A stretch of 64,000 nucleotides of DNA, from positions 1 to 64,000 of the forward strand of contig JAIVFI010000004.1 in assembly GCA_025558095.1 (NCBI GenBank), in the 5' to 3' direction. The notes beneath the pieces were generated by a model. That model worked only from the letters and a program-made list of their open reading frames with translations, was not told where the DNA came from and made no database searches. The stretch comes from Hyaloraphidium curvatum SAG 235-1 (taxonomy: Eukaryota; Fungi; Monoblepharomycota). Positions 1 through 64,000 of the stretch are shown here, piece after piece (within the stretch, counting starts at the first letter, position 1; each line of letters opens with the position of its first letter). Both the position numbers and the translations under genes were made by a program.

Positions 1-45
1 CTTGGCGAGCAGCCGGAGCTCCTCGATCGTCGTGATGGCGCGCAT
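1..45 (-). CDS. 5' end of a gene running off the window; possibly an FMN-dependent alpha-hydroxy-acid dehydrogenase (LldD/glycolate oxidase-like)
   Basis: ATG at 45 gives MRAITTIEELRLLAK, resembling the 'ITxIEDLRxLAxxR' N-terminus of this family; only 15 codons visible. Confidence 0.4.
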   Translation of the reverse strand, partial: MRAITTIEELRLLAK

Positions 46-304
46 CGCGGGGGCGCGGGGAGGGCGGCGCGGGGAGACGGCTCGCGAAAGCCAGAAGACG
101 CGATGCACGGGGAGAGGGGCCCGCGGACGCGCCGGAGCCGCGATGCGGGCGGGTCGGTTGGGAGGCTATGGTCCCTGCGCCGGCGGTCGATCAGCTGCGA
201 ACCCCGAGCCCTGAATCGCTGTCCAACCAAAACGTAAGACGCGTGTAGTCCTCAATGCTCCAGCTCGTCCGGCTTTCTACAGTTCGGAATACTTCTTTCT
301 CTTT

Positions 305-1575
305 CTAGAGCTTGGCGGCCTTCTGCTCCTCCTCCCACGTCGGATAATCGACGTACCCCTTGGGCCCGGGCGTGTAGACGTCGTCGGGGTTGGCCCACGG
401 CTTGAGGGGCAGGTCCTTCCTCAGGCGCTCGACAAAGTCGGGCATCACGATGAATCCCCTGTCCGGTGCGGTGCGGTGAGCTCCCTCCCCGTGCCGCAAA
501 AGCGGGAAACCCACCTCGCCATCCCGATCACCGACGCCCTCCCCATCCTCAGCGCCTCCTCCGCCTTCTCCTTGTCGTAGCCCCCCGTGAGCATCAGCGG
601 CGTCTTCTTCAGCAGGCCGTGGAACACGTTGAGCTTGCTGTCGCGGTGCGGCGGCCCGTCGACGCTGGTCAGGCTGACGTAGCCGGGCTCGGTCATCTGG
701 ATGTAGGCGAGGCCGTAGGTGTCCAGGCGGGTAAGGACGTAGGTGAACAGGGGGACGGGGTTGGAATCCTTGACTGCAAAGTCGGCAAAGGGGGAGAGGC
801 GGATGGCGACCTGTGCCGACAGCCGTGCCTAGGTGAGTCCAAAGGAATGCCATCGAGCGCCGGCAGCGCGCACCTTGGAAGGGGGCAGCTCCAGCAGCAC
901 CGCATCCAGAACCTCGAAGAGGAAACGCGCCCTGTTCTCGATCGAGCCGCCGTACTCGTCCGTCCGCAGGTTCGACGAGTCCTGCAGAAACTGGTCGATG
1001 AGGTACCCGTGGGCGCCGTGGAGTTCGACGCCGTCTGCATGAACGAGAGAGGCATGAGCGTCGTCGGCGGTTGCACAAGGGGAGAACCCACCAAACCCGG
1101 CCAGCTTCGCGTTCTTCGCCGACAGCCTGTACTCGGACACGACGAACTTGATCCCTTCCTTGTCGAGCGGCACCGCGGGCTCCGCCCGGCGCGAGCTCTT
1201 TGTAGCAGACGCCGAAACGGGGTGCCTCCCGCCGGTGAACTTCTTCTTGGCCACGCGCCCCGTGTGCCACAGCTGGGCGTAGATGTACCCCCCCTTGGCG
1301 TGCACCGCGTCCGTCACCTCCTTCCACGCCCTCGTCTGCTCCTCGGTCAGCAGCGCCGGCACGTCCGCGTAGCCCGCGGCGGTGACGCTTGGCGTGACGC
1401 CCTCCGAGATGAGCAGCCCGCCCGGCGTGGCGCGCTGCGCGTAGTACTCGACGTTCATGGCGTTGGGCACTTCGCGCGGCGAGCGGGAGCGCGTCATGGG
1501 GCCCATGGCGATGCGGTGCGAGAGCCGCATGTCGCCGATGGCGATGGGCTCGAATAGCGGCGACGCGGAGGCCAT
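305..1575 (-). CDS. Old yellow enzyme / NADH:flavin oxidoreductase (multi-exon)
   Basis: LFEPIAIGDMRLSHRIAMGPMTRSR, YYAQRA, IYAQLWHTGR, DGVELHGAHGYLIDQFL, RTDEYGGSIENRARF, C-terminal MPDFVERL...YTPGPKGYVDYP; pieces joined by short GT-AG introns. Confidence 0.93.
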
Positions 1576-1839
1576 CGCGGCACGGGGCCGGCGGGGATCA
1601 CGGGCCACAAAGCAGAGCTCGCGCAGCGGACCGGAAATCGATGCCGCGGCCGCCGACAGCGGGTGCGGGACCGGGCGTGGAAAATGCGAGGGCGGCTGGG
1701 AGTTCGGCCGTCGCCGAATCGCGTGCTCGCCGATGCATCTCTGAATCTGCCGCTCAACGCTCAGCGTCACCGCCGTTTACCGATCTACGTCCGAAGAGCA
1801 GATTGGATTCGTGCAGCATCTGAGCTCGGTTCCGCTCCA

Positions 1840-3496
1840 CTACAGCTTAGCAGCCCCCGTCTCCCCGCGCTGCTTGAGGTAGTCTGCTGCACGCTCGTCT
1901 CCGCCCTCGGCTTCAATCGCCATCAGTCTCTCAATGTGCTCGATTGACTTGGCCATTGCCTCCCTCACGCCCCCCGCGACGACCGGCACGGCGGCGGTAG
2001 GCACCGACCCCAGCGGCACTGCGGCCTGAAGCGGACCAAGCCGGCAGTTGATGATCCACTCGGCGAGCTCCGGGACGGCGAGGATCTTGCGGAGGTTCTG
2101 TGTCTGCGCGTGGAGGATGTAGAAGTGGTCGACAGGCCTGTCCGGGAACTCGATCGGGCGCAGCATGGCGTTCTTTTCGGCCTCGGTCCAGGGGCCCGAG
2201 TCGACCTTGGCGATCAGGGCGGCGTTCAGGCAGGGCTGCAGGGCGGCAGATTGTCAGTAACGGGCACGGGCAGACGCCCCGAAAGATCGCCCCACCATGC
2301 CGGCGACGACGAACGGAACCACGATCGTGTCACCCTGCCACACCGGCACCGCCGGCATGGCCTTGACGGTCTCGGCTGCGCAGTCGACGTAGCACGTGTT
2401 GGGGGGCATCTCCTTCCTCGCCCCGCCGTCAAAATCGAACCCGGCGGCGTCGATCGAAACCACGTGGCCGCGCCCGATCTCGAGGTCCTCGATGCTGTCG
2501 AGGAGCTCGAGCTCGCGCAGGCTCATGATGGGGTGGTGGTAGTGCCCCTTGTGCAGGTCCGGCTTCGGGGCCGCGGCGAGCTTGGTGAAGTAGCCGCACT
2601 CGCCAAAGCCGTCGACGGCTTCCTGCAACGAGGAGGCGTTGGCCATCGCGGCCCCGGACGCGGCGGTGAGTGCCAAGTTCATCTCGCTGTTGACGGTGAC
2701 CTGGTACGCCTTGCGGTTGATCCCGTACCAGGGCCGCGGGATGACCCAGGTTATCCTGTCGGGCGCGACGCCGATGCCGAGCAGCCACGTGACGGTGTCC
2801 ATGCCGGTCTTGCCGCCGCCCAGCACGCAGAACTTGTCGAACGGCTTGTCGGCGGAGGCGACGAGGGAGGGCAGCCCCCGGGAGGCCGTGCAGACGACGC
2901 CCGGGGCGAGCTTCCAGGGTGCCGGGCGCATGGCGCTGGTGGTGGTCGTGTTGTAGTTTGCCATGACCAGCTTCGCGTACCGCACGGGGACGGTGTCGCC
3001 GGTGGCCACGTTGCGCAGGGCGCGCTCGGCGGGGCGCCACTCCGTGCACGCGAGGAAGCGCAGCCTGCCCGATCCTGGGGCGCACTGAGGTGAGTGCGCG
3101 AACCCGGCCCTCCCGCCCGCCGCACCTTCCATGTCGTGCACGGCGCGCTTCAGGTGCGCCTCGACCTCCTGCCCGCTCGCGAGCGCCCTCCAGCCCGGCG
3201 TTGTTGCCCGCGCGGTCGACCGTGCCGCTGCCGAGCATGGTGCCCGCGACGCCGTACGAGAAGGCGGCTTGGTGCAGCGCGACGTACGGGTACGCGACGG
3301 TCCTGCAGTGCACGTCAGGCGGTCCGGACACGCACGCCGCGCCGTGCGCTCACCAGTGGCCGCCGGGGCGGTCGTTGCGGTCGGCGAGGATGACGGTCGC
3401 CGTGTCGCTGCTGGAGAGCAGCGAATCGCAGAAGGCGATGCCCAGCGCGCCGGCGCCGATCACGAGGTAGTCGCAGGACAGCGGGCTGGCGGCCAT
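1840..3496 (-). CDS. FAD/NAD(P)-binding oxidoreductase (multi-exon), bacterial-like family
   Basis: CDYLVIGAGALGIAFCDSLL...DRNDRPGGHW, YPYVALHQ, second Rossmann motif VLGGGKTGMD, ITWVIPR. Confidence 0.8.
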
Positions 3497-3809
3497 GGTG
3501 GATCGTGGACTGGCGGGGTGTGGGCGGGGAGACAGGACCGGCGGATTTGCCTCGATGCGGCGAAGCTGGGCGGGTGTCCCGATTCCGCGCCGGATCGGTT
3601 TCCGGTCGAGGTGAGAACGCGGCAAGACGCTGTAACCACCGCGGAAGCGGCTCGGAAGCTGATGCAGCAAGGTACGGGACGTCCTGGCCGGGGATCGCGC
3701 ACACGGCCGCCCGGGAGTGTAGGATGGCACTTGAGAAGGCGCACAGCCACTCGTGGCAAGTCGTCGACTCGCAGAACGTCCACGTCGAACCACCGGGCTA
3801 TGGACCGCC

Positions 3810-3910
3810 ACGGATCCGTCCGTATGGAGAGAGGAAAGTCCGGTAAAGCTGGTCTCGATCGGTCTGCTCGATCGCGGAGCCCCGGGCAGTGCCTTTCGCC
3901 CACCAGCACA
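3810..3910 (+). repeat. Orphan copy of the non-coding element found upstream of the Thr/Tyr-rich genes
   Basis: 3835-3864 matches 9477-9506 at 29/30 nt (AAAGTCCGGTRAAGCTGGTCTCGATCGGTC), followed by a GGGCAGTGCCT..CACCA block as at ~9552-9575. Confidence 0.65.
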
Positions 3911-4147
3911 GTGACCGGGCTCGAGTGCGTGATGATTGGCGCGGCGATGTGAAGTAAGGCCTCAGGGAGCGTGTATAATCGTCATTCAGGAGAGCGCAGC
4001 GTATCGCGATTGGCATAGAAGGACACAAAGCCGTTGAGGGGGTGGAGAGGGACAAGATTGGACCGACGTCTGGTTCCGCTTCGGTTGAACGGTCCTTCAC
4101 TGGAACCGATGTGTACAGGCCGTTTCCCGATAGAATGGGACCCTCCA

Positions 4148-7043
4148 TCAAGCTCCCGGCGCGGTCACGTCGTACGCCTTGCTCGCTGCGATACACGTCA
4201 GGTCCGCCGGGCCCCCCGCGACACAAGGCCCACCGTACTCCGGCACCTCCCCCCCGATCTTGCCCTGCATCTCGGTAGACGTCCCCCCCGCGGCGGCCGT
4301 CCCCATCGTCGGAGCCTTGCCCGCGGCGGCTCCCGCAAGCTTCTTGGCGGACGACCTGATGAACGCGGACGCAGCATCGGCGATGCCGGCCTGCACCTGC
4401 GACTTGACGACGGGGTGGATGAAGGGCTTCAGAATCTTGTAGAGGGTGCTGCGGGGCGGAAAATCAGCCGGAATCGGCGCGGCACGGGTAGCGGTGGCGG
4501 CCCACTCGTGCTGGGTCTCATGGAGCACAAAGTCCAGGGCGTCGACCTCGGCCTCGCAGCTGCGGATCCTTATGGGTTCCGAGGCGTCACCGACGGCGGG
4601 CTCCAGCTCGATGCGGATGGTGAGCCCGTCCTTGCCCTTCACTGTAAAGTCCACGAGGCCGACCTGAGCGGGGAGTGAGCGGGCGCCGGGCCGCGAACAC
4701 GGAAGCGGTGCCCACGTCGCTCATCTTCACGAGGCCCTTCTGCTTCCTGAACGCGAAGGCGATGTCCTTGGCGCTGGCCCTGATGCGGGACCTGGAACGG
4801 ACGGTGTGAGCGACCGAGCGCGGCGACGGCGCACCGCACGTACATCGTGATCTCGATGACGGAGACGACCTGCTTGTCCTTGGGTCTCTTGAAGTCGACG
4901 AGAGTGTTGGTCCGGACCCGCATGTACGTGGGCACAATGTCGTCGCACTTCGGGTCGCGGGGCCGGTCAGCGTCGACCGCGGTAGCAGAAAGCCCGACCA
5001 ACCTTAACGACAATGTTGTCGAACACCGCCGAGTACTCCTCGTCCTCGTACAGCATCCTCGGCACGGGCACGTACGCCAGCGACCTCGCCAGCTTCGGCA
5101 GCAGGCCCGCCAGGTCCCTGGCGAGGTCGGGCTTGAACGCAGGCTTCCCGGAGGCGTCGAGCGCCGCGCCGCGGAAAAGCGCCCGGAAATCCTCCGCCAG
5201 CTCCGCGGCCGTGTCGTCGCGCTCCAGGAAGAGGGCGGAGAGGAACGAGGAGTACGCGGAGGAGAGGTCGTTGAGCTTGGGGGAGTACTTGGGCAGGAGG
5301 TCGCCGCGTGCGCGCGAGACGAGGGCAGAAGCGCGGGAGCGGATCTCCTCCGCGCGCAGGTTGGCCGAGAGCGACTCGTGGATGAGGGATCCGGTGTCGG
5401 CAAGGAGCTTGGAGACCTCGGGGTCGTTGTCTGCGGGGGATGAATCAGAGGTGGCGGACGGCGCCGCGGGAAAGACTCACAAAGCTCGGTCAGAGTCTGG
5501 TTCGTCGAGCTGATAAGCGGGTCCATGGACTGGCCGCCGGCAAAGTTCTCGACCAGCTCTTTGGCGGCTTCATGGACGAAGTCAGCGCCGGACGGTCAAC
5601 GGCGGAAAGCAGACAGAAATCTCACCCTGCAACGCGATCGAAGCGTCCTTGTTGGCTTGCAAAGTCCACTCCCCCGCTGCGCTCGACGTGATCTGCTCCT
5701 GCAGTATCGTCGTCCTCCCGTAGGCGTCGCTCACCACGGCCATCAGGTCCTCGAGGCCGCGCTTGAAGTCGTCCCGCGATCCGAAGCCGTCAGTAATGAG
5801 CGCTTGGAACCGGTCGGCGAGGGCGTCGATCTTGTCCTGGGGAATATGGAAGTCCCCGATGTAGGCGGAGGCCGAGCCCGCGGCGTCGGATGCCCGGCCG
5901 GCGAGCTCCGAGCGGCCTTGCTCGGTGCCGATCTTGGACGCGATGTCCTTGATGCCCTGGGGAACAACCCCGGCGGCCGCGCCGGCACCGTCCTTGGCCG
6001 CGGCCTCGATCTTGTCGAGCGCCTGCCCCGCCGACTGATGTCCCTGCGCCGCCTTGCCCGCCTCGTCCGCAGCGCGCTTGGCCGACTCGGTCACGGCCGA
6101 AGCAGCACCGCGTTGCCCGATAGCTGTGCCCTCGGCAGGCTGGGCCAGCGGATGCCCGACCGTCGCAAGGCCGGCGCCATACCCGGGCTTCTCGTCGTAG
6201 GCCGCCGGATGCCCGACCACGAACTTTTCGCCGAAGCCGCTCCGATCCGAGTATCCCGCCACCTCGGGCGCGACCTTGTTGGCGACCTCGGCGCTCGAGT
6301 CCTTCACGGGCTGGGGGATGCGTGCCGAGACCTCGCCGGCGGCCTCCTGGGCCTTGCCGACGGCCAGGTCCAGCTTCTGGCCGTGACTGAGGTCCGCCGC
6401 CATGAGGACGTCCTTGACCTCGCCCGCCTTCTGCGTGACGGCGGAGTACGCTTCCTGCGGCTTGCCCTGCTCGATGGCCTCGACGGCCGAACGGGTCGCG
6501 TCGCCGCCCTGCGTCTTGAGCCTGCAACGGGCCGATCAGAGGGCCGGACATGGCGACGGCAACGGGAACCCACGTATCCTTGACCAAATCCCACGCCTCG
6601 CCGAGCAGCTGCCTGAACTCGGCCGAGGTCACGAGAAGCCTCGCCAGCCTCGCCCCCTGGTCGACCCCCTTGCGGAGCTGCTCCAGCACGCCCTTGATCT
6701 CCCTCACATCCACCGGCAGGTCGGTCCTCTCCGCGGCGGCGGCGATGGTCTGCCCGGCACGGCTGCTGTAGAATACGAGCTTCTGGAGCTGGTCGTCGGG
6801 GCTCTTCTCCTGCAAGAGGCGCTTGGACGTGTCGAGTATCTTCTCGGCGTTGCGCACGAGGGCGCGCCCGTCCGCAGACATGTCGCGGGAAGCATCGCGG
6901 AGGAAGCCGCTGTCCTCGAGCTTCTGGATGGCCGCGGTCGCCTGGCCCGTCGTGGGGAGCTTGCCGTCGGCCATCGACTGGGCGACCGCCTGGACCTGGT
7001 GAGCGGCGCGGCGGTCAGCCTCCACGGCGTTGTTGGAGCTCAT
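4148..7043 (-). CDS. HAM1-like protein (DUF5923/DUF4449-type, TULIP-like C-terminus), multi-exon
   Basis: N-terminal GKLPTTGQ...MSADGRALVRNAEKILDTSKRLLQEKSPDDQLQKLVFY and LLVTSAEFRQLL; C-terminal IAFAFRKQKGLVKMSDVG, LHETQHE, LYKILKPFIHPVVKSQVQAGI. Confidence 0.75.
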
Positions 7044-8364
7044 TCTGCGGTAGGTTTGCTGGCGTTCGGTTACGACGAGGTGTGTTGCGTTGCTGCCAGG
7101 TTGAGGATGCCTGCGGAGTTTATGTACAGGTTAAGCGAAAAGCCACCCCTGCCGTCGGCAAGGAAGCCCTCTCGCCGCGGACGGCTTCCACGCCGGCACA
7201 AGCCCATGCTCCCCCGCAGCAGGCATGTCGATCGCAATCACATGGATGCCCGCTTCCGGCACTCGAAGACTACGGGCTCCGGCTTCGTCGCCACCCCACC
7301 GAACTGCACGGTCCTCGGAGCCACCTCGCCCCTGATCTCCGGCCCATCAGACCCGTCCAGAAAGTGACCATCCCGCGCCTTGATCACTGCGCTGCGACCT
7401 TGGCCCCGATGCTCGCGTGGCCGCCCCGCCCCGCACAAACATCTTCTGGCTTCACGCTTCCACCCTCATTCCATTGCCCCACCGCAGGTGCGCCAGCTCG
7501 ATCCGAAGTTGGCGCTCTGCCCGCCCGGACCAGAAACGCGCATCGCGGTCACGCGGAGCACGTTGGCCGGCATCCCGATTTCCCGCCCGTCGGCGTCGTC
7601 GTCCTCCTGCACGGGCGCGACCTCGACGGCGGCGTGGCTCCGCTCCTTCGACCCTTTGGTATCGAGCTGCGTTATCCAGACAGTGCGATGTACGCCGTGT
7701 TCAGCTCTAAGCAGCGAACGGCCCGATAATATCGAGCTCCGCCTCGCGGGGGCCGAAGGTGGCACCGGGGTCCGAGTGGGAGAGCGGCCGCGCGACGACG
7801 GAGTACCCTTCGCGAGCGGGCCAGGCACGGCACATCTTCGCGAGGTGGCCGACCCGCAGCAGCGGGTCGAAGCCCGCCGGGCGCGGGCCGAGGGTGTGAA
7901 GACGGAGACGGCGGCGGAGTCTGCGGTCGGCCGTGCGGAGGGCATCGCGGGCCGCCGCCAAAGCGGCCATAAGATCCGATGCATTGGCACGCGTAGAGTA
8001 AGCCGGATTCCTCGCCCGCGTCGCAGCAAAGCCGGGAGTCGCGGCACCGCCGGCCCGCCGGCGCCTGCCCGGCCGGCCACCCGCTACCATGCTTCTCCTG
8101 ACTCGGATGCCCCGCGCCGCTTCCGGTGGCTCCTCGTCGCCGGTGCTTTTCTCTCGCAGTTCCGAAGAACGGAGCGGAGTTGAGCGTCTTCCGAAGTCGG
8201 AACACCGCCACGAGGCTCCTGCCCAGGCCCGCAACAACCATCGCCGATGCTTCTTCAAACAGGACCCCAGAGGGATGCTATAGCTTCCAACTGCGCCACG
8301 CCCCACAGTGCCGAACACTCTCGTGCTATCGTTCGGGTCAGCCTCTGATTCCGAACCCGACGCC

Positions 8365-9209
8365 TCACTTCGCCGCATCTCTCGGCACGCACGCGGCCTT
8401 GTGTCGGGGCCAGTCGGCCTTCTGGCACTCGGCGGAGCAGTACCTCGCCACCTTGCACCTCCCGCAGCGCTGCATTCCCCTGGCACTCTCGCTCGACGTG
8501 GTTCGGCACGCGGTGCAGAAGCTCCCTTCACCGAGGCCATCCGGATCCCCGCCCGCCCGCTTCCCGGCTTCGGTTTCGGCGTGCTTGCGGCACACTTGGT
8601 CGTCGCAGTGCGGGAAGATGTCGGCGACCCACTTGGTGGCGGACCCCGGAGGCGCGGCGTCGAAGCCCACGAAGAAGGCGCAGCTGGCGGCCCCGCAGAG
8701 CGCGCAGAGCCATTCTTGCCTCTCTCCCGAAGGCGTGCTGCGCAGGTTTATGGCACGGTGGAGTATGGCCGGCTTGACGGCCGTCTTGCGCGACATGGTC
8801 ACGAAGTTCTCCGTCCCGGTGACCGTGTGCAGCGCGGCGTCGGCGATCCCCGACGGCGACCACAGGGAGACGAGCACATCATCGTCCGTTGCCGTGGGAA
8901 CGCCGCCAGCAGCTGCTCCAGGGACGATCGATCCCTCGTGATCGAGGCCGCCTCCGCCGCCTTGGCAGCGCACAGCTCGCGGGAGCAGGCAGGGAAGCAG
9001 ACCACGAGCAGCGAAGGCCCGGCACTTTTGGCAAGGGTTGTCGAGTCGACCAATGAAGACTCGACGCGCACCGCACGTTCCCCGCAGTAGACGCACTTCC
9101 AGGACCGGGAGTCCACCGCCTTTGCTTTCCATTCGGCGATTTCCGGGAACTGCTGCAGACCCGAGCCGGCTCCGAAAGCGGGCGAGGCTTGGCGTTGTTG
9201 GACGATCAT
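8365..9209 (-). CDS. MYND zinc-finger protein with two upstream Cys4 repeats; one apparent frameshift near 8897
   Basis: C-terminal CTAC...MQRCGRCKVARYCSAECQKADWPRHKAAC; N-terminal half lies in another frame and joins if one C is added to the run at 8896-8898. Confidence 0.75.
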
Positions 9210-9449
9210 CGTGACGGCGTAGCGTGGCGTGGTCGGTGACGTGTCGCCGGGCGCCGCCGCGGTCCGTGTCGGCCAACTCCTCCAATCGTCCGCGAGCGAA
9301 ATGGACTTGCTCTCAAAGCTCGACGCGGGGCAGACGAGGACTCAAGGCGCGAGGAAGGCGAGTGGGAAAGGCGGTCGGTGCTATTCGGAAACGAGAGGCC
9401 TCAGCCAATCATGGCGGTCGTCTAGGGATCGGCCTCTACACTCCACTTC

Positions 9450-9739
9450 GTCCGAGTAGAGTAAGGCATCGGATGCAAAGTCCGGTGAAGCTGGTCTCGA
9501 TCGGTCGATCGGACGGGCGGAGCATCGAGCTGCACGCGCACAGCTCCCGCAGGGCAGCAGTGCCTCCCGCACCACCGCAGGCCATGCGCATTGCAGCGAT
9601 GCCTGCTGCAGGCGCTGGAAACTTCTTAAAGGGCCTGTCCGCGCCCTTACCACCCCATCGACGTCTGCCCTCGGCCCTCCAGTCTCGCCTCGTCCTTTCC
9701 GACCGCGAACCGCCTCCGCAGCCCCCACCGCAACCCGAC
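9450..9739 (+). promoter_or_regulatory. Conserved upstream/5' region of the Thr/Tyr-rich gene family with TATA-like AAACTTCTTAA
   Basis: Alignable with 30742-30990 (-), 53020-53219 (+) and 32520-32660 (-); TTCTTAA sits ~110 nt before the ATG in each gene copy. Confidence 0.6.
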
Positions 9740-10709
9740 ATGCGCTCGTGGTTGTTTGCCGTCGTCTGCGCCCTGGCCTTGGTGGCCTCTGCCGTCGCTG
9801 TTCCCCATAACGGCGGCGACAAGCAGGTTCGTCGGGCTTGCCGCCGATCCCGAGCGTCTTGACTCACCGATCTCCTTCCGCAGTGCTCGACGTACACCAA
9901 GTACAAGACGGTCGACAAGACCTACACGTACACCTCTACGTACACGAGCTATCACCCGACGACGACGACGTCCTACAAGACCGTCTACGAGACCAAGACC
10001 ACGCACGTCCCGACCACCGTGACCTACCCGAGTGCGTTCTGGCGCCCGCTGCCTGCAGACCACAGTCCTGACCCTCCTGCCCTCCAGCTACGTACACGAG
10101 CTACGCTACCGTGACCAAGTCGGTCCCGTACACGTACACGGCCTACGACACCAAGTACTCCACGTCGACGGCCTACTCGACATACACCTCGTACGCCACG
10201 ACGACCAAGTACAACACGTACACCACGCCCGTCACCTCCTACTATACTGTGACGCAATACAAGACGGTGGGCTCACCCAGAGCTACGATTCTCTCCCCCC
10301 GATCTGGTGCTGACCGCCTTCTCCTATTTTGCAGATCCCGTACACGACCACCGTCTACAAGACGGCGACGTACACCTACCCGGCCACCGAGACCAAGTAC
10401 CAGACCTACACCTACGTCTCGACCTACACGACCAAGGTGCCCACGACCGAGTACCAGACCTACACGACGACCAAGAAGGTAGGCTCCGATCGCACATCCC
10501 GTCCGCTTCCCGTCGCTCATCTGCATTCTTTGCATTCTTTGCAGGACAAGGTGACCTCGTACGTGACCTACACGACTACCTACCCCTGCTCCTCGTACTC
10601 GACGACCTCGACCTACTACCCCCCTTCGAGCTCGACCTACTCGGCCTCGCGCACGACCGACTACCAGGGCACCTGGGCCACCACGCCGACGCAGATCGCG
10701 GAGAACTGA
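9740..10709 (+). CDS. Secreted Thr/Tyr-rich protein, copy 1 (5 exons, ~240 aa)
   Basis: Signal peptide MRSWLFAVVCALALVASAVA; exons ~9740-9826, 9884-10031, 10088-10266, 10335-10478, 10545-10709 splice in frame to a TYT/TTY-rich chain; near-identical copies at 29809-30741 and 53220-54182. Confidence 0.88.
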
Positions 10710-11282
10710 GTGGTTTTGACCCCGGGAACGGTGTCGCGATTCCCAGCTTGATGATTAGTAGCTTGCGCCTCGATTCCCTGTGATTCCGCGCTGCATTAGA
10801 GGCTCCGGATACCTGCTGTTCCGCCGCCCCACGTCCATTCGGTCCGCGGAAGACCGGGCGTGGCCTCAAGAAACCACTGACCTCGACGGAGAGCCCGTCG
10901 GCGCCCATGACGCTCCCCATTTCGGGAGGGGGGGGGTGGCCGTATCGTCGGAGGGATTCGGCTTGCGTAGGGACTTGGAGGAAAAGCCTCACCCCGGGAG
11001 ACCGCCTTTGCCTCCGAGCAGAGCCTGCTCCCTGAATCCGGAGCATCCCCCATCCATCTTGCTTCTTTACAAATTGGCGGGCGGGGAACGAGCTATCGCT
11101 GGTTGTGCAACGGCCTGGTGTTCCGTGCAAGCGGGCGGGATCGGTCGGACGTCCGGCCACCGGCCGGCCTTCCGCGGGCGGCGCAACGGCACCCGCGTCG
11201 GCGCAATTCCATCGAGTGAAGCTGCATCGGCAGCTAATTCTTGATCCCGTCTTCGCCCGGCCTGCACTCACTCCCCTCGACA

Positions 11283-11782
11283 ATGGCACTCCGCACCGCC
11301 GCCTTCGCCGCCGCCGTCCTCGTCCTGGCGCCGCCGGGCTGACCGCCGCCGCGCCCGCCGGAGCCCCCGACGTCGGCATCTTCAAGCGCGCCTGCTCCGA
11401 ATGCAGCACCCAGGACCACTACTGGTCCGGACACCCGCTGCCCGCACCGCAGAAAGCACCGCGCTGACCTCCCCCCGCCGGCAGCGAGTACGCCTACCCC
11501 GGCGCCCCCGCCGGCACCGTCGCCTGCGTCTCCTACGCCTCCGCCGGCCCGCGCGCCCTGTACCGGCGCTACGGCCCCGCCCTGACCTGCTTTTCCGCCG
11601 GCACCGACACCACCTGCTCCGGCACGGTGTCCAAGAGCGAGCCTTCGGGCGTGGCGACGGCGGGCGCGTGCCAGGCCTACTGCTCGCCTTCGCTCTACTT
11701 TGCCCATGCCGCTTCCACCGGGGCGTGCACCTGCTTCTCGTCGTGCGGGAGCAACGTCGCGGCACCCGGGTTCGACCTCTAA
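11283..11782 (+). CDS. Small secreted Cys-rich protein, PAN/apple-like C-terminus (2 exons)
   Basis: Not in the ORF track as a unit: MALRTAAFAAAVLVLAPPGLTAAAP...IFKRACSECSTQDHYC|EYAYP...GACQAYCSPSLYFAHAASTGACTCFSSCG...FDL*, with one GT-AG intron carrying a CTGAC branch site. Confidence 0.75.
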
Positions 11783-12080
11783 GAGTGCTGATCAGATCGC
11801 GAGGTCCCCTTCGGTGGGTGCCGACCGGTAGATCGGACGGAAGGACGTCAACTAATGCCGCGGGTCGGATAGCTGCCCGGCCCGATGTGCAAAGCGCCAG
11901 CAGCAGCGGATTGCCGTGGGGAAGGCGCTGGATCCTTACGGGCGCCTGGCACGATGTCCCAATGGCCTCTAGGCAGCAGTGTACCACTTATAGCCATATG
12001 TTATTGTCTGACTGCGTGCGAGAGACCGAAGCCTGCGGGGCGGTCGTCTGCTTGTTCTCCTGGGCTCCACGTCCAGGCCA

Positions 12081-13889
12081 TTACCCCCTGCATGCGGCCA
12101 TCACGACCCGAGCGAGGGGCCCAGCTTTGTCGCGGTCCCCGACAGAGCGGACCCGACTTCGTCGGCGGCGACTTCGTCGGCGGCGACTAAGGGGAGCGGG
12201 TTCCGTCGCACGCTGGGGAGGAGCAACGCGTCGATGACGTGGATCTGTGTGCGGGTCAGGTTTCCTACGGAAGAGGTCGATCATCCACCCACCACTCCGT
12301 TGTGGACCAAAATGTCCTTGATGATGACGTTTGCTCCGTTGACGAGGGCGGTCCCTTGGACCACCGTGACCTTGAGGACCTGGCCGTTGACGGCCTGGAG
12401 CTCCAGCCCGTCCGTTAAATCCGACGAGTAGTACACTCCGCGCCCCGAAATGACGATCATGGTCTCTGCGATCATTGCCAGCTGTTCCGGAGTTTTGCCC
12501 TGCAGTGCTTGAACCGCCTCCATGCTGGCGAAGGCACGGTTGACGGGAACGAAGCTGCGAGGTGGACGGGATAAGCTCCAATCGGTGCTCGCCGTTCCCC
12601 AGCGCAGGGAGGGAACGCACAATGTCGCGCCTGGCTGGTCCGGAAGGCCGTAAGAGTTCGCTGTTTCAGCCAGGCCTGCAGCTTCCAGAAGCGAGCGGAA
12701 GGACGTCAGGTTTGCCTTTGTCATGGTCGTGGTCGGCCAGACGGGGGGGATGACCATGCTACGCGTGACAAGAATCATGCCGTTGGATGCAGGGATGCTG
12801 TCGATCACGGTCGAGTTGTCGAAGCCGAAAAAGGGGAAGACGCCGAGGCTGGACCGGGTGAGCACGAGATACTGCGGATCCAGCCGCGCCAGGGTGAAGG
12901 ACGAGTTGAGCAGCGTGGGTGCGAGCACCTTTCCCGGCAGCCGCGAGGGTTCAATGTAGGCTTGCACGATCTGGTACCGAAGGACGTCGCCCGGATGCTG
13001 CTCGGCCGTGGGTTCGGAGACCGTCCGCTCCATCAGCCTGCCGACGGGAGAGAAGCCCCATCCCTCATTGGTCACCGCGAAAAAGGTTACGTTGGGATAG
13101 CTCGGGTTGCGGCCTTGGAGGATGTCGCGCACGGGCGGGGTCAGGTTGATGAGGGAGAGGATTCTATCCACCTGGGAATCGCGATACGTGATCAACGTCC
13201 GCCCCACGATACCACGCGGCGGACCAACGTGATACGTCTTCTGTATCGCGCCGGACGCGATCCGTTCCAGCGTGCGATGGATGCTCCCCGCGGCGGGCGT
13301 CGCCGCGGTCACCGTCTTTGTGCGGAAAGAGGTCCGCGTCACGAAGCTGGTGCGGGTGAGCGTGCGGCGCGGGCAGCACGGCGATCCCTGCGGCCGCGCC
13401 GGGTTGTACTTGGCCAGCTTGATTCCGGCGGGGCAGGTCCGGCACGCGGGGACGGCGTTGTTGCGAACCAGATGGCGGTGCACAGCCGGCTCCGCGGGCG
13501 GCGGCAGTGCGTACGCGTTGGCATCGGGCTGGGCGGCCTCGCTGATCCCGTCGAGGGGCGACTCGATGTCGTTGGCGAACAGCCGGGGAGGGCGGGTGAC
13601 AGTGGTCGTCTTGGTTCGGAACACGGTGGTTGTGCGGCGCAACGTGGCGGTCTTGACCGCGCCGCCGGCGGCAGGGCAGCTGCGGGCAGGGGGATCCGGG
13701 CGGGTGAGCACGGGCTTGGACCACGATGCGCTCAGGGACTGCCCACCAGCAGGACGGGCCATGGTTGTTGGCTGCGACGCGCGGCAGCTTCGGGCACGAG
13801 GGGCCAGCGAACCAGAGCTGCGTCGCGTCCGCCGGGCCCGCGGCGCAGGCGGCCAGGAAGGCAACGAGGAAGATGAGCGCGAATTTCAT
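12081..13889 (-). CDS. Secreted fasciclin (FAS1) domain protein with Cys/Thr-rich N-terminal modules
   Basis: Signal MKFALIFLVAFLAACAA; FAS1 H1 motifs NVTFFAVTNEGW and TL(F)VPVNRAF; H2 motif VNGANVIIKDILVHNGV|IHVIDALLLP after an intron. Confidence 0.85.
12154..12188. repeat. 15-bp tandem duplication (CGACTTCGTCGGCGG x2.3) encoding VAADE-VAADE in the fasciclin tail
   Basis: Directly visible. Confidence 0.85.
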
Positions 13890-14357
13890 TTGAGGGGGAA
13901 CGATGCCGAGTGACTTCGTCGGGTGAGTCAATCCCGGAGCTTCCCGGCCTCGTGTCCTTAATCCTTGAATTGTCGTAGTCAGTCAGCCCAGGCCGCGGTC
14001 CGTTCCGATACCCCGATCTGAAAAAGCCAATTGGGAGTGGTGCAAGTCACAAATCCGTCTTTCTTGACAACCGGGGGAATCCGAGCGAGCTCATTCTCCA
14101 TGACCCGCGGATCCAGTAGGCGAGGCGACGGGGCGGTCTCCGCCGGGCAGCGGTCGGCCGGGAAAAGGACAGATCCGTCCCCCGACAGACCGGCCGAGCA
14201 ATGCCTCCGGTCGGAGCTGCGCTGCGTTTCCGCCCTGCCCGGCTTGGTGCGGTGAACCGTACCGGAGCCGGCTCATCCTCGCGGGCGGTTGCCAGCTTCG
14301 CCGATCGCGCCGATCCCCGCCGCCCGCCAATCTCCCTCGTCTCTTCCGCCCCCCGAA

Positions 14358-15505
14358 ATGCCCCCCGACGACGGCACCGCCCTCCCGCCCCCCGGAACAG
14401 CCGGCACGGCGGGCGCGCGGACGCTGCGGATCGCGCTGCTGACGGCCGACAGGGTGGTTGCGGGTGGGCGAACGCGCGGGCGCGCGGAACGGAGGCGAGG
14501 TGCTGACGACGCATTGCAGGGCTGGAGCACTTTGGCAGCCTCGAGAAAATGTCCGTACTTCCCCGCCGGACGCGACTGGCACCGCCGGGAGCCGTTCTGA
14601 TCCTCCTTCCTGCCGTCCGTCCAGCTTCGGCGACTGGTTCCGCGCCGTCGCGTCGGCGTACTTCCCCTCCCTCTCCGTCTCCCTCGACAACTACGACGTC
14701 ATCGACGGCATCTACCCCCCGAACCCGCATGCGTACGACCTGCTGGTCCTCACGGGCTCCGAATCCGCTGCGTTCGACGACGACCCGTGGATCGTCGCGC
14801 TGCGCGGGTTCCTGCGGAAGACGGAGGAAGAGGGGCCGCGGCTCGCGGCGTTCTGCTTCGGGCACCAGGTCGTGCACCATGCGCTGGGGGGGAGGGCGGA
14901 GATCAATCCCGGGGGGAGGGAGGAGGGGCGGGCTGTTGTGGAATTGAACGGGGAGGGGAGGGGGGTGTTGAAGACGGGCAAGGGGGCGTTTGCGGTGAAT
15001 ATCGGGCACAGGGTGGGTTGTCGCTTGCAGTGCGATGCGGTGTGGGTGGGGCGTGCTGACGCGCCCCCCGCCCGGCCGAAGGACCACGTCGCGGAGCTGG
15101 CCCCCGGGTTCGTGGGGCTGGGGAGCACCCCCCAGACGCCGGTGCAGGGCGCCGTGCTCGACGACCGGATCTTTACGCTGCAGGTTCATCCCGAGTTCAG
15201 CAGCGAGTACTTCGAGGGGTACCTCCGGGTCGCGAGGAAGGCGGCCGAGGCGGCGGGGGAGGTTGGTCAGCCGCGGGGTGCGCCGGGCGCGGATTGACAA
15301 CCTTTCGTGGCAGGGGTACGACGGGCCCACGGTGGCCGAGATCGACGCGTGGATCGAATCGTTCTACCCGCCTGGGAAGACTGGGGGCGGCGAGTACCTG
15401 CCGACGGACGCGCTGTGGATCGGGGCCAAGGTGGTGTCATGGGCGGTGGGCGGGACGGAGGGGATACTGAGCGACGAGGAGCTGGAGAAGATGGCGGCAA
15501 AGTGA
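14358..15505 (+). CDS. Class I glutamine amidotransferase-like protein (multi-exon)
   Basis: LRIALL, YDLLVLTGS..AFDDDPWI, nucleophile AFCFGHQ, LQVHPEF His-Glu pair. Confidence 0.9.
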
Positions 15506-15640
15506 CCGATAGACTGCCAGACGGGTATTCCGAGTAGACCGCGGAGGAGCGGCCACGTGCGCCTCCGACCCGCCGCCACCAAAACAACGCGAACCAGTCG
15601 ACGCGTCGGCATTCCTCCCAGCAGCCGCCCCTTTCCCGCG

Positions 15641-16558
15641 ATGGACACGTCCTCGTCGTCGTCGTCGTCGTCGGACGAGCGGCCCGACCGCCCCAGGAAG
15701 GAGAAGAAGGACAAGAAGGACAAGAAGGCCGGCAAGAAGAAGGACCGCGGCGCGTCGCTCGTGGTGCTCGTGCGCCACGGCGAGAAGCCCGTGCCCAAGG
15801 CGGCCGACGTCGACGGCGTGCTGTCGCCCGTCGGGCAGGTCCGCGCGCGCTTCCTCGCCGAGCGCTTCTTTGCCCGCCCCGCCGGCGGCCGGCCCACCTT
15901 CGCGCGGCTGGCGGACCCCGCGGGCGGCGCCGCGGCGGACGTCGCGATCTCGCACGTGTTCGCCACGCGGCCCGATCGCGCCAAGAAGAAGCGGCTGCGG
16001 ATGGAGCTCACAGTGCGGCCGGCAGCAGAGGCGCTGGGGCTGCCCGTGAACCTGGACTACGACGCGGACGACGCCGAGGCGTGCGCGGACCACATCCGCT
16101 CGCTGGGCGCGAAGAAGAAGAAGGACAAGGAGGGCAAGGAGAAGGAGGGCAAGGAGAAGGAGGGCAAGGCGGGCAAGGAGCCCAAACCCCGAGCCGTGCT
16201 GGCCTGCTTCCCGCACGAGCACCTCCCCGTCCTCGCCCGCTCCCTCCTTCTCAAGGGGATCAACGCCGCCGGCGGGGACCCCAAGTGGCGCTCGGCCTCG
16301 CCGCGGTGGGACGACGACGACTACTCCACCGTGTGGATCGTCAGGCCAGGGGGCAACCTGGAGAGCTACGACATGGACAACCCGCCGCGCAGCGGGGCCG
16401 CCGCGGCGGTGGAGTGGGAGAAGGGGGACTTTTTCGAGTGGTACGCGAGGTTGGACATGAGGAAGAGGGCGGGGAGCCCGGCGGTGCCTCCGGCCGCGGC
16501 GGGAGGGCCATCCGGGAAAGAGGGTGGGCCGGAGCTCAAGGTCCCGAAGAAAGGCTGA
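15641..16558 (+). CDS. Histidine phosphatase / phosphoglycerate mutase-like protein
   Basis: VLVRHGEKP, LSPVGQVRA, RMELTVRP, VLACFPHEHLP, WDDDDYSTVW; Lys-rich inserts. Confidence 0.85.
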   Translation: MDTSSSSSSSSDERPDRPRKEKKDKKDKKAGKKKDRGASLVVLVRHGEKPVPKAADVDGVLSPVGQVRARFLAERFFARPAGGRPTFARLADPAGGAAADVAISHVFATRPDRAKKKRLRMELTVRPAAEALGLPVNLDYDADDAEACADHIRSLGAKKKKDKEGKEKEGKEKEGKAGKEPKPRAVLACFPHEHLPVLARSLLLKGINAAGGDPKWRSASPRWDDDDYSTVWIVRPGGNLESYDMDNPPRSGAAAAVEWEKGDFFEWYARLDMRKRAGSPAVPPAAAGGPSGKEGGPELKVPKKG

Positions 16559-17223
16559 GCGTGGTTGGTTCTTGGGTGCGGCGCACGACCGGTGGAACGG
16601 GAGCGGCGGGATTGTAGATCCTTGGGTCGAGGGTTGGCCGAGATACATCCCTCTTGCTTGCCTTGTCCGACCCCATGACCGCCCCTCCGAGCAGCAAGCG
16701 ACACCCCAGCAAACCAGACCGCGAACGAAGCAACTCAATCCGAGTCCAGTCCCGACCCCCGATCCTGGCACGTCCGCGGCGCCCGGCAAAAGCCCCGGCG
16801 TCGCCAGCTTCCCTTCATCCTGGCCACGCGTTCGGCAGGCATCGCGGCGCCCCATGTCGTCTCCGCGACCGCATCAACGTTCCGAGATCACCTGCCGGGC
16901 CGGCGGCGGTCACTCGCCCGGCCGGCCGTCGGCCGGACCGACTTTTGCCGCGGACAACCGCCGGCCTTTGGGCGCCGGTTGCGGGTTGACGTGCTTGAGG
17001 TAGTCCAGGTATGCTGTGGGGGCGGGAAGGACGCGGATCAGACCATCTCGATCGGTGAAGATGGCGAAGAAGCGCGGAAGCGGCAGAAAGACGGGCTTGA
17101 AGGGCGGGAAACGAGTCTGCCAGCGCGGGAACGCGTCCTCCGGCGAGGTCCCGGAACCGTGCCTCCCACAGCCCCTCCCCTCCCCTCTCCAGCCACCCTC
17201 CGCCCCTCCCCCTCCCCGCACAA

Positions 17224-17481
17224 TCACCCACCGACGAAGCACCACGCGGCCGCCAAGCACGCCACCCCCCCGCCCACCCACATCCCCGCCCTCGCCAAAG
17301 CGCCCCCGACCCCCTCCCCCGCGTCCCTCATCCCGCCGCTCATCATCTCCGAGCCCTCCCTGATCGCGGCGGTCATCTGCGAGGCGCCCTCGCGCGCGGC
17401 GGTGGCGAGCTCGCGGAACTCCATGATGGAGACGACGTCGGAGGGGATGATTGTCTTGAGGAGGGAGGGTTCCTTGGACAT
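17224..17481 (-). CDS. Small hypothetical protein with C-terminal hydrophobic segment
   Basis: 85-aa ORF with protein-like composition ending MWVGGGVACLAAAWCFVGG; may splice to a further exon near 16910-17150. Confidence 0.5.
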   Translation of the reverse strand: MSKEPSLLKTIIPSDVVSIMEFRELATAAREGASQMTAAIREGSEMMSGGMRDAGEGVGGALARAGMWVGGGVACLAAAWCFVGG

Positions 17482-17853
17482 GGCTGGGAGCTGGGGGGCG
17501 GGAAGAGAGCGGGTGAAGGAGCGTGGAGACGGGCGGAAGGACCGCTTCGGTGGGGGGGAACCGGGGTACGCGCAAGCGCAGCCGACGTTGGAGGAGGAAA
17601 GGGGTTGTGCGGGCCGGCCAGCACGGCCGAACCTGCTCCTGGATCCGCGCGCACGAAGCTCGAGAACGGGTGGTCGGCAGGGGCAAAAGACGGGGATGGA
17701 GAGAGGGAATGCTCGGATGGGTGAGGTTTGGTGCCGGACCGGGCGATGCGACGTTGTTGGCGTCCCGAACGACGCGCGAGGGCCGCTCGCTCGCTGCAGC
17801 TAAGCCACTGCGCCTCTTGATTCTGCTAAGCGCCTCCCCACCAGCGACGTCTC

Positions 17854-18665
17854 TCAAGTCCTTCTGCTTGTCGTCGTGCTCCGTCTCGCTGTGGTCTTCC
17901 TCTTGGTCGTCGTCTTCCGTCTGCTCGTCGTCATCTTCGGAAGCACCCCGGGAGCCCACCGCCTCAGCACCCCGTCGATCCACCCGCTGAGCGCCGACAC
18001 CTTTGCGTACCCCCCCACCGGGAACCGCGGGTTCCCGCAGTCCGGCCCGAAGCTCACGGCGCCCACGAGCACCCACCCCCCGTTCCTCCGCGCGAACAGC
18101 GGCCCCTCAGAATCCCCCACTCACGCGTCCCGGCCGGGCCAACCCGCGCACAGCACGCTCGGGTGCGGCGGCCGATCGAAGGCCTGCAGCGCCGCGCAAA
18201 TGCTGGCGTTGTTGACGGCCAGGTCGGCCTGCCGGAGGTCCGACGAGAGGGAGCCGTCGTCGGTGATACCCCACCTGATGGTGCGGACGGGGTACCCGAC
18301 GGGGGGGAAGGAGGGGTCCCGGTTGATGGCGATGCGGGCGGGGGTGCGGTTGCCGTAGTTGGTCGGAGCCGAGAGGCGGAGGATGGCGACGTCGTTGGCC
18401 GGGAAATCGTATCGCGGGTGGACAACGATCTGCACCACGCCGCAGTCGATCCCGCGCTCGCGCCGGGTGGTGGCGTCCGAGTTGCGGCGGTACGTGGCCG
18501 CGGTGACGTTGGCGGGCGCGATGCCCTCGGCGCAGTGCGCGGCGGTAAGCACAAGGTTGGGCGCGATCATGCTCCCGCCGCACTGGAAAGTGCCGTCGGC
18601 CCGTTTAATACTGAGCAGAGCCATCCACGGGTAGGTGGCGGCCGAGGGCACGCGGACCTCGGACT
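17854..18665 (-). pseudogene. Trypsin-like serine protease, probably pseudogenised
   Basis: CGGSMIAPNLVLTAAHC and NDVAIL present; in-frame TGA at 18121-18123 replaces the Cys of GRDxC; GDSEGP instead of GDSGGP; no signal peptide or IVGG. Confidence 0.8.
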
Positions 18666-19030
18666 CGCGAGGCGCAGCACCCGTTTTCTCCCCACACCGG
18701 CGAATATGGGGCCCGCTGACCCAGCACGCACGGGCACCATGCCAGATGCGATTTCTGCGAGAGGCATGGGATAGGAGATGCATCCGTTGCGCAGCGGGGC
18801 CTGGGGCTTCTGGCACGAGTTTCGCGCACGGTGACCCGGCACGCAAGACCGGTGTAGTCTGGACTCGAGATCACGGTCCGACACCTACGATCGGGGAAAT
18901 GAATGGGATTCGATGGCTGGATGGGAGTAGCAAGCGCGAGCGAGCTCGCTCCGCTTTGCCGCTCCAGGCCCAGCGACACCGCAGGCAGGGAGACGGCCAT
19001 TCTCGGCGCAGCCTCCTCGCCCGCCTCGCA

Positions 19031-19825
19031 ATGCCGGGTGCTGTGGTGGTCGCCGCGCTCGGCGTTGCCCTTTCCGTGCTCTGGCTCTCCAACGCCGCCG
19101 CCGGGGTCTCGGTGCCGCCGTTGCCCGTCCCACCGCAGTCGGCCAACCAGACCGTCTGGACGCCGACGGCCGCCAACGAGTACTGCCAGCCGTGGTATTT
19201 TGACCTGCCGGCGAACAAGTCGGTGGGTTTGAGTGCCGTTGAACGCGACCGGAAGACTTGACGAGCCCGACGCGTCGCCTCCCCACGGGAACCCGCCTCC
19301 CAGGCGCAGCTTACGGTCTGCGACGACCCCGCGTACCTGATGGCGCTCACCGTCGACTCCGCCTCCGTGCTCCCCGCCTCGGATCCTGTCCCCTCGACAG
19401 TCCCGTGCCTCAGCCCGGACTCGGGCGCGGCGGGCGAGCAGACGGTGGCCACGTTCGGCAGCAGCCTCGCCGTGCTCAACGGCACGCTCCCTGGCCGCGT
19501 GTGCGCTCGCCTGTTCGCCCTGCCGTGCTACACCAGCGCGGTGAGGCTGTTCTTCGGCACCGCGACGGCGTGGACCAAGGGGCCCAACGGGACCGTCAAC
19601 GACCCCGCCATTTTCGCGGCCAACGCGACGAGGACGATGCAGTTCAACGCGACGATCGTCGACCCCGACTCGGCGTGCCTGCGGGTCACGGGGGGGAACG
19701 GGACGTCGACGACGGCCACGGCCACGGCGACGGCGAGCACCAGCAGGCCCGCCGGCGCGGGGAGGGCACTACCTGGGGGATGTGCGTGGGCTGCAGTTGC
19801 GGCGATTGCTGCCCTGGCCATTTGA
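19031..19825 (+). CDS. Secreted, probably GPI-anchored protein (2 exons)
   Basis: Hydrophobic N-terminus, several N-glycosylation sequons, Ser/Thr stalk TSTTATATATASTS, hydrophobic C-terminus AWAAVAAIAALAI. Confidence 0.75.
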
Positions 19826-20596
19826 GGACGTGCCGGACGGGGGGTGACCAGGGACGCGATCTGTGCAGACCCTTCGTGGCGGACCGTGGGGGAGGCGAGC
19901 CGAAGCTCGGATGGGCGGACGCCTCGACTGGAGCGGAATATCTGGACAAGAAGACAGCGTCTTATACTCTCTATTTGGACAAGCTGGAGTTGCAATCTCG
20001 AGGCAAGCGCGACCGCAGCCTTCAACGAGACCAGGTATCCATTCGCTCCTCCATTGCCAACAATCAACGATGGTAGCAATCTCATTTGAATGCAATTGAA
20101 GCTCATGGTGGAGATCTACATGTACCGAACAGCTGTCGTCTTGGCGAGCGAGGCCGAGTCACCAAGTCGAGATCGCTAAACTCCCTCCATCTCCCCCAGA
20201 TTCCATCCCGGAAGTCATTTCTCACCTTCTATATCCATTCTCTGCCGGAATTCGAGCCCGATCTCGCGGTCGTTGCGCCCCATCCCGCCAATCAGCTGCC
20301 CGTCGGCGCCGTCCCGACCCCGCCCCGCCACGCCGCGAACAAAACACCTCTGCCCACCCAGCACCGTAGGTATCCCTGCCCACCCGCGGGCCCTCGTTGC
20401 CGCACGGCGGAGTTGGAGGAGGCGCGAATGCGGCGGCGGTGGCGGCGCGGAGCGGCGGGCGGGGCCGGGCGGGAGGTGCCGCCGCTGCGGAGCGGGAGCA
20501 CTCGGCTGCCGCTGGAGGCCGCGCTCCCCGACGGCCGCGCCTCGATGGGCATTTTGGAGACTGGACCGCTCACCGCCGTCGGCATCGCAGGCCGCG

Positions 20597-21788
20597 ATGT
20601 TCATCATCAACTGGTTCTGGGACGTCCTGAGCTACCTCGGTGGGCCCCTTCTTCCTGCCTCGGCGGGAAGGCAGGACAGCTGACGTACGGCCAGGGCTCG
20701 TCAACAAGAACGCAAAGATCCTGTTCCTCGGGCTGGACAACGCGGGGAAGACGACGCTGCTGCACATGCTCAAGAACGACAGGCTGGCGACGCTGCAGCC
20801 GACGCTGCACCCGAGTGGGTACCGGCGGCGACCGTGATGGGGTCGGGAGGAGGAACATTGGGATTATGGAGCACGGGAAGGAGGAGGTTCGGCGAGATGG
20901 GGGGACGGGGGCGTTTGGTGGCCGAGGACTCCGGCCGGGTCGGGCGGCGGAGGCAAACCTGGCCCACGTCGGCGACTGTGCCGCCCTGCGGTGCCGTTTC
21001 TCCCCAGGTCTCCGCCTTGGGCACGTGTTCGGTTCGGTCGGGATGCCGGTTGCCCGGAGATCATCCCCGCTCCCCTCTTGGATCTTGGCCACGCCGTTGT
21101 TCGGCCTTCCCTTCGGCCGTCGCGCTCACACCTCCCTTCTCCCAGCCTCCGAGGAGCTTTCGATCGGAAACATCAAATTCACCACCTTTGACCTCGGCGG
21201 ACACCAGCAGGGTTCGTCATTCGGGCCGCCGTCCGGAATGCGCCGACGCTGATCTCCTGCACACCCGTGGACCTCGTCCCTCCCTCCCTCCCTACCCCCC
21301 GTCCCTCTCCCCCTGTTTCGACCACCAGCCCGGCGGCTATGGAAGGACTACTTCCCGGAGGTCGACGGCATCGTCTACCTCGTCGACGCCGCGGACCCGG
21401 AACGCTTGCCCGAGAGCAAGTCCGAGCTGGACGTGGGTCCCCCCCCTCATCCCCTCCTCACTTCACTCCACTCACGTCTGACCCCTCGGGACAGTCCCTT
21501 CTCGGCATCGAGGAGCTCAACAAGGTCCCCTTCCTCGTCCTCGGCAACAAGATCGACGCGCCGACCGCGGTCTCGGAGGATCAGCTGAGGGCGGCGCTGG
21601 GGCTGTACCAGACCACGGGGAAGGGGAAGGTGGCGCTGGGGAACAACATGCGGGCCATCGAGGTGGGTTTTTCGTTCGCTGCGCTGGAAGGGAGGGACTG
21701 ACGGGGGCGAAAGGTGTTCATGGTGTCGGTGGTGATGCGGCAGGGGTACGGGGCCGGGTTCCAGTGGCTGTCCAACTACATACCCTAG
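20597..21788 (+). CDS. SAR1: Small COPII GTPase Sar1 (multi-exon)
   Basis: [84 protein letters not shown]. Confidence 0.98.
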
Positions 21789-22200
21789 GCGGTCGGGGAA
21801 ACGGGGAAAATGTCGTGTCTTGATACCGTGGAAGGAAGATAGAGCTGTGGTCCGAACGTTTTGTTGACAGACGCCTCGGCGGCTTCTTCCATCGACTCGT
21901 CCACCCCATTCAGCGAGCCTGTTGGCATCTTTGATGAATGTGCGCTTGTCGGTTGGCCGAACCTTCAGCCGCGCGGCCCGCGGGGAAGGAAGCAACGAGC
22001 GTGCGCGGCGGGAACATGAGACTGCGCTGTGGTACGGCGTGACAGGTCAGAACCGAGCCGCCGACGTGATTGCCGGGTACCTGGGCCAGTCTGCGCATTG
22101 GATGTATGGCGCCGAAGCCTGAAGCCAAGAAGCTCACCTGCCGTGCCGTGCAACCCGCGTCCCAACTCCTCTCAACCTGGTTCTTCCCCATCTTCCGAAC

Positions 22201-23322
22201 ATGGAGGCCCCGGACGCGTCGCCCGAGCTTCCTCCCGAAATCCTGTACCACGTGGCCAAGTTCCTCCCGCGCCGGGCGCAGCTCGAGCTCGCCCGCGCGT
22301 CGCGCTCCGCGCTGGAGCTCGTCGCGCCGCTGGCCTTCCGCCGCTTCCATTGCGGCTCCGAAATCCAGCTGCTTTGCAAGTTCGAGGAGCGTCTCGATCT
22401 TTGGCTGACCAACGGCTGGCTCGGATTCGTCAAGGTAGTCGACGTGGACATGGCTGCGGTGTCGCGCTTCGCCGGCGCGTCCCAGGTGCGGCGGCTCTTT
22501 GAGAACGCGCCGTCGGTGGTCTCCGCAAAGCTGAGCCTCACCCTTGGTGAGGAAATGGACGCTGTTCTTGGTGTCGTTTCGAAGACTCTGGAGCATCTCG
22601 AGCTGTTCGACTTCCGCAAGAATCGCAGAGGGGGCGCGATGTTCGACTTCCCGTGTCTTCGGTCGCTGGTTTACGCCTCATACGTAATGAATGAGGATGA
22701 TCGGACTCTTTCCCGCATCGTTTCCAAGTTGCCCGACCTGGAGGATCTGTCCCTGAACCTCCTAACGAGCGACGGATTCGACGCCGCCAAGTTGCTCGGA
22801 CCGGAACTGCTCTGCAAGGTCCGTACCTGGATCGTGCACAGCCAGCCCGCATTTCGCGCCCTCTGCTCCGTCAGCAGCTTCCGCCCTCGCCGGATCGTCG
22901 TGGAGCGCGAGATGGACGACGTATTTGGCTACGAACGCAGCGAACTGGATGAGCAGACGGTCGAGGCCATTTCCAAGCTGCCTTCGCTTCAGGAGCTGGA
23001 GCTCGATCATGTCGCGTCGCGCCTTGTCGTGGACTACGGGCTGCCGCCGGACCTGGAGAAACTGTCGATCAAGGACCTGGAGGTCACGGCCCATGAGTGT
23101 GACGACGGCGTCGCAACTCTCGCCGGCATTCTTGGATCCCGACCGGGTTTGCGGCTCCATGTGCGGAACGTGATCGCTGCCGCGGAGGAATCCGGCGGGT
23201 TCAGCGAGGAGTGTCAGGAAGAGATCGATCTTTGGACGCAGTACAACGTGGATGTCGCGGAGCTGAACCCGACCTTCGACGAGAGCAGTAGCGAAGCTTC
23301 CTCCTTTGAAGACGATGAATGA
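22201..23322 (+). CDS. F-box-like / LRR (RNI-like) protein, intronless
   Basis: LPPEILYHVAKFL..LELARASR N-terminus; LEHLEL, LEDLSL, LQELEL, LEKLSI repeats. Confidence 0.75.
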   Translation: MEAPDASPELPPEILYHVAKFLPRRAQLELARASRSALELVAPLAFRRFHCGSEIQLLCKFEERLDLWLTNGWLGFVKVVDVDMAAVSRFAGASQVRRLFENAPSVVSAKLSLTLGEEMDAVLGVVSKTLEHLELFDFRKNRRGGAMFDFPCLRSLVYASYVMNEDDRTLSRIVSKLPDLEDLSLNLLTSDGFDAAKLLGPELLCKVRTWIVHSQPAFRALCSVSSFRPRRIVVEREMDDVFGYERSELDEQTVEAISKLPSLQELELDHVASRLVVDYGLPPDLEKLSIKDLEVTAHECDDGVATLAGILGSRPGLRLHVRNVIAAAEESGGFSEECQEEIDLWTQYNVDVAELNPTFDESSSEASSFEDDE

Positions 23323-23421
23323 ATTTGCCCCCGCTAGCGTGCAGCAATGTGGAGCAGGCAGCGGAAATCCCTAGGCGGCCCTCAACGCACCGCCCGATCC
23401 TCCGTGTCACACAGCGCCGCC

Positions 23422-24380
23422 ATGGCGACGGCCTCCCCTCCCGGCCCCTCGGAGCCGGCAATTCCTATGTCTGAGCTCCCGCCGCCGCCCGCGGCCGAGG
23501 CCTCGTCGTCCTCTCCGCCGGACTACGCCCCGCCGGCCGACGCCGACCCGAAGGACTATTTCCACGCCCCGCCGGACTACTCGCTGCCGTCGTACGGCAA
23601 CGGCGGCCCGGCGTACCACGACATCGAGCCGCCGGACGAGCCGATCCCGCGGTACTCCGAGGCGCGGGCCGAGGCCGGCGCGGCGGGGCTCCCGGCGCCC
23701 GATGCGTCGGCGCACCTCGTCGCCGGCTTCGCGAGGAGCTTCCGGAGCTCCAGGATGGTCGCCGTGGTCACGGCCGCGGCGACAATGGCGATGTGCCTGG
23801 TCGGCGTGATTAACTCGCGGGCGCTGCGGGGCGGGAGCGGTGCCGGAGGGCTGTGGACGGCGGTCGGGGTCTCTGCTGGCGGTGAGTTGCCAGATCTTTC
23901 GGAGAAGGGCCTGTGGCCTGGAACCTGCGAGCGAGTTGTGCCCACGAGCACGCTGTCTGTGCCGTGGACGGCTCGTCTGGCCCGCCTGGGACGGGCTTCC
24001 TGTCGCCAATCTTTTCTGACCACCACACACCCCAGACTTCGTCCTCTCCGTTCCCCTCCTATTCCCTCGCTTCTCCACAGTTCCCTCGGAACCAGGCCCG
24101 GTGCCGCTCTTTGTCCGCTACGCTGTCTACGAGGACACTCTGGCGATGGCCGGCTACCTGGCCGCGGCGCTGCTGAGCCCGTACTGCTACCAAGGCGACA
24201 CGTTGGTACACATTGGAGGGGCCGGTCGACGAAGGCTAACGCCCGACCGATCGCAGGACCTGCGGCATCATCACCATCGCGAGGTTCATGTCCTGGATTT
24301 GCTGCCTGGTGCACCTGTGGTGCCTGCTGGTGGAGCTGCGGGCAAAGCGGAGCCTGTCTCTGATGGGACACTGGAAGTAG
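23422..24380 (+). CDS. Multi-pass membrane protein with N-terminal PY motifs (multi-exon)
   Basis: PPDY x2, LPSY, PRY, then hydrophobic segments; last exon TCGIITIARFMSWICCLVHLWCLLVELR...WK*. Confidence 0.65.
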
Positions 24381-24671
24381 TTTGTCGATGCTGGTCGAGT
24401 GATGGGGAGCTCCTCTGGCGTTCTCCTCGGGTGCACACATGGCATCAGCTCCAGTGCGGAAGCGGGCAGCAGTGCGTGCACACCTTGACAAGAGCTCTGA
24501 TATGTGTTACATGCTTTCTCTATAGAGCAGTTCTGCCGAAGCTTTGAGGTGGGGCCCCGGAGTGGCGGGGCGCCCGGCTGTGCGAGCGGCTGTGCGCCGC
24601 TTACCAAGCACCGTCCGCGTCTTCCCGCCCTCCGGTCGACTCGCGGACCTCCTGCAGGCCGGTCCCTCACC

Positions 24672-25955
24672 ATGGCCACCGCCAGCACGTGGAACTTTCG
24701 TTTCGCGGGGCCGGTGCCCCACGACGCGGCGTACTACTCCAAGTGCGTCCTCGGTGCGTACCGCGCTCCCCGCGCGGAAGTCCTCGCTGACGACCGGCAG
24801 GCGGGGTGCTGGCGTGCGGCGTGACGCATTGGGCGATTACGCCGCTTGATGTGACCAAGTGCAACATGCAGGTTGGGGCATTGTCGGGCGCCTGTGCGGC
24901 GGGGTGACACGGTGGCCGGATCACACGGAAAGGTCTACCCCGGCAAGTACAAGGGGCTCCTCCAGGGCTTGCGTACCATTGTCAAGGAGGAGGGCGCCCG
25001 GGCGCTGTGGAAGGGGTGGGGTCCGACGCTGCTCGGTTACTCGATGCAGGGTGCGTGCCCTGCCCGGACTTGGCGCCCCACGTGCGGGCTCTGACATCGT
25101 TGGCGCATCCAAGGCGCGGGCAAGTACGGGCTTTACGAGGTGTTCAAAGACCAGTACTCGAACATGGCCGGCGAAGAGGCGGCTCGCAAGTATAGGGGCA
25201 TGATCTGGTGCGCCTCTGTTTCGGGCGCGAGGGGCGCGGGTTGTAACCCAGCGATACCGTGCCCCGCAGGGTCACGGCCTCCGCTTCCGCCGAGTTCTTC
25301 GCCGACATCCTCCTGTGCCCCTCCGAGATGGTCAAGGTCAAGGTGCAGACCTCTCCCGCCGGCACGTGGCCCACGGCCTTCGGCCCGGCCGCGGCAAAGA
25401 TGTGGGCGGAAAGGGCGTCGACCCGCTTTCCCTTCGGGTCACTCGTTCCTCTGTGGTCGCGTCAGATACCTTACACGGTCGCCAAGTTTTATTTCTTCGA
25501 GAAGGTGGGGGATCTGCGCGGAAGCGTAGCTGATAAGCTGACCACCGCCAACATATGGTGTATAAGATCGTTCAGCTCTTCTACACACATCTACTCATCC
25601 AACCCAAGGACTCCTACTCGCGACGGACGCAGCTCGGCGTGACTTTTGCCTCGGGCTACCTCGCCGGCATCGTCTGCGCCATCGTCTCGCACCCGGCGGA
25701 TTCGATGGTCTCCCTCATGGGGAAGGCGGAGAACAAGGGCAAGAGCATGAGCACCATCGCCAGCGAGGCCGGGATGCGGGCGCTGGCAACCAAGGGGCTC
25801 GGGACCCGGGTGTTGATGATCGGAACCCTCACGGGCTTCCAGTGGTACATCTACGACACGTTCAAGAGCTTGATGGGATTGGTGGGCTCGCTGCTTCTTT
25901 GGCTGACATCCGTTGCTCACGAACGGCGCTGCAGGGGACAACGGGTGGGAAGTGA
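24672..25955 (+). CDS. MIR1: Mitochondrial phosphate carrier (Mir1/Pic2 family, multi-exon)
   Basis: CGVTHWAITPLDVTKCNMQ, WGPTLLGYSMQG, KYGLYEVFK, ASASAEFFADILLCP, PLWSRQIPYT, IVSHPAD, MIGTLTGFQWYIYDTFK; MIR1 vs PIC2 not resolved. Confidence 0.93.
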
Positions 25956-26180
25956 CCCACGGCCGATGCTGAACTAGATCCACATCCCCGACCGCCAGAT
26001 TCACTGCCATTGTATCATCCATATTGCATTCAATAACTGGCCAGCAGCTGACGTAGGACACCTGACACCTTCCTCGCCAGAAACGTTTGGACAGAAACCT
26101 CCCAAGTTGGGCCACAATCAGGACTTCCGCCTCCGTCGCCTCCCGCCCGCAGCCGGTCAGCCCCTCCACGCCACGGCACG

Positions 26181-28304
26181 ATGTCCGACTGGCGTTCCCG
26201 TTGCGAGGCTAAGCGCGCCGAACGCGATGCGCGGATCCCGGCGGACTTCCGTCTTCCCGCCGAAGTCCTCGCGCGGTGGAACAACGCGTCCTCCGCGGCC
26301 GATTTCTTCGACAAAGAGCCCGGAATCCTCACGGCTGAGGAGCGCACGATGACCGACGCGACGGCGACGGAGGCGCTTGAGGTTGGCTTACTGGAAGACG
26401 GACTCGCGGGGGACATTCTGACGGGTTCGCGTCGAAGAAACTGCGGACGGGAAAGTGGACCTCCGAGGCACTCACGCGGGCGACATGCAAGAGGGCAGCC
26501 ATTGCGCAGCAGCTCCTGAACTGCCTGACGGGTACGCGCCGCGTCTGATCGTGGTGAGACAGGGCATGACCAGTCGGACGCGCCAGAGCTCTTCTTTGAT
26601 GAGGCGATCGAGCGGGCCAAGCAGCTGGACGCCGAGTTCAAGCGGACGGGCAAGCCGGTCGGCCGGCTGCATGGACTGCCGATGAGCATCAAGGACCTCT
26701 TCTTCTGGCCGGGGCTCGACGCGACAAAGGGGCTGGTGGCTTACATCTCGATGCCGGTGCCCAAGGACGCGCCGCTGCCCGTCCCGGTCAAGGGGTTCTG
26801 GGATGCCGGCGCCGTGTTCTACTGCAAGACTCAGGTGAGACAATCTGTCGGGCCCGTGGTATGCCTCCACCAATCAGACTTGCGCGGCCGCAGGTCCCCC
26901 AGTCGATGATGACCTTCGAATCCGGCAACGCCGTCTTCGGCCGCGCCGCGAACCCCTGGAACCGCGCACTAACCCCCGGCGGCAGCTCCGGCGGCGAGGG
27001 CGCCCTCGTTGCCTTCCGTGGGAGCCCCCTCGGGATCGGGACCGATATCGGGGGCTCAGTGCGGATCCCGGCCTTCTTCTCGGGGGTATACGGGCTCAAG
27101 ACATCGGCTGGAAGGGTGTCGAGAAAGCAGGTGCCGCACAACGGGCCGGGGATGGGGGTGGTAGGGGGTTCGGGGATGACTGGTGTGCAGGGGCCGTTGG
27201 CGAGGTCAATCGAGGATCTGGAGCTCTACATGGAGGTGGAGGTGGCGGCAGAGGAGTGGAAGCACGATGGTGGGCAACGCTGGCCGGCTTCGTGGGGCCT
27301 GCTCACCTCCACCATTCAGCCGACATCGTCCCCATCCCTTGGACGCCCGTTACCCTCCCGCCCAAGCTCAAACTCGGCTTCTTCACCTCCAACGGCTTCA
27401 CCAACCCGCCTCCGCCTATGCGCCGCGTGCTAGACAAGGCGCTGGACGCCCTCCGGGCTGCTGGACACGAACTGGTCCCCTTCCCGACACCACACGTGGC
27501 CGAGATGGTCGGCCTCTGGTTGGTATCCATTCTGTTGGGCTGTTGGGCGAGTTTCATGCTGAAGTAATCGTACGCCCCAGGTACTGCACCTGCACCGGCG
27601 ACGGCCTCGTCAACCTCCGCTCGACGATCGAACAGGGCGGCGAGGGCTTTGACGTCTCCATCTCCCCCTTCGTGGACTGGGGCGTCGGCCAAGGGTTCCT
27701 GGGGAAGAAAGTCACCGAGTGGGGCGCCGAGGACGAGGCCGTGCGGACGGTGCGGCGGTACGAGCGCGGCGCGCTCACGGTGGCGGAGCTCGCGGGGCTG
27801 GTGGCCGAGCGCGACAAGATCAAGAACATCTACAACGACCAGTTCACTGCCCTCGGGATTGACGTGGGAGGCGGCGCCCTCTTCGTGATCTTCCCGTCGA
27901 GCTAACACCCCGGTTCTCAGGCCGTCATCTGCCCCCCCTTCGGCATCCCCGCCATCCCCCACGAGACCGCGCAGAAGGTCTTTGGCGTCATCGCGTACAC
28001 CGCCATGTTCAACGTGCTCGAGTGGGCCGCCGGCAACGTGCCGCACGGCCACGTCGACCCCGTGGTGGAGGGGAAGCACGAAGGGCCGTACCTGAACTCG
28101 TTCGACAGGGAGGTCGGGGAGCTGTTCGACCCGGAGGTGTTTAAGGGCGCGCCGTTGGTAGGTCGTCGGGCTGCTTCGTAGGGGGTTCGGGGCTAATAAG
28201 CGGCATGCTCGTTCCAGGGGGTCCAGGTTGCGACGCGCAGATGGCAGGAAGAACGCTGCCTTGCGGTAATGAAGGTGGTCGATGCAGCGTTGAATGGCAA
28301 ATAG
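26181..28304 (+). CDS. Amidase signature family enzyme (multi-exon)
   Basis: GRLHGLPMSIKD, NPWNRALTPGGSSGGEGALVA, GIGTDIGGSVRIPA, YTAMFNVLEW, WQEERCL. Confidence 0.95.
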
Positions 28305-28443
28305 AGCAATTCTCTCTCTCATAGCATGCATGCTCTGGTGCGTTCCGAGATTCGGCGGAGCTTAAGGAGCTTGAGGTGCGCGTGGCAAAGCAGGACGTCG
28401 ACGCCGAATGTCCCCCGACTCAAGAAAGTCCCATACCGTTGCA

Positions 28444-29706
28444 ATGGAGCTTTCCGGCAAGGCCGCCGGACGCATACTCTCGCTCGGAAGTCTGTTGCCT
28501 GCCCTGCTCATGTACTTCCGCGTGCGCTTCCTCCCGTGGGGCATGTTCCTGGGAATGCTCTCCGCGACCGTCGCTGCCTTCTCGCCCGTCCTATTCGCAT
28601 TCGGGCTGGCGGGCTCCTTCCTCTCCTTTCGGTCTCGTTCCTACGCCACTGCCGCCGCCGGGGCCGCGGGCGCCGCTCTCGCCGCGGGGCACTTCTGGGG
28701 GGTGACTCACCACGGAGCCGACCTAGCTGGCGCTTTCGGCCGCAACTGGGAGGATAAGATCAATCCGGAGCGACGCAAGCGCTTCCTCCAAAGGCGCTGG
28801 CAGTCTCTGATGCCCGTTGAAGACCGGCCCGTGTGGCAGAGGGACCTCGTCATCCCGAATCCCAGCGGCCGGGACTTCCTCTGCGACGTCTGGCTGCCCG
28901 CCGAGGGAACTCCTCGAAGCGGCATCGCCATCATCTACGTGCACGGCGCAGCCTGGTTTCTCATGGACAAGGACTACGGCACGCGCGTTTTCTTCCGCCG
29001 AATGACTGCGCTCGGGCACGTCTGCGTGGACGTCGCCTACCGCCTCTGCCCGGAAGTGGACCTCGGCGGCATGGTCGGCGACGTCAAGCGCGCCGTCGCC
29101 TGGACCAAATCCAACGCCGAGCAGCTCGGAATCCGGCCCGACCGCATCGTGCTCATTGGTGCTTCCTCCGGCGCCCACATCGCTCTGCTTTCCTCCTACG
29201 CGCCTCACCACCCGGAGCTGACCCCACCGGACCTGCTCAAGGAGGATCTGACCGTTCGCGGGGTGGTCTCGTTCTACGGCCCCGCGGACCTCCTCGCCTA
29301 CTACGAGCACACGCGGCAGGCGAGCGGCGTCGGCCAACCGAAGCCGCCGATCGGCACCTTCGACCCCGACGGCAAATGGAACAACACCCACCTGTCGGGC
29401 CGCGTCGACGTGCTCCTCGGCGGGCACCCCTCGGAAGTGCCGGAGCGGTACCGCCTCGCTTCCCCGTCGGAGCACGCCGGACCTCGCTGCCCCCCCACGC
29501 TCCAGATCACCGGCGACGTGGACTGCATCGCCCCCGTGGTGGCGTCGCTAGAGCTGCACCGGCGGCTTCGCATCGCCGGCGTGCCTTCGGCGATCTCGGT
29601 GCTGCCGGGGGTGAACCACGCCTTCGACCTGATGCTGCCGCGGCTAGCTCCCGCTGCGCAGTCGGCGTTCTACGACTTGGAGAGGTTCCTCGGACTCTTG
29701 GAGTAG
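28444..29706 (+). CDS. Alpha/beta hydrolase (HSL/BD-FAE-like esterase) with N-terminal membrane segments, intronless
   Basis: IYVHGAAW, VAYRLCP, IGASSGAH nucleophile elbow, GDVDCIAP, HAFD. Confidence 0.9.
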   Translation: MELSGKAAGRILSLGSLLPALLMYFRVRFLPWGMFLGMLSATVAAFSPVLFAFGLAGSFLSFRSRSYATAAAGAAGAALAAGHFWGVTHHGADLAGAFGRNWEDKINPERRKRFLQRRWQSLMPVEDRPVWQRDLVIPNPSGRDFLCDVWLPAEGTPRSGIAIIYVHGAAWFLMDKDYGTRVFFRRMTALGHVCVDVAYRLCPEVDLGGMVGDVKRAVAWTKSNAEQLGIRPDRIVLIGASSGAHIALLSSYAPHHPELTPPDLLKEDLTVRGVVSFYGPADLLAYYEHTRQASGVGQPKPPIGTFDPDGKWNNTHLSGRVDVLLGGHPSEVPERYRLASPSEHAGPRCPPTLQITGDVDCIAPVVASLELHRRLRIAGVPSAISVLPGVNHAFDLMLPRLAPAAQSAFYDLERFLGLLE

Positions 29707-29808
29707 CTGAAGGGAGGCGCGGACATCTTTGGGTAGTCAGATCTTTCTACTGTCGCGCGGAATCACAGGGAATCGATGCGCTAGAAACTAATCATCAACT
29801 GGGAATCC

Positions 29809-30741
29809 TTACATGCTCCCCGGGCGCGAGATCTCCGTCCGCGGGGACTCGTCGGTCGAGCTCGAAGGGGGGTAGTAGGTCGAGGTCGTCGAGTACGAGG
29901 TGCAGGGGTAGGACGTCGTGTAGGTCACGTACGAGGTCACGTAGTCCTGAAACGGCTGGAGATGAGCAACGGGAAGCGGACGGGATGTGCGATCGGGGCC
30001 GACCTTCTTGGTCGTCGTGTAGGTCTGGTACTCAGTCGTGGGCACCTTGGTCGTGTAGGTCGAGACGTAGGTGTAGGTCTGGCACTTGGTCTCGGTGGTC
30101 GGGTAGGTGTACGTCGCCGTCTTGTAGACGGTGGTCGTGTACGGGATCTGCAGAATAGGAGAAGGCGGTCAGAACCAGATCGGGGGAGAGAATCGTAGCT
30201 CTGGGTGAGCCCACCGTCTTGTATTGCGTCACAGTATAGTAGGAGGTCACGGGCGTGGTGTACGTGTTGTACTTGGTCGTCGTGGCGTACGAGGTGTAGG
30301 TCGAGTAGGCCGTCGACGTGGAGTACTTGGTGTCGTAGGCCGTGTAGGTGTACGGGACCGACTTGGTCACGGTAGCGTAGCTCGTGTACGTAGCTGGAGA
30401 GCGGGAGGGTCAGGACTGTGGTCTGCAGGCAGCGGGCGCCGGAACACACTCGGGTAGGTCGCGGTCGTCGGGACGTGCTTGGTCTTGGTCTCATAGACGG
30501 TCTTGTAGGACGTCGTCGTCGTCGGTTGGTAGCTCGTGTAGGTGGAAGTGTACGTATAGGTCTTGTCGACGGTCTTGTACTTGGTGTACGTGGGGCACTG
30601 CGGGGGCGAGATCGGTGAGTCAGGCCGAAGACGGGAGCGGCAGGCGCGGCCAACCTGCTTGTCGCCGCCGTTATGGGGAGCAGCGGCGGTGGAAGCCACC
30701 AGGGCCAGGGCGCAGACGAGGGCGAAGAGCCACGAGCGCAT
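29809..30741 (-). CDS. Secreted Thr/Tyr-rich protein, copy 2 (altered, shortened C-terminus)
   Basis: Same exon structure as copy 1; ends YYPPSSSTDESPRTEISRPGSM*; one Tyr->Cys change (TKCQT). Confidence 0.85.
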
Positions 30742-31069
30742 GTCGGGTCACGGCGAGGTCGCGGAGGCGGTTCGAGGTCGGAGAAGGCGAGGAGGGACTG
30801 AAAGGCCGAGGGCAGATGTCGATGGGGTGGGAGGGCAGAGGCCCGCGCCTTAAGAAGTTTCGAGCTGCCTACTGCACGCATTGCTGCATGGCAGGGCGCA
30901 TCGCTGCGTGGTTCGCGGGAGGCACTGCCCTGTGCATCGTACATGCAGCTCCCCACAGTCCCGATGCTCCCAGCCACGCCCCCAACCCGCGCTCCGCGCT
31001 CCATTCACAGCGCACGCCCGAACCAACTTGGAGCCTCTGACTATCGCCCGGCGCGAAGATTGGCCCCCG

Positions 31070-32339
31070 ATGGCGACGATGCAGCCGACAAAGGGCACGG
31101 GCTCCTTCCTGGACGACGCCCTCCGGGCGCTCGGAAAGGATGTCCAGGCCCTGGCCCGCAAGCTGGACGAATTCAACAAAAACGTTGGACCGCTGCTGGG
31201 ACCGCGGGGCTAGCCCGCGGGATGGGGATAGGGTCGCCGACTCGTTTCAAGAGATGGTCGCCGTTGCCTTGCCCGTTGTCACCGGCGCCAGGGCGATTGC
31301 GAGGCTGCAAATGGAGCCGTCGGAGAGGACGGGAGAGGATCGCGCATGGCTCCGGCGCCAGGGACAGGCGCTCACCGACCGGGCCAACGCGATCTATTGG
31401 CGCGCAGAGTCGCCGGAAGCGCTCGAAGCGGATGCCCGCCTGTTCTCCCTCGTCTACCCCGTCATGCGGCGGAGCCTGTTCGTGGCGACGGATGCCCGGA
31501 TTCACGAACTTCAAGGCGTGTGCAAGCCGTCAGACGGTGGCGTCCTTCCCTTCCTGCTCCGCGCGCATATGCTGGACCCCAAGCCCCCGTGGAGGACGCG
31601 CTATCCAAGGCGGAATCGTTGTTTCGCGTCTTTTCCGTCCCGGCAATCGAGGCCGTCCTGCTCTTGGGGAACCTGGTCTTCAACCATAAGGCAAACCGGC
31701 TCAAGCTCGCCAGCGACCTCGCTACCCTCGACGCTGCTGCAGCTCTGCTCTCGGACCAAATATTGCAGGCCTTGCTCCTCGGAGAGAGCAGTGAGCTTCA
31801 ACGCAGTGTGGTGAGCTCTGCCGCGAAGCTGCTGCAGTCTGCCATAGCCGCGCGTCCCAACCCGATCCGGGCGCACTTTTCGCGCCCAAACAGGCAGGCT
31901 GCGGGCCTGCTGCCCATCGTGGAAGACGAGGGCAACGGATGCCTGTTGCACCACATCACTCTCTGGCGCCGCTTCCGCCAGAGCGAAGGCGCCGACGAGC
32001 TCAGCGCCTCCGACTTCTTCGCAGTGACCTACCTGGCGACCTCTGCTCAGCGACCCCGAAGACGTCGCCGAGGACCTGGCCGCCAGCAACGCGGAGCTTT
32101 CCGCCATGCTCAAGGAGCAGGGCTCGGCGGCCCCCCAGCTCTGCGACGGCTGTGGCAGCGCTGCGAACCAATCCAAGATGAAGCGCTGCTCACGGTGTCG
32201 GGTTGCTTGGTACTGCTCCACGGAGTGCCAAAGAAGTGCGTGGAAGGAGCACAAAAGGCAATGCTTCGACGCGACCGCGCCTCCCCCGACGACAAGGGCG
32301 GACCCAGGCGCAGGCGAACCCAGTGGAGGAGATTCGTGA
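31070..32339 (+). pseudogene. MYND zinc-finger gene broken into several frames
   Basis: C-terminal CDGC...MKRCSRCRVAWYCSTECQRSAWKEHKRQC; protein-like segments switch frame near 31210, 31585 and 32042 without clear introns. Confidence 0.65.
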
Positions 32340-32376
32340 TCGCAATAAATGGATCGATGCCGAAAAAGAGGCAATG

Positions 32377-32426
32377 TACATTCCAGGTCTATCTGTATAC
32401 ATACATTCCAGGTCTATCTGTATACA
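32377..32426. repeat. Perfect 25-bp tandem duplication (TACATTCCAGGTCTATCTGTATACA x2)
   Basis: Directly visible. Confidence 0.9.
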
Positions 32427-32519
32427 TGGCGGAGCGTGTGTGCGCGGCGAGCGGCAGAGCGGCAACGTGGCAGTGGAGATCGATGGCAGAAGCCACGGGG
32501 GTGTGACGGCACCGACCGG

Positions 32520-32660
32520 CCCTGTTAAGAAATTTCCAGTGCCTGCGGCATGCGTCTTTGCGATGCGCATGGCCTGCGGTGGTGCGGGAAGGCCTGCCCC
32601 GCGCGCTGTGCACCTGCAGCTCCCTGCTCCGCCGACCCGATCACCACACCGATCGACCTC
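32520..32660 (-). repeat. Orphan copy of the Thr/Tyr-gene upstream element
   Basis: Reverse complement contains TCCCGCACCACCGCAGGCCATGCGCAT...GCAGGCACTGGAAATTTCTTAA, matching ~9565-9630; no coding exons follow. Confidence 0.8.
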
Positions 32661-32711
32661 CTTGTCGTCGAATCCATCTTCCGACACAGTTCATTACCGT
32701 ACGACCCTACC

Positions 32712-34501
32712 TTACACCTTGACCAGCACCTTCCACCTCACCTGCTTCCACCTGAGCACCATGATCGCCGCCCCCCCGAGGAACCACACCGCGGCCGAGA
32801 ACCCCAGCATGGGCCTGTAGTTCGCCCCCAGGCGCGTGCCGTCGGGCGCGTAGGAGGTGTTGGCGTCGACGATGGCGCCGAGGATGGCGTTGCCCCAGGT
32901 TTCTCCGGGCCAGAAGGAGAGCTGGCGAGAGCGGGTGAGCAGGGCCGATCTTCGCTGGGAAGAAGCTGGTGCAGCCCACCATCATGACGCCCAGGACCGA
33001 CCCCAGCTCCCCCAGTCCGAACTCCTGCGCGCAGATGAGCGGCATCGTGACCAGCGGCGCGCCGCAGAAGAGCGCCCAGGCCATCGATGCCGCGATCGTG
33101 ACGCCGAGGTTCGTGGGGGCCGCGAGCCACACCAGCGCCGAGACCATGGGTACGGCGCACGCGAGGACGAACATGTTGACCTCGCCGGCGCGGGAGGAGA
33201 GGAAGCCGCCGGCGATCCGGCCCACAGCCATCACGGCACTGTAGGCGCTTACCACGGCGGCGCCCGCGGCGTTGGAGTATCCGCCGTCGAAGAGCATGAG
33301 GGGGATGTACTGGGAGGAGCGGGGAGATCAGGCCCCTGTGTACGGCTGCGAGTACAGCGACCCACCGCCTGCGGCATGAAGAAGACGAACATGATGATGA
33401 CGATGCCCAGGAACACCAGCGAGAACGTCAGGTTCTTGAAGTACCGCAGCGTGATGAAGGGCCCTTTGCGCGGCACCTTGGGTATCCTCCGCTTGAGCAG
33501 CAGCGAGCAGGGCAGCATCCAGCCCAGCACCACCGCCGAGACGATCCGTAGGGAGAAGCGCCACCCGCCGGCGGTGATGCAGGCCTGCGAGATGGCCGTG
33601 ACGACAAAGGTGCCGATGCCTGTGCCCGAGGACATGAGCCCCATGGCCAGGCCGCGGCGCTTCGAGAACCACTGGGATTGGAGCGATCGTAAGATAGGAA
33701 CAACGAGAAACAAAAGGGACATGAAGGTACCTGATTGGTCATGACGGTCCCAGGGACGTACAGCAGCGAGCCGCCGATCCCGTAGAGCACGGAAGAGAGG
33801 TAGAGGTTCCACAAGTAGACAGCGTAGGAGCCCGTGAAGAGCGCCGTGGCGCAGCAGAGGCTACCGATTCCCTGGAGCAGTGCCGGGTGCAGCCGGTCCA
33901 CGAGCGGCCCGATGAAGATGGCCGTGATCACCGATACGCTGAACACAATGGTCCCCACGAACGAGAGCTGGAAGTTGGTCGCCCCGTCGAAGGCGCCCTC
34001 GGCGATCAGGGTCCGCTGGTACACGCCCCACGAGGCCACGTATGCCGCGGACCACAGCGTGCCGGAGAAACCGGCGAGGAGGACGAGCCAGGCGCGGAGC
34101 GAGGTGTCGGCACGCATGTAGGGCGGGTCCGGCTGCGGGACCTCCTCGGCGTCGGGCCCGGCTCCGTCCTCTTTCGGCGGCGGCGTGGCAGCAGTGCCCA
34201 CCACGGTGGAATCCGTGTCGGCCGTCCTCAGCTCGTCCTTGGCCGAGGTTGGAGCGCCATCCGGTTTTGAGTCTGCTCCGGCTTCGAGCCCCTCGTTGGT
34301 CCCAATTGCGTCTACGGCCCCTTCTCGCTGCGAGATTTCGACGGCACCTGTCGCCACAACGTATCCTTCGGGGTCGGTGGCCACCGTCTCGGCGTCCGAG
34401 AGCTCCGCTTCCGTGGGAGACGAGGTAGGAACGTCCGGCCAGGCGGCGGAGCGCGGCGGGACCCCCGGCGGCTCCCCGGCCGCCGCGTCCGGGGATGCCA
34501 T
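32712..34501 (-). CDS. MFS transporter, monocarboxylate (MCH/MCT-like) family (multi-exon)
   Basis: AWLVLLAGF, WGVYQ, QLSFVGT, GPLVDR, QWFSKRRGLAMGLMSSGTGIG, GRIAGGFLS. Confidence 0.92.
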
Positions 34502-34976
34502 TTCTGCGCGTTCCGAGTGGCCAGATGGCGGCCGACCCTGCGGAGGGCGGCAGGGGAGGCGGACGTGAGTGAGGCAAACTTGGCTGGAGAGCCGTCCTTG
34601 CGCCTTCCTTTGCGCACACTCCGCGGATGCTGGAACGAGCAGAAGACTTCCGCTACGATCCGGCAAGAAGCAGGCTTTGCCCGAAGGCTCCTGTTTTGCC
34701 CGAATACGATGGAAGCCGGACTGGATCGGCCGCAGCGCCGGCCCGCCCGGAACCAGCGCTCTCTCGGACTCGAGCAGCGGACAACGTCGCATAAAGTGCT
34801 TCCCCGAAGACAACAATCTTTCCAAGACGCAGAGTACATCACCAAGAGAGCCGCCATGCGACCGCGAGATCAAGATGCTTGCCCCAGCTCCCGCCAGAAC
34901 CCGCCGACATCTAAACCGCAAGAATCCGCCCCAACATCCCAAGATCCTCCCTCCACCCCGGCTTGCACACGCCCGC

Positions 34977-35573
34977 CTAGTAGCACTTGGTCTTGGTGAA
35001 CGTGACCGTGACGGTGGAAGCTTCCTGTAGAAGTGCGGGAGGCGATGAGTCGCATGGCGGTCCGAGGCGTCGAGGGCGGGTTCCGGACGCACCTTCTTGA
35101 TCGTTACGGTCTTCGTGACCGTCGCAGTGACCGTGGCGGTGACCGTGGCAGTCACCGTGGTCGTGTTCGCGACGGTCTTGGTCACTACGGAGGGAGGAAA
35201 GCACGAGATGGGCGGGGGTGCGAAGCGCGAGGCTCGGGGCGGCACCCACCCGTCCCGCCCGGCGCCGTGACGGTAAAAGTGACCGTAACGGGCTTCTTGA
35301 TGGTGATCGTGATCGTTTCGGCCGCCTTCTTGATCGTGGAAGTCACGGTGACGTACTTGGTGGGGCACTGCGGAGGTGGGGGAGATCGGTGCGTCAGAGA
35401 GGGTGCCCCCGACTTGCGCGCCAGCGGAAACCCACGGGCCCGCTGCCAGAGCCGCTGCCGGAGCCGGCGCCGGTGCCCTTGTCGGCGACGACGTCCTGGC
35501 CGCGCACGGCGATGGCGAGGGCGAGGAGGCAGGCGATGACGAGGAGCCACGTGCGGAGGGTGGAGGAACGCAT
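34977..35573 (-). CDS. Small secreted Thr/Val-rich (TVT) protein, diverged relative of the Thr/Tyr family (4 exons)
   Basis: MRSSTLRTWLLVIACLLALAIAVRG...GSGSGS|CPTKYVTVTSTIKK...TVTATVTATVTATVTKTVTIKK|EASTVTVTFTKTKCY*. Confidence 0.78.
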
Positions 35574-36375
35574 GGTGGAGCGGTCGTGCGGGGTTGTACG
35601 GGGCGGAGTCGAGGTGGGATGGCGCGGGGTGATTGGGCGCGGGGCGGGCGGCGGCGGGCAGCGCGCTTTTATCGATCGGAGCGGCGGGTGAGTAGGCGTG
35701 GATGACTAGGGCAATTAGGCCAAAACGAAAAAAAGAACGACATGCACTCCAGCCGATCTGTCGAACCGCCGAACCGGCCGATGCGCAGCTTTCGGCTTTC
35801 GGCTTTCGGCGCGCGGCGCGCGGCGCGCGCACGTCGACGATCGATCGATCCCGCTCGGGCGCGCTCGGGGGACCACATGTGCATCGCAGGCAATGCAGCG
35901 ATGCAGCGAAGACAGCAGGATGATCCTGATTCGTTGGAGCGGTTTTTGCGGCGCGGGGTCGAGTCGTCGGGAGTTCTCCCGCTCCACCGCACGCCGCGCC
36001 GCGCAACGGCATCGGGGCAGGAAGAAAACGGCACCTGCACCCCTAAAGTCACCGGATCGGACGGATCGGAAAGCAAGGCTTGCGGGAGTAGCGCAAGGAA
36101 GGAGGCCATCCGTCGCCGGCCTCCGAGGGCACCAAATTGCCATCCGCGCTCGAACTCGAACCGGCAACAAACTCCTGCGACTCACCGAACAACCGAGGCT
36201 TTGGCAACGTCCACATCGATCCGCCAACAATTTTCACATCGATCCGCCGGCTTTAGTTTCCCGATCGTGTAATCGTGGTGTTCACGTGGCCGCACGGAAA
36301 GCCGCCTGCGTTCCACTGCAGAACAACAACAGTTCCTTTTCCGCCGTTCGGAGAGCCTCGCTCACATCCCCAGTC

Positions 36376-37623
36376 ATGAATCCCGCCGTCGTGATCCCTT
36401 TTTTCGGCAGCGTGACCGGCGTCGACGGTTCCGCGACGAAACCGCCCGAGGGAGCCGCCGGAGCTTCCGCACCCGGCCACGTCATCGGTTCGGAGGGAGC
36501 CGACGGGCCTCCGCGCGTGCCTCCGGAGCTGCTGGAACACATCGCGCTACATCTCAAGCCGGGTTCGAAGGCGCTGCTTGAGTTTGCTCTCTGCTCCCGG
36601 GCCAGCTTCGACCTCTTGGCGCCCCGCTTCTTCGAGACCTTCCATCCCACTTCCCGGGACCGCTCCGGGTTTGCCGGGAAGGTGGAACGCTGGCTGGCTT
36701 CCGTCACGGCGCAGCGCTGCCTGGGTTGCGTTCGGACCATCCAGCTTCACGCCGCACAGAACGGATGGCAACCCGGGGCGCCGCCCATCGAAGCCGTGCT
36801 GGCCAGGATCCTGTCCGCCTGCGATCGCGCGAAGGAGCTCCATGTGCACCTCGGCTTCGAGGACAACCGTTTCTTCAGAAGCCTCCGCTCCGAGTCTCTC
36901 GTTCACCTCTGCGTCGAGGTGTCCGACGGGACCGACCCCAACCGGTACCTCCCCCTTACCTGGGAGCTGCCCTCCGTAAAGGAGCTTTGGTGGGGAGGCA
37001 TTCTGACGCCCCAGCTTGTTACCGCGATTGCGTTGGGATTTCCCCGCCTGGAGAGTTGGGATGCAAGGTACGTCCGCTCGGTGACGCCGCATCACATACC
37101 CGCAGCCTTGGTGCGGACGATCCGGGGCTGGAAGTTCTACAACGAGGCCGATTTCGCGCGGATGGCTTCCCACCCGGCCTTTGCCCCGCGCAGGCTAGCC
37201 TTCATCGACACCAAGGACGCCCCGTGGTCGTGGGCGGCGGCTTGCTCGGAAGGATGCGCCGCCAGGGAGGTCATCTTCCAAGAGCTTTCGTCGCGGTGCT
37301 TCGCGCAAGGCCTTCCGCCTAGCGCAGAGACAGTTTCGGTCACGCATAGCTTTTCCGTGGAATCGGTATCGATGGACGAGCTGCGAACTATGGAAGCGTT
37401 GTTCGAGAGCCGCCCGGACCTGGAGCTCGACATCCGAGGCGCCGTTCAGATCCCCGAGATGCTCGCACACGGCGACGCCCTCGAATCCCTCGTGGGGCAG
37501 GCAGATCTGTTGTCGTCGGCGGGAGTGAAGATGGATGAGGCGGTGGTCGGTCGCCTGCGGAAACGGCTCGAGGCCGAACGGCGGGAACTCGAGGGCTTCG
37601 GTGCAGCTCCGTGGACGGACTAA
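36376..37623 (+). CDS. F-box-like / LRR protein, intronless
   Basis: VPPELLEHIALHL..LLEFALCSR..LLAPRFF; same architecture as 22201-23322. Confidence 0.72.
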   Translation: MNPAVVIPFFGSVTGVDGSATKPPEGAAGASAPGHVIGSEGADGPPRVPPELLEHIALHLKPGSKALLEFALCSRASFDLLAPRFFETFHPTSRDRSGFAGKVERWLASVTAQRCLGCVRTIQLHAAQNGWQPGAPPIEAVLARILSACDRAKELHVHLGFEDNRFFRSLRSESLVHLCVEVSDGTDPNRYLPLTWELPSVKELWWGGILTPQLVTAIALGFPRLESWDARYVRSVTPHHIPAALVRTIRGWKFYNEADFARMASHPAFAPRRLAFIDTKDAPWSWAAACSEGCAAREVIFQELSSRCFAQGLPPSAETVSVTHSFSVESVSMDELRTMEALFESRPDLELDIRGAVQIPEMLAHGDALESLVGQADLLSSAGVKMDEAVVGRLRKRLEAERRELEGFGAAPWTD

Positions 37624-37765
37624 TCTTGCCGGCGGAGCAACACAATGGAGTACCGAATGACAAAAATACACGCTCACGCGGAATAACAACGTTCTCGAGC
37701 ACGGCCGGCCCGCGAAGCACCGGCTCTTGCAACCAACCATCAGATGACTGCCCAATCCCTCCCTT

Positions 37766-38425
37766 TCAGGCCTTGGTGAGGCAGGAACCGAACATCCTGA
37801 AGATGAGGATGATGGAATAGAACCAGAGGCCCGAACGGACGACCGATTTGACCTGGCGTGAGCGGACGGGATCAGCCCCGATTGCGCACCCGACCCGGCT
37901 TGAATACCACCTCGGTGTCCGCCCACGCGTAGGCAAGGATGTACGCCAGCCTCACGAGGAGGTAGTTCTTGGCCAGCGCGCCCGCGACGGCGGGGTCGAC
38001 GTGGGTGGCGGCGCAGGCGAGCGCGGCGGCGGCAAAGTAGGGCAGGTTCTCGAACCCGTTGGCCGCGGCGTTCTGCATGCGCTTCACGAGACCTTGCTGG
38101 AAAGTATTGGAGGTGCGGAGGGGGGTTTCGACGCGTCAGAGGGCGGGTGGGAAATGGGGGGCATTCGACCCACCGCGCCGGGGGACAGCTTGGCGACCTT
38201 GTCCTTGTCGTCGCGCGGGTTGGCGTTGTTGTACGCGCCGTTCTGGATCTTGACAGTCGCCGCGACAAAGTGCGGGACGATGCAGAGCGCCCTGAGCGGA
38301 AACGCGTCGGCGGGGAAAGAGCGAAACGCGTTGGCGGGAGAAAGGAGGAGCGCGGCCACCGGAGCTCACCACATGGCAGGAATCGCCGCAATGTGCGCGG
38401 GGGAGTAACCGAAGAGGTCTGCCAT
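37766..38425 (-). CDS. MAPEG family membrane protein (multi-exon)
   Basis: YNNANPR, RMQNAAANGFENLPYFAAA, YLLVRLAYILAY, VRSGLWF. Confidence 0.88.
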
Positions 38426-38587
38426 TGCGTGACGCGTTTTCCGAGGGCTGGCGGTGTCGGCGAGAGAAGCACGATGTTAGTCCGGCGGGTGGGAATCCGA
38501 AGCGCGGGGGCTGTGGGTGTCGAAATGCTGCGCCGTCGGGGCACTTTACGTGTTGAGGCCACACACAGACGACACCTTTGGAATCCT

Positions 38588-40849
38588 TCACACCGGCTCT
38601 GCATCGAGCACCTCCTCCAGCCTCGCCGCAGCCTCCTCTTCCCACCCCCCGCCGCCCTCCGTCCCACCGTTCCCAGCCATCCCCATCATCGCCCTCCCCC
38701 GATCCGCCATCTTCCTCGCGAAAGCATCGCACCTCCCCCTCGCGTCCAGCGCCATGATGCACCCCCTCGCGGCGCGCATGACCTCCTCCAGTGCCTCTTC
38801 TGCAGCGGGGGCGGGCGACGAGCGCAGCCGCTTCGCGAGGGGCGCGAACAGGCGGAGCACGGAGAACAGGGCGAGGTAGGGGGCTGGAGACGGCGCGACG
38901 GGGTGCCCGGGGTCGGAGGAGAGGGAGGACATGAGCCTCGCGAAGGCGAGGGCGCAATCGAGGAGCTCCGCGCCGCCTTCGCCCGAAGCGACCTCGTCCG
39001 CCAGCGCGTCCGGGGGCTCGGCGTCCAAGGAAGAGGGCACCCCGGGATCGGGGCGGGGCATGGTGCCCAGGGAGGTGTGCAGCTGCAGCCTCAGCACGGG
39101 TATCGTGGCGAAGCACGGCAGCAGCGCGCGGGCATCGGGGTTCGCGGCGAGGAGCTGCGCCGGATCGCCCGTTGCGCATGCGATGCGGGCGGCAGGCGGG
39201 AAAGCGTGGTCCCGCACGTCGGCGATGAGCGAGTCTAGCTGCGTGCGGCGCGCGAGGAGCGGCCTCAGCTCCGGTGAGCAAGCGGATGCATCCGTGGGCA
39301 GCTGCGCCGGGGATGCGAGCCCGGCCGCGGTGCAGGCACGGATGAACCTGTCCAGCTCCCTCCTCAGCAGCACCGAAAGCCATAGGAGCACCTCCCCGGA
39401 TTGCGCCAGGTATCCACCCAGCACTCTCAGCCCCGCCCTCCGCAGATCCCCTCGGTCCAGAAGCAAGCAAGCAAGAAGCTCCCCCGTAGCCGGCGTCTTT
39501 GGCATCCGGCGGGGATCGAACGAGGGGAGCTCCGCCGCCTCCCAGACCCTCGGCCCCGGGACGGCCGGAAGCGAGAGCGAGCTTAGGTCCGTGGCCAGCG
39601 AGCCAGCCGGCTGCCCCTTATCCCGGAACTCCCTCTCCATCCGCACGCGCAGGCGGAGGTGCACCAGCCTCTGGGCGGCGAAGTAGTTGATCCAGTGCTC
39701 CTTGAGCGCGCGCAGCCCGCCCTGCCCGATCTCGGCGTCCAGCACCCCCGGGCCGAACGCCGCGGACGCGGCGTCTTCCCACGTCGCGGGCAGAGCCGGT
39801 TGCATGTCCTTCGCGACGTGGCCGGCGCGGACCAGCAGCGCGTCCGAGAGCGCGTCCAGCTTCCGCGCGAGGCCGTGCAGCCCCTTGTGCGCGCACCACA
39901 TCCCCAGATCGACCAGCGAGGAGAAGGCATGGATCGTCGGGCGCGTCGAGCTGTCCAGCAGCGCGGCGACCTCCTCGGTCGCCCGATCGAACAGCTGCCT
40001 CTCGAGGGTGACCACCGGCGGCGGAGTGTCATCCCTTGCGACGGCCAGGGTGGCCAGCAGCACCGAACACAGCGTAAGCACCGGCGCGTCCGGGCGCAGG
40101 ATCTCCGCTCGGCGGAGCAGGCCGTTGCCGGGTGCGGTGCGGGGAACGTACAGCTGCGCGGTGCAGTAGTAGAATGTCGGCGGATCCGGGAGGAAGGGGA
40201 GGGAGGACCAACGCGGCACGCCGGCGGTTTCGCTCGGGGACGAGAGCGAAGCCGGTGTGCCCGGTAGTGCTAGGAGTCCCGACGGGGCGGGTGTCGGGAA
40301 CAGCGGCTGCAGGTTTCCTGACGTCGAGGCGGTTGCGGCCGACAGCATGCCGCTGCTGCCGAACATCGAGCTGCCAAACACCATGGCGAATGCGCCGCTG
40401 CTTGCCGACGAGCCCGGCGACGGCAGCAGCGCGGGCAGGCTGACCGCCGACGCCCTGCGCTTCCTCTCCGGCTCGCCGGCCGCGGGGGCGTCCGACTTCC
40501 TGCGCTGCGGCGGCCCCGCCGTCGTCCTCGCGCCCTCATCCCCCTCCTCGCCCTTGGTCTTCTCCGGCTTCGGCCTGCTCCGCGTGCCCCTGCTCGCGCG
40601 CGGCCCCCACTCCTCGTCCCCGTCCGGCTCCTCGTCCTCGTCCCAGCTCTCAACCGACACGCCGCGGGCGCCCCACGGGCCCTTGGGCCCCCGCTTGAGC
40701 GACGGCGCCCGCGTGCATTCGAGCCCGTTGCGCAGGCACCGCCCGCACGGCCCGCCGTCCGCCGCGGGCTCGCATCTCTTGCGCGCCGCCGTGCAGTTAG
40801 AACACGACGTGCGCAGGCGGGCCGGTCGGTCGGGCGGCAGCGTGTCCAT
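38588..40849 (-). CDS. Zn2Cys6 transcription factor, intronless
   Basis: SCSNCTAARKRCEPAADGGPCGRCLRNGLECT followed by KRGPK and a long helical region. Confidence 0.88.
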   Translation of the reverse strand: MDTLPPDRPARLRTSCSNCTAARKRCEPAADGGPCGRCLRNGLECTRAPSLKRGPKGPWGARGVSVESWDEDEEPDGDEEWGPRASRGTRSRPKPEKTKGEEGDEGARTTAGPPQRRKSDAPAAGEPERKRRASAVSLPALLPSPGSSASSGAFAMVFGSSMFGSSGMLSAATASTSGNLQPLFPTPAPSGLLALPGTPASLSSPSETAGVPRWSSLPFLPDPPTFYYCTAQLYVPRTAPGNGLLRRAEILRPDAPVLTLCSVLLATLAVARDDTPPPVVTLERQLFDRATEEVAALLDSSTRPTIHAFSSLVDLGMWCAHKGLHGLARKLDALSDALLVRAGHVAKDMQPALPATWEDAASAAFGPGVLDAEIGQGGLRALKEHWINYFAAQRLVHLRLRVRMEREFRDKGQPAGSLATDLSSLSLPAVPGPRVWEAAELPSFDPRRMPKTPATGELLACLLLDRGDLRRAGLRVLGGYLAQSGEVLLWLSVLLRRELDRFIRACTAAGLASPAQLPTDASACSPELRPLLARRTQLDSLIADVRDHAFPPAARIACATGDPAQLLAANPDARALLPCFATIPVLRLQLHTSLGTMPRPDPGVPSSLDAEPPDALADEVASGEGGAELLDCALAFARLMSSLSSDPGHPVAPSPAPYLALFSVLRLFAPLAKRLRSSPAPAAEEALEEVMRAARGCIMALDARGRCDAFARKMADRGRAMMGMAGNGGTEGGGGWEEEAAARLEEVLDAEPV

Positions 40850-41601
40850 CTGCACGGAAGGTGAATGGGACGGTGGTTCAACTACGGAATGGAGCCCAGA
40901 TCGCTTTGTTATCCGGGCGGAACGCCGATCTCCCGGGGACTCCCGGTGCGGACACCACGACTTCCGTGCCCGTGCATTCCCCGCCGCCGCGCTTCGACCG
41001 TGGCCAGCCATTGCGGCGACCATTTCTGCCGGACGTCCCCACGGCTTCGCTCTGCACCCTCGCCGGGGGCATGCGATTCGGGAAATGCGGGGTGGTGTCG
41101 TTAGTCACGGACGAGCGATCCCTTGAATCCCGCCCGACAACTGGACCCGAAAGCGCGCCCGTCCCTGCCCCCCGCACGCCGACCAGACTTGCCCGGTCCC
41201 CGGTGAAAGCATGAGACACGCAGCACCTCCACCGCCCGTGCGCACGCCGGTCACCGCCGTCCGTGCAACGCACCCGGGACGTTCCCCGTCCCGCCCGACG
41301 GAATTCCCGGGTTGCTCCGGGAGCTCCCCCGGATCGTCCCGCACGGACCCCGGCGGCCGGTCCGGACCGCGCGGTCGTCGGCCACCTTGGCGGCGGGCGG
41401 TGCCGCCGGTGGCTCGGACCCCGTCCTTTCGGCCGCACGCCGCGGGCGTGCGGACGGAGCGTCGCCCTCGGCGGCGCTGGACGAGAACCCGGCGTGTCTG
41501 ACCTAGCTTCTCTATGCCGTGTGCCCTCTATTGATGCAGCACCACAACCGGCCCGCTCCCCGACCAAGACCCTCCGCCCTCTCTGTACGCCTTGTTCGTC
41601 G

Positions 41602-41668
41602 TCCAGCGCCTCGACGAACTCGACGACCGCCAGCGACAGCTCCGCCGCGCGCATGTCGGCCCCGCGCA
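41602..41668 (-). repeat. Inverted 67-bp copy of the 3' coding end of the beta-lactamase-family gene
   Basis: Reverse complement matches 45565-45631 with 4 mismatches (RGADMRAAxLSLAxVExVxAL). Confidence 0.88.
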
Positions 41669-41828
41669 ACCCATGCGCGGGGCTCACGGCGATCGTTTGC
41701 CAAACGAGCACCACTCGAGGTATTTCTGTGTACACGGAGGCGACACAGGACACAGGCTTGTCCAACGCGGAGCGACCGGCACTCCTCCTCCCACCCCAAC
41801 CCCTTCCCGCTCCCGCTTCCCGCCGTCG

Positions 41829-42767
41829 TCACCGCCGCATGGTCGTCGTCTTCCTCCGCTTTGTCGTCGTCTTCCTCCTCTTGGTCGTCGTCCTCCTCTT
41901 CGTCGTCTTCCTCCCGCCCGGCAGCACGTCCGGCGCCCACGTCCTCATCACCCCGTCCACCCACCCGCTGACCGCCGACACCCTCGCGTACCCCCCCACG
42001 GGCCAATCCGGATCCGCGCACCCCTCCCCGAAGCTCACGACCCCCACCAGCACCCACCCCCCGTCCCTCGCCGCGAAGAGGGGGCCGCCGGAATCGCCCT
42101 GGCACGAGTCCCTGCCGGGGAACCCGGCGCACATGATGGTGGGGTGGGATTCCAGCCGCGAGCACTGCGCGGCGGTGGCGGCGCGGAGGTCCGCCTGCAG
42201 GAGGTGCTGCGAGGATTCGCCGCGGTCGGCGACGGCGCCCCAGCCGATGGTGCGGAGGGCCGTTCCCGCGGCGGGGAACGAGGGGTCGCGGTTGATGGGG
42301 ATGCGGGCGGGGGCGCGGGCGCCGTGGTTTGCGATCGGTGTGACGCGGAGGATGGCGACGTCGTAGGGGTTCTGCCGGCGGACGTGCGCCGGGTGGACGA
42401 TGATCTGGTCGACGCGGTACTCGACCCCGCGCTCGTCCGAGGTCTGCTGGTACTGGTCCAGGCGGTACGTTGCCACGAGGAGCATGTCGGGGGTGGTGCC
42501 CGGCTCGTCGACGCAGTGTGCGGCTGTGAGTACGAGGTTGGGTGCAATCATGCTGCCGCCGCAGATCTGGTCGAATGTGGACGAGGCGATGAGCATGGCC
42601 ATCCAGGGGTAGGTGGTGGAGGAGGGCACCCGCGTGCCGCCGACGATGTTGGGGACGAGCTGGCGGCGCGCCGGGGCGGGGTGGGTGGCATTGGTGGGGG
42701 AGGCGTGGGCCGGGGGCGGCACGCAGGCGAGGAGGGCGAGCAGCGGGAGGGCGGCTGGGCGGCGCAT
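41829..42767 (-). CDS. Secreted trypsin-like serine protease with basic Thr-rich tail, intronless
   Basis: Signal peptide, IVGG, LTAAHC, YDVAIL, GRDSCQGDSGGP; tail RKTTKRRTTTKRRKTTTKRRKTTTMRR. Confidence 0.95.
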   Translation of the reverse strand: MRRPAALPLLALLACVPPPAHASPTNATHPAPARRQLVPNIVGGTRVPSSTTYPWMAMLIASSTFDQICGGSMIAPNLVLTAAHCVDEPGTTPDMLLVATYRLDQYQQTSDERGVEYRVDQIIVHPAHVRRQNPYDVAILRVTPIANHGARAPARIPINRDPSFPAAGTALRTIGWGAVADRGESSQHLLQADLRAATAAQCSRLESHPTIMCAGFPGRDSCQGDSGGPLFAARDGGWVLVGVVSFGEGCADPDWPVGGYARVSAVSGWVDGVMRTWAPDVLPGGRKTTKRRTTTKRRKTTTKRRKTTTMRR

Positions 42768-43269
42768 CGCGGCGGCAGACACCCCGGCGGGCACGACAAG
42801 TGCACGGCCAATGCCGGCGAGGCGTCCGCTTCCGGGTTCCGGGGGTGCGGCGGGCGGCCGGGCCGTTGACAGGTCCGGGCGGTGCCGACTGCACGCGCAG
42901 GCTGCGGAGTGCCGGCCCGGTCCTCCTGGCCTCGGCCGCCGGGGAGCGCGAGAGCGATGCGGCAGCGGCCGAGGGATCGCGGCCCTTCCGGCCTCGGGAG
43001 GCCCGCTGGGTGGGCAACGGCGGTTGTGCTGTGGGGGATGCCGCTTGACGCCGCGGCGGCGGGCGCAGCACACCTCGGTCAGCGTCACCCAGACCCAGGG
43101 AACGAGGGATCGCAGGAACAATCAGCATGTCGACAGGATGCTATGGATGTCTTCCTACAGGTGAGTGATTCCTCGGTCGTCCGGCCACAGCCGGCGCCGG
43201 TACACGCCCAGTGAAACCTCGGCACGTCCTGGTGGCCACCTGGACACCTCCAACCGGCGCCAAACCCCC

Positions 43270-43827
43270 TCATTTGGACTCCCCACCCGGCGCATCGATC
43301 AGCACGAACGCGATCCTCGCCGGCCTCCCCGACCTGTTTGCCCAGGCATGATTCGTGCCCCGCTGCACCAACACGTCCCCCGCCTTCAGCACCGTCTCCC
43401 CCTCGTCCATGATGGCCACCAGCTCCCCTTCCAGCATGATGGCGTAGTCCACCGTGCGCGTGCGGTGCATCCCCGGGTGCTCCCCCGGCTTGGGCGCGTG
43501 GTCCGCGTCGCGGAACATGGTCCCGAAGGTCGCGTGCAGCGCCCTTTCGCGCTCGGCGGGGTCCTCCGGCTCGGGCGGGAAGTCGATCACCCTCAGCACC
43601 GTCCCGCCGGGGGGCGGCGCGATCCCCCTGTGCTCGGCGACGGTGTCCTCCGCGTCCGGGCAGCCGCCGGGGAGCGTGCGCCAGATGTTGGTCACCCTGT
43701 AGCCCGGACGCTCGGGGACCGTGCGGACGGCGGGGGAGGCGCCGTCGGAGAGGAAGAAGGAGCGGCCGGAGGGGTCGTCGGCGGTGACGACGCGGCGGAT
43801 CGGGGGAGGGAGGGAGGGGGCGGACAT
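43270..43827 (-). CDS. Cupin domain protein, intronless
   Basis: IRRVVT, RVIDFPP, MHRTRTVDYAIMLEGE, GDVLVQRGTNHAWANRS. Confidence 0.92.
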   Translation of the reverse strand: MSAPSLPPPIRRVVTADDPSGRSFFLSDGASPAVRTVPERPGYRVTNIWRTLPGGCPDAEDTVAEHRGIAPPPGGTVLRVIDFPPEPEDPAERERALHATFGTMFRDADHAPKPGEHPGMHRTRTVDYAIMLEGELVAIMDEGETVLKAGDVLVQRGTNHAWANRSGRPARIAFVLIDAPGGESK

Positions 43828-44085
43828 CGCGGTGAGGGGGGGAGAGGCACGCCTCGGAGTGAATGGAGGGTGCTAAGAGGGAGTCGAAGACGGTGTGAGA
43901 CGCGGATCCGGCCGCAAGTCCGGGGTCGAAGCTGCGGGAGACGCCGCGCGTCGGCCCGCGCGAATTGGCGCCGCCGCCGCCTAAACTCATTCTGTCCCCA
44001 CCGCCGCACGCCTCTCCCGCCGGTTCTCCCTTCGGAACTGCGCTCTCCTATTGCCGCTGCACCGCACCGCCCGGCCTGCGCGACG

Positions 44086-45653
44086 ATGGGCTCCGCCGAC
44101 ACCTCCGACTGGCCCATCGGCGGCTTCGTCAAGCCCGGCTTCGAGCCCGTGCGGGATGCGTTCGCGGCCAACTTCGAGGCCGGCAAGGAGCTCGGCGCGG
44201 GCTACGTGGCCTACTACAAGGGCGAGCGCGTGGTCGACCTGTTCGGCGGGTGGCAGGACGAGGCCAAGAGCGTGCCGTTCACGGACAGGAGCCTGACGAC
44301 GGTGTGGTCCAGCGGGAAGGCGGTGGTGCGTTGCTTGCCGTGTTCCTGTGTTCCTGCGCGGCACCATCATGCTCATGAGCAGCGGGTGGCGGCCAACAGC
44401 TCGGGGTCACCGTCGCCCACCTCGTCAGCAAGGGGCTGCTGAAGTACGACGACCCCGTGGCCAAATACTGGTGGGCCCTTCGCCGTGCCGACCTCCGCAA
44501 GACCATCTGACATCGTCGCCCGCCAAGGCCCGAGTTCGCCGCCGGGGGCAAGGAGCACGTGCTGGTCAAGGACCTGTGCCAGCACACGGCCGGCGTGGCG
44601 TGGCTGGACCCCGACCACCTCCCCTCGGTCAAGGACACGCAGGACCTGGACGCGGTGGCCGAGAAGATCGCGGGGCAGCCGCACAACTTCGGCGGCGAGT
44701 ACCACAAGATCTACCACGCGGTGACCCAGGGGTGCGCGCCATCACCCGGCCCGGCCCGATCGCGGAAGCTGATCCCCCGCCCCGCGCCAGATGGTACCTC
44801 AACGAGCTCGTCCGCCGCACCCTCGGCAAATCCCACGGCGCCTTCATGCGCGAGGACGTCAACCCGTCCCTGGGCACCGACGTGTACTGCGGCTTCCCCG
44901 CCGACGACCCGGCCATGGAGCGGCGGTACGCGCCCGTGGTGATGGCCAAGGCGCTGCTCGAGTCGTTCGCTGCCAACCCCGCCGTCGAGGGCAGCCCCAG
45001 GTGGAAGGTCAACATGACGATGCCAAAGGGGTACACGTCGGGGAACGATCCGGAGCTGAGGAAGGGGGAGAGCCCCGCGGCGTTCACGGTGTCCAACGCG
45101 GCGTCGGTGGGTCGCCCCTCCCGACGGCGGAAGGATATCCGCGGCTGACGTGCCCCCCGCCGTCCGGCGCAGCTCGCGAGGCTCGCCGCGCTCTGTTCCA
45201 TGGGCGGCACCCTCGACGGCGTCGAGCTCATCTCCCGCGAGGTCCTCGCGCACAGCGCGTCGCTGGATCCCAAGGCCGACGGCGTGGTGGACATGAACCT
45301 CGAGTACGCCACGCGCACGTGCGCGGGGGGCACGTCGTGGGTGCAGAGCAAGGCGGGGCAGAGGGTGCCGGCCGAGTTCCCGCCCGAGGAGGCAAAGGGG
45401 GAGGGGTGGACCTGGCGCGGGTGGTGGGTCTTCCGGTTGGGGAGGGAGGGCGACGGGCTGACCGCGATCCCGCCGGGAAAGGTTCGGGTTCGGGGGGTCG
45501 CACATGCAGTTCGAGCCCGACCGCCAATGCGCCTCGGCCTACGTGATGAACCTCATGCAGCCCATGCGCGGGGCCGACATGCGCGCGGCGAAGCTGTCGC
45601 TGGCGTTCGTCGAGTGCGTCGATGCGCTGGAGGGCAAGGGCGGCAGGGCGTAG
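44086..45653 (+). CDS. Beta-lactamase-family serine hydrolase (multi-exon)
   Basis: GFVKPGFEPVRDAFAANF, VVDLFGG, WSSGK (SxxK), YDDPVAKYWPEF, HTAG, YHAVT.GWYLNELVRR, GFGGS. Confidence 0.9.
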
Positions 45654-45803
45654 GGGGTGCCAAGAAGGGAGAGGGACGGGAAGCGGCTGTGGAGAATACA
45701 GCACATCTTCTGCGACATAGAGTACTCTACATCCGTGGGGAAGGAAAACCAAGCACTGTGGCAGCCAGACCAGGCAATAGCAATGTCTCCGTCCCCCTCC
45801 TTC

Positions 45804-46986
45804 TCAACGTCCCGGGTCCACGGCCAGCACCCGCGTCACCGTCGTCGTCCTCACCACCGTCTCGGTCTCGCGCACCGTTTCGCGGACCGTCTCCGTCTCG
45901 CGCACGGTCTCCCGGACCGTGGCCGTGCTCGTCCGCACGACCGTCGCCGCCCGCCCCCCGTCCACCCTCGCACACGCCACCGTGCACATGGCCGGCCTCG
46001 CCGCCGTCGTCGTCCGCTTCCTCCTCGCGGCCGCGAGCACCCCCGGCGCGTGCACCGACATCAGCGCGTCCATCCAGGGGATCAGCGACGAGGTCCGCGC
46101 GTACACGGCCAGGTACACCCGCGGGTCCGCGCAGCCCGCCGTGCCGAAGCTCACGAGGCCCACGTGCACCCATTCCCCGGCCCGCTGCACCATCAAGGGG
46201 CCGCCGGAATCGCCCTGGCACGAGTCCCTGCCGGGGCTCCCCGCGCAGATCATGCTCGGGTAGGCGCCGTCGGGCCCGACCTGGGCGCGGCACGCGGCGG
46301 GGGCGGCGGTGGATATGTCGACCTGCTGCAGGTTGGCCGGCGAGGGCCCGGAGTAGCTGAGGGCGCCCCAGCCGATGGTGCGGGCGGCGGTGCCACCGGC
46401 CGGGAACGCCGGGGTGCGGTTGAGGGCGATCCAGCGGGGGGTGTTGGACCCGTGGTTGGTCGGGGCGGAGAGGAGGAACACGGCGGCGTCGTGCTCGTTG
46501 GTGTCCGCGTTGTACAGCGGGTGCACGAAGATCTGGAGCACCGCGTAGTCGATGCCGCCCTCCGCGGCCGTCGAGAGGCGCGAGTTGAGGCGGTAGGTCG
46601 AGGCGGTCCAGTTTGCGGCCAGGGTGCCGGCGCCGCAGTGGGCGGCGGTCAGCAGCATGTTGGGTGCGACCAGCGAGCCGCCGCAGAACCAGCCGGTGGC
46701 GCGGTTGTAGATCATGGCCATGAAGGGGTAGACGGCGGCGCCGGGGACCGAGGAGCCGCCGACCTAAACGGGAGGGGGAGCAACCGGTCAGCGGGCGAGG
46801 CGGACGGGGCCCGGCCGGTCAACCTACAATGTTGGGCGACAGGCCGCCGACGGCCACCGGCGCCGCGCCGCCGACGAAGAACCCCGGCGGCGCCGTCGGC
46901 GGCACAACACGGGCGGCGGCGGGACCGGCGAACGCGAGCGCGGCGAGCAGCGCAGCCGCAGCCGCGGCCAGACGTCGGGCCGGCAT
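45804..46986 (-). CDS. Secreted trypsin-like serine protease with Thr/Val/Arg C-terminal extension (2 exons)
   Basis: MPARRLAAAAALLAALAFA...PNI|VGG, LTAAHC, HDAAV, GRDSCQGDSGGP; tail TVRETVRETETVRETVRETETVVRTTTVT. Confidence 0.93.
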
Positions 46987-47639
46987 TCGGGGCCGGCGGG
47001 AACGAGATCACGGCGGGCGTGCGGTCACCGCGGCATGGGCGGGCGGGGGCGGCGCAAAGGGTCCCGGCAAGCATATTTCGTCGGCGGGAGCGGGCACTGG
47101 ACCCGATGGCCGGCCTGCCGGCCGGACCGGCCGCCCACGATCCAGCGGGTATCCGGCGTCCTGGTCCAAGCGGCGGCGATCCTGAGTGAGCTCCGGATGG
47201 TATCCAACGGAATCCGTGTATTTTCGGCGGCTTCCGGCTTCCCCGGCACTTCCTTCTGCCGCGGACCCTAGGCGGGGCGGTGCAACGCCGAAACCGCGTC
47301 AAGGCGCAAACTCGATGCGTCGACTCGATTCGCTCAATTCTGGAGCTCGATCCGAATATCGGCGCCTGGATGCGGACGGCGACGACGGCGTGATTCACGA
47401 TCAGGGGCATCGCGGGCGGTGCTGCCGCGGCTTTCGGACCGCGCACCACAATCCGGCCTTGGATCCGGGTATCTGGCGACAGGACCAACGTCATCGCTAC
47501 GAGGGAAGGTCCGAGGCAGTGCCGGCCAGGATCCGCTCCGCAATCCGATCACCGGGCTCCTGCTGTGCGCTTCTGGGCCACCCGATACTTGCCGCAACGA
47601 TCCACGCACAACCCAACGAGTCCGCGCCCACGAGCAAAC

Positions 47640-49044
47640 ATGAGCGCATCGCAGTTCGGCACGCCCCCGCCGGTGCCGACATCGTACCTCAGCCCCGCGG
47701 ACGAGCGGCCCCCGACGCGGCCGCGCTCCCCCTCCGGCCCGCGGCCGCTGCCCGGCTCCCCCGCGTCCCCCTCTTCCGCGTTCGGCGCGCCGCCGCCGGT
47801 GCCCGACTACGGAGCCCCCGACTACGGCGCGTCCTCCCAACCGGCTGAGAGCGCCCCGGGACAGGGCGGCGCCTCTTTCGGCGCCCCGCCCGCTGTTCCG
47901 GACTATTCCTCCCCCGCGGGGGACACTCCGGTCGCCCCCTCCCCGCCGGCCTCGCGCTCCCCCTCCGGCACACTCCCCCAACCCCCCTCCGTCCCCTCGT
48001 ACGCACCCGCCCCGATGCCCACATACGGCTCCTCCCCGCGCCCCGCCGCCGTCGTCGTCGCAGCCACCGCCGCTGACGGCGGCCCGCCCCTCCCCGAGGG
48101 CTGGATCATGGTGCTCGACAAATCATCGGGCAGGTGGTACTTTGTCGACAACCGGACCTCCCCGCCGACGAGTGGGTCCCCGTTTTCCTCCCCCCTCTTT
48201 GATCCGGGAAGCTGATCCCTGCCCGGCAACAGCGACCTGGACCGACCCCCGCACCGGCACCTTTGCCGCTCCGTACTCCTCCGCCTCCGTCGTCGAATCC
48301 GCGGCCGTGGGCGCCGCGGTCGGCGCCGCCGCCGGCCTCACGGCGGCCCGCGCGGCCGGCAACGCTGAGCGGGCGATGAACGCCCCCGCCGCCGCCATCT
48401 ACCACGGCGTGGACAGCATGGAGCGGGTCGCCAACGCGCCGGTGAGGGCGGTGGACAATGCGGTGGCACGGTGGGTGCTTGCGCGCGCCCGGGGTCGGGA
48501 AGTAAGGGGGCTGATCGTCCGGTTGGCGGCAGGGCCGAGTACATGGCCGACGCGCCGCAGAGGATGGTGGACAATACGATCCACCGCGCCGAGTACATCG
48601 CCAACACGCCGCAGCGGATGGTGGACAACACCATCAACCGCGCCGAGTACATCGCCAACACCCCGCAGCGGATGGTGGACAACACCGTCAACAAGGTGGA
48701 ATACATGGCCAACGCGCCGCAGCGGATGGTGGACAACACGATGAACCGCGTGGAGCACATCGCCAACACGCCCCAGAGGATGGTGGACAACACGATGAAC
48801 AAGGTCGAGTACGCCTTGGACGCCCCCGAGCGGATGATGGACCGCGCCGTGAGTCTCCCTCTGCATTTTCCTTCTCCGCACCACGCTGATCCATTTTTGT
48901 GCCGAACTACAGGTTTACACCGCGCAGGCGCCCCAGAGGGCGTTCGACAACACGGTGAACGCGATGCAGCACGCCGCGGACGCGCCAAACAGGGTGCTTG
49001 GCAACGTCAAGAGCATGTTTTCCAAGTTTGGGATCAACTTCTGA
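47640..49044 (+). CDS. WW-domain protein with Pro/Tyr-rich N-terminus and 18-aa tandem repeats (multi-exon)
   Basis: PLPEGWIMVLDKSSGRWYFVDNRTSPPT|.TWTDPR; repeats of AEYIANTPQRMVDNTINR. Confidence 0.85.
48533..48848 (+). repeat. 54-bp coding tandem repeat (~6 close units, with degenerate units in flanking exons)
   Basis: CAG(A/C)GGATGGTGGACAA recurs every 54 nt. Confidence 0.92.
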
Positions 49045-49127
49045 GCCGTGCGGCGGCACGTGGCGTCGTGGCTTCCCGGTGTGTAACGTAGCCCTGGTTA
49101 ACTTAATGCAGTTCCTGGACGATGCAG

Positions 49128-50117
49128 CTACAGCCTGCCCGCCAGCCAGAACGCCACCGCCGCCGCAGCAGCAGCTTCCATCGCGCCCCCACTTGTCCTC
49201 GCCGCCGACCCCGGCTTCGACGTTGTCGTCACCAGCTGCACGTCCACCCTCTCGCACCCTGCCGCCCGATCAGTCCCTTCCCCATCACCCGCACGCGGAA
49301 CCCACCTCCCCGCATCGACGTACCCCCCTGCACCTCGCTGCACCCCTGCCCGACCACCGTCTCCCCCGCCCCCGCCAGCGGCACCGTGCACCCCGCGTCC
49401 TCGAACGCCCCGATCGTCGCCGCCGTGCCGTTGCACGTCGCGAGGGAGTACCGCGGCCCGAGGGGGGTCGGGAGCGCCTGGCACCGCCCGGCGAGCATGG
49501 AGGAGAGGCGGTCGAACGAGGAGGGGGGGCAGGAGGGGGCTTGGACTGTCCGCGCGCATGAGGGGGAGGGGAGGGGCGATGGTTCAGTCGGATGGGGATG
49601 GAGATGGGCGCGGGATAACCCACAGACTTCCAGGGTGACGTAGTCGCCCGACGTCCCGGGCGGGTAGTTTCTGGCACCGCGCCGCGTCAGCCCTGCTGGC
49701 TCCACGTCCGGCGCGGACGACCCACATCTTCAGCGAGTCCGAGCACGACGTCGCGTTGCTCGCCCCGACTTCGGGGTACTTCCTGCAGGCGCCGTCGGAG
49801 GTGGCCGCGAGGACGGCGGGGTCGGTGCAGGAGGATGCGGACGGGAGGGGGCGGGAGTTGCCGCCTGTGCGGGCGCGCGTCATCCACGCCGGTGGATCCA
49901 ACGGGCCGGAAACGCACCTAGGACGGTTCCTGTATGGCGATGCGGTATCGCAAGTGAGGATTCGCCGTCAGCGACAGCTGAGGGAGGGAGGGAGCCGCGG
50001 AGCACCGGTGCAGTTGTCGGACGCGAACACGACGGTGGAGAGGAAGACGGCCGCGGACGCCGGCGGGGCGAGGAGGGCGGCGTAGAGGCAGGCGGAGAGG
50101 AGGGCAGGTAGCCTCAT
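49128..50117 (-). CDS. Secreted Cys-rich, probably GPI-anchored protein (multi-exon)
   Basis: Signal MRLPALLSACLYAALLAPPASA; FASDNCTG, AFEDAGCT motifs; hydrophobic end AAAAAAVAFWLAGRL. Confidence 0.7.
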
Positions 50118-50367
50118 TCTCGCTGTATTCGGCGGAAGCGTTTGGAGTGATTCAGAGCGTTGGGGTGGCAAAGCGAGCAGGCTGTGCGTCAGTGACGCGT
50201 GCCCTCGATCTGCAAAGGAACTTGAGGGCGACTACGATTGCCGAATACCGTCGCACGTCTATTGCAGGCCTCCGGTTCTAAGTGTCCAAGTCAAGTTAGC
50301 GGGCCCTTTGTGCTCTCTGCGATCATCGCGTCCGAGCACCATGGCGAATCGCTGGCGCCTCCGGCTC

Positions 50368-50520
50368 TCAATCCCGCTTGCACCCCGCGGCCGCGGACTC
50401 CGCCGGAGCGCAGACCTTCTTGTGCCTTGGACGGTGGCACTCCTTCGAGCAGAGGAAGGCAAGCCTGCAGCGCGACCCCTTTGCCTCGCGCAGCTTGAAG
50501 GAACGACCGCTCCTACCCCT
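50368..50520 (-). pseudogene. Degenerate MYND finger remnant
   Basis: GSRCRLAFLCSKECHRPRHKKVC matches CxRCxxxxYCSxECQxxxWxxHKxxC with lost ligands and a deletion. Confidence 0.6.
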
Positions 50521-51597
50521 TACCACTACCACTACCAGCGCCGTCGCCAAGTACTGCACCCGCGATACGGAGCTCGCCAACGCCCTCGGCGAGGAGGACG
50601 AGAAGCCCGGGGCCCTTCTGCTCCTCCCTCACTCGTACGCTGACCAGCACTGCCGGCACATGATTTCGAACATCGCCGGAAGCGTGGGCAGCGAGGAAGC
50701 GCGCGACGTCCGCGGCTGTTGCGTAGTGGTCGCCCGACGCGGTGGCGGAGATGGCGTAGGGCTCCATGTACTGCGCGTTCTTTGGATAGCAGACGTCGGC
50801 GAAGGCGGGAGCGAGGTCGTTCGTAAAGTAGACGCCCCGCGCCAACTCGAGCTTGGACGAAATGTGGTCGCGGTAGAAGTCCTGGATGCGCTGGCCGGAG
50901 ACCTTTTCGACGACTGCACCGGCGATAGTTGTTGCCAGGTTCGAGTAGGTTATGCGGGCGCCCGCAGGGTCGAGCGGAGCCGTCCAGAGGCGCCTGGCCG
51001 CCTGTGCCAGCGTCTCGTCCGGGTTCCTGTTGCGGAAGTAGACACCCATCTGCCGCTCGTCCAGCCCCGTCGTGTGGCGCAGGCAGTCCAAGACCTGTAA
51101 TGGATAAGCCAATCACGATGTCCGTGAGCGGGGCCCCGATGCAGCGGCGAGAACCTTACCTTGAGGCTATCGGACCCCTTCAGCCCCTGCAGCTCGGGCA
51201 CCAGGGACACGACGTCATCCTGCAAGCTCAAGTTGCCGCGTTCGTACAGTTGCATCACGGCGGTTGCGGTAAATAGCTTCCCGACGCTGCCGATGCGGAA
51301 GAGGGAGCGCTCCGGATCGGGCTGACCGTTCTCGCGGCCGTCGACCGTGTAGCACGTGCCGACCGTGCGGGGCGACACCACGCGGGCGCGGGTGGTCTGA
51401 TCGACGTAGTGGTGGACAAAGGCAAAGGCGGAGAACTTGCCGTTGGCAGCGTAGGGGGCGATAAATGAGTCAAGCCAAGGAATGACTTCGGCCGGGTCGG
51501 CATGGGCCCTGGTGGCGCTGGGAAAGTGCCCCGAAACGGGCAGCGCCGCCAGGGAGGCGAGCACGAAAGTGCCGATGGCAAAAAGACGGCCGAACAT
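50513..51597 (-). CDS. Secreted beta-lactamase (class C/AmpC-like) family protein, apparently 3'-truncated (2 exons)
   Basis: Signal peptide, FRIGSVGKLFTA (SxxK), LRHTTGL, YSN, ASGDHYATAADVARF; no third HxG/KTG motif before the stop. Confidence 0.8.
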
Positions 51598-51819
51598 CGC
51601 TGGTGGATGGTGCCGTTTGACGTGCTTGACTTGCGTCGTCACGGCCAGCTATTTCACCGCACCTCGAAAGGGCTCGACAAGAAAGATCGAGGTTGCAACG
51701 CCAAGCCCCTCTTACCTTTCCCGCTCCGCAGCACGCAATCTACATTGATAAACTACCGCCGGACGAGCAAATATCGCTGTCCTCCCATACTCCTTGCGCA
51801 GTCGCTCAACCCCCTCCGT

Positions 51820-52950
51820 TCAATCGCCGCCCCTTCTCGGGGCCCAAATCTCCCCGTACCCCCACCTAATCTCCAAACCCGCCCTGGCCTCGCCCGCCGC
51901 CTTCGCCAGGCCCGACTTACGCCTCGCGTCGTACTCGGTCCCGACCGCGTCCGCCAGCGACCCCTGCAGATCCAGCATCTCGAGCCGCTCCCCCAGCGTG
52001 GGATCCGACAAAATACTCCGAAACAGCCCGGCGCCGTCCTCCCCGCCGCGATGGACGAGCCGCTTCAGAGAGGGTAGGCCGCGCAGGAGCGCGGCGAGGT
52101 CGGGATCGAAAACATTGTCACAGCCCGAGAGGTCGAGCGAAAGCAGGCCGGGGAAGTGCGAAGGGATCCACGGGTCGTCGGGGACAAAGGTGCGTGCTCT
52201 GTAGACCGGGGACGAGAGGCGGAGGGAGGTGAGGGGGACGGGCTGAGGCGGGGGAGGGAGGTGCCGCGGGAGGTTGAGGAGCGCGAGGTCGACGAGGGTC
52301 GGAGAGCGGTAGACGGATTCCATGAGCTTCGGCAGGAGGGCCGCAGAGTTGCTCGAGGGGGGAGAGCGCGACGAGTGGGCGCACAGGATGCGGAAGGAGC
52401 ACAGGTTCGGGAGGGGGATCTCGTGGTCGGCGGCGAGGGCCGGCCACAGAGAAAAGGGCGCCAGGTCCACCTTGGCGAGCGAAGGTGTGAGGTCGATGGA
52501 GAGAAGGGTGGTGCGGTGCCGAAGGAAGAGCACTGCAAAGGTCGAGGGGGACGGGACGGTCCGTCCGAGGTGGGATCCAAAGATGAGGTGTTCCACGCCG
52601 TGAATCCGGTCCAGGAGGGCGCGGAGCGAAGTGTCCGGCATCGACGGCCCCGGCCAGTCGTCACTGATGGGATCCGACGGCGATTCGACATGGGCCGAGG
52701 GGGATCCGCCAACGCGCCGGAACCACCCCCGGCCGTTGTCGTCCACCACCGCCGCAAAGCGCTTGGAAACCCGCCGAATCCTGAGCAGGTCCGGCTGCCC
52801 GAAAAAGATAAACATGTGGGCTAGAAGCTGGAATCCGTGGCACCGGAGGGGGGCCGAGAAGAGGTCAGAGTTCACGCGTCGGAAGCCAACTCCGAGGCCA
52901 CGCAAGCTCCAATTCACCTCTGACGGGAATAGGACGTCGAGAGCCTCCAT
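51820..52950 (-). CDS. F-box / LRR protein (one intron near the N-terminus)
   Basis: MEALDVLFPSE|LLAHMFIFFGQPDLLRIRRVSKRF; LTSLRL, LLSLDLSGC, LEMLDL. Confidence 0.8.
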   Translation of the reverse strand: MEALDVLFPSEVNWSLRGLGVGFRRVNSDLFSAPLRCHGFQLLAHMFIFFGQPDLLRIRRVSKRFAAVVDDNGRGWFRRVGGSPSAHVESPSDPISDDWPGPSMPDTSLRALLDRIHGVEHLIFGSHLGRTVPSPSTFAVLFLRHRTTLLSIDLTPSLAKVDLAPFSLWPALAADHEIPLPNLCSFRILCAHSSRSPPSSNSAALLPKLMESVYRSPTLVDLALLNLPRHLPPPPQPVPLTSLRLSSPVYRARTFVPDDPWIPSHFPGLLSLDLSGCDNVFDPDLAALLRGLPSLKRLVHRGGEDGAGLFRSILSDPTLGERLEMLDLQGSLADAVGTEYDARRKSGLAKAAGEARAGLEIRWGYGEIWAPRRGGD

Positions 52951-53219
52951 CTTGGCGATGGAGAGCGAACGGCCGGGGGGGATTAGGAGTCGAAACCGCG
53001 ATTTTGATCGGTTGGGCGATCGGGACGTGGGGCGGTGCCTCCCGCACCACGCGCAGCGATGCGCCCTGCCATGCAGCAATGCGTGCAGCAGGCAGCTCGA
53101 AACTTCTTAAGGCGCGGGCCTCTGCCCTCCCACCCCATCGACATCTGCCCTCGGCCCTCCAGTCGCGCCTCGCCCTCTTCATCCTCGAACCGCCTCCGCA
53201 CCCTCCGCCGTGACCCGAC

Positions 53220-54182
53220 ATGCGCTCTTGGCTCTTCGCCCTCGTCTGCGCCCTGGCCCTGGTGGCCTCGGCCGTCGCTGCTCCCTATAACGGCGGCGAC
53301 AAGCAGGTTGGCCGCGCCTGCCGCCCGTTCGGAGCGTTCTGACTCACCGAATCTCGCCCGGCAGTGCCCCACATACACCAAGTACAAGACGGTCGACAAG
53401 ACCTACACGTACACTTCCACCTACACGAGCTACCAGCCGACGACGACGACGTCCTACAAGACGGTCTACGAGACCAAGACTACGCACGTCCCGACCACCG
53501 TCACCTACCCGAGTGAGCTGCGGCGCGCCCGCTGGCCTCCGACTTCATCTCTGACTCCCCTTGCCTTGCAGCCACGTACACGAGCTACGCTACCGTGACC
53601 AAGTCGGTCCCGTACACCTACACGGCCTACGACACCAAGTACTCCACGTCGACGGTCTACTCGACCTACACCTCGTACGCCACCACGACCGCGTACCAGA
53701 CATATACCACGCCCGTGACGTCCTACTACACCGTGACGCAATACAAGAAGGTGGGCTCAGTCAGAGCTGCGATTCTCTCCCGCCGATCTGGTGCTGACCG
53801 CCTTCTCCCCTTCTGCAGGTCCCGTACACGACCACCGTCTACAAGACGGCGACGTACACCTACCCGACCACCCAAACCAAATACCAGACCTACACCTACG
53901 TCTCGACCTACACCACCAAGGTGCCCACGACCGAGTACCAGACCTACACGACCACCAAGAAGGTGGGCCGATCGCACGTCTCGTCCGCTTCCATTCGCTC
54001 ATCTCCAGCCGTTTCAGGACTACGTGACCTCGTACGTGACCTACACGACTGCCTACCCCTGCTCCTCGTACTCGACGACCCCGACCTACTACCCCCCTTC
54101 GAGCTCGACCTACTCGTCCTCGCGGACGACCGACTACGAGGGCACCTGGGCCACCACGCCGACTCAGGTCGCGGGGAACTGA
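53220..54182 (+). CDS. Secreted Thr/Tyr-rich protein, copy 3 (5 exons)
   Basis: Same signal peptide, introns and C-terminus (GTWATTPTQVAGN*) as copy 1. Confidence 0.88.
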
Positions 54183-54743
54183 GTTGTTTTGACCCCGGGA
54201 ACGGTGTCGCAATTCCCAGCTTGATGATTAGTAGCTTGCGCCTCGATTCCCTGTGATTCCGCGCTGCAGTAGATAAGGCATGCCCATCCTCCATTTCGAA
54301 CTCCATTTCGAAAAGGTGCCCTGCGCCCGCAGCTTCAATCTTTCGTGCGCTTGCAGCGATTGGTGTGGGTCGCATCGACGCAGACCAGGTCCCGGCAAGG
54401 AATATTCTTACGCTTTGCGCCAAATGCCAACATGCACGGCACGTCTGATTTCTCAGTATCGGCAAACCTCTGATTGACAACTATTGATTGATTCCCCTCA
54501 GCTGTGCGCGGATTCGTCGGGGCTTTCGGTGTAGGTGACCTCCCCAGGCAGAACCGTCCTTCTGTTGGCCACCCGGCAGAGATGAGATCAATATCACGTG
54601 GCTTCCGACCCATCTCCGGGCATTCGCGGTGCCTCCTTTCCCGCGATCGATTGGAGTCGGGGCTCGATGGCAGCCACGGGATGAGTCCGAAGAGTCCAGA
54701 CCGCACGGATAGCTCGCTCCCTCCGCGCTCTTCTGCCGCATCG

Positions 54744-57718
54744 ATGCCGGCGGGCGGCGACGGAGACGCGGCCGGCGCGTCGTCGACGCTGTCGACGTGC
54801 GTGCGGTGCCGCCGCGGCCGGCGCCTGTGCTCCAAGACCGCGCCGCGCTGCGGGCGGTGCGCGAGCCGCGGGGTGCCGTGCGTCTTCCGCCTCGCGGGGC
54901 TGCGGCGCGCGGCGGCGGGAGGCGCCGCGGGGGGCACCGCGGCGGACGAATCCTTCGAGGCGGACGACATCCTGGTCGACGGCGTCGTGACGAAATGGGA
55001 CGGCTCGGAGCTGGTCCCCGAGACAAAGAGGGCCTGCGTCGCTTGCCACGGCTCGAAAAGGACCTGCGAAGGCGGCATTCCCTGCGGACGGTGCTCAAAA
55101 TTGGGCCTCGTTTGCGAGGAGCACGTTCCGCGGCGCGGGAAGGCGGCGGCCGGCAAGCCGTCCTCGCCGACCTCTTCCGCAGGCGTCCAGAAGAGGAGGG
55201 CCTCCTCCGGCCGAGAACCTGCCCGGCGGCAGCCGGAACCTCGCAGCTCGGCAAAACGGTCAAGGGCACGGGAGAGCCCGCCGGCATCGGACGATGAGGA
55301 GCCTGAGGAACCTTTATCTCCTCGCGCATGGCCGGACGCCAACCCTGTCGTCAATGGGCGCTCTTTGCTTCAGGAATGCGGACCGGCTCCATTTTCTGGC
55401 ACTTTGCAGCGGCTACCGCCCCAGAACATTCCCCCGGCGTGGCCGATGGGCCCCCCGGGAACGCACCACCTCCCTCCGGATGCTTTTCACGGGCTCCCCG
55501 GCGGACCCCACGCTCTGCCGGGGCCGATCCGCACCGACATTTCCTTCCCAATTAGCGCCTCCTCGTTCACCTCCTCTTCCGGTTCCATCGGCCTCTCTCC
55601 CCGCGAACGCCTCCTTTCGCTGCTGGAACCGGCTTCGGCGGCCATTCCGAAATTGTATCCTCTCGAGATGCCGCTGTTGGATGCCATTTCTCCAACGCTC
55701 GTGATGCCGCCGGATGACAAGACGCCGACAGACTGCTCGGAGAGCACGGTCGAGTACCCGACGGCGGCCTCGACCGCCCCCGCCAAGAGCCTCGTTCCCG
55801 GCTCGTGGGACCCGCCCATTTCCCCCCCCCCGCGCTTCGTGGACCGTTTCCTGTCGCACATCCCGGCGGTCGAAGGCATCCCCGACGGCTTCAAGCTAGG
55901 CTCCCTGGTCCAGACCTTCTTCCAGTCGGTCCAGGAGCTCTTCGGCTACCTGCACAAAAGCTCCTTCTGCGAGGTAGCCCGGAACGACCGCGTGCTCGTC
56001 AGCGCCATGTGCCTGGCGGCTCTGCCGTGGTCGGATTCGCCCGATATCGCGGGCTGCAGTCTGGACCTGCAGCACCGGCTCTTCAAGCAGTGCGTCTCGG
56101 GGATCCTCGCCAGGCTGGACCGGCACCTCCCCCGGATCGCGGACCAGGGCACCGCGGTGGTCAAGACCGACGCGGAACTCGACCCCGTCTGCGAGACGCT
56201 CTTCAGCATGAACATGCTCGCGCTCTGGGCCTCGAACCGCGGCCTCACCGTGCTCTTTGACCAGCTCGCCGACGCCTCCTTCCGCCTGGCCCAGCGGATC
56301 GGCCTGCAGCGCGACGAGGACCTCGGGCCTAGCCATCCCTTCGGCCGGACCACCCGCCGCGAGGCCTGGATCAGGAAGTCGCAGCGCCGCACGCTCTGGT
56401 TCACCGCCGTCTTCACGGCGTGCTTCACCAACTCCCCCTGCAAGCGCTCCGTCCGCCGCGCCGCGGATCTCACCAGGCCGATCGTGGTGCGGCAGTACCA
56501 AAAGTCGCTGTTCGACCGGGACTCGCTGCGGGAGGACTTTGATCCGGACCCGTTCGAGCCCGAGCGGCTGGCGGTGTTCCCGCAGCTCGGCCGGCCGCTC
56601 GTGTTCGGCGACCTGGTGGACTGGATGTCCCTGCCGCGCGGGCACCCGCGGCGCGCGGAGCTGCTCGAGGTCGTGGGGAGGGTGCTCTCCAACGACGGCC
56701 GCTTCGACTCGAGGTTCGAGTACATCGCCGACTACCTCTTCCACACGCTGCGCAGGGACGTGGACGATTTCCTCGCCGCGTGCAAGGAAGCCGGCATCGG
56801 CCCGGCCGACCTCCGCGGCCCCGGCTTCCCCCACGGGGCGCTGGCCGCCCGCGCCGCGCGGATCCGGGAGAACATCGCGGACCTCCTCTCCTGCCCGCCG
56901 CACGACATGCGCGAGGCCGAGGAGGTCGGCGACTACCCCCGCCTGTACCGGTACTTTGCCAACGCGGACCCGCGCGTGGACGGGCAGGGCATCCACGCGC
57001 GCACGCAGGTCACGTTCTGGCTGGGGATCAGGCTGATGCTGCTGGACGTCATCTCGGGGCTGGGGATGCACGGATTCGAGGAGATCGCGGGGGGGGCGAT
57101 CGATGCCGAGTTTGCGGATGCGCGGAGGCTGGCCGAGTGCATCAAGCACGCCGTGATTTACACCCGGCATCTGCAGAGCATGGTGGGCACGGGAAAGGAG
57201 CAGATGTGTTGGAGATGCGCTAAATGTCTTCGCCAGATGGACTTCAGCAACGTGACATTCGACATCGACGCCACGGGCCCAGCGGCGCCGAAGGTTTGTC
57301 CCTGTCGCACGTTTCTGCGGGCTTGTCGTGACAAACACCCTTGCAGGTCGGAGCATTCCACCTGGCCCTCCTCCGGTCGTACCTCCGCTCGGGCCTCCCC
57401 CTCGACCCCGCCGTCGCCCGCGGCCTGGACGCCGACCTCGACGTCTGTCTGCGGTACGTCCGCCTGCGCGCGCCCCGCAACGCGCCCCCCGGCGCGGCGG
57501 CGCACAACTCGGGCGTCGCGGCGAGGTTCTCGCGGCTCGTGGCGGCGTTCAAGGCTTCGGCCGAGTACCTCGCGTGGTTCCGCACGCAGCCCGAGGTGGT
57601 TCGGGAAGCCGAGGGGCACGGGCATGGGGACGTGGATGCGGACGACGAAAGGAGGGTGGAGGCGGAGAGCTTGGGCGCGGAGGTCGAGAAGAGGGTGGGG
57701 TGGTTGCAGGGCGAGTAG
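54744..57718 (+). CDS. Transcription factor with two Zn2Cys6 clusters and a fungal TF middle-homology-like region (introns near the 3' end)
   Basis: CVRCRRGRRLCSKTAPRCGRCASRGVPC and CVACHGSKRTCEGGIPCGRCSKLGLVC; FGYLHKSSF, AQRIGL, QRRTLW. Confidence 0.9.
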
Positions 57719-57796
57719 GGCTTTGGACGTCCGTCACGGCTGCGGTTACAGTTTGTAATGTTCGGCAAGTTGCAATGTACATCTTCGACTTCGCAT

Positions 57797-59011
57797 CTAG
57801 TTTCCGTTCATCATCACCGGTTTACCGAATCCCGCGTGATGATCTGCAGCAGGCTCGTTGAATGGCACTTCCTCGTAGGGCGCCCTCGCCGCCAGCGTGT
57901 AGTCGCTGGGCGACATCGGAGGCCCGTCGTAGATCATGGGAGGCGGCGGCGGTACCGCCGCTGGACGCGGGGCCATCTCCGTCGTCGGCCTCGCCGTGCC
58001 CGTCTCGATTCCCCCGTCCTCCCAACCATCCCTGACCGCGTAGGTCGCGGGCCACATGTCGACGACAAACGTCAGCAGGTATCCGCCGATCAGCAGCGCG
58101 ACGAGCCATTCGAGCACGGCGGCGGCGGAATCCAGCGTGTTGCACCGGGGCGAGGGCTGCGCATTGGCACCGACACCGCACGGTACCATCAATCCGATCA
58201 TCGTAATAGTGCAGGCTGTGAACGCCGGCGTTTCGACGATGCCCGCAGCGTCGGTTGGTGGGCAGTTGGAGAAGATGAGGCGCCCCGGGAGCGGAGAGAC
58301 GACGATCAGAGAGCTGCCGGCCATCGGGTGAACTCGGCCCACCGAGAGCAAGACCGACGATCACCCCCTTGGCCGCCGAGCTAAACCGCAGGTGACGCCG
58401 CCCGCGATACCGATGGTGGAGGCCGCGGACCTCGAGTGCGTTGAATAGGGCGGAAAGAGAGAGGCCTGGGTGGGATGAACGAGCAGTGAGATCGGGGCCA
58501 AACCAGACCGATGATGGACTAACAAACAATGAAAGCAAGCGTAAAGCTCCAGTGGAGACTATTGTAGTTCACAGTGTCGTAGATCGTGAGCAGAATGAGG
58601 ACTTGAAACGGGAGAGCGGTGTCATTCGCGAACGGGTGACAACACACCAAGCCAACACCCACAAGCGGCGCCGGCGGTGGCGAAGATGATCGTCAGCGCT
58701 GCATTGACTTTCTGCGCCGTCGTCACATCGCCCGGAACATGTTTCGAGCGCCGGCGGAGGAAGTACAATTCCACGAGCGTGAAAACGAAAAGCACCGCGG
58801 TCGTCGTGCCGAGCCCGATGAAAAGACCCTTGTAGACGGATCCGACATCGGAAATGAAGGCAACAGTGGCGTCCGCAACCTTGTAGCGAGGTGCGCCGGA
58901 GGACGCCCACAGGCCGAGCAGGCTGAAGATGAGGGAGTACCAGCAGAGGGCCGCGACGAGGGGAATCAGGGGGAGCAGTCGCTCGGCCGTAGTAACAACT
59001 GCGCCGGCCAT
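57797..59011 (-). CDS. Frag1/DRAM/Sfk1 family membrane protein (multi-exon)
   Basis: LIPLVAALCWYSLIFSLLGLW..PRY..VAFISDVGSVYKGLFI, SAAAVLEWLVALLIGGYLLTFVVDMWPA. Confidence 0.85.
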
Positions 59012-59293
59012 CTCGTCGGGCCAGCTTCTGGTTGGTGGTGGCCGACGAGCGAGGGCGGGTCACGGCGGTAAGAAGGAGAAGAGCCGTGATTCGGTGACGT
59101 GGCGGTCGCCGCTTCCCGGCCCAAACCGACCAATCAATAGATGTCATCGGCACCATTTGCACATGTGGTGAACAAACGGCAATCAGATCCCAATCGTCAT
59201 CTAGGCCGCGTTTTGTCTACATTACTAGATCTGCGTTACTCTCCCGGCCGTTCTGCGGTCTTGCAGTTAACTTATCTCGGTAGCCCGCGTCCT

Positions 59294-60395
59294 TTAAACC
59301 CCAAGAACAAAGTGCCTGTCCGCAAGCACGCCTCGTTAGTGAAGCCTCGAAGCCATCCTGAAAGGACGGGCCAACGTACCGGAACGCGACGGTCAAGGCG
59401 CTCGTCGTGAAGCAGCAGCTCCCAAGGACCCAGGCTGCCGTCACGGGCACCGGCGGGAAGTTGAGCCAGTACAGGATGGTAGAGATGAAGAAGGTGAGGC
59501 CCCCGAGGCCGGCAAAGAGCTCGACGACGAGGAGGGTGTAGCGATCGTAGCTGAAGTTGGCGCACTTGAACTCCTTCGACGCGGGGTTGGCCGTGTTGAT
59601 CGTGCCGATCCGGAGCACCTTCCAGCCTTGGCTCTGATTCCCAGGATCAGCAAAGGCCGGAGCGGATCGCGATCACGGAAACCCACGACCCAGATGAAGG
59701 CCGACCCGAAAATGAAGCCAAAGATGCCGAGGTTGGGCACATCCAGGTACGGAAGGAAGCCGATGGAGCCCACGAGGTAGAGCACCGAGCCGCACAGGCT
59801 CAGGGTCGAGTTGATCCCCATGGAAAGTCCCTCCTCGAACCAGAACGAGTATCCGCCCGGATCGACGCCCTTGATGAGGGCCGTCCGCTCATCGGGCTCG
59901 TCAATGGGCGGAGGTCCTTCGAGAGGGGGCAGGGTGCCGCACGCGCGTCCAAAAGTGAACCATTCCTGCGGCAGGGGGATTCATCAAAGGGAGGTTCTTC
60001 GCGGGCCCAAATCGCGCGTGCTCCTCACCTGAATATCAACGAGCAAGAAGCCGCATGAGCCGAGAGTGTACCAGAACGCTCCCCAATAGTAGCCGTCGAA
60101 AGAGGGGCTCTGGAACTGAGGGAAGTAGCAGAGAGAGCCCAAGATGAAGGTGGATCCCCCTAGACGCCGCGGAACGGGTGGAACGGTAAGCTCGGATCCC
60201 CAAACACGTCGAATCGGCCGCGTACCGAGGAAATAGAAGCAGAAGTGACTGGTGGGCGTGTTGGCGGTCGCCGTGCCAAGGATTCGGTCAGAGCCACGCC
60301 CACGGCACCGCATTCCGCACGCGCTCGGCGGGGACCCACAAGATACGCCAGCCGAGAGAGAATCCCGGCGTGCCGCTCCCGATTTCGGAGTCCAT
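59294..60395 (-). CDS. YrhK-like multi-pass membrane protein (multi-exon)
   Basis: MDSEIGSGTPGFSLGWRIF|HFCFYFLG|GSTFILGSLCYFP, YTLGSCGF, INSTLSLCGSVLYLVGSIGFLP, FIFGSAF. Confidence 0.8.
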
Positions 60396-60484
60396 CGCCG
60401 CGGGGGAGAGGGGGACGGTCGTGTGGCGAAGATAACTGTCCGCGGTCGTGTTGCGGCGCTGCGCGGGTCCGCCGATGATCGCCA

Positions 60485-62627
60485 GTTCCCCTCGCTGATT
60501 CCCTTCTTCCGGACCTTCTACGGTGGGCCATGCCGGATCATCTACCGTGACATCCTGGGCCAGGCAGTGTTCTTCGCCGTTTCGGCCGAGGGCGTGATCC
60601 AGGGCATGTCGGAGAGCGGGGTCGTCTTCGACGTGGTCTACAGTTTCCTGTTGGCAGCAGTGCGTGCTGCGCACCCGGCGACACGGATCCTCACCCTGCA
60701 CGACGACACCTACATCCTGGGCCGCCCGGCAGCCGTCGTTGCCGCGTACATCTCGCTGCTTGAAGTCCTGGAGGAAAACCAGCTGGCTGTCCAGCCCGGC
60801 AAATCCGCGCTGTACGTGGCCGACATCGCCTCGCTCCTCACCCCGGTCGAAGGCCACGCCTCGCTGGCTACCTGGGCCTCGGCCACGGGCATCCCGTGCG
60901 TTAACGAGGTTGCCAACCCCGTCGAGCGCGGGTTCCTTGCTGGTGGACTCCCTGTCGGCTCCCCTGAGTATGTCGAATCGTTTCTCAAGCAGGCATGCGA
61001 CTCGACCATGGATCTGGTTCGGACCGTGGTAAACAAGTGCGAGGAGTGGCCGCTCGAGGTGGGCTTCCCAAAACGCCACGGTCTTTACACCGTGCTTCGC
61101 CTCTGCGTGGCCAGCCGCCTCATCCACGTTGTCCGCGGTCTCCCTCCGCGGTTGACCATCCCCCACGTGGACGCTGTCGACTGGTGCACCATGCGGGGCC
61201 TACTTCTTCTTGCGGGCCACGGAGAGCTCGCCGCCCTGCCCAACGCGCGTTGGCAGTCTCACAGCCTGCTCCGCCAGCTCCGCCGCCGCATCTTCCTCTG
61301 GCTCGATGGCGGCGGCATCGGTTTCTTGGAACTGGCCCGGCTCGCACCCTTTGCGTTCGTCGGCGCCCACGCGCTCTCTGGCGTGCGGTTACGCCGCCTC
61401 ATTGGGCTGCGCCGGGCCGGTGACTCCTACACCATCGCGGAGGACGTGCTTAGCCGGCTCACCGCGGACCTGGACCTTGCGCTCACCGCAGTCCGTGGCG
61501 CTGGGCTTGCCGAGCCCGTGCTTGCCTCGCTCTCCGCGTCGGGCATCGAGCTGTGGATGGCTTCCATCGGCGCCAAAGGCCTGCAGCACGAGTTGTACCG
61601 GGCACAGCTGGCCTGGATCCACCAGGCCATTCTGGCGGACCTTCCCGCGGGCTCCCAGCAGCGCGCCATCTGGCTTAGCGTCAAGGCCGGCCACTCGGGT
61701 GCCTGCCTGGGTGCGCAGTGCTTGGAGAAGGACACCGGCCTGGACGACGAGGCGTTGCAGCTGAACCTCTGTACCGACCTCGGTCTCCCTGCCCCTTGGC
61801 TCTCGGCCCTACCATCGCAGATGCTCTGCCCGCTCGGGTGCACTGTCGACGACGGCAGTGGCAGGCAGGTCACACGCATCCTTGCGCCGCGGGGAGCCGA
61901 CTTCCTGCACGCCTTCACGTGCCCGATAATGGGCAAGGTTGCGCGGCACAATGCGCTTGAATCTGCGTTGGCGGATGAGCTCAAGGACAAGCTCGCCTCC
62001 CGTGGCGTGGTCGTCGACCGTCGTCATCGTGGTTACCTCGAGAATGGGTTCGTGCCCAAAGACACCACACTTGCACGAGCCCTGGACATCGGGAAAACCT
62101 CGACCGACATCGTCATCCGCCGCGTGGGCGCTCGTTCTGACCTCGTCGACGTCACCGTTGTTACCCCCAGCGTCACGGCCTCGCGCTCGACGGACTCCCG
62201 CAACGAGACCTCGCTCCTGCGCCGCGCTGTTCAGAAGAAGGCGACGGCCCTTGCCAACCAGTTCTACGTTCCCGATCCCCCCGTGCACAACCTCGTTTGG
62301 TTTGCGGTCTCGACCTTCGGCCGCCTGCACGACGTGGCGGACGAACAGCTCCGTGTTTGGTCTCGAGAGATCTCTCCCCCGCGCACCAAATCCGACGGCA
62401 AAGACTGGGATGTCGATGGTCTCATGGCCCGCCAGACCGGCCGTCTGCGCGCCGTTGTTCAGCGGGGGCGCGTACTGGGTTGCCAACAGCTTATGAACAG
62501 GTTCAAGGAAGCCTGTACCCGGCAGCTCGGCGGACATCTAACCCCTCCCCTCTTCCCCGAATTCAATGTATATGGCGTGACGTGATGTATCGGGGTTGGG
62601 GGGCGCTCAGCGCCTGTGATAGAGATC
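60485..62627 (+). mobile_element. 5'-truncated non-LTR retrotransposon, CRE/SLACS-like (RT + CCHC + restriction-like endonuclease)
   Basis: Open frame to 62585 with GVIQG, LHDDTYILG, QPGKS, PVGSPEYV, GGGIG, CPLGC..HAFTC..RHN, TDIV..VDVTV..KK, FAVSTFG; flanked by direct repeat TGATCGCCA at 60476-60484 and 62628-62636. Confidence 0.9.
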
Positions 62628-62988
62628 TGATCGCCAATGCACAGCGCTGCCTCACGCAAGATGCAGCCAAGCAGGAAGACCAGGGATAGAAGAATTGGTT
62701 AGGACCGCTTCGATCCCGAGGTAGGCTTCGCAAAGAGCCCAGCACTACGCACCGCGAGAAGCCTGACCACGAAACACGCGCAACATTGAGCTCAACGTCA
62801 ATTGCGAATCCGATCGTCAGCTGATGAATTCCTTCGATGCCCTGGCACAAGCCTTCAATGATCTGGCTGGAGATTTGCAGTGGATGGTTATTTTTTGACA
62901 CTTGTTGGGTGTTTTGTGAGCCCGGGATTGGGTCGAGTGACGTGTCGCTTGTTCCGACCAAGTACCTTTCGGAGGAACCGCCACCGAA

Positions 62989-63738
62989 ATGCCCCGCGAG
63001 TTGCTGCTGCTCCGCTACCGCATCTACGAAGCGACCACCGGCGGCTACCTCAGCTTCGAGGCGTTCCCGCTCCCGCTCCAAGCCTGGCAGGAGTCCGAAG
63101 CCGCCGGCCGCGCGACGGACGGACTGTTCTCCCCCGCGGCCGATTGGGAGCAGTCTCTGCTCGGTGCAAGGGCGTGGCAGTGTTCCGTTTGCCAGGCCCC
63201 CGCCGAGCTTTCGGAGCGCGGCAACAGCATCAGGGAGGCCACGGTCGAGAACGACCTGCCCAGTCCCTCTGCGGAAGGCATCGTGCTGGTCGAGCGGTAT
63301 CCCACGTGCGGTGCCGAAGCTTGCAAGCATGCTGCTGCCCGGGAAGCGAAGGCCAGGATCGATACCGTGTTTGCCGAGGAGGCTTTCGTGCTGCCGGAGG
63401 TCCGGCTCGCCATCCGCCCGGCGCTCGGGCAGCCTTTGCACCAAATCGACCAATCGAGGGGCTTTTTCCTCGATGTTCCTGCGCGGGAGATCACCGTCGA
63501 GCGCTTGGTGGAGGGGCTGGGTGCCGAGACCCATCGTTGGTCGCGCAGGGCGATCGTGGAAGCCGGGGACAAGTGCGCGGCCTGCGGAGCCAAGTGCAAA
63601 GGTTTCGCGACCGAGATAAAGCCGTTGGTTCCGGGGGAAGCTCTTGTGATCGTGCCCGTCTTGGTGACCGCCGTGCCGACCTGCGGTGCGAAGGACTGCG
63701 TCGAGAGGATTGATGCGGTGGGCTTCAACGACGACTGA
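62989..63738 (+). CDS. Hypothetical protein with two CxxC...PTCxxxxC repeats, intronless
   Basis: WQCSVC...YPTCGAEAC and DKCAAC...VPTCGAKDC; same motif as in the 8365-9209 gene. Confidence 0.75.
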   Translation: MPRELLLLRYRIYEATTGGYLSFEAFPLPLQAWQESEAAGRATDGLFSPAADWEQSLLGARAWQCSVCQAPAELSERGNSIREATVENDLPSPSAEGIVLVERYPTCGAEACKHAAAREAKARIDTVFAEEAFVLPEVRLAIRPALGQPLHQIDQSRGFFLDVPAREITVERLVEGLGAETHRWSRRAIVEAGDKCAACGAKCKGFATEIKPLVPGEALVIVPVLVTAVPTCGAKDCVERIDAVGFNDD

Positions 63739-63788
63739 AAGAGCAGCAAGATGACTTGCGCTATCAGCTTGTACATCTGTACGTGTAG

Positions 63789-64000
63789 CTAGACTTGCTT
63801 CTTCACGCTTCCTCCGACCGCCGCGGAGGCGAACGCCTTCCTGCTCTCCTCCCCCGACGCCAGCCTCTCCCTGACCTCGGCCTCCCTGGCCTCGTCCTCC
63901 GCGACGAACCTGTCGTCGAACGTCGTCGCGAGCTCCTTCAGCCCCCTGATCGCCCCCACCGACCTCGCCCTGCCGTCCTCGTCCCTCGCATACTTCAGCA
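63789..64000 (-). CDS. 3' end of an unidentified gene entering from beyond the window
   Basis: Open frame LKYARDEDGRARSVGAIRGLKELATTFDDRFVAEDEARE...KKQV* with GC3-rich codons. Confidence 0.6.
   Translation of the reverse strand, partial: LKYARDEDGRARSVGAIRGLKELATTFDDRFVAEDEAREAEVRERLASGEESRKAFASAAVGGSVKKQV

Follow-up and report, generated by a model that had tools for sequence, protein, structure and literature searches.

A three-copy family of secreted threonine- and tyrosine-rich orphan proteins in the fungus Hyaloraphidium curvatum

What do three closely similar genes of the GC-rich fungus Hyaloraphidium curvatum encode, and what could be the function of products made largely of Thr and Tyr? 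The genes lie in the 64,000-nucleotide stretch of DNA analysed here (the window), where the original prediction placed three copies of five exons each in alternating orientation, starting at 9740 (forward), 30741 (reverse) and 53220 (forward). Repeats and exon models bear out this arrangement, with GT..AG introns of 55-68 nt in every copy. Copy 1 (c1; 9740-10709, forward strand, 240 aa) has exons at 9740-9826, 9884-10031, 10088-10266, 10335-10478 and 10545-10709, and all four of its introns are confirmed by an RNA contig from the public run X1. Copy 2 (c2; 29809-30741, reverse strand, 231 aa), modelled from the sequence, has exons at 30655-30741, 30450-30597, 30215-30393, 30004-30147 and 29809-29946. 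Copy 3 (c3; 53220-54182, forward strand, 240 aa) is modelled with exons at 53220-53306, 53365-53512, 53572-53750, 53819-53962 and 54018-54182, and an X1 contig covers its 3' end.

The duplicated unit is gene-sized (~1.25 kb), the gene being flanked in it by ~185 bp upstream and ~100 bp on its 3' side, and the copies share 83-95% nucleotide identity; the trio originated by gene-sized duplications inside 45 kb. A genome-wide count, proposed along with the original prediction, found these three copies and none besides in the 31.9-Mb genome. The conserved block upstream of c1 (9557-9739, forward strand; promoter and 5' UTR) carries members of the repeat families D6, I10 and I12, is covered by the RNA contig and contains an AT-rich GGAAACTTCTTAAAGG island at about 9617-9633. 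A relic of this upstream block is present on the reverse strand at 32481-32597 (inverted repeat I11, 75% to 9557-9673) with no Thr/Tyr gene behind it.

The genes are transcribed and spliced. A 2465-nt contig of run X1 lacks the four introns of c1 at exactly the modelled borders, with 0 mismatches, and a second contig runs from the 3' end common to the copies into sequence specific to the downstream region of c3. Among c1-c3, dN/dS is 0.20-0.25 at a dS of 0.13-0.20, exons are more similar (93-95% identity) than introns (78-86%), and the variable sites at codon positions 1, 2 and 3 of the Thr/Tyr frame number 15, 8 and 37 (p = 1e-5). The Thr/Tyr reading frame is thus the frame under purifying selection. 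Stop codons are also missing from all 241 codons of the antisense frame and from 217 codons of the +2 frame; an ATG followed by a signal peptide occurs in the Thr/Tyr frame only, and exact GT..AG splicing leaves that frame open.

Spliced translations agree with the original prediction of a signal peptide (MRSWLF..ALALVAS..A), of a chain rich in Thr, Tyr, Ser, Lys and Val, and of the absence of a GPI or transmembrane tail. The C-terminus (..DYQGTWATTPTQIAEN) is hydrophilic. The mature chain is about 220 aa long (25 kDa, pI about 9, GRAVY -0.9) and consists of Thr (35-36%), Tyr (19-20%), Ser (10%), Lys (7%), Val (6-8%) and Pro (6-7%), with Ser and Thr together making up 46%. The two Cys residues said to enclose it are both present and bracket the Thr/Tyr-rich core, one at the very start of exon 2, where it opens the mature chain, and the other in a YPC motif at mature-chain position 172; the pair is not the full complement in c2, where Tyr160 is replaced by a third Cys. 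The C-terminal tail of c2 is also shorter and is replaced over 15 residues.

The arrangement of residues along the chain differs from what had been described. The alternating T-Y-T pattern is at chance level in c1-c3, where [ST]x[ST] occurs 20 times vs 19.4 +/- 3.7 in 2000 shuffles, and the T-V-T pattern attributed to the trio belongs instead to a separate gene described below. The strict beta-strand periodicity from which hairpin or amyloid and TxT ice-binding structures had been proposed therefore does not hold for these proteins. What departs from chance is the dispersion of Tyr and Val, since adjacent Tyr/Val pairs are rarer than expected (5 vs 14.2 +/- 2.7; 1 in 2000 shuffles reaches 5). 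Most Tyr/Val gaps measure 2-4 residues, 3 being the commonest, then 4, then 2; Tyr is conserved at 38 of 41 evenly dispersed positions and Pro recurs about once per 12-20 residues. Neither a dominant period nor an enrichment of Lys-Tyr adjacency was found in the c1-c3 chains, and tandem repeats are absent from the genes at the DNA level, so that the compositional bias is not a recent microsatellite.

Searches for relatives used single exons or in-frame genomic stretches as queries, joined exons serving for translation and statistics only; for biased sequences such exon-wise searching is less sensitive than a full-length search. Pfam returned noise alone for each exon, and the PDB sequence search gave no meaningful match. 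A word search with the 221-aa stop-free frame of c3, scored on exon 3 against candidates of 121-387 aa, found no match, and phmmer returned 0 hits among 1.84 billion representatives for positions 10335-10706, which run from exon 4 through the 22 codons of intron 4, in frame and free of stops, to exon 5. No relative was seen in the metagenome and prokaryote genome contigs scanned, and the best match of an ESM Atlas feature search (score 0.88) was to a cluster without a name, no named cluster being matched. Searches of the literature on secreted proteins rich in Thr and Tyr, on Tyr-rich adhesives of zoospores and on dityrosine in zoosporic fungi yielded nothing of relevance. As no named domain or relative appeared in any library searched, in keeping with the original prediction, the description of these proteins as undescribed is fair, and they make up an orphan family.

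Structure prediction gives mixed evidence for a beta fold. With AF2, exon 3 alone is modelled as a four-stranded meander with strands of 9-14 residues and two of the three turns at Pro (best pLDDT 75.5), the five models ranging from 33 to 75. A 124-aa piece from exons 4-5 reaches a pLDDT of 39, with a coil for its C-terminal tail, and includes 22 intron-encoded residues that may spoil its fold. The anticipated beta structure thus appears in the best exon 3 model but is consistent neither across models nor in the exon 4-5 piece. Searched for similar folds (Foldseek against the PDB, a wide VIA search and the Atlas), the exon 3 model retrieved generic long hairpins or meanders only, all below significance (Foldseek E >= 0.01, TM 0.26-0.38, VIA Z <= 4.3).

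The gene that does show strict alternation, here called m4, is a possible diverged relative of the trio and is located between c2 and c3 at 34977-35573 (reverse strand, 131 aa; exons modelled from the sequence at 35436-35573, 35250-35367, 35093-35184 and 34977-35024). Besides a signal peptide and a Gly/Ser linker, it encodes a chain that runs from a Cys to a closing KCY, and its T-V-T/T-I-T alternation is well above chance (21 vs 7.6 +/- 2.4 in shuffles). Its introns are placed as in c1-c3, the first in phase 0 directly before the Cys codon, the second in phase 1 and the last in phase 0 after a KK. The signal peptides of m4 and the trio are similar (E 5e-5); beyond them sequence homology is not significant, exon 2 of m4 matching that of c2 at E 2.2. 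The gene is single-copy in the genome.

Several known systems bear comparison with the trio. Plant extensins, the Eimeria oocyst-wall proteins GAM56/GAM82 and mussel foot proteins are, like c1-c3, secreted, basic, low-complexity proteins containing Ser/Thr or Pro, with abundant Tyr spread along the chain, and the genome holds a tyrosinase gene. However, c1-c3 have no sequence similarity to them (Pfam, PDB, phmmer), lack the SPPPP and YxY/YKYK motifs and the AKPSYPPTYK-type decapeptide tandem repeats of extensins and mussel proteins, and contain far more Thr (36%). Lys-Tyr adjacency, which is expected of mussel-like adhesives, is not enriched. The high, dispersed Tyr content of a secreted chain is thus shared with Tyr cross-linked structural proteins, whereas the motifs and homology of those families are not, and Tyr cross-linking in c1-c3 is putative.

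Fungal O-mannosylated wall proteins and adhesins of the Als, Flo, Pir and Sed1 types share with c1-c3 a signal peptide, more than 40% Ser+Thr, plentiful beta-branched residues and a host with PMT genes, but the trio has neither GPI signal, Pir repeat, N-terminal lectin or Ig domain nor tandem repeats, is at most 240 aa long with an atypical Tyr content and shows no homology by Pfam or phmmer. A covalently wall-linked GPI or Pir mannoprotein would have the signal peptide and Ser/Thr-rich region seen here, but the hydrophilic C-terminus and the lack of Pir-type repeats and Pfam matches speak against membership. Hydrophobins, which have eight Cys in a conserved pattern, are likewise set apart from mature chains with two Cys, or three in c2, and the TxT ice-binding beta-solenoids from chains lacking regular T-x-T arrays at a fixed coil period.

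Evenly dispersed aromatics, small polar spacers and avoided adjacency recall the sticker-and-spacer prion-like domains of the FUS/hnRNPA1 type. Those domains are intracellular and rich in Gly, Ser and Gln, whereas c1-c3 are secreted, Thr-rich, beta-prone and Cys-bracketed. The barnacle cement protein cp19k resembles c1-c3 in being small, secreted and basic with few Cys and in the dominance of Thr, Ser, Lys and Val, and interfacial adhesives of its type do not need DOPA; cp19k is, however, Gly/Ala-rich and Tyr-poor, has no homology to the trio and comes from another kingdom. The structures closest to the exon 3 model are the long beta-hairpin stems of pore-forming toxins and the single-layer beta sheets of Aap/SasG B-repeats, with which it has long two-stranded, Ser/Thr-rich hairpins in common; this likeness is non-significant and generic, and other toxin or adhesin domains are missing from c1-c3.

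The reading we favour, although it falls a little short of probable, is that c1-c3 are lineage-restricted, basic, low-complexity secreted proteins rich in hydroxyl and aromatic residues that serve as extracellular surface, wall or adhesive material. The protein would be exported from the cell and its abundant Ser/Thr would be O-mannosylated to some degree, while the regularly spaced Tyr would act as multivalent contact points that could stack on wall polysaccharides, self-associate or undergo oxidative cross-linking through a tyrosinase or peroxidase. The pair of Cys may close each chain on itself or join one chain to the next, head to tail, and Pro-punctuated stretches of 9-14 residues may form beta strands wherever unglycosylated. 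The genome has one tyrosinase gene, located elsewhere, and about 5 PMT loci, which denote a capacity for Tyr oxidation and O-mannosylation and nothing beyond capacity. The presence nearby of three Pfam-confirmed trypsin genes and one fasciclin-domain gene counts in favour of this reading. Several observations count against it, namely the absence from c1-c3 of a GPI signal, of Pir repeats and of any recognised motif for wall anchoring, the inconsistency of the AF2 models, the unenriched Lys-Tyr adjacency and the mixed functions of the genes around the trio.

An unstructured mucin-like glycoprotein, i.e., a disordered, densely O-mannosylated hydrated coat or lubricant in which Tyr has no special structural or cross-linking role, would account for the signal peptide, the Ser+Thr content, the negative GRAVY and the PMT genes, and it agrees with the low-confidence exon 4-5 piece with its coil tail and with the finding that alternation, as expected of amphipathic strands, is not above chance. 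Yet a Tyr content of this height, conserved and strongly over-dispersed, is no mucin trait, tandem repeats are absent, a dN/dS of 0.2 indicates position-specific constraint, and Thr, Tyr and Val are strong beta formers that give a meander in the best exon 3 model; we regard this explanation as rather unlikely. The same beta propensity, the meander with its turns at Pro, weak structural neighbours that are long hairpins and single-layer sheets, the conserved Cys pair around the core and the strict T-V-T alternation of the possible relative m4 would suit a self-assembling beta fibre or functional amyloid, in which strands set apart by Pro would make up a long meander or a cross-beta stack that the two Cys close or chain, giving a rodlet- or fibre-like surface layer. 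Such a fibre is distinctly unlikely given that alternation in c1-c3 equals chance, that the AF2 result is not reproduced across models or pieces, that every fold match is below significance and that dense O-glycosylation would oppose packing.

The original prediction also offered TxT ice-binding. Such an ice-binding or antifreeze protein would display arrays of TxT along a flat face of beta structure, an idea to which the abundant Thr, the short TYTYT and TVT stretches of c1-c3 and the long T-x-T runs of m4 lend some appeal. With T-x-T at its shuffled expectation in c1-c3, neither a fixed coil period nor tandem repeats, bulky Tyr rather than small residues between the Thr, and no solved ice-binding protein matched in the PDB by sequence or by structure, this proposal is extremely unlikely. 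That the trio is no functional family at all, but a young duplicate of low complexity that is transcribed, or an artefact of annotation, could be argued from its lack of relatives, the open antisense and +2 frames and the signs of decay in c2 (extra Cys, replaced tail). This is very improbable in view of the exact splicing that maintains the Thr/Tyr frame, the ATG and signal peptide confined to it, the third-position excess of variable sites, the low dN/dS and the greater conservation of exons than introns.

Thus, c1-c3 are a well-supported orphan gene family that is real, expressed (contigs of c1 and c3), constrained and unusual in composition. The surprise is moderate, since fungal genomes commonly contain secreted orphan proteins of low complexity. 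A bolder and unlikely proposal is that they represent a newly evolved class of proteins that serve as extracellular biomaterial and are confined to one early-diverging fungal lineage. Their Thr-spaced chains, with dispersed Tyr and a bracket of Cys, would assemble through cross-beta pairing, through coacervation or by oxidative coupling of Tyr into an adhesive or a surface layer, such as might be needed at zoospore encystment or in a resistant wall, and m4 would be a second, Tyr-free form of the design. If these are indeed extracellular structural or adhesive materials, they would provide a first molecular handle on the proteins of surface and wall in an early-diverging lineage of fungi that has been little studied, and a compact 25-kDa Thr/Tyr polymer of biomaterials interest.

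Three near-identical gene-sized units encoding secreted Thr/Tyr-rich proteins lie at 9740-10709 (+), 29809-30741 (-) and 53220-54182 (+) of the window (C4:1-64000 in a 31.9-Mb genome of 55 contigs; window G+C ~66%), in the alternating orientation first proposed for them. Each comprises five exons separated by GT..AG introns of 55-68 nt, with open frames of 240, 231 and 240 codons in the first, second and third copy, respectively. Expression data come from the only public run that contains the locus, an RNA run (X1) kept as contigs. A 2465-nt contig lacks all four introns of the first copy exactly at the modelled borders (skips of 57, 56, 68 and 66 nt, 0 mismatches), and thus this copy is spliced as modelled, in agreement with the predicted five-exon structure. 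A separate contig connects the shared 3' end with downstream sequence specific to the third copy, which is therefore at least transcribed. The spliced contig of the first copy also extends ~1.47 kb upstream of 9400 (~7930-9400) and crosses a divergently oriented zf-MYND gene (8365-9285, -), which could mean that the 5' ends overlap or that the assembler fused contigs.

The duplicated block, which stretches from ~185 bp 5' of the ATG to ~100 bp beyond the stop with an identity of 83-95%, contains this single gene and no other. A promoter-only relic of a fourth unit is present at 32481-32597 (-), with 75% identity to the family's upstream block and no Thr/Tyr gene behind it; a 2x tandem duplication, tgtatacagatagacctggaatgta, follows it at ~32380-32430. 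Within promoter sequence that is elsewhere GC-rich, all four upstream blocks retain an AT-rich island, GGAAA(C/T)TTCTTAA (9617-9633, 30848-30862 (-), 53108-53122 and, in the relic, 32525-32540 (-)). The GAAnnTTC dyad within the island resembles a heat-shock element, and the island could be such an element or, equally, a TATA-like core element.

An ATG and signal peptide (MRSWLFA(V/L)VCALALVAS..A) are encoded in the Thr/Tyr frame only, and the signal peptide, the pair of cysteines and the want of a GPI or transmembrane tail are as originally predicted. The mature chain (~220 aa, 25 kDa, pI 9.1, GRAVY -0.9) consists, from the first Cys on, of 35-36% Thr, 19-20% Tyr, 10-11% Ser, 7% Lys, 6-8% Val and 6-7% Pro, with nearly no tandem repetition at the DNA level. 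The first Cys is the opening residue of exon 2 and the second lies in YPC at position 172, followed by a tail of less biased composition (..SRTTDY(Q/E)GTWATTPTQ..) that has neither a hydrophobic end nor an N-glycosylation sequon. In the spliced CDS of the first copy and its paralogues the antisense frame is open across all 241 codons, and 217 codons are open in a Pro/Arg/Thr-rich +2 frame. These open frames follow from the use of ACC/ACG/TAC codons and give rise to many spurious long ORFs, and hence to a confusing ORF track.

The queries in the searches for relatives were individual exons or genomic references free of stops, exons being concatenated for translation and statistics. Pfam, a word search (candidates of 121-387 aa), the PDB, the ESM Atlas, and metagenome and prokaryote contigs revealed no relative of the three proteins, and phmmer with a 124-aa in-frame reference (10335-10706, exon 4 to exon 5 of the first copy including the stop-free intron 4) gave 0 hits at E <= 0.001 against 1.84 billion representatives. 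The proposal of an undescribed family devoid of a recognised domain is thus upheld, with distant relatives possible given that exon-wise searching of biased sequence is less sensitive. Across the genome, exons 3 and 5 matched the three copies only, which sets the copy number at three, and beyond these the T-Y-T-Y-T DNA pattern occurs at control level.

One single-copy gene model at 34977-35573 (-; exons 35436-35573, 35250-35367, 35093-35184 and 34977-35024), for a 131-aa secreted protein, is possibly distant kin on the basis of architecture and location only. It likewise encodes a signal peptide, a Cys that immediately follows a phase-0 intron (CPTKY.. versus CPTYTKY.. in the trio) and a second Cys adjoining the C-terminus, so that Cys bracket the chain; a second, phase-1 intron and a last, phase-0 intron after KK are also common to both. 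Val or Ile stands where the trio has Tyr, in strict T-V-T/T-I-T alternation (21 counted versus 7.6 ± 2.4 shuffled), and outside the signal peptide its sequence similarity to the trio is not significant. The region represents a local expansion of secreted-protein genes. The neighbours are mixed, namely zf-MYND, fasciclin-domain, BD-FAE hydrolase, amidase, MFS transporter, Zn2Cys6 factor and three trypsin-family genes (PF00089; 18121-18846, 41829-43121 and 45804-46721, all -), and no operon-like functional logic was seen among them. The Zn2Cys6 factor, together with the short GT..AG introns, marks the genome as fungal. The fasciclin-domain (extracellular adhesion) gene (12281-13864, -) lies just downstream of the first copy, (K/R)n-TTT units (..GRKTTKRRTTTKRRKTTTKRRKTTTMRR*) form a polycationic tail at the end of at least one of the three trypsin genes, and a tandem array of ~7 54-nt units spans 48476-48850.

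Our best, tentative reading is that of an orphan low-complexity protein that is secreted and serves a structural or adhesive role. Its evenly spaced Tyr would supply multivalent contacts or cross-link sites and its two Cys would close or chain the molecule; we infer every functional step of this reading. Tyr, Val, Ile, Phe and Trp are spaced in a strongly non-random way: they form only 5-7 adjacent pairs where 13.5-15.2 ± 2.7-2.8 would be expected, a count as low as this arising in no more than 5 of 2000 shuffles. Gaps of 3 are the most frequent, followed by 4 and then 2; of 41 Tyr positions, 38 are the same in all three copies, and Pro recurs about every 12-20 residues. The Thr- and Ser-rich composition speaks for, and this spacing of Tyr against, a disordered mucin-like coat, which we regard as rather unlikely. 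The genome has one tyrosinase and ~5 PMT loci, which represent capacity only for modification (Tyr cross-linking or O-mannosylation).

A beta fibre or amyloid appears improbable. The alternation and strict beta periodicity initially claimed did not survive comparison with shuffled sequences, as [ST]-x-[ST] triplets number 20 versus 19.4 ± 3.7 and 5-mer alternations also match the shuffled expectation; the same counts speak against an ice-binding protein, which is scarcely credible. AF2 places four strands (2-10, 14-27, 33-46 and 50-58) in exon 3 alone, with Pro at two of three turns and a best pLDDT of 75.5 among five models spanning 33-75, and the piece joining exon 4, intron 4 and exon 5 has a pLDDT of 39, to which its 22 intron-encoded residues may contribute. 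Fold searches returned generic long hairpins only (pore-toxin stems, phage tails, Aap B-repeats), all below significance, and on these models beta structure is plausible. A non-functional young duplicate is very improbable. Among the copies dN/dS is 0.20-0.25 at a dS of 0.13-0.20, introns are 78-86% identical versus 93-95% for exons, and variable sites fall 15/8/37 at codon positions 1/2/3 (p = 1e-5). The second copy carries Y160C, leaving an odd number of Cys, and a replaced, shorter C-terminal tail (TDESPRTEISRPGSM*, encoded in 29809-29946, -), changes that may represent decay or divergence. For the preferred reading of a secreted structural or adhesive protein, the general kind, secreted Tyr- or Ser/Thr-rich extracellular materials, is already known, and what is new is a family without relatives, together with its composition.
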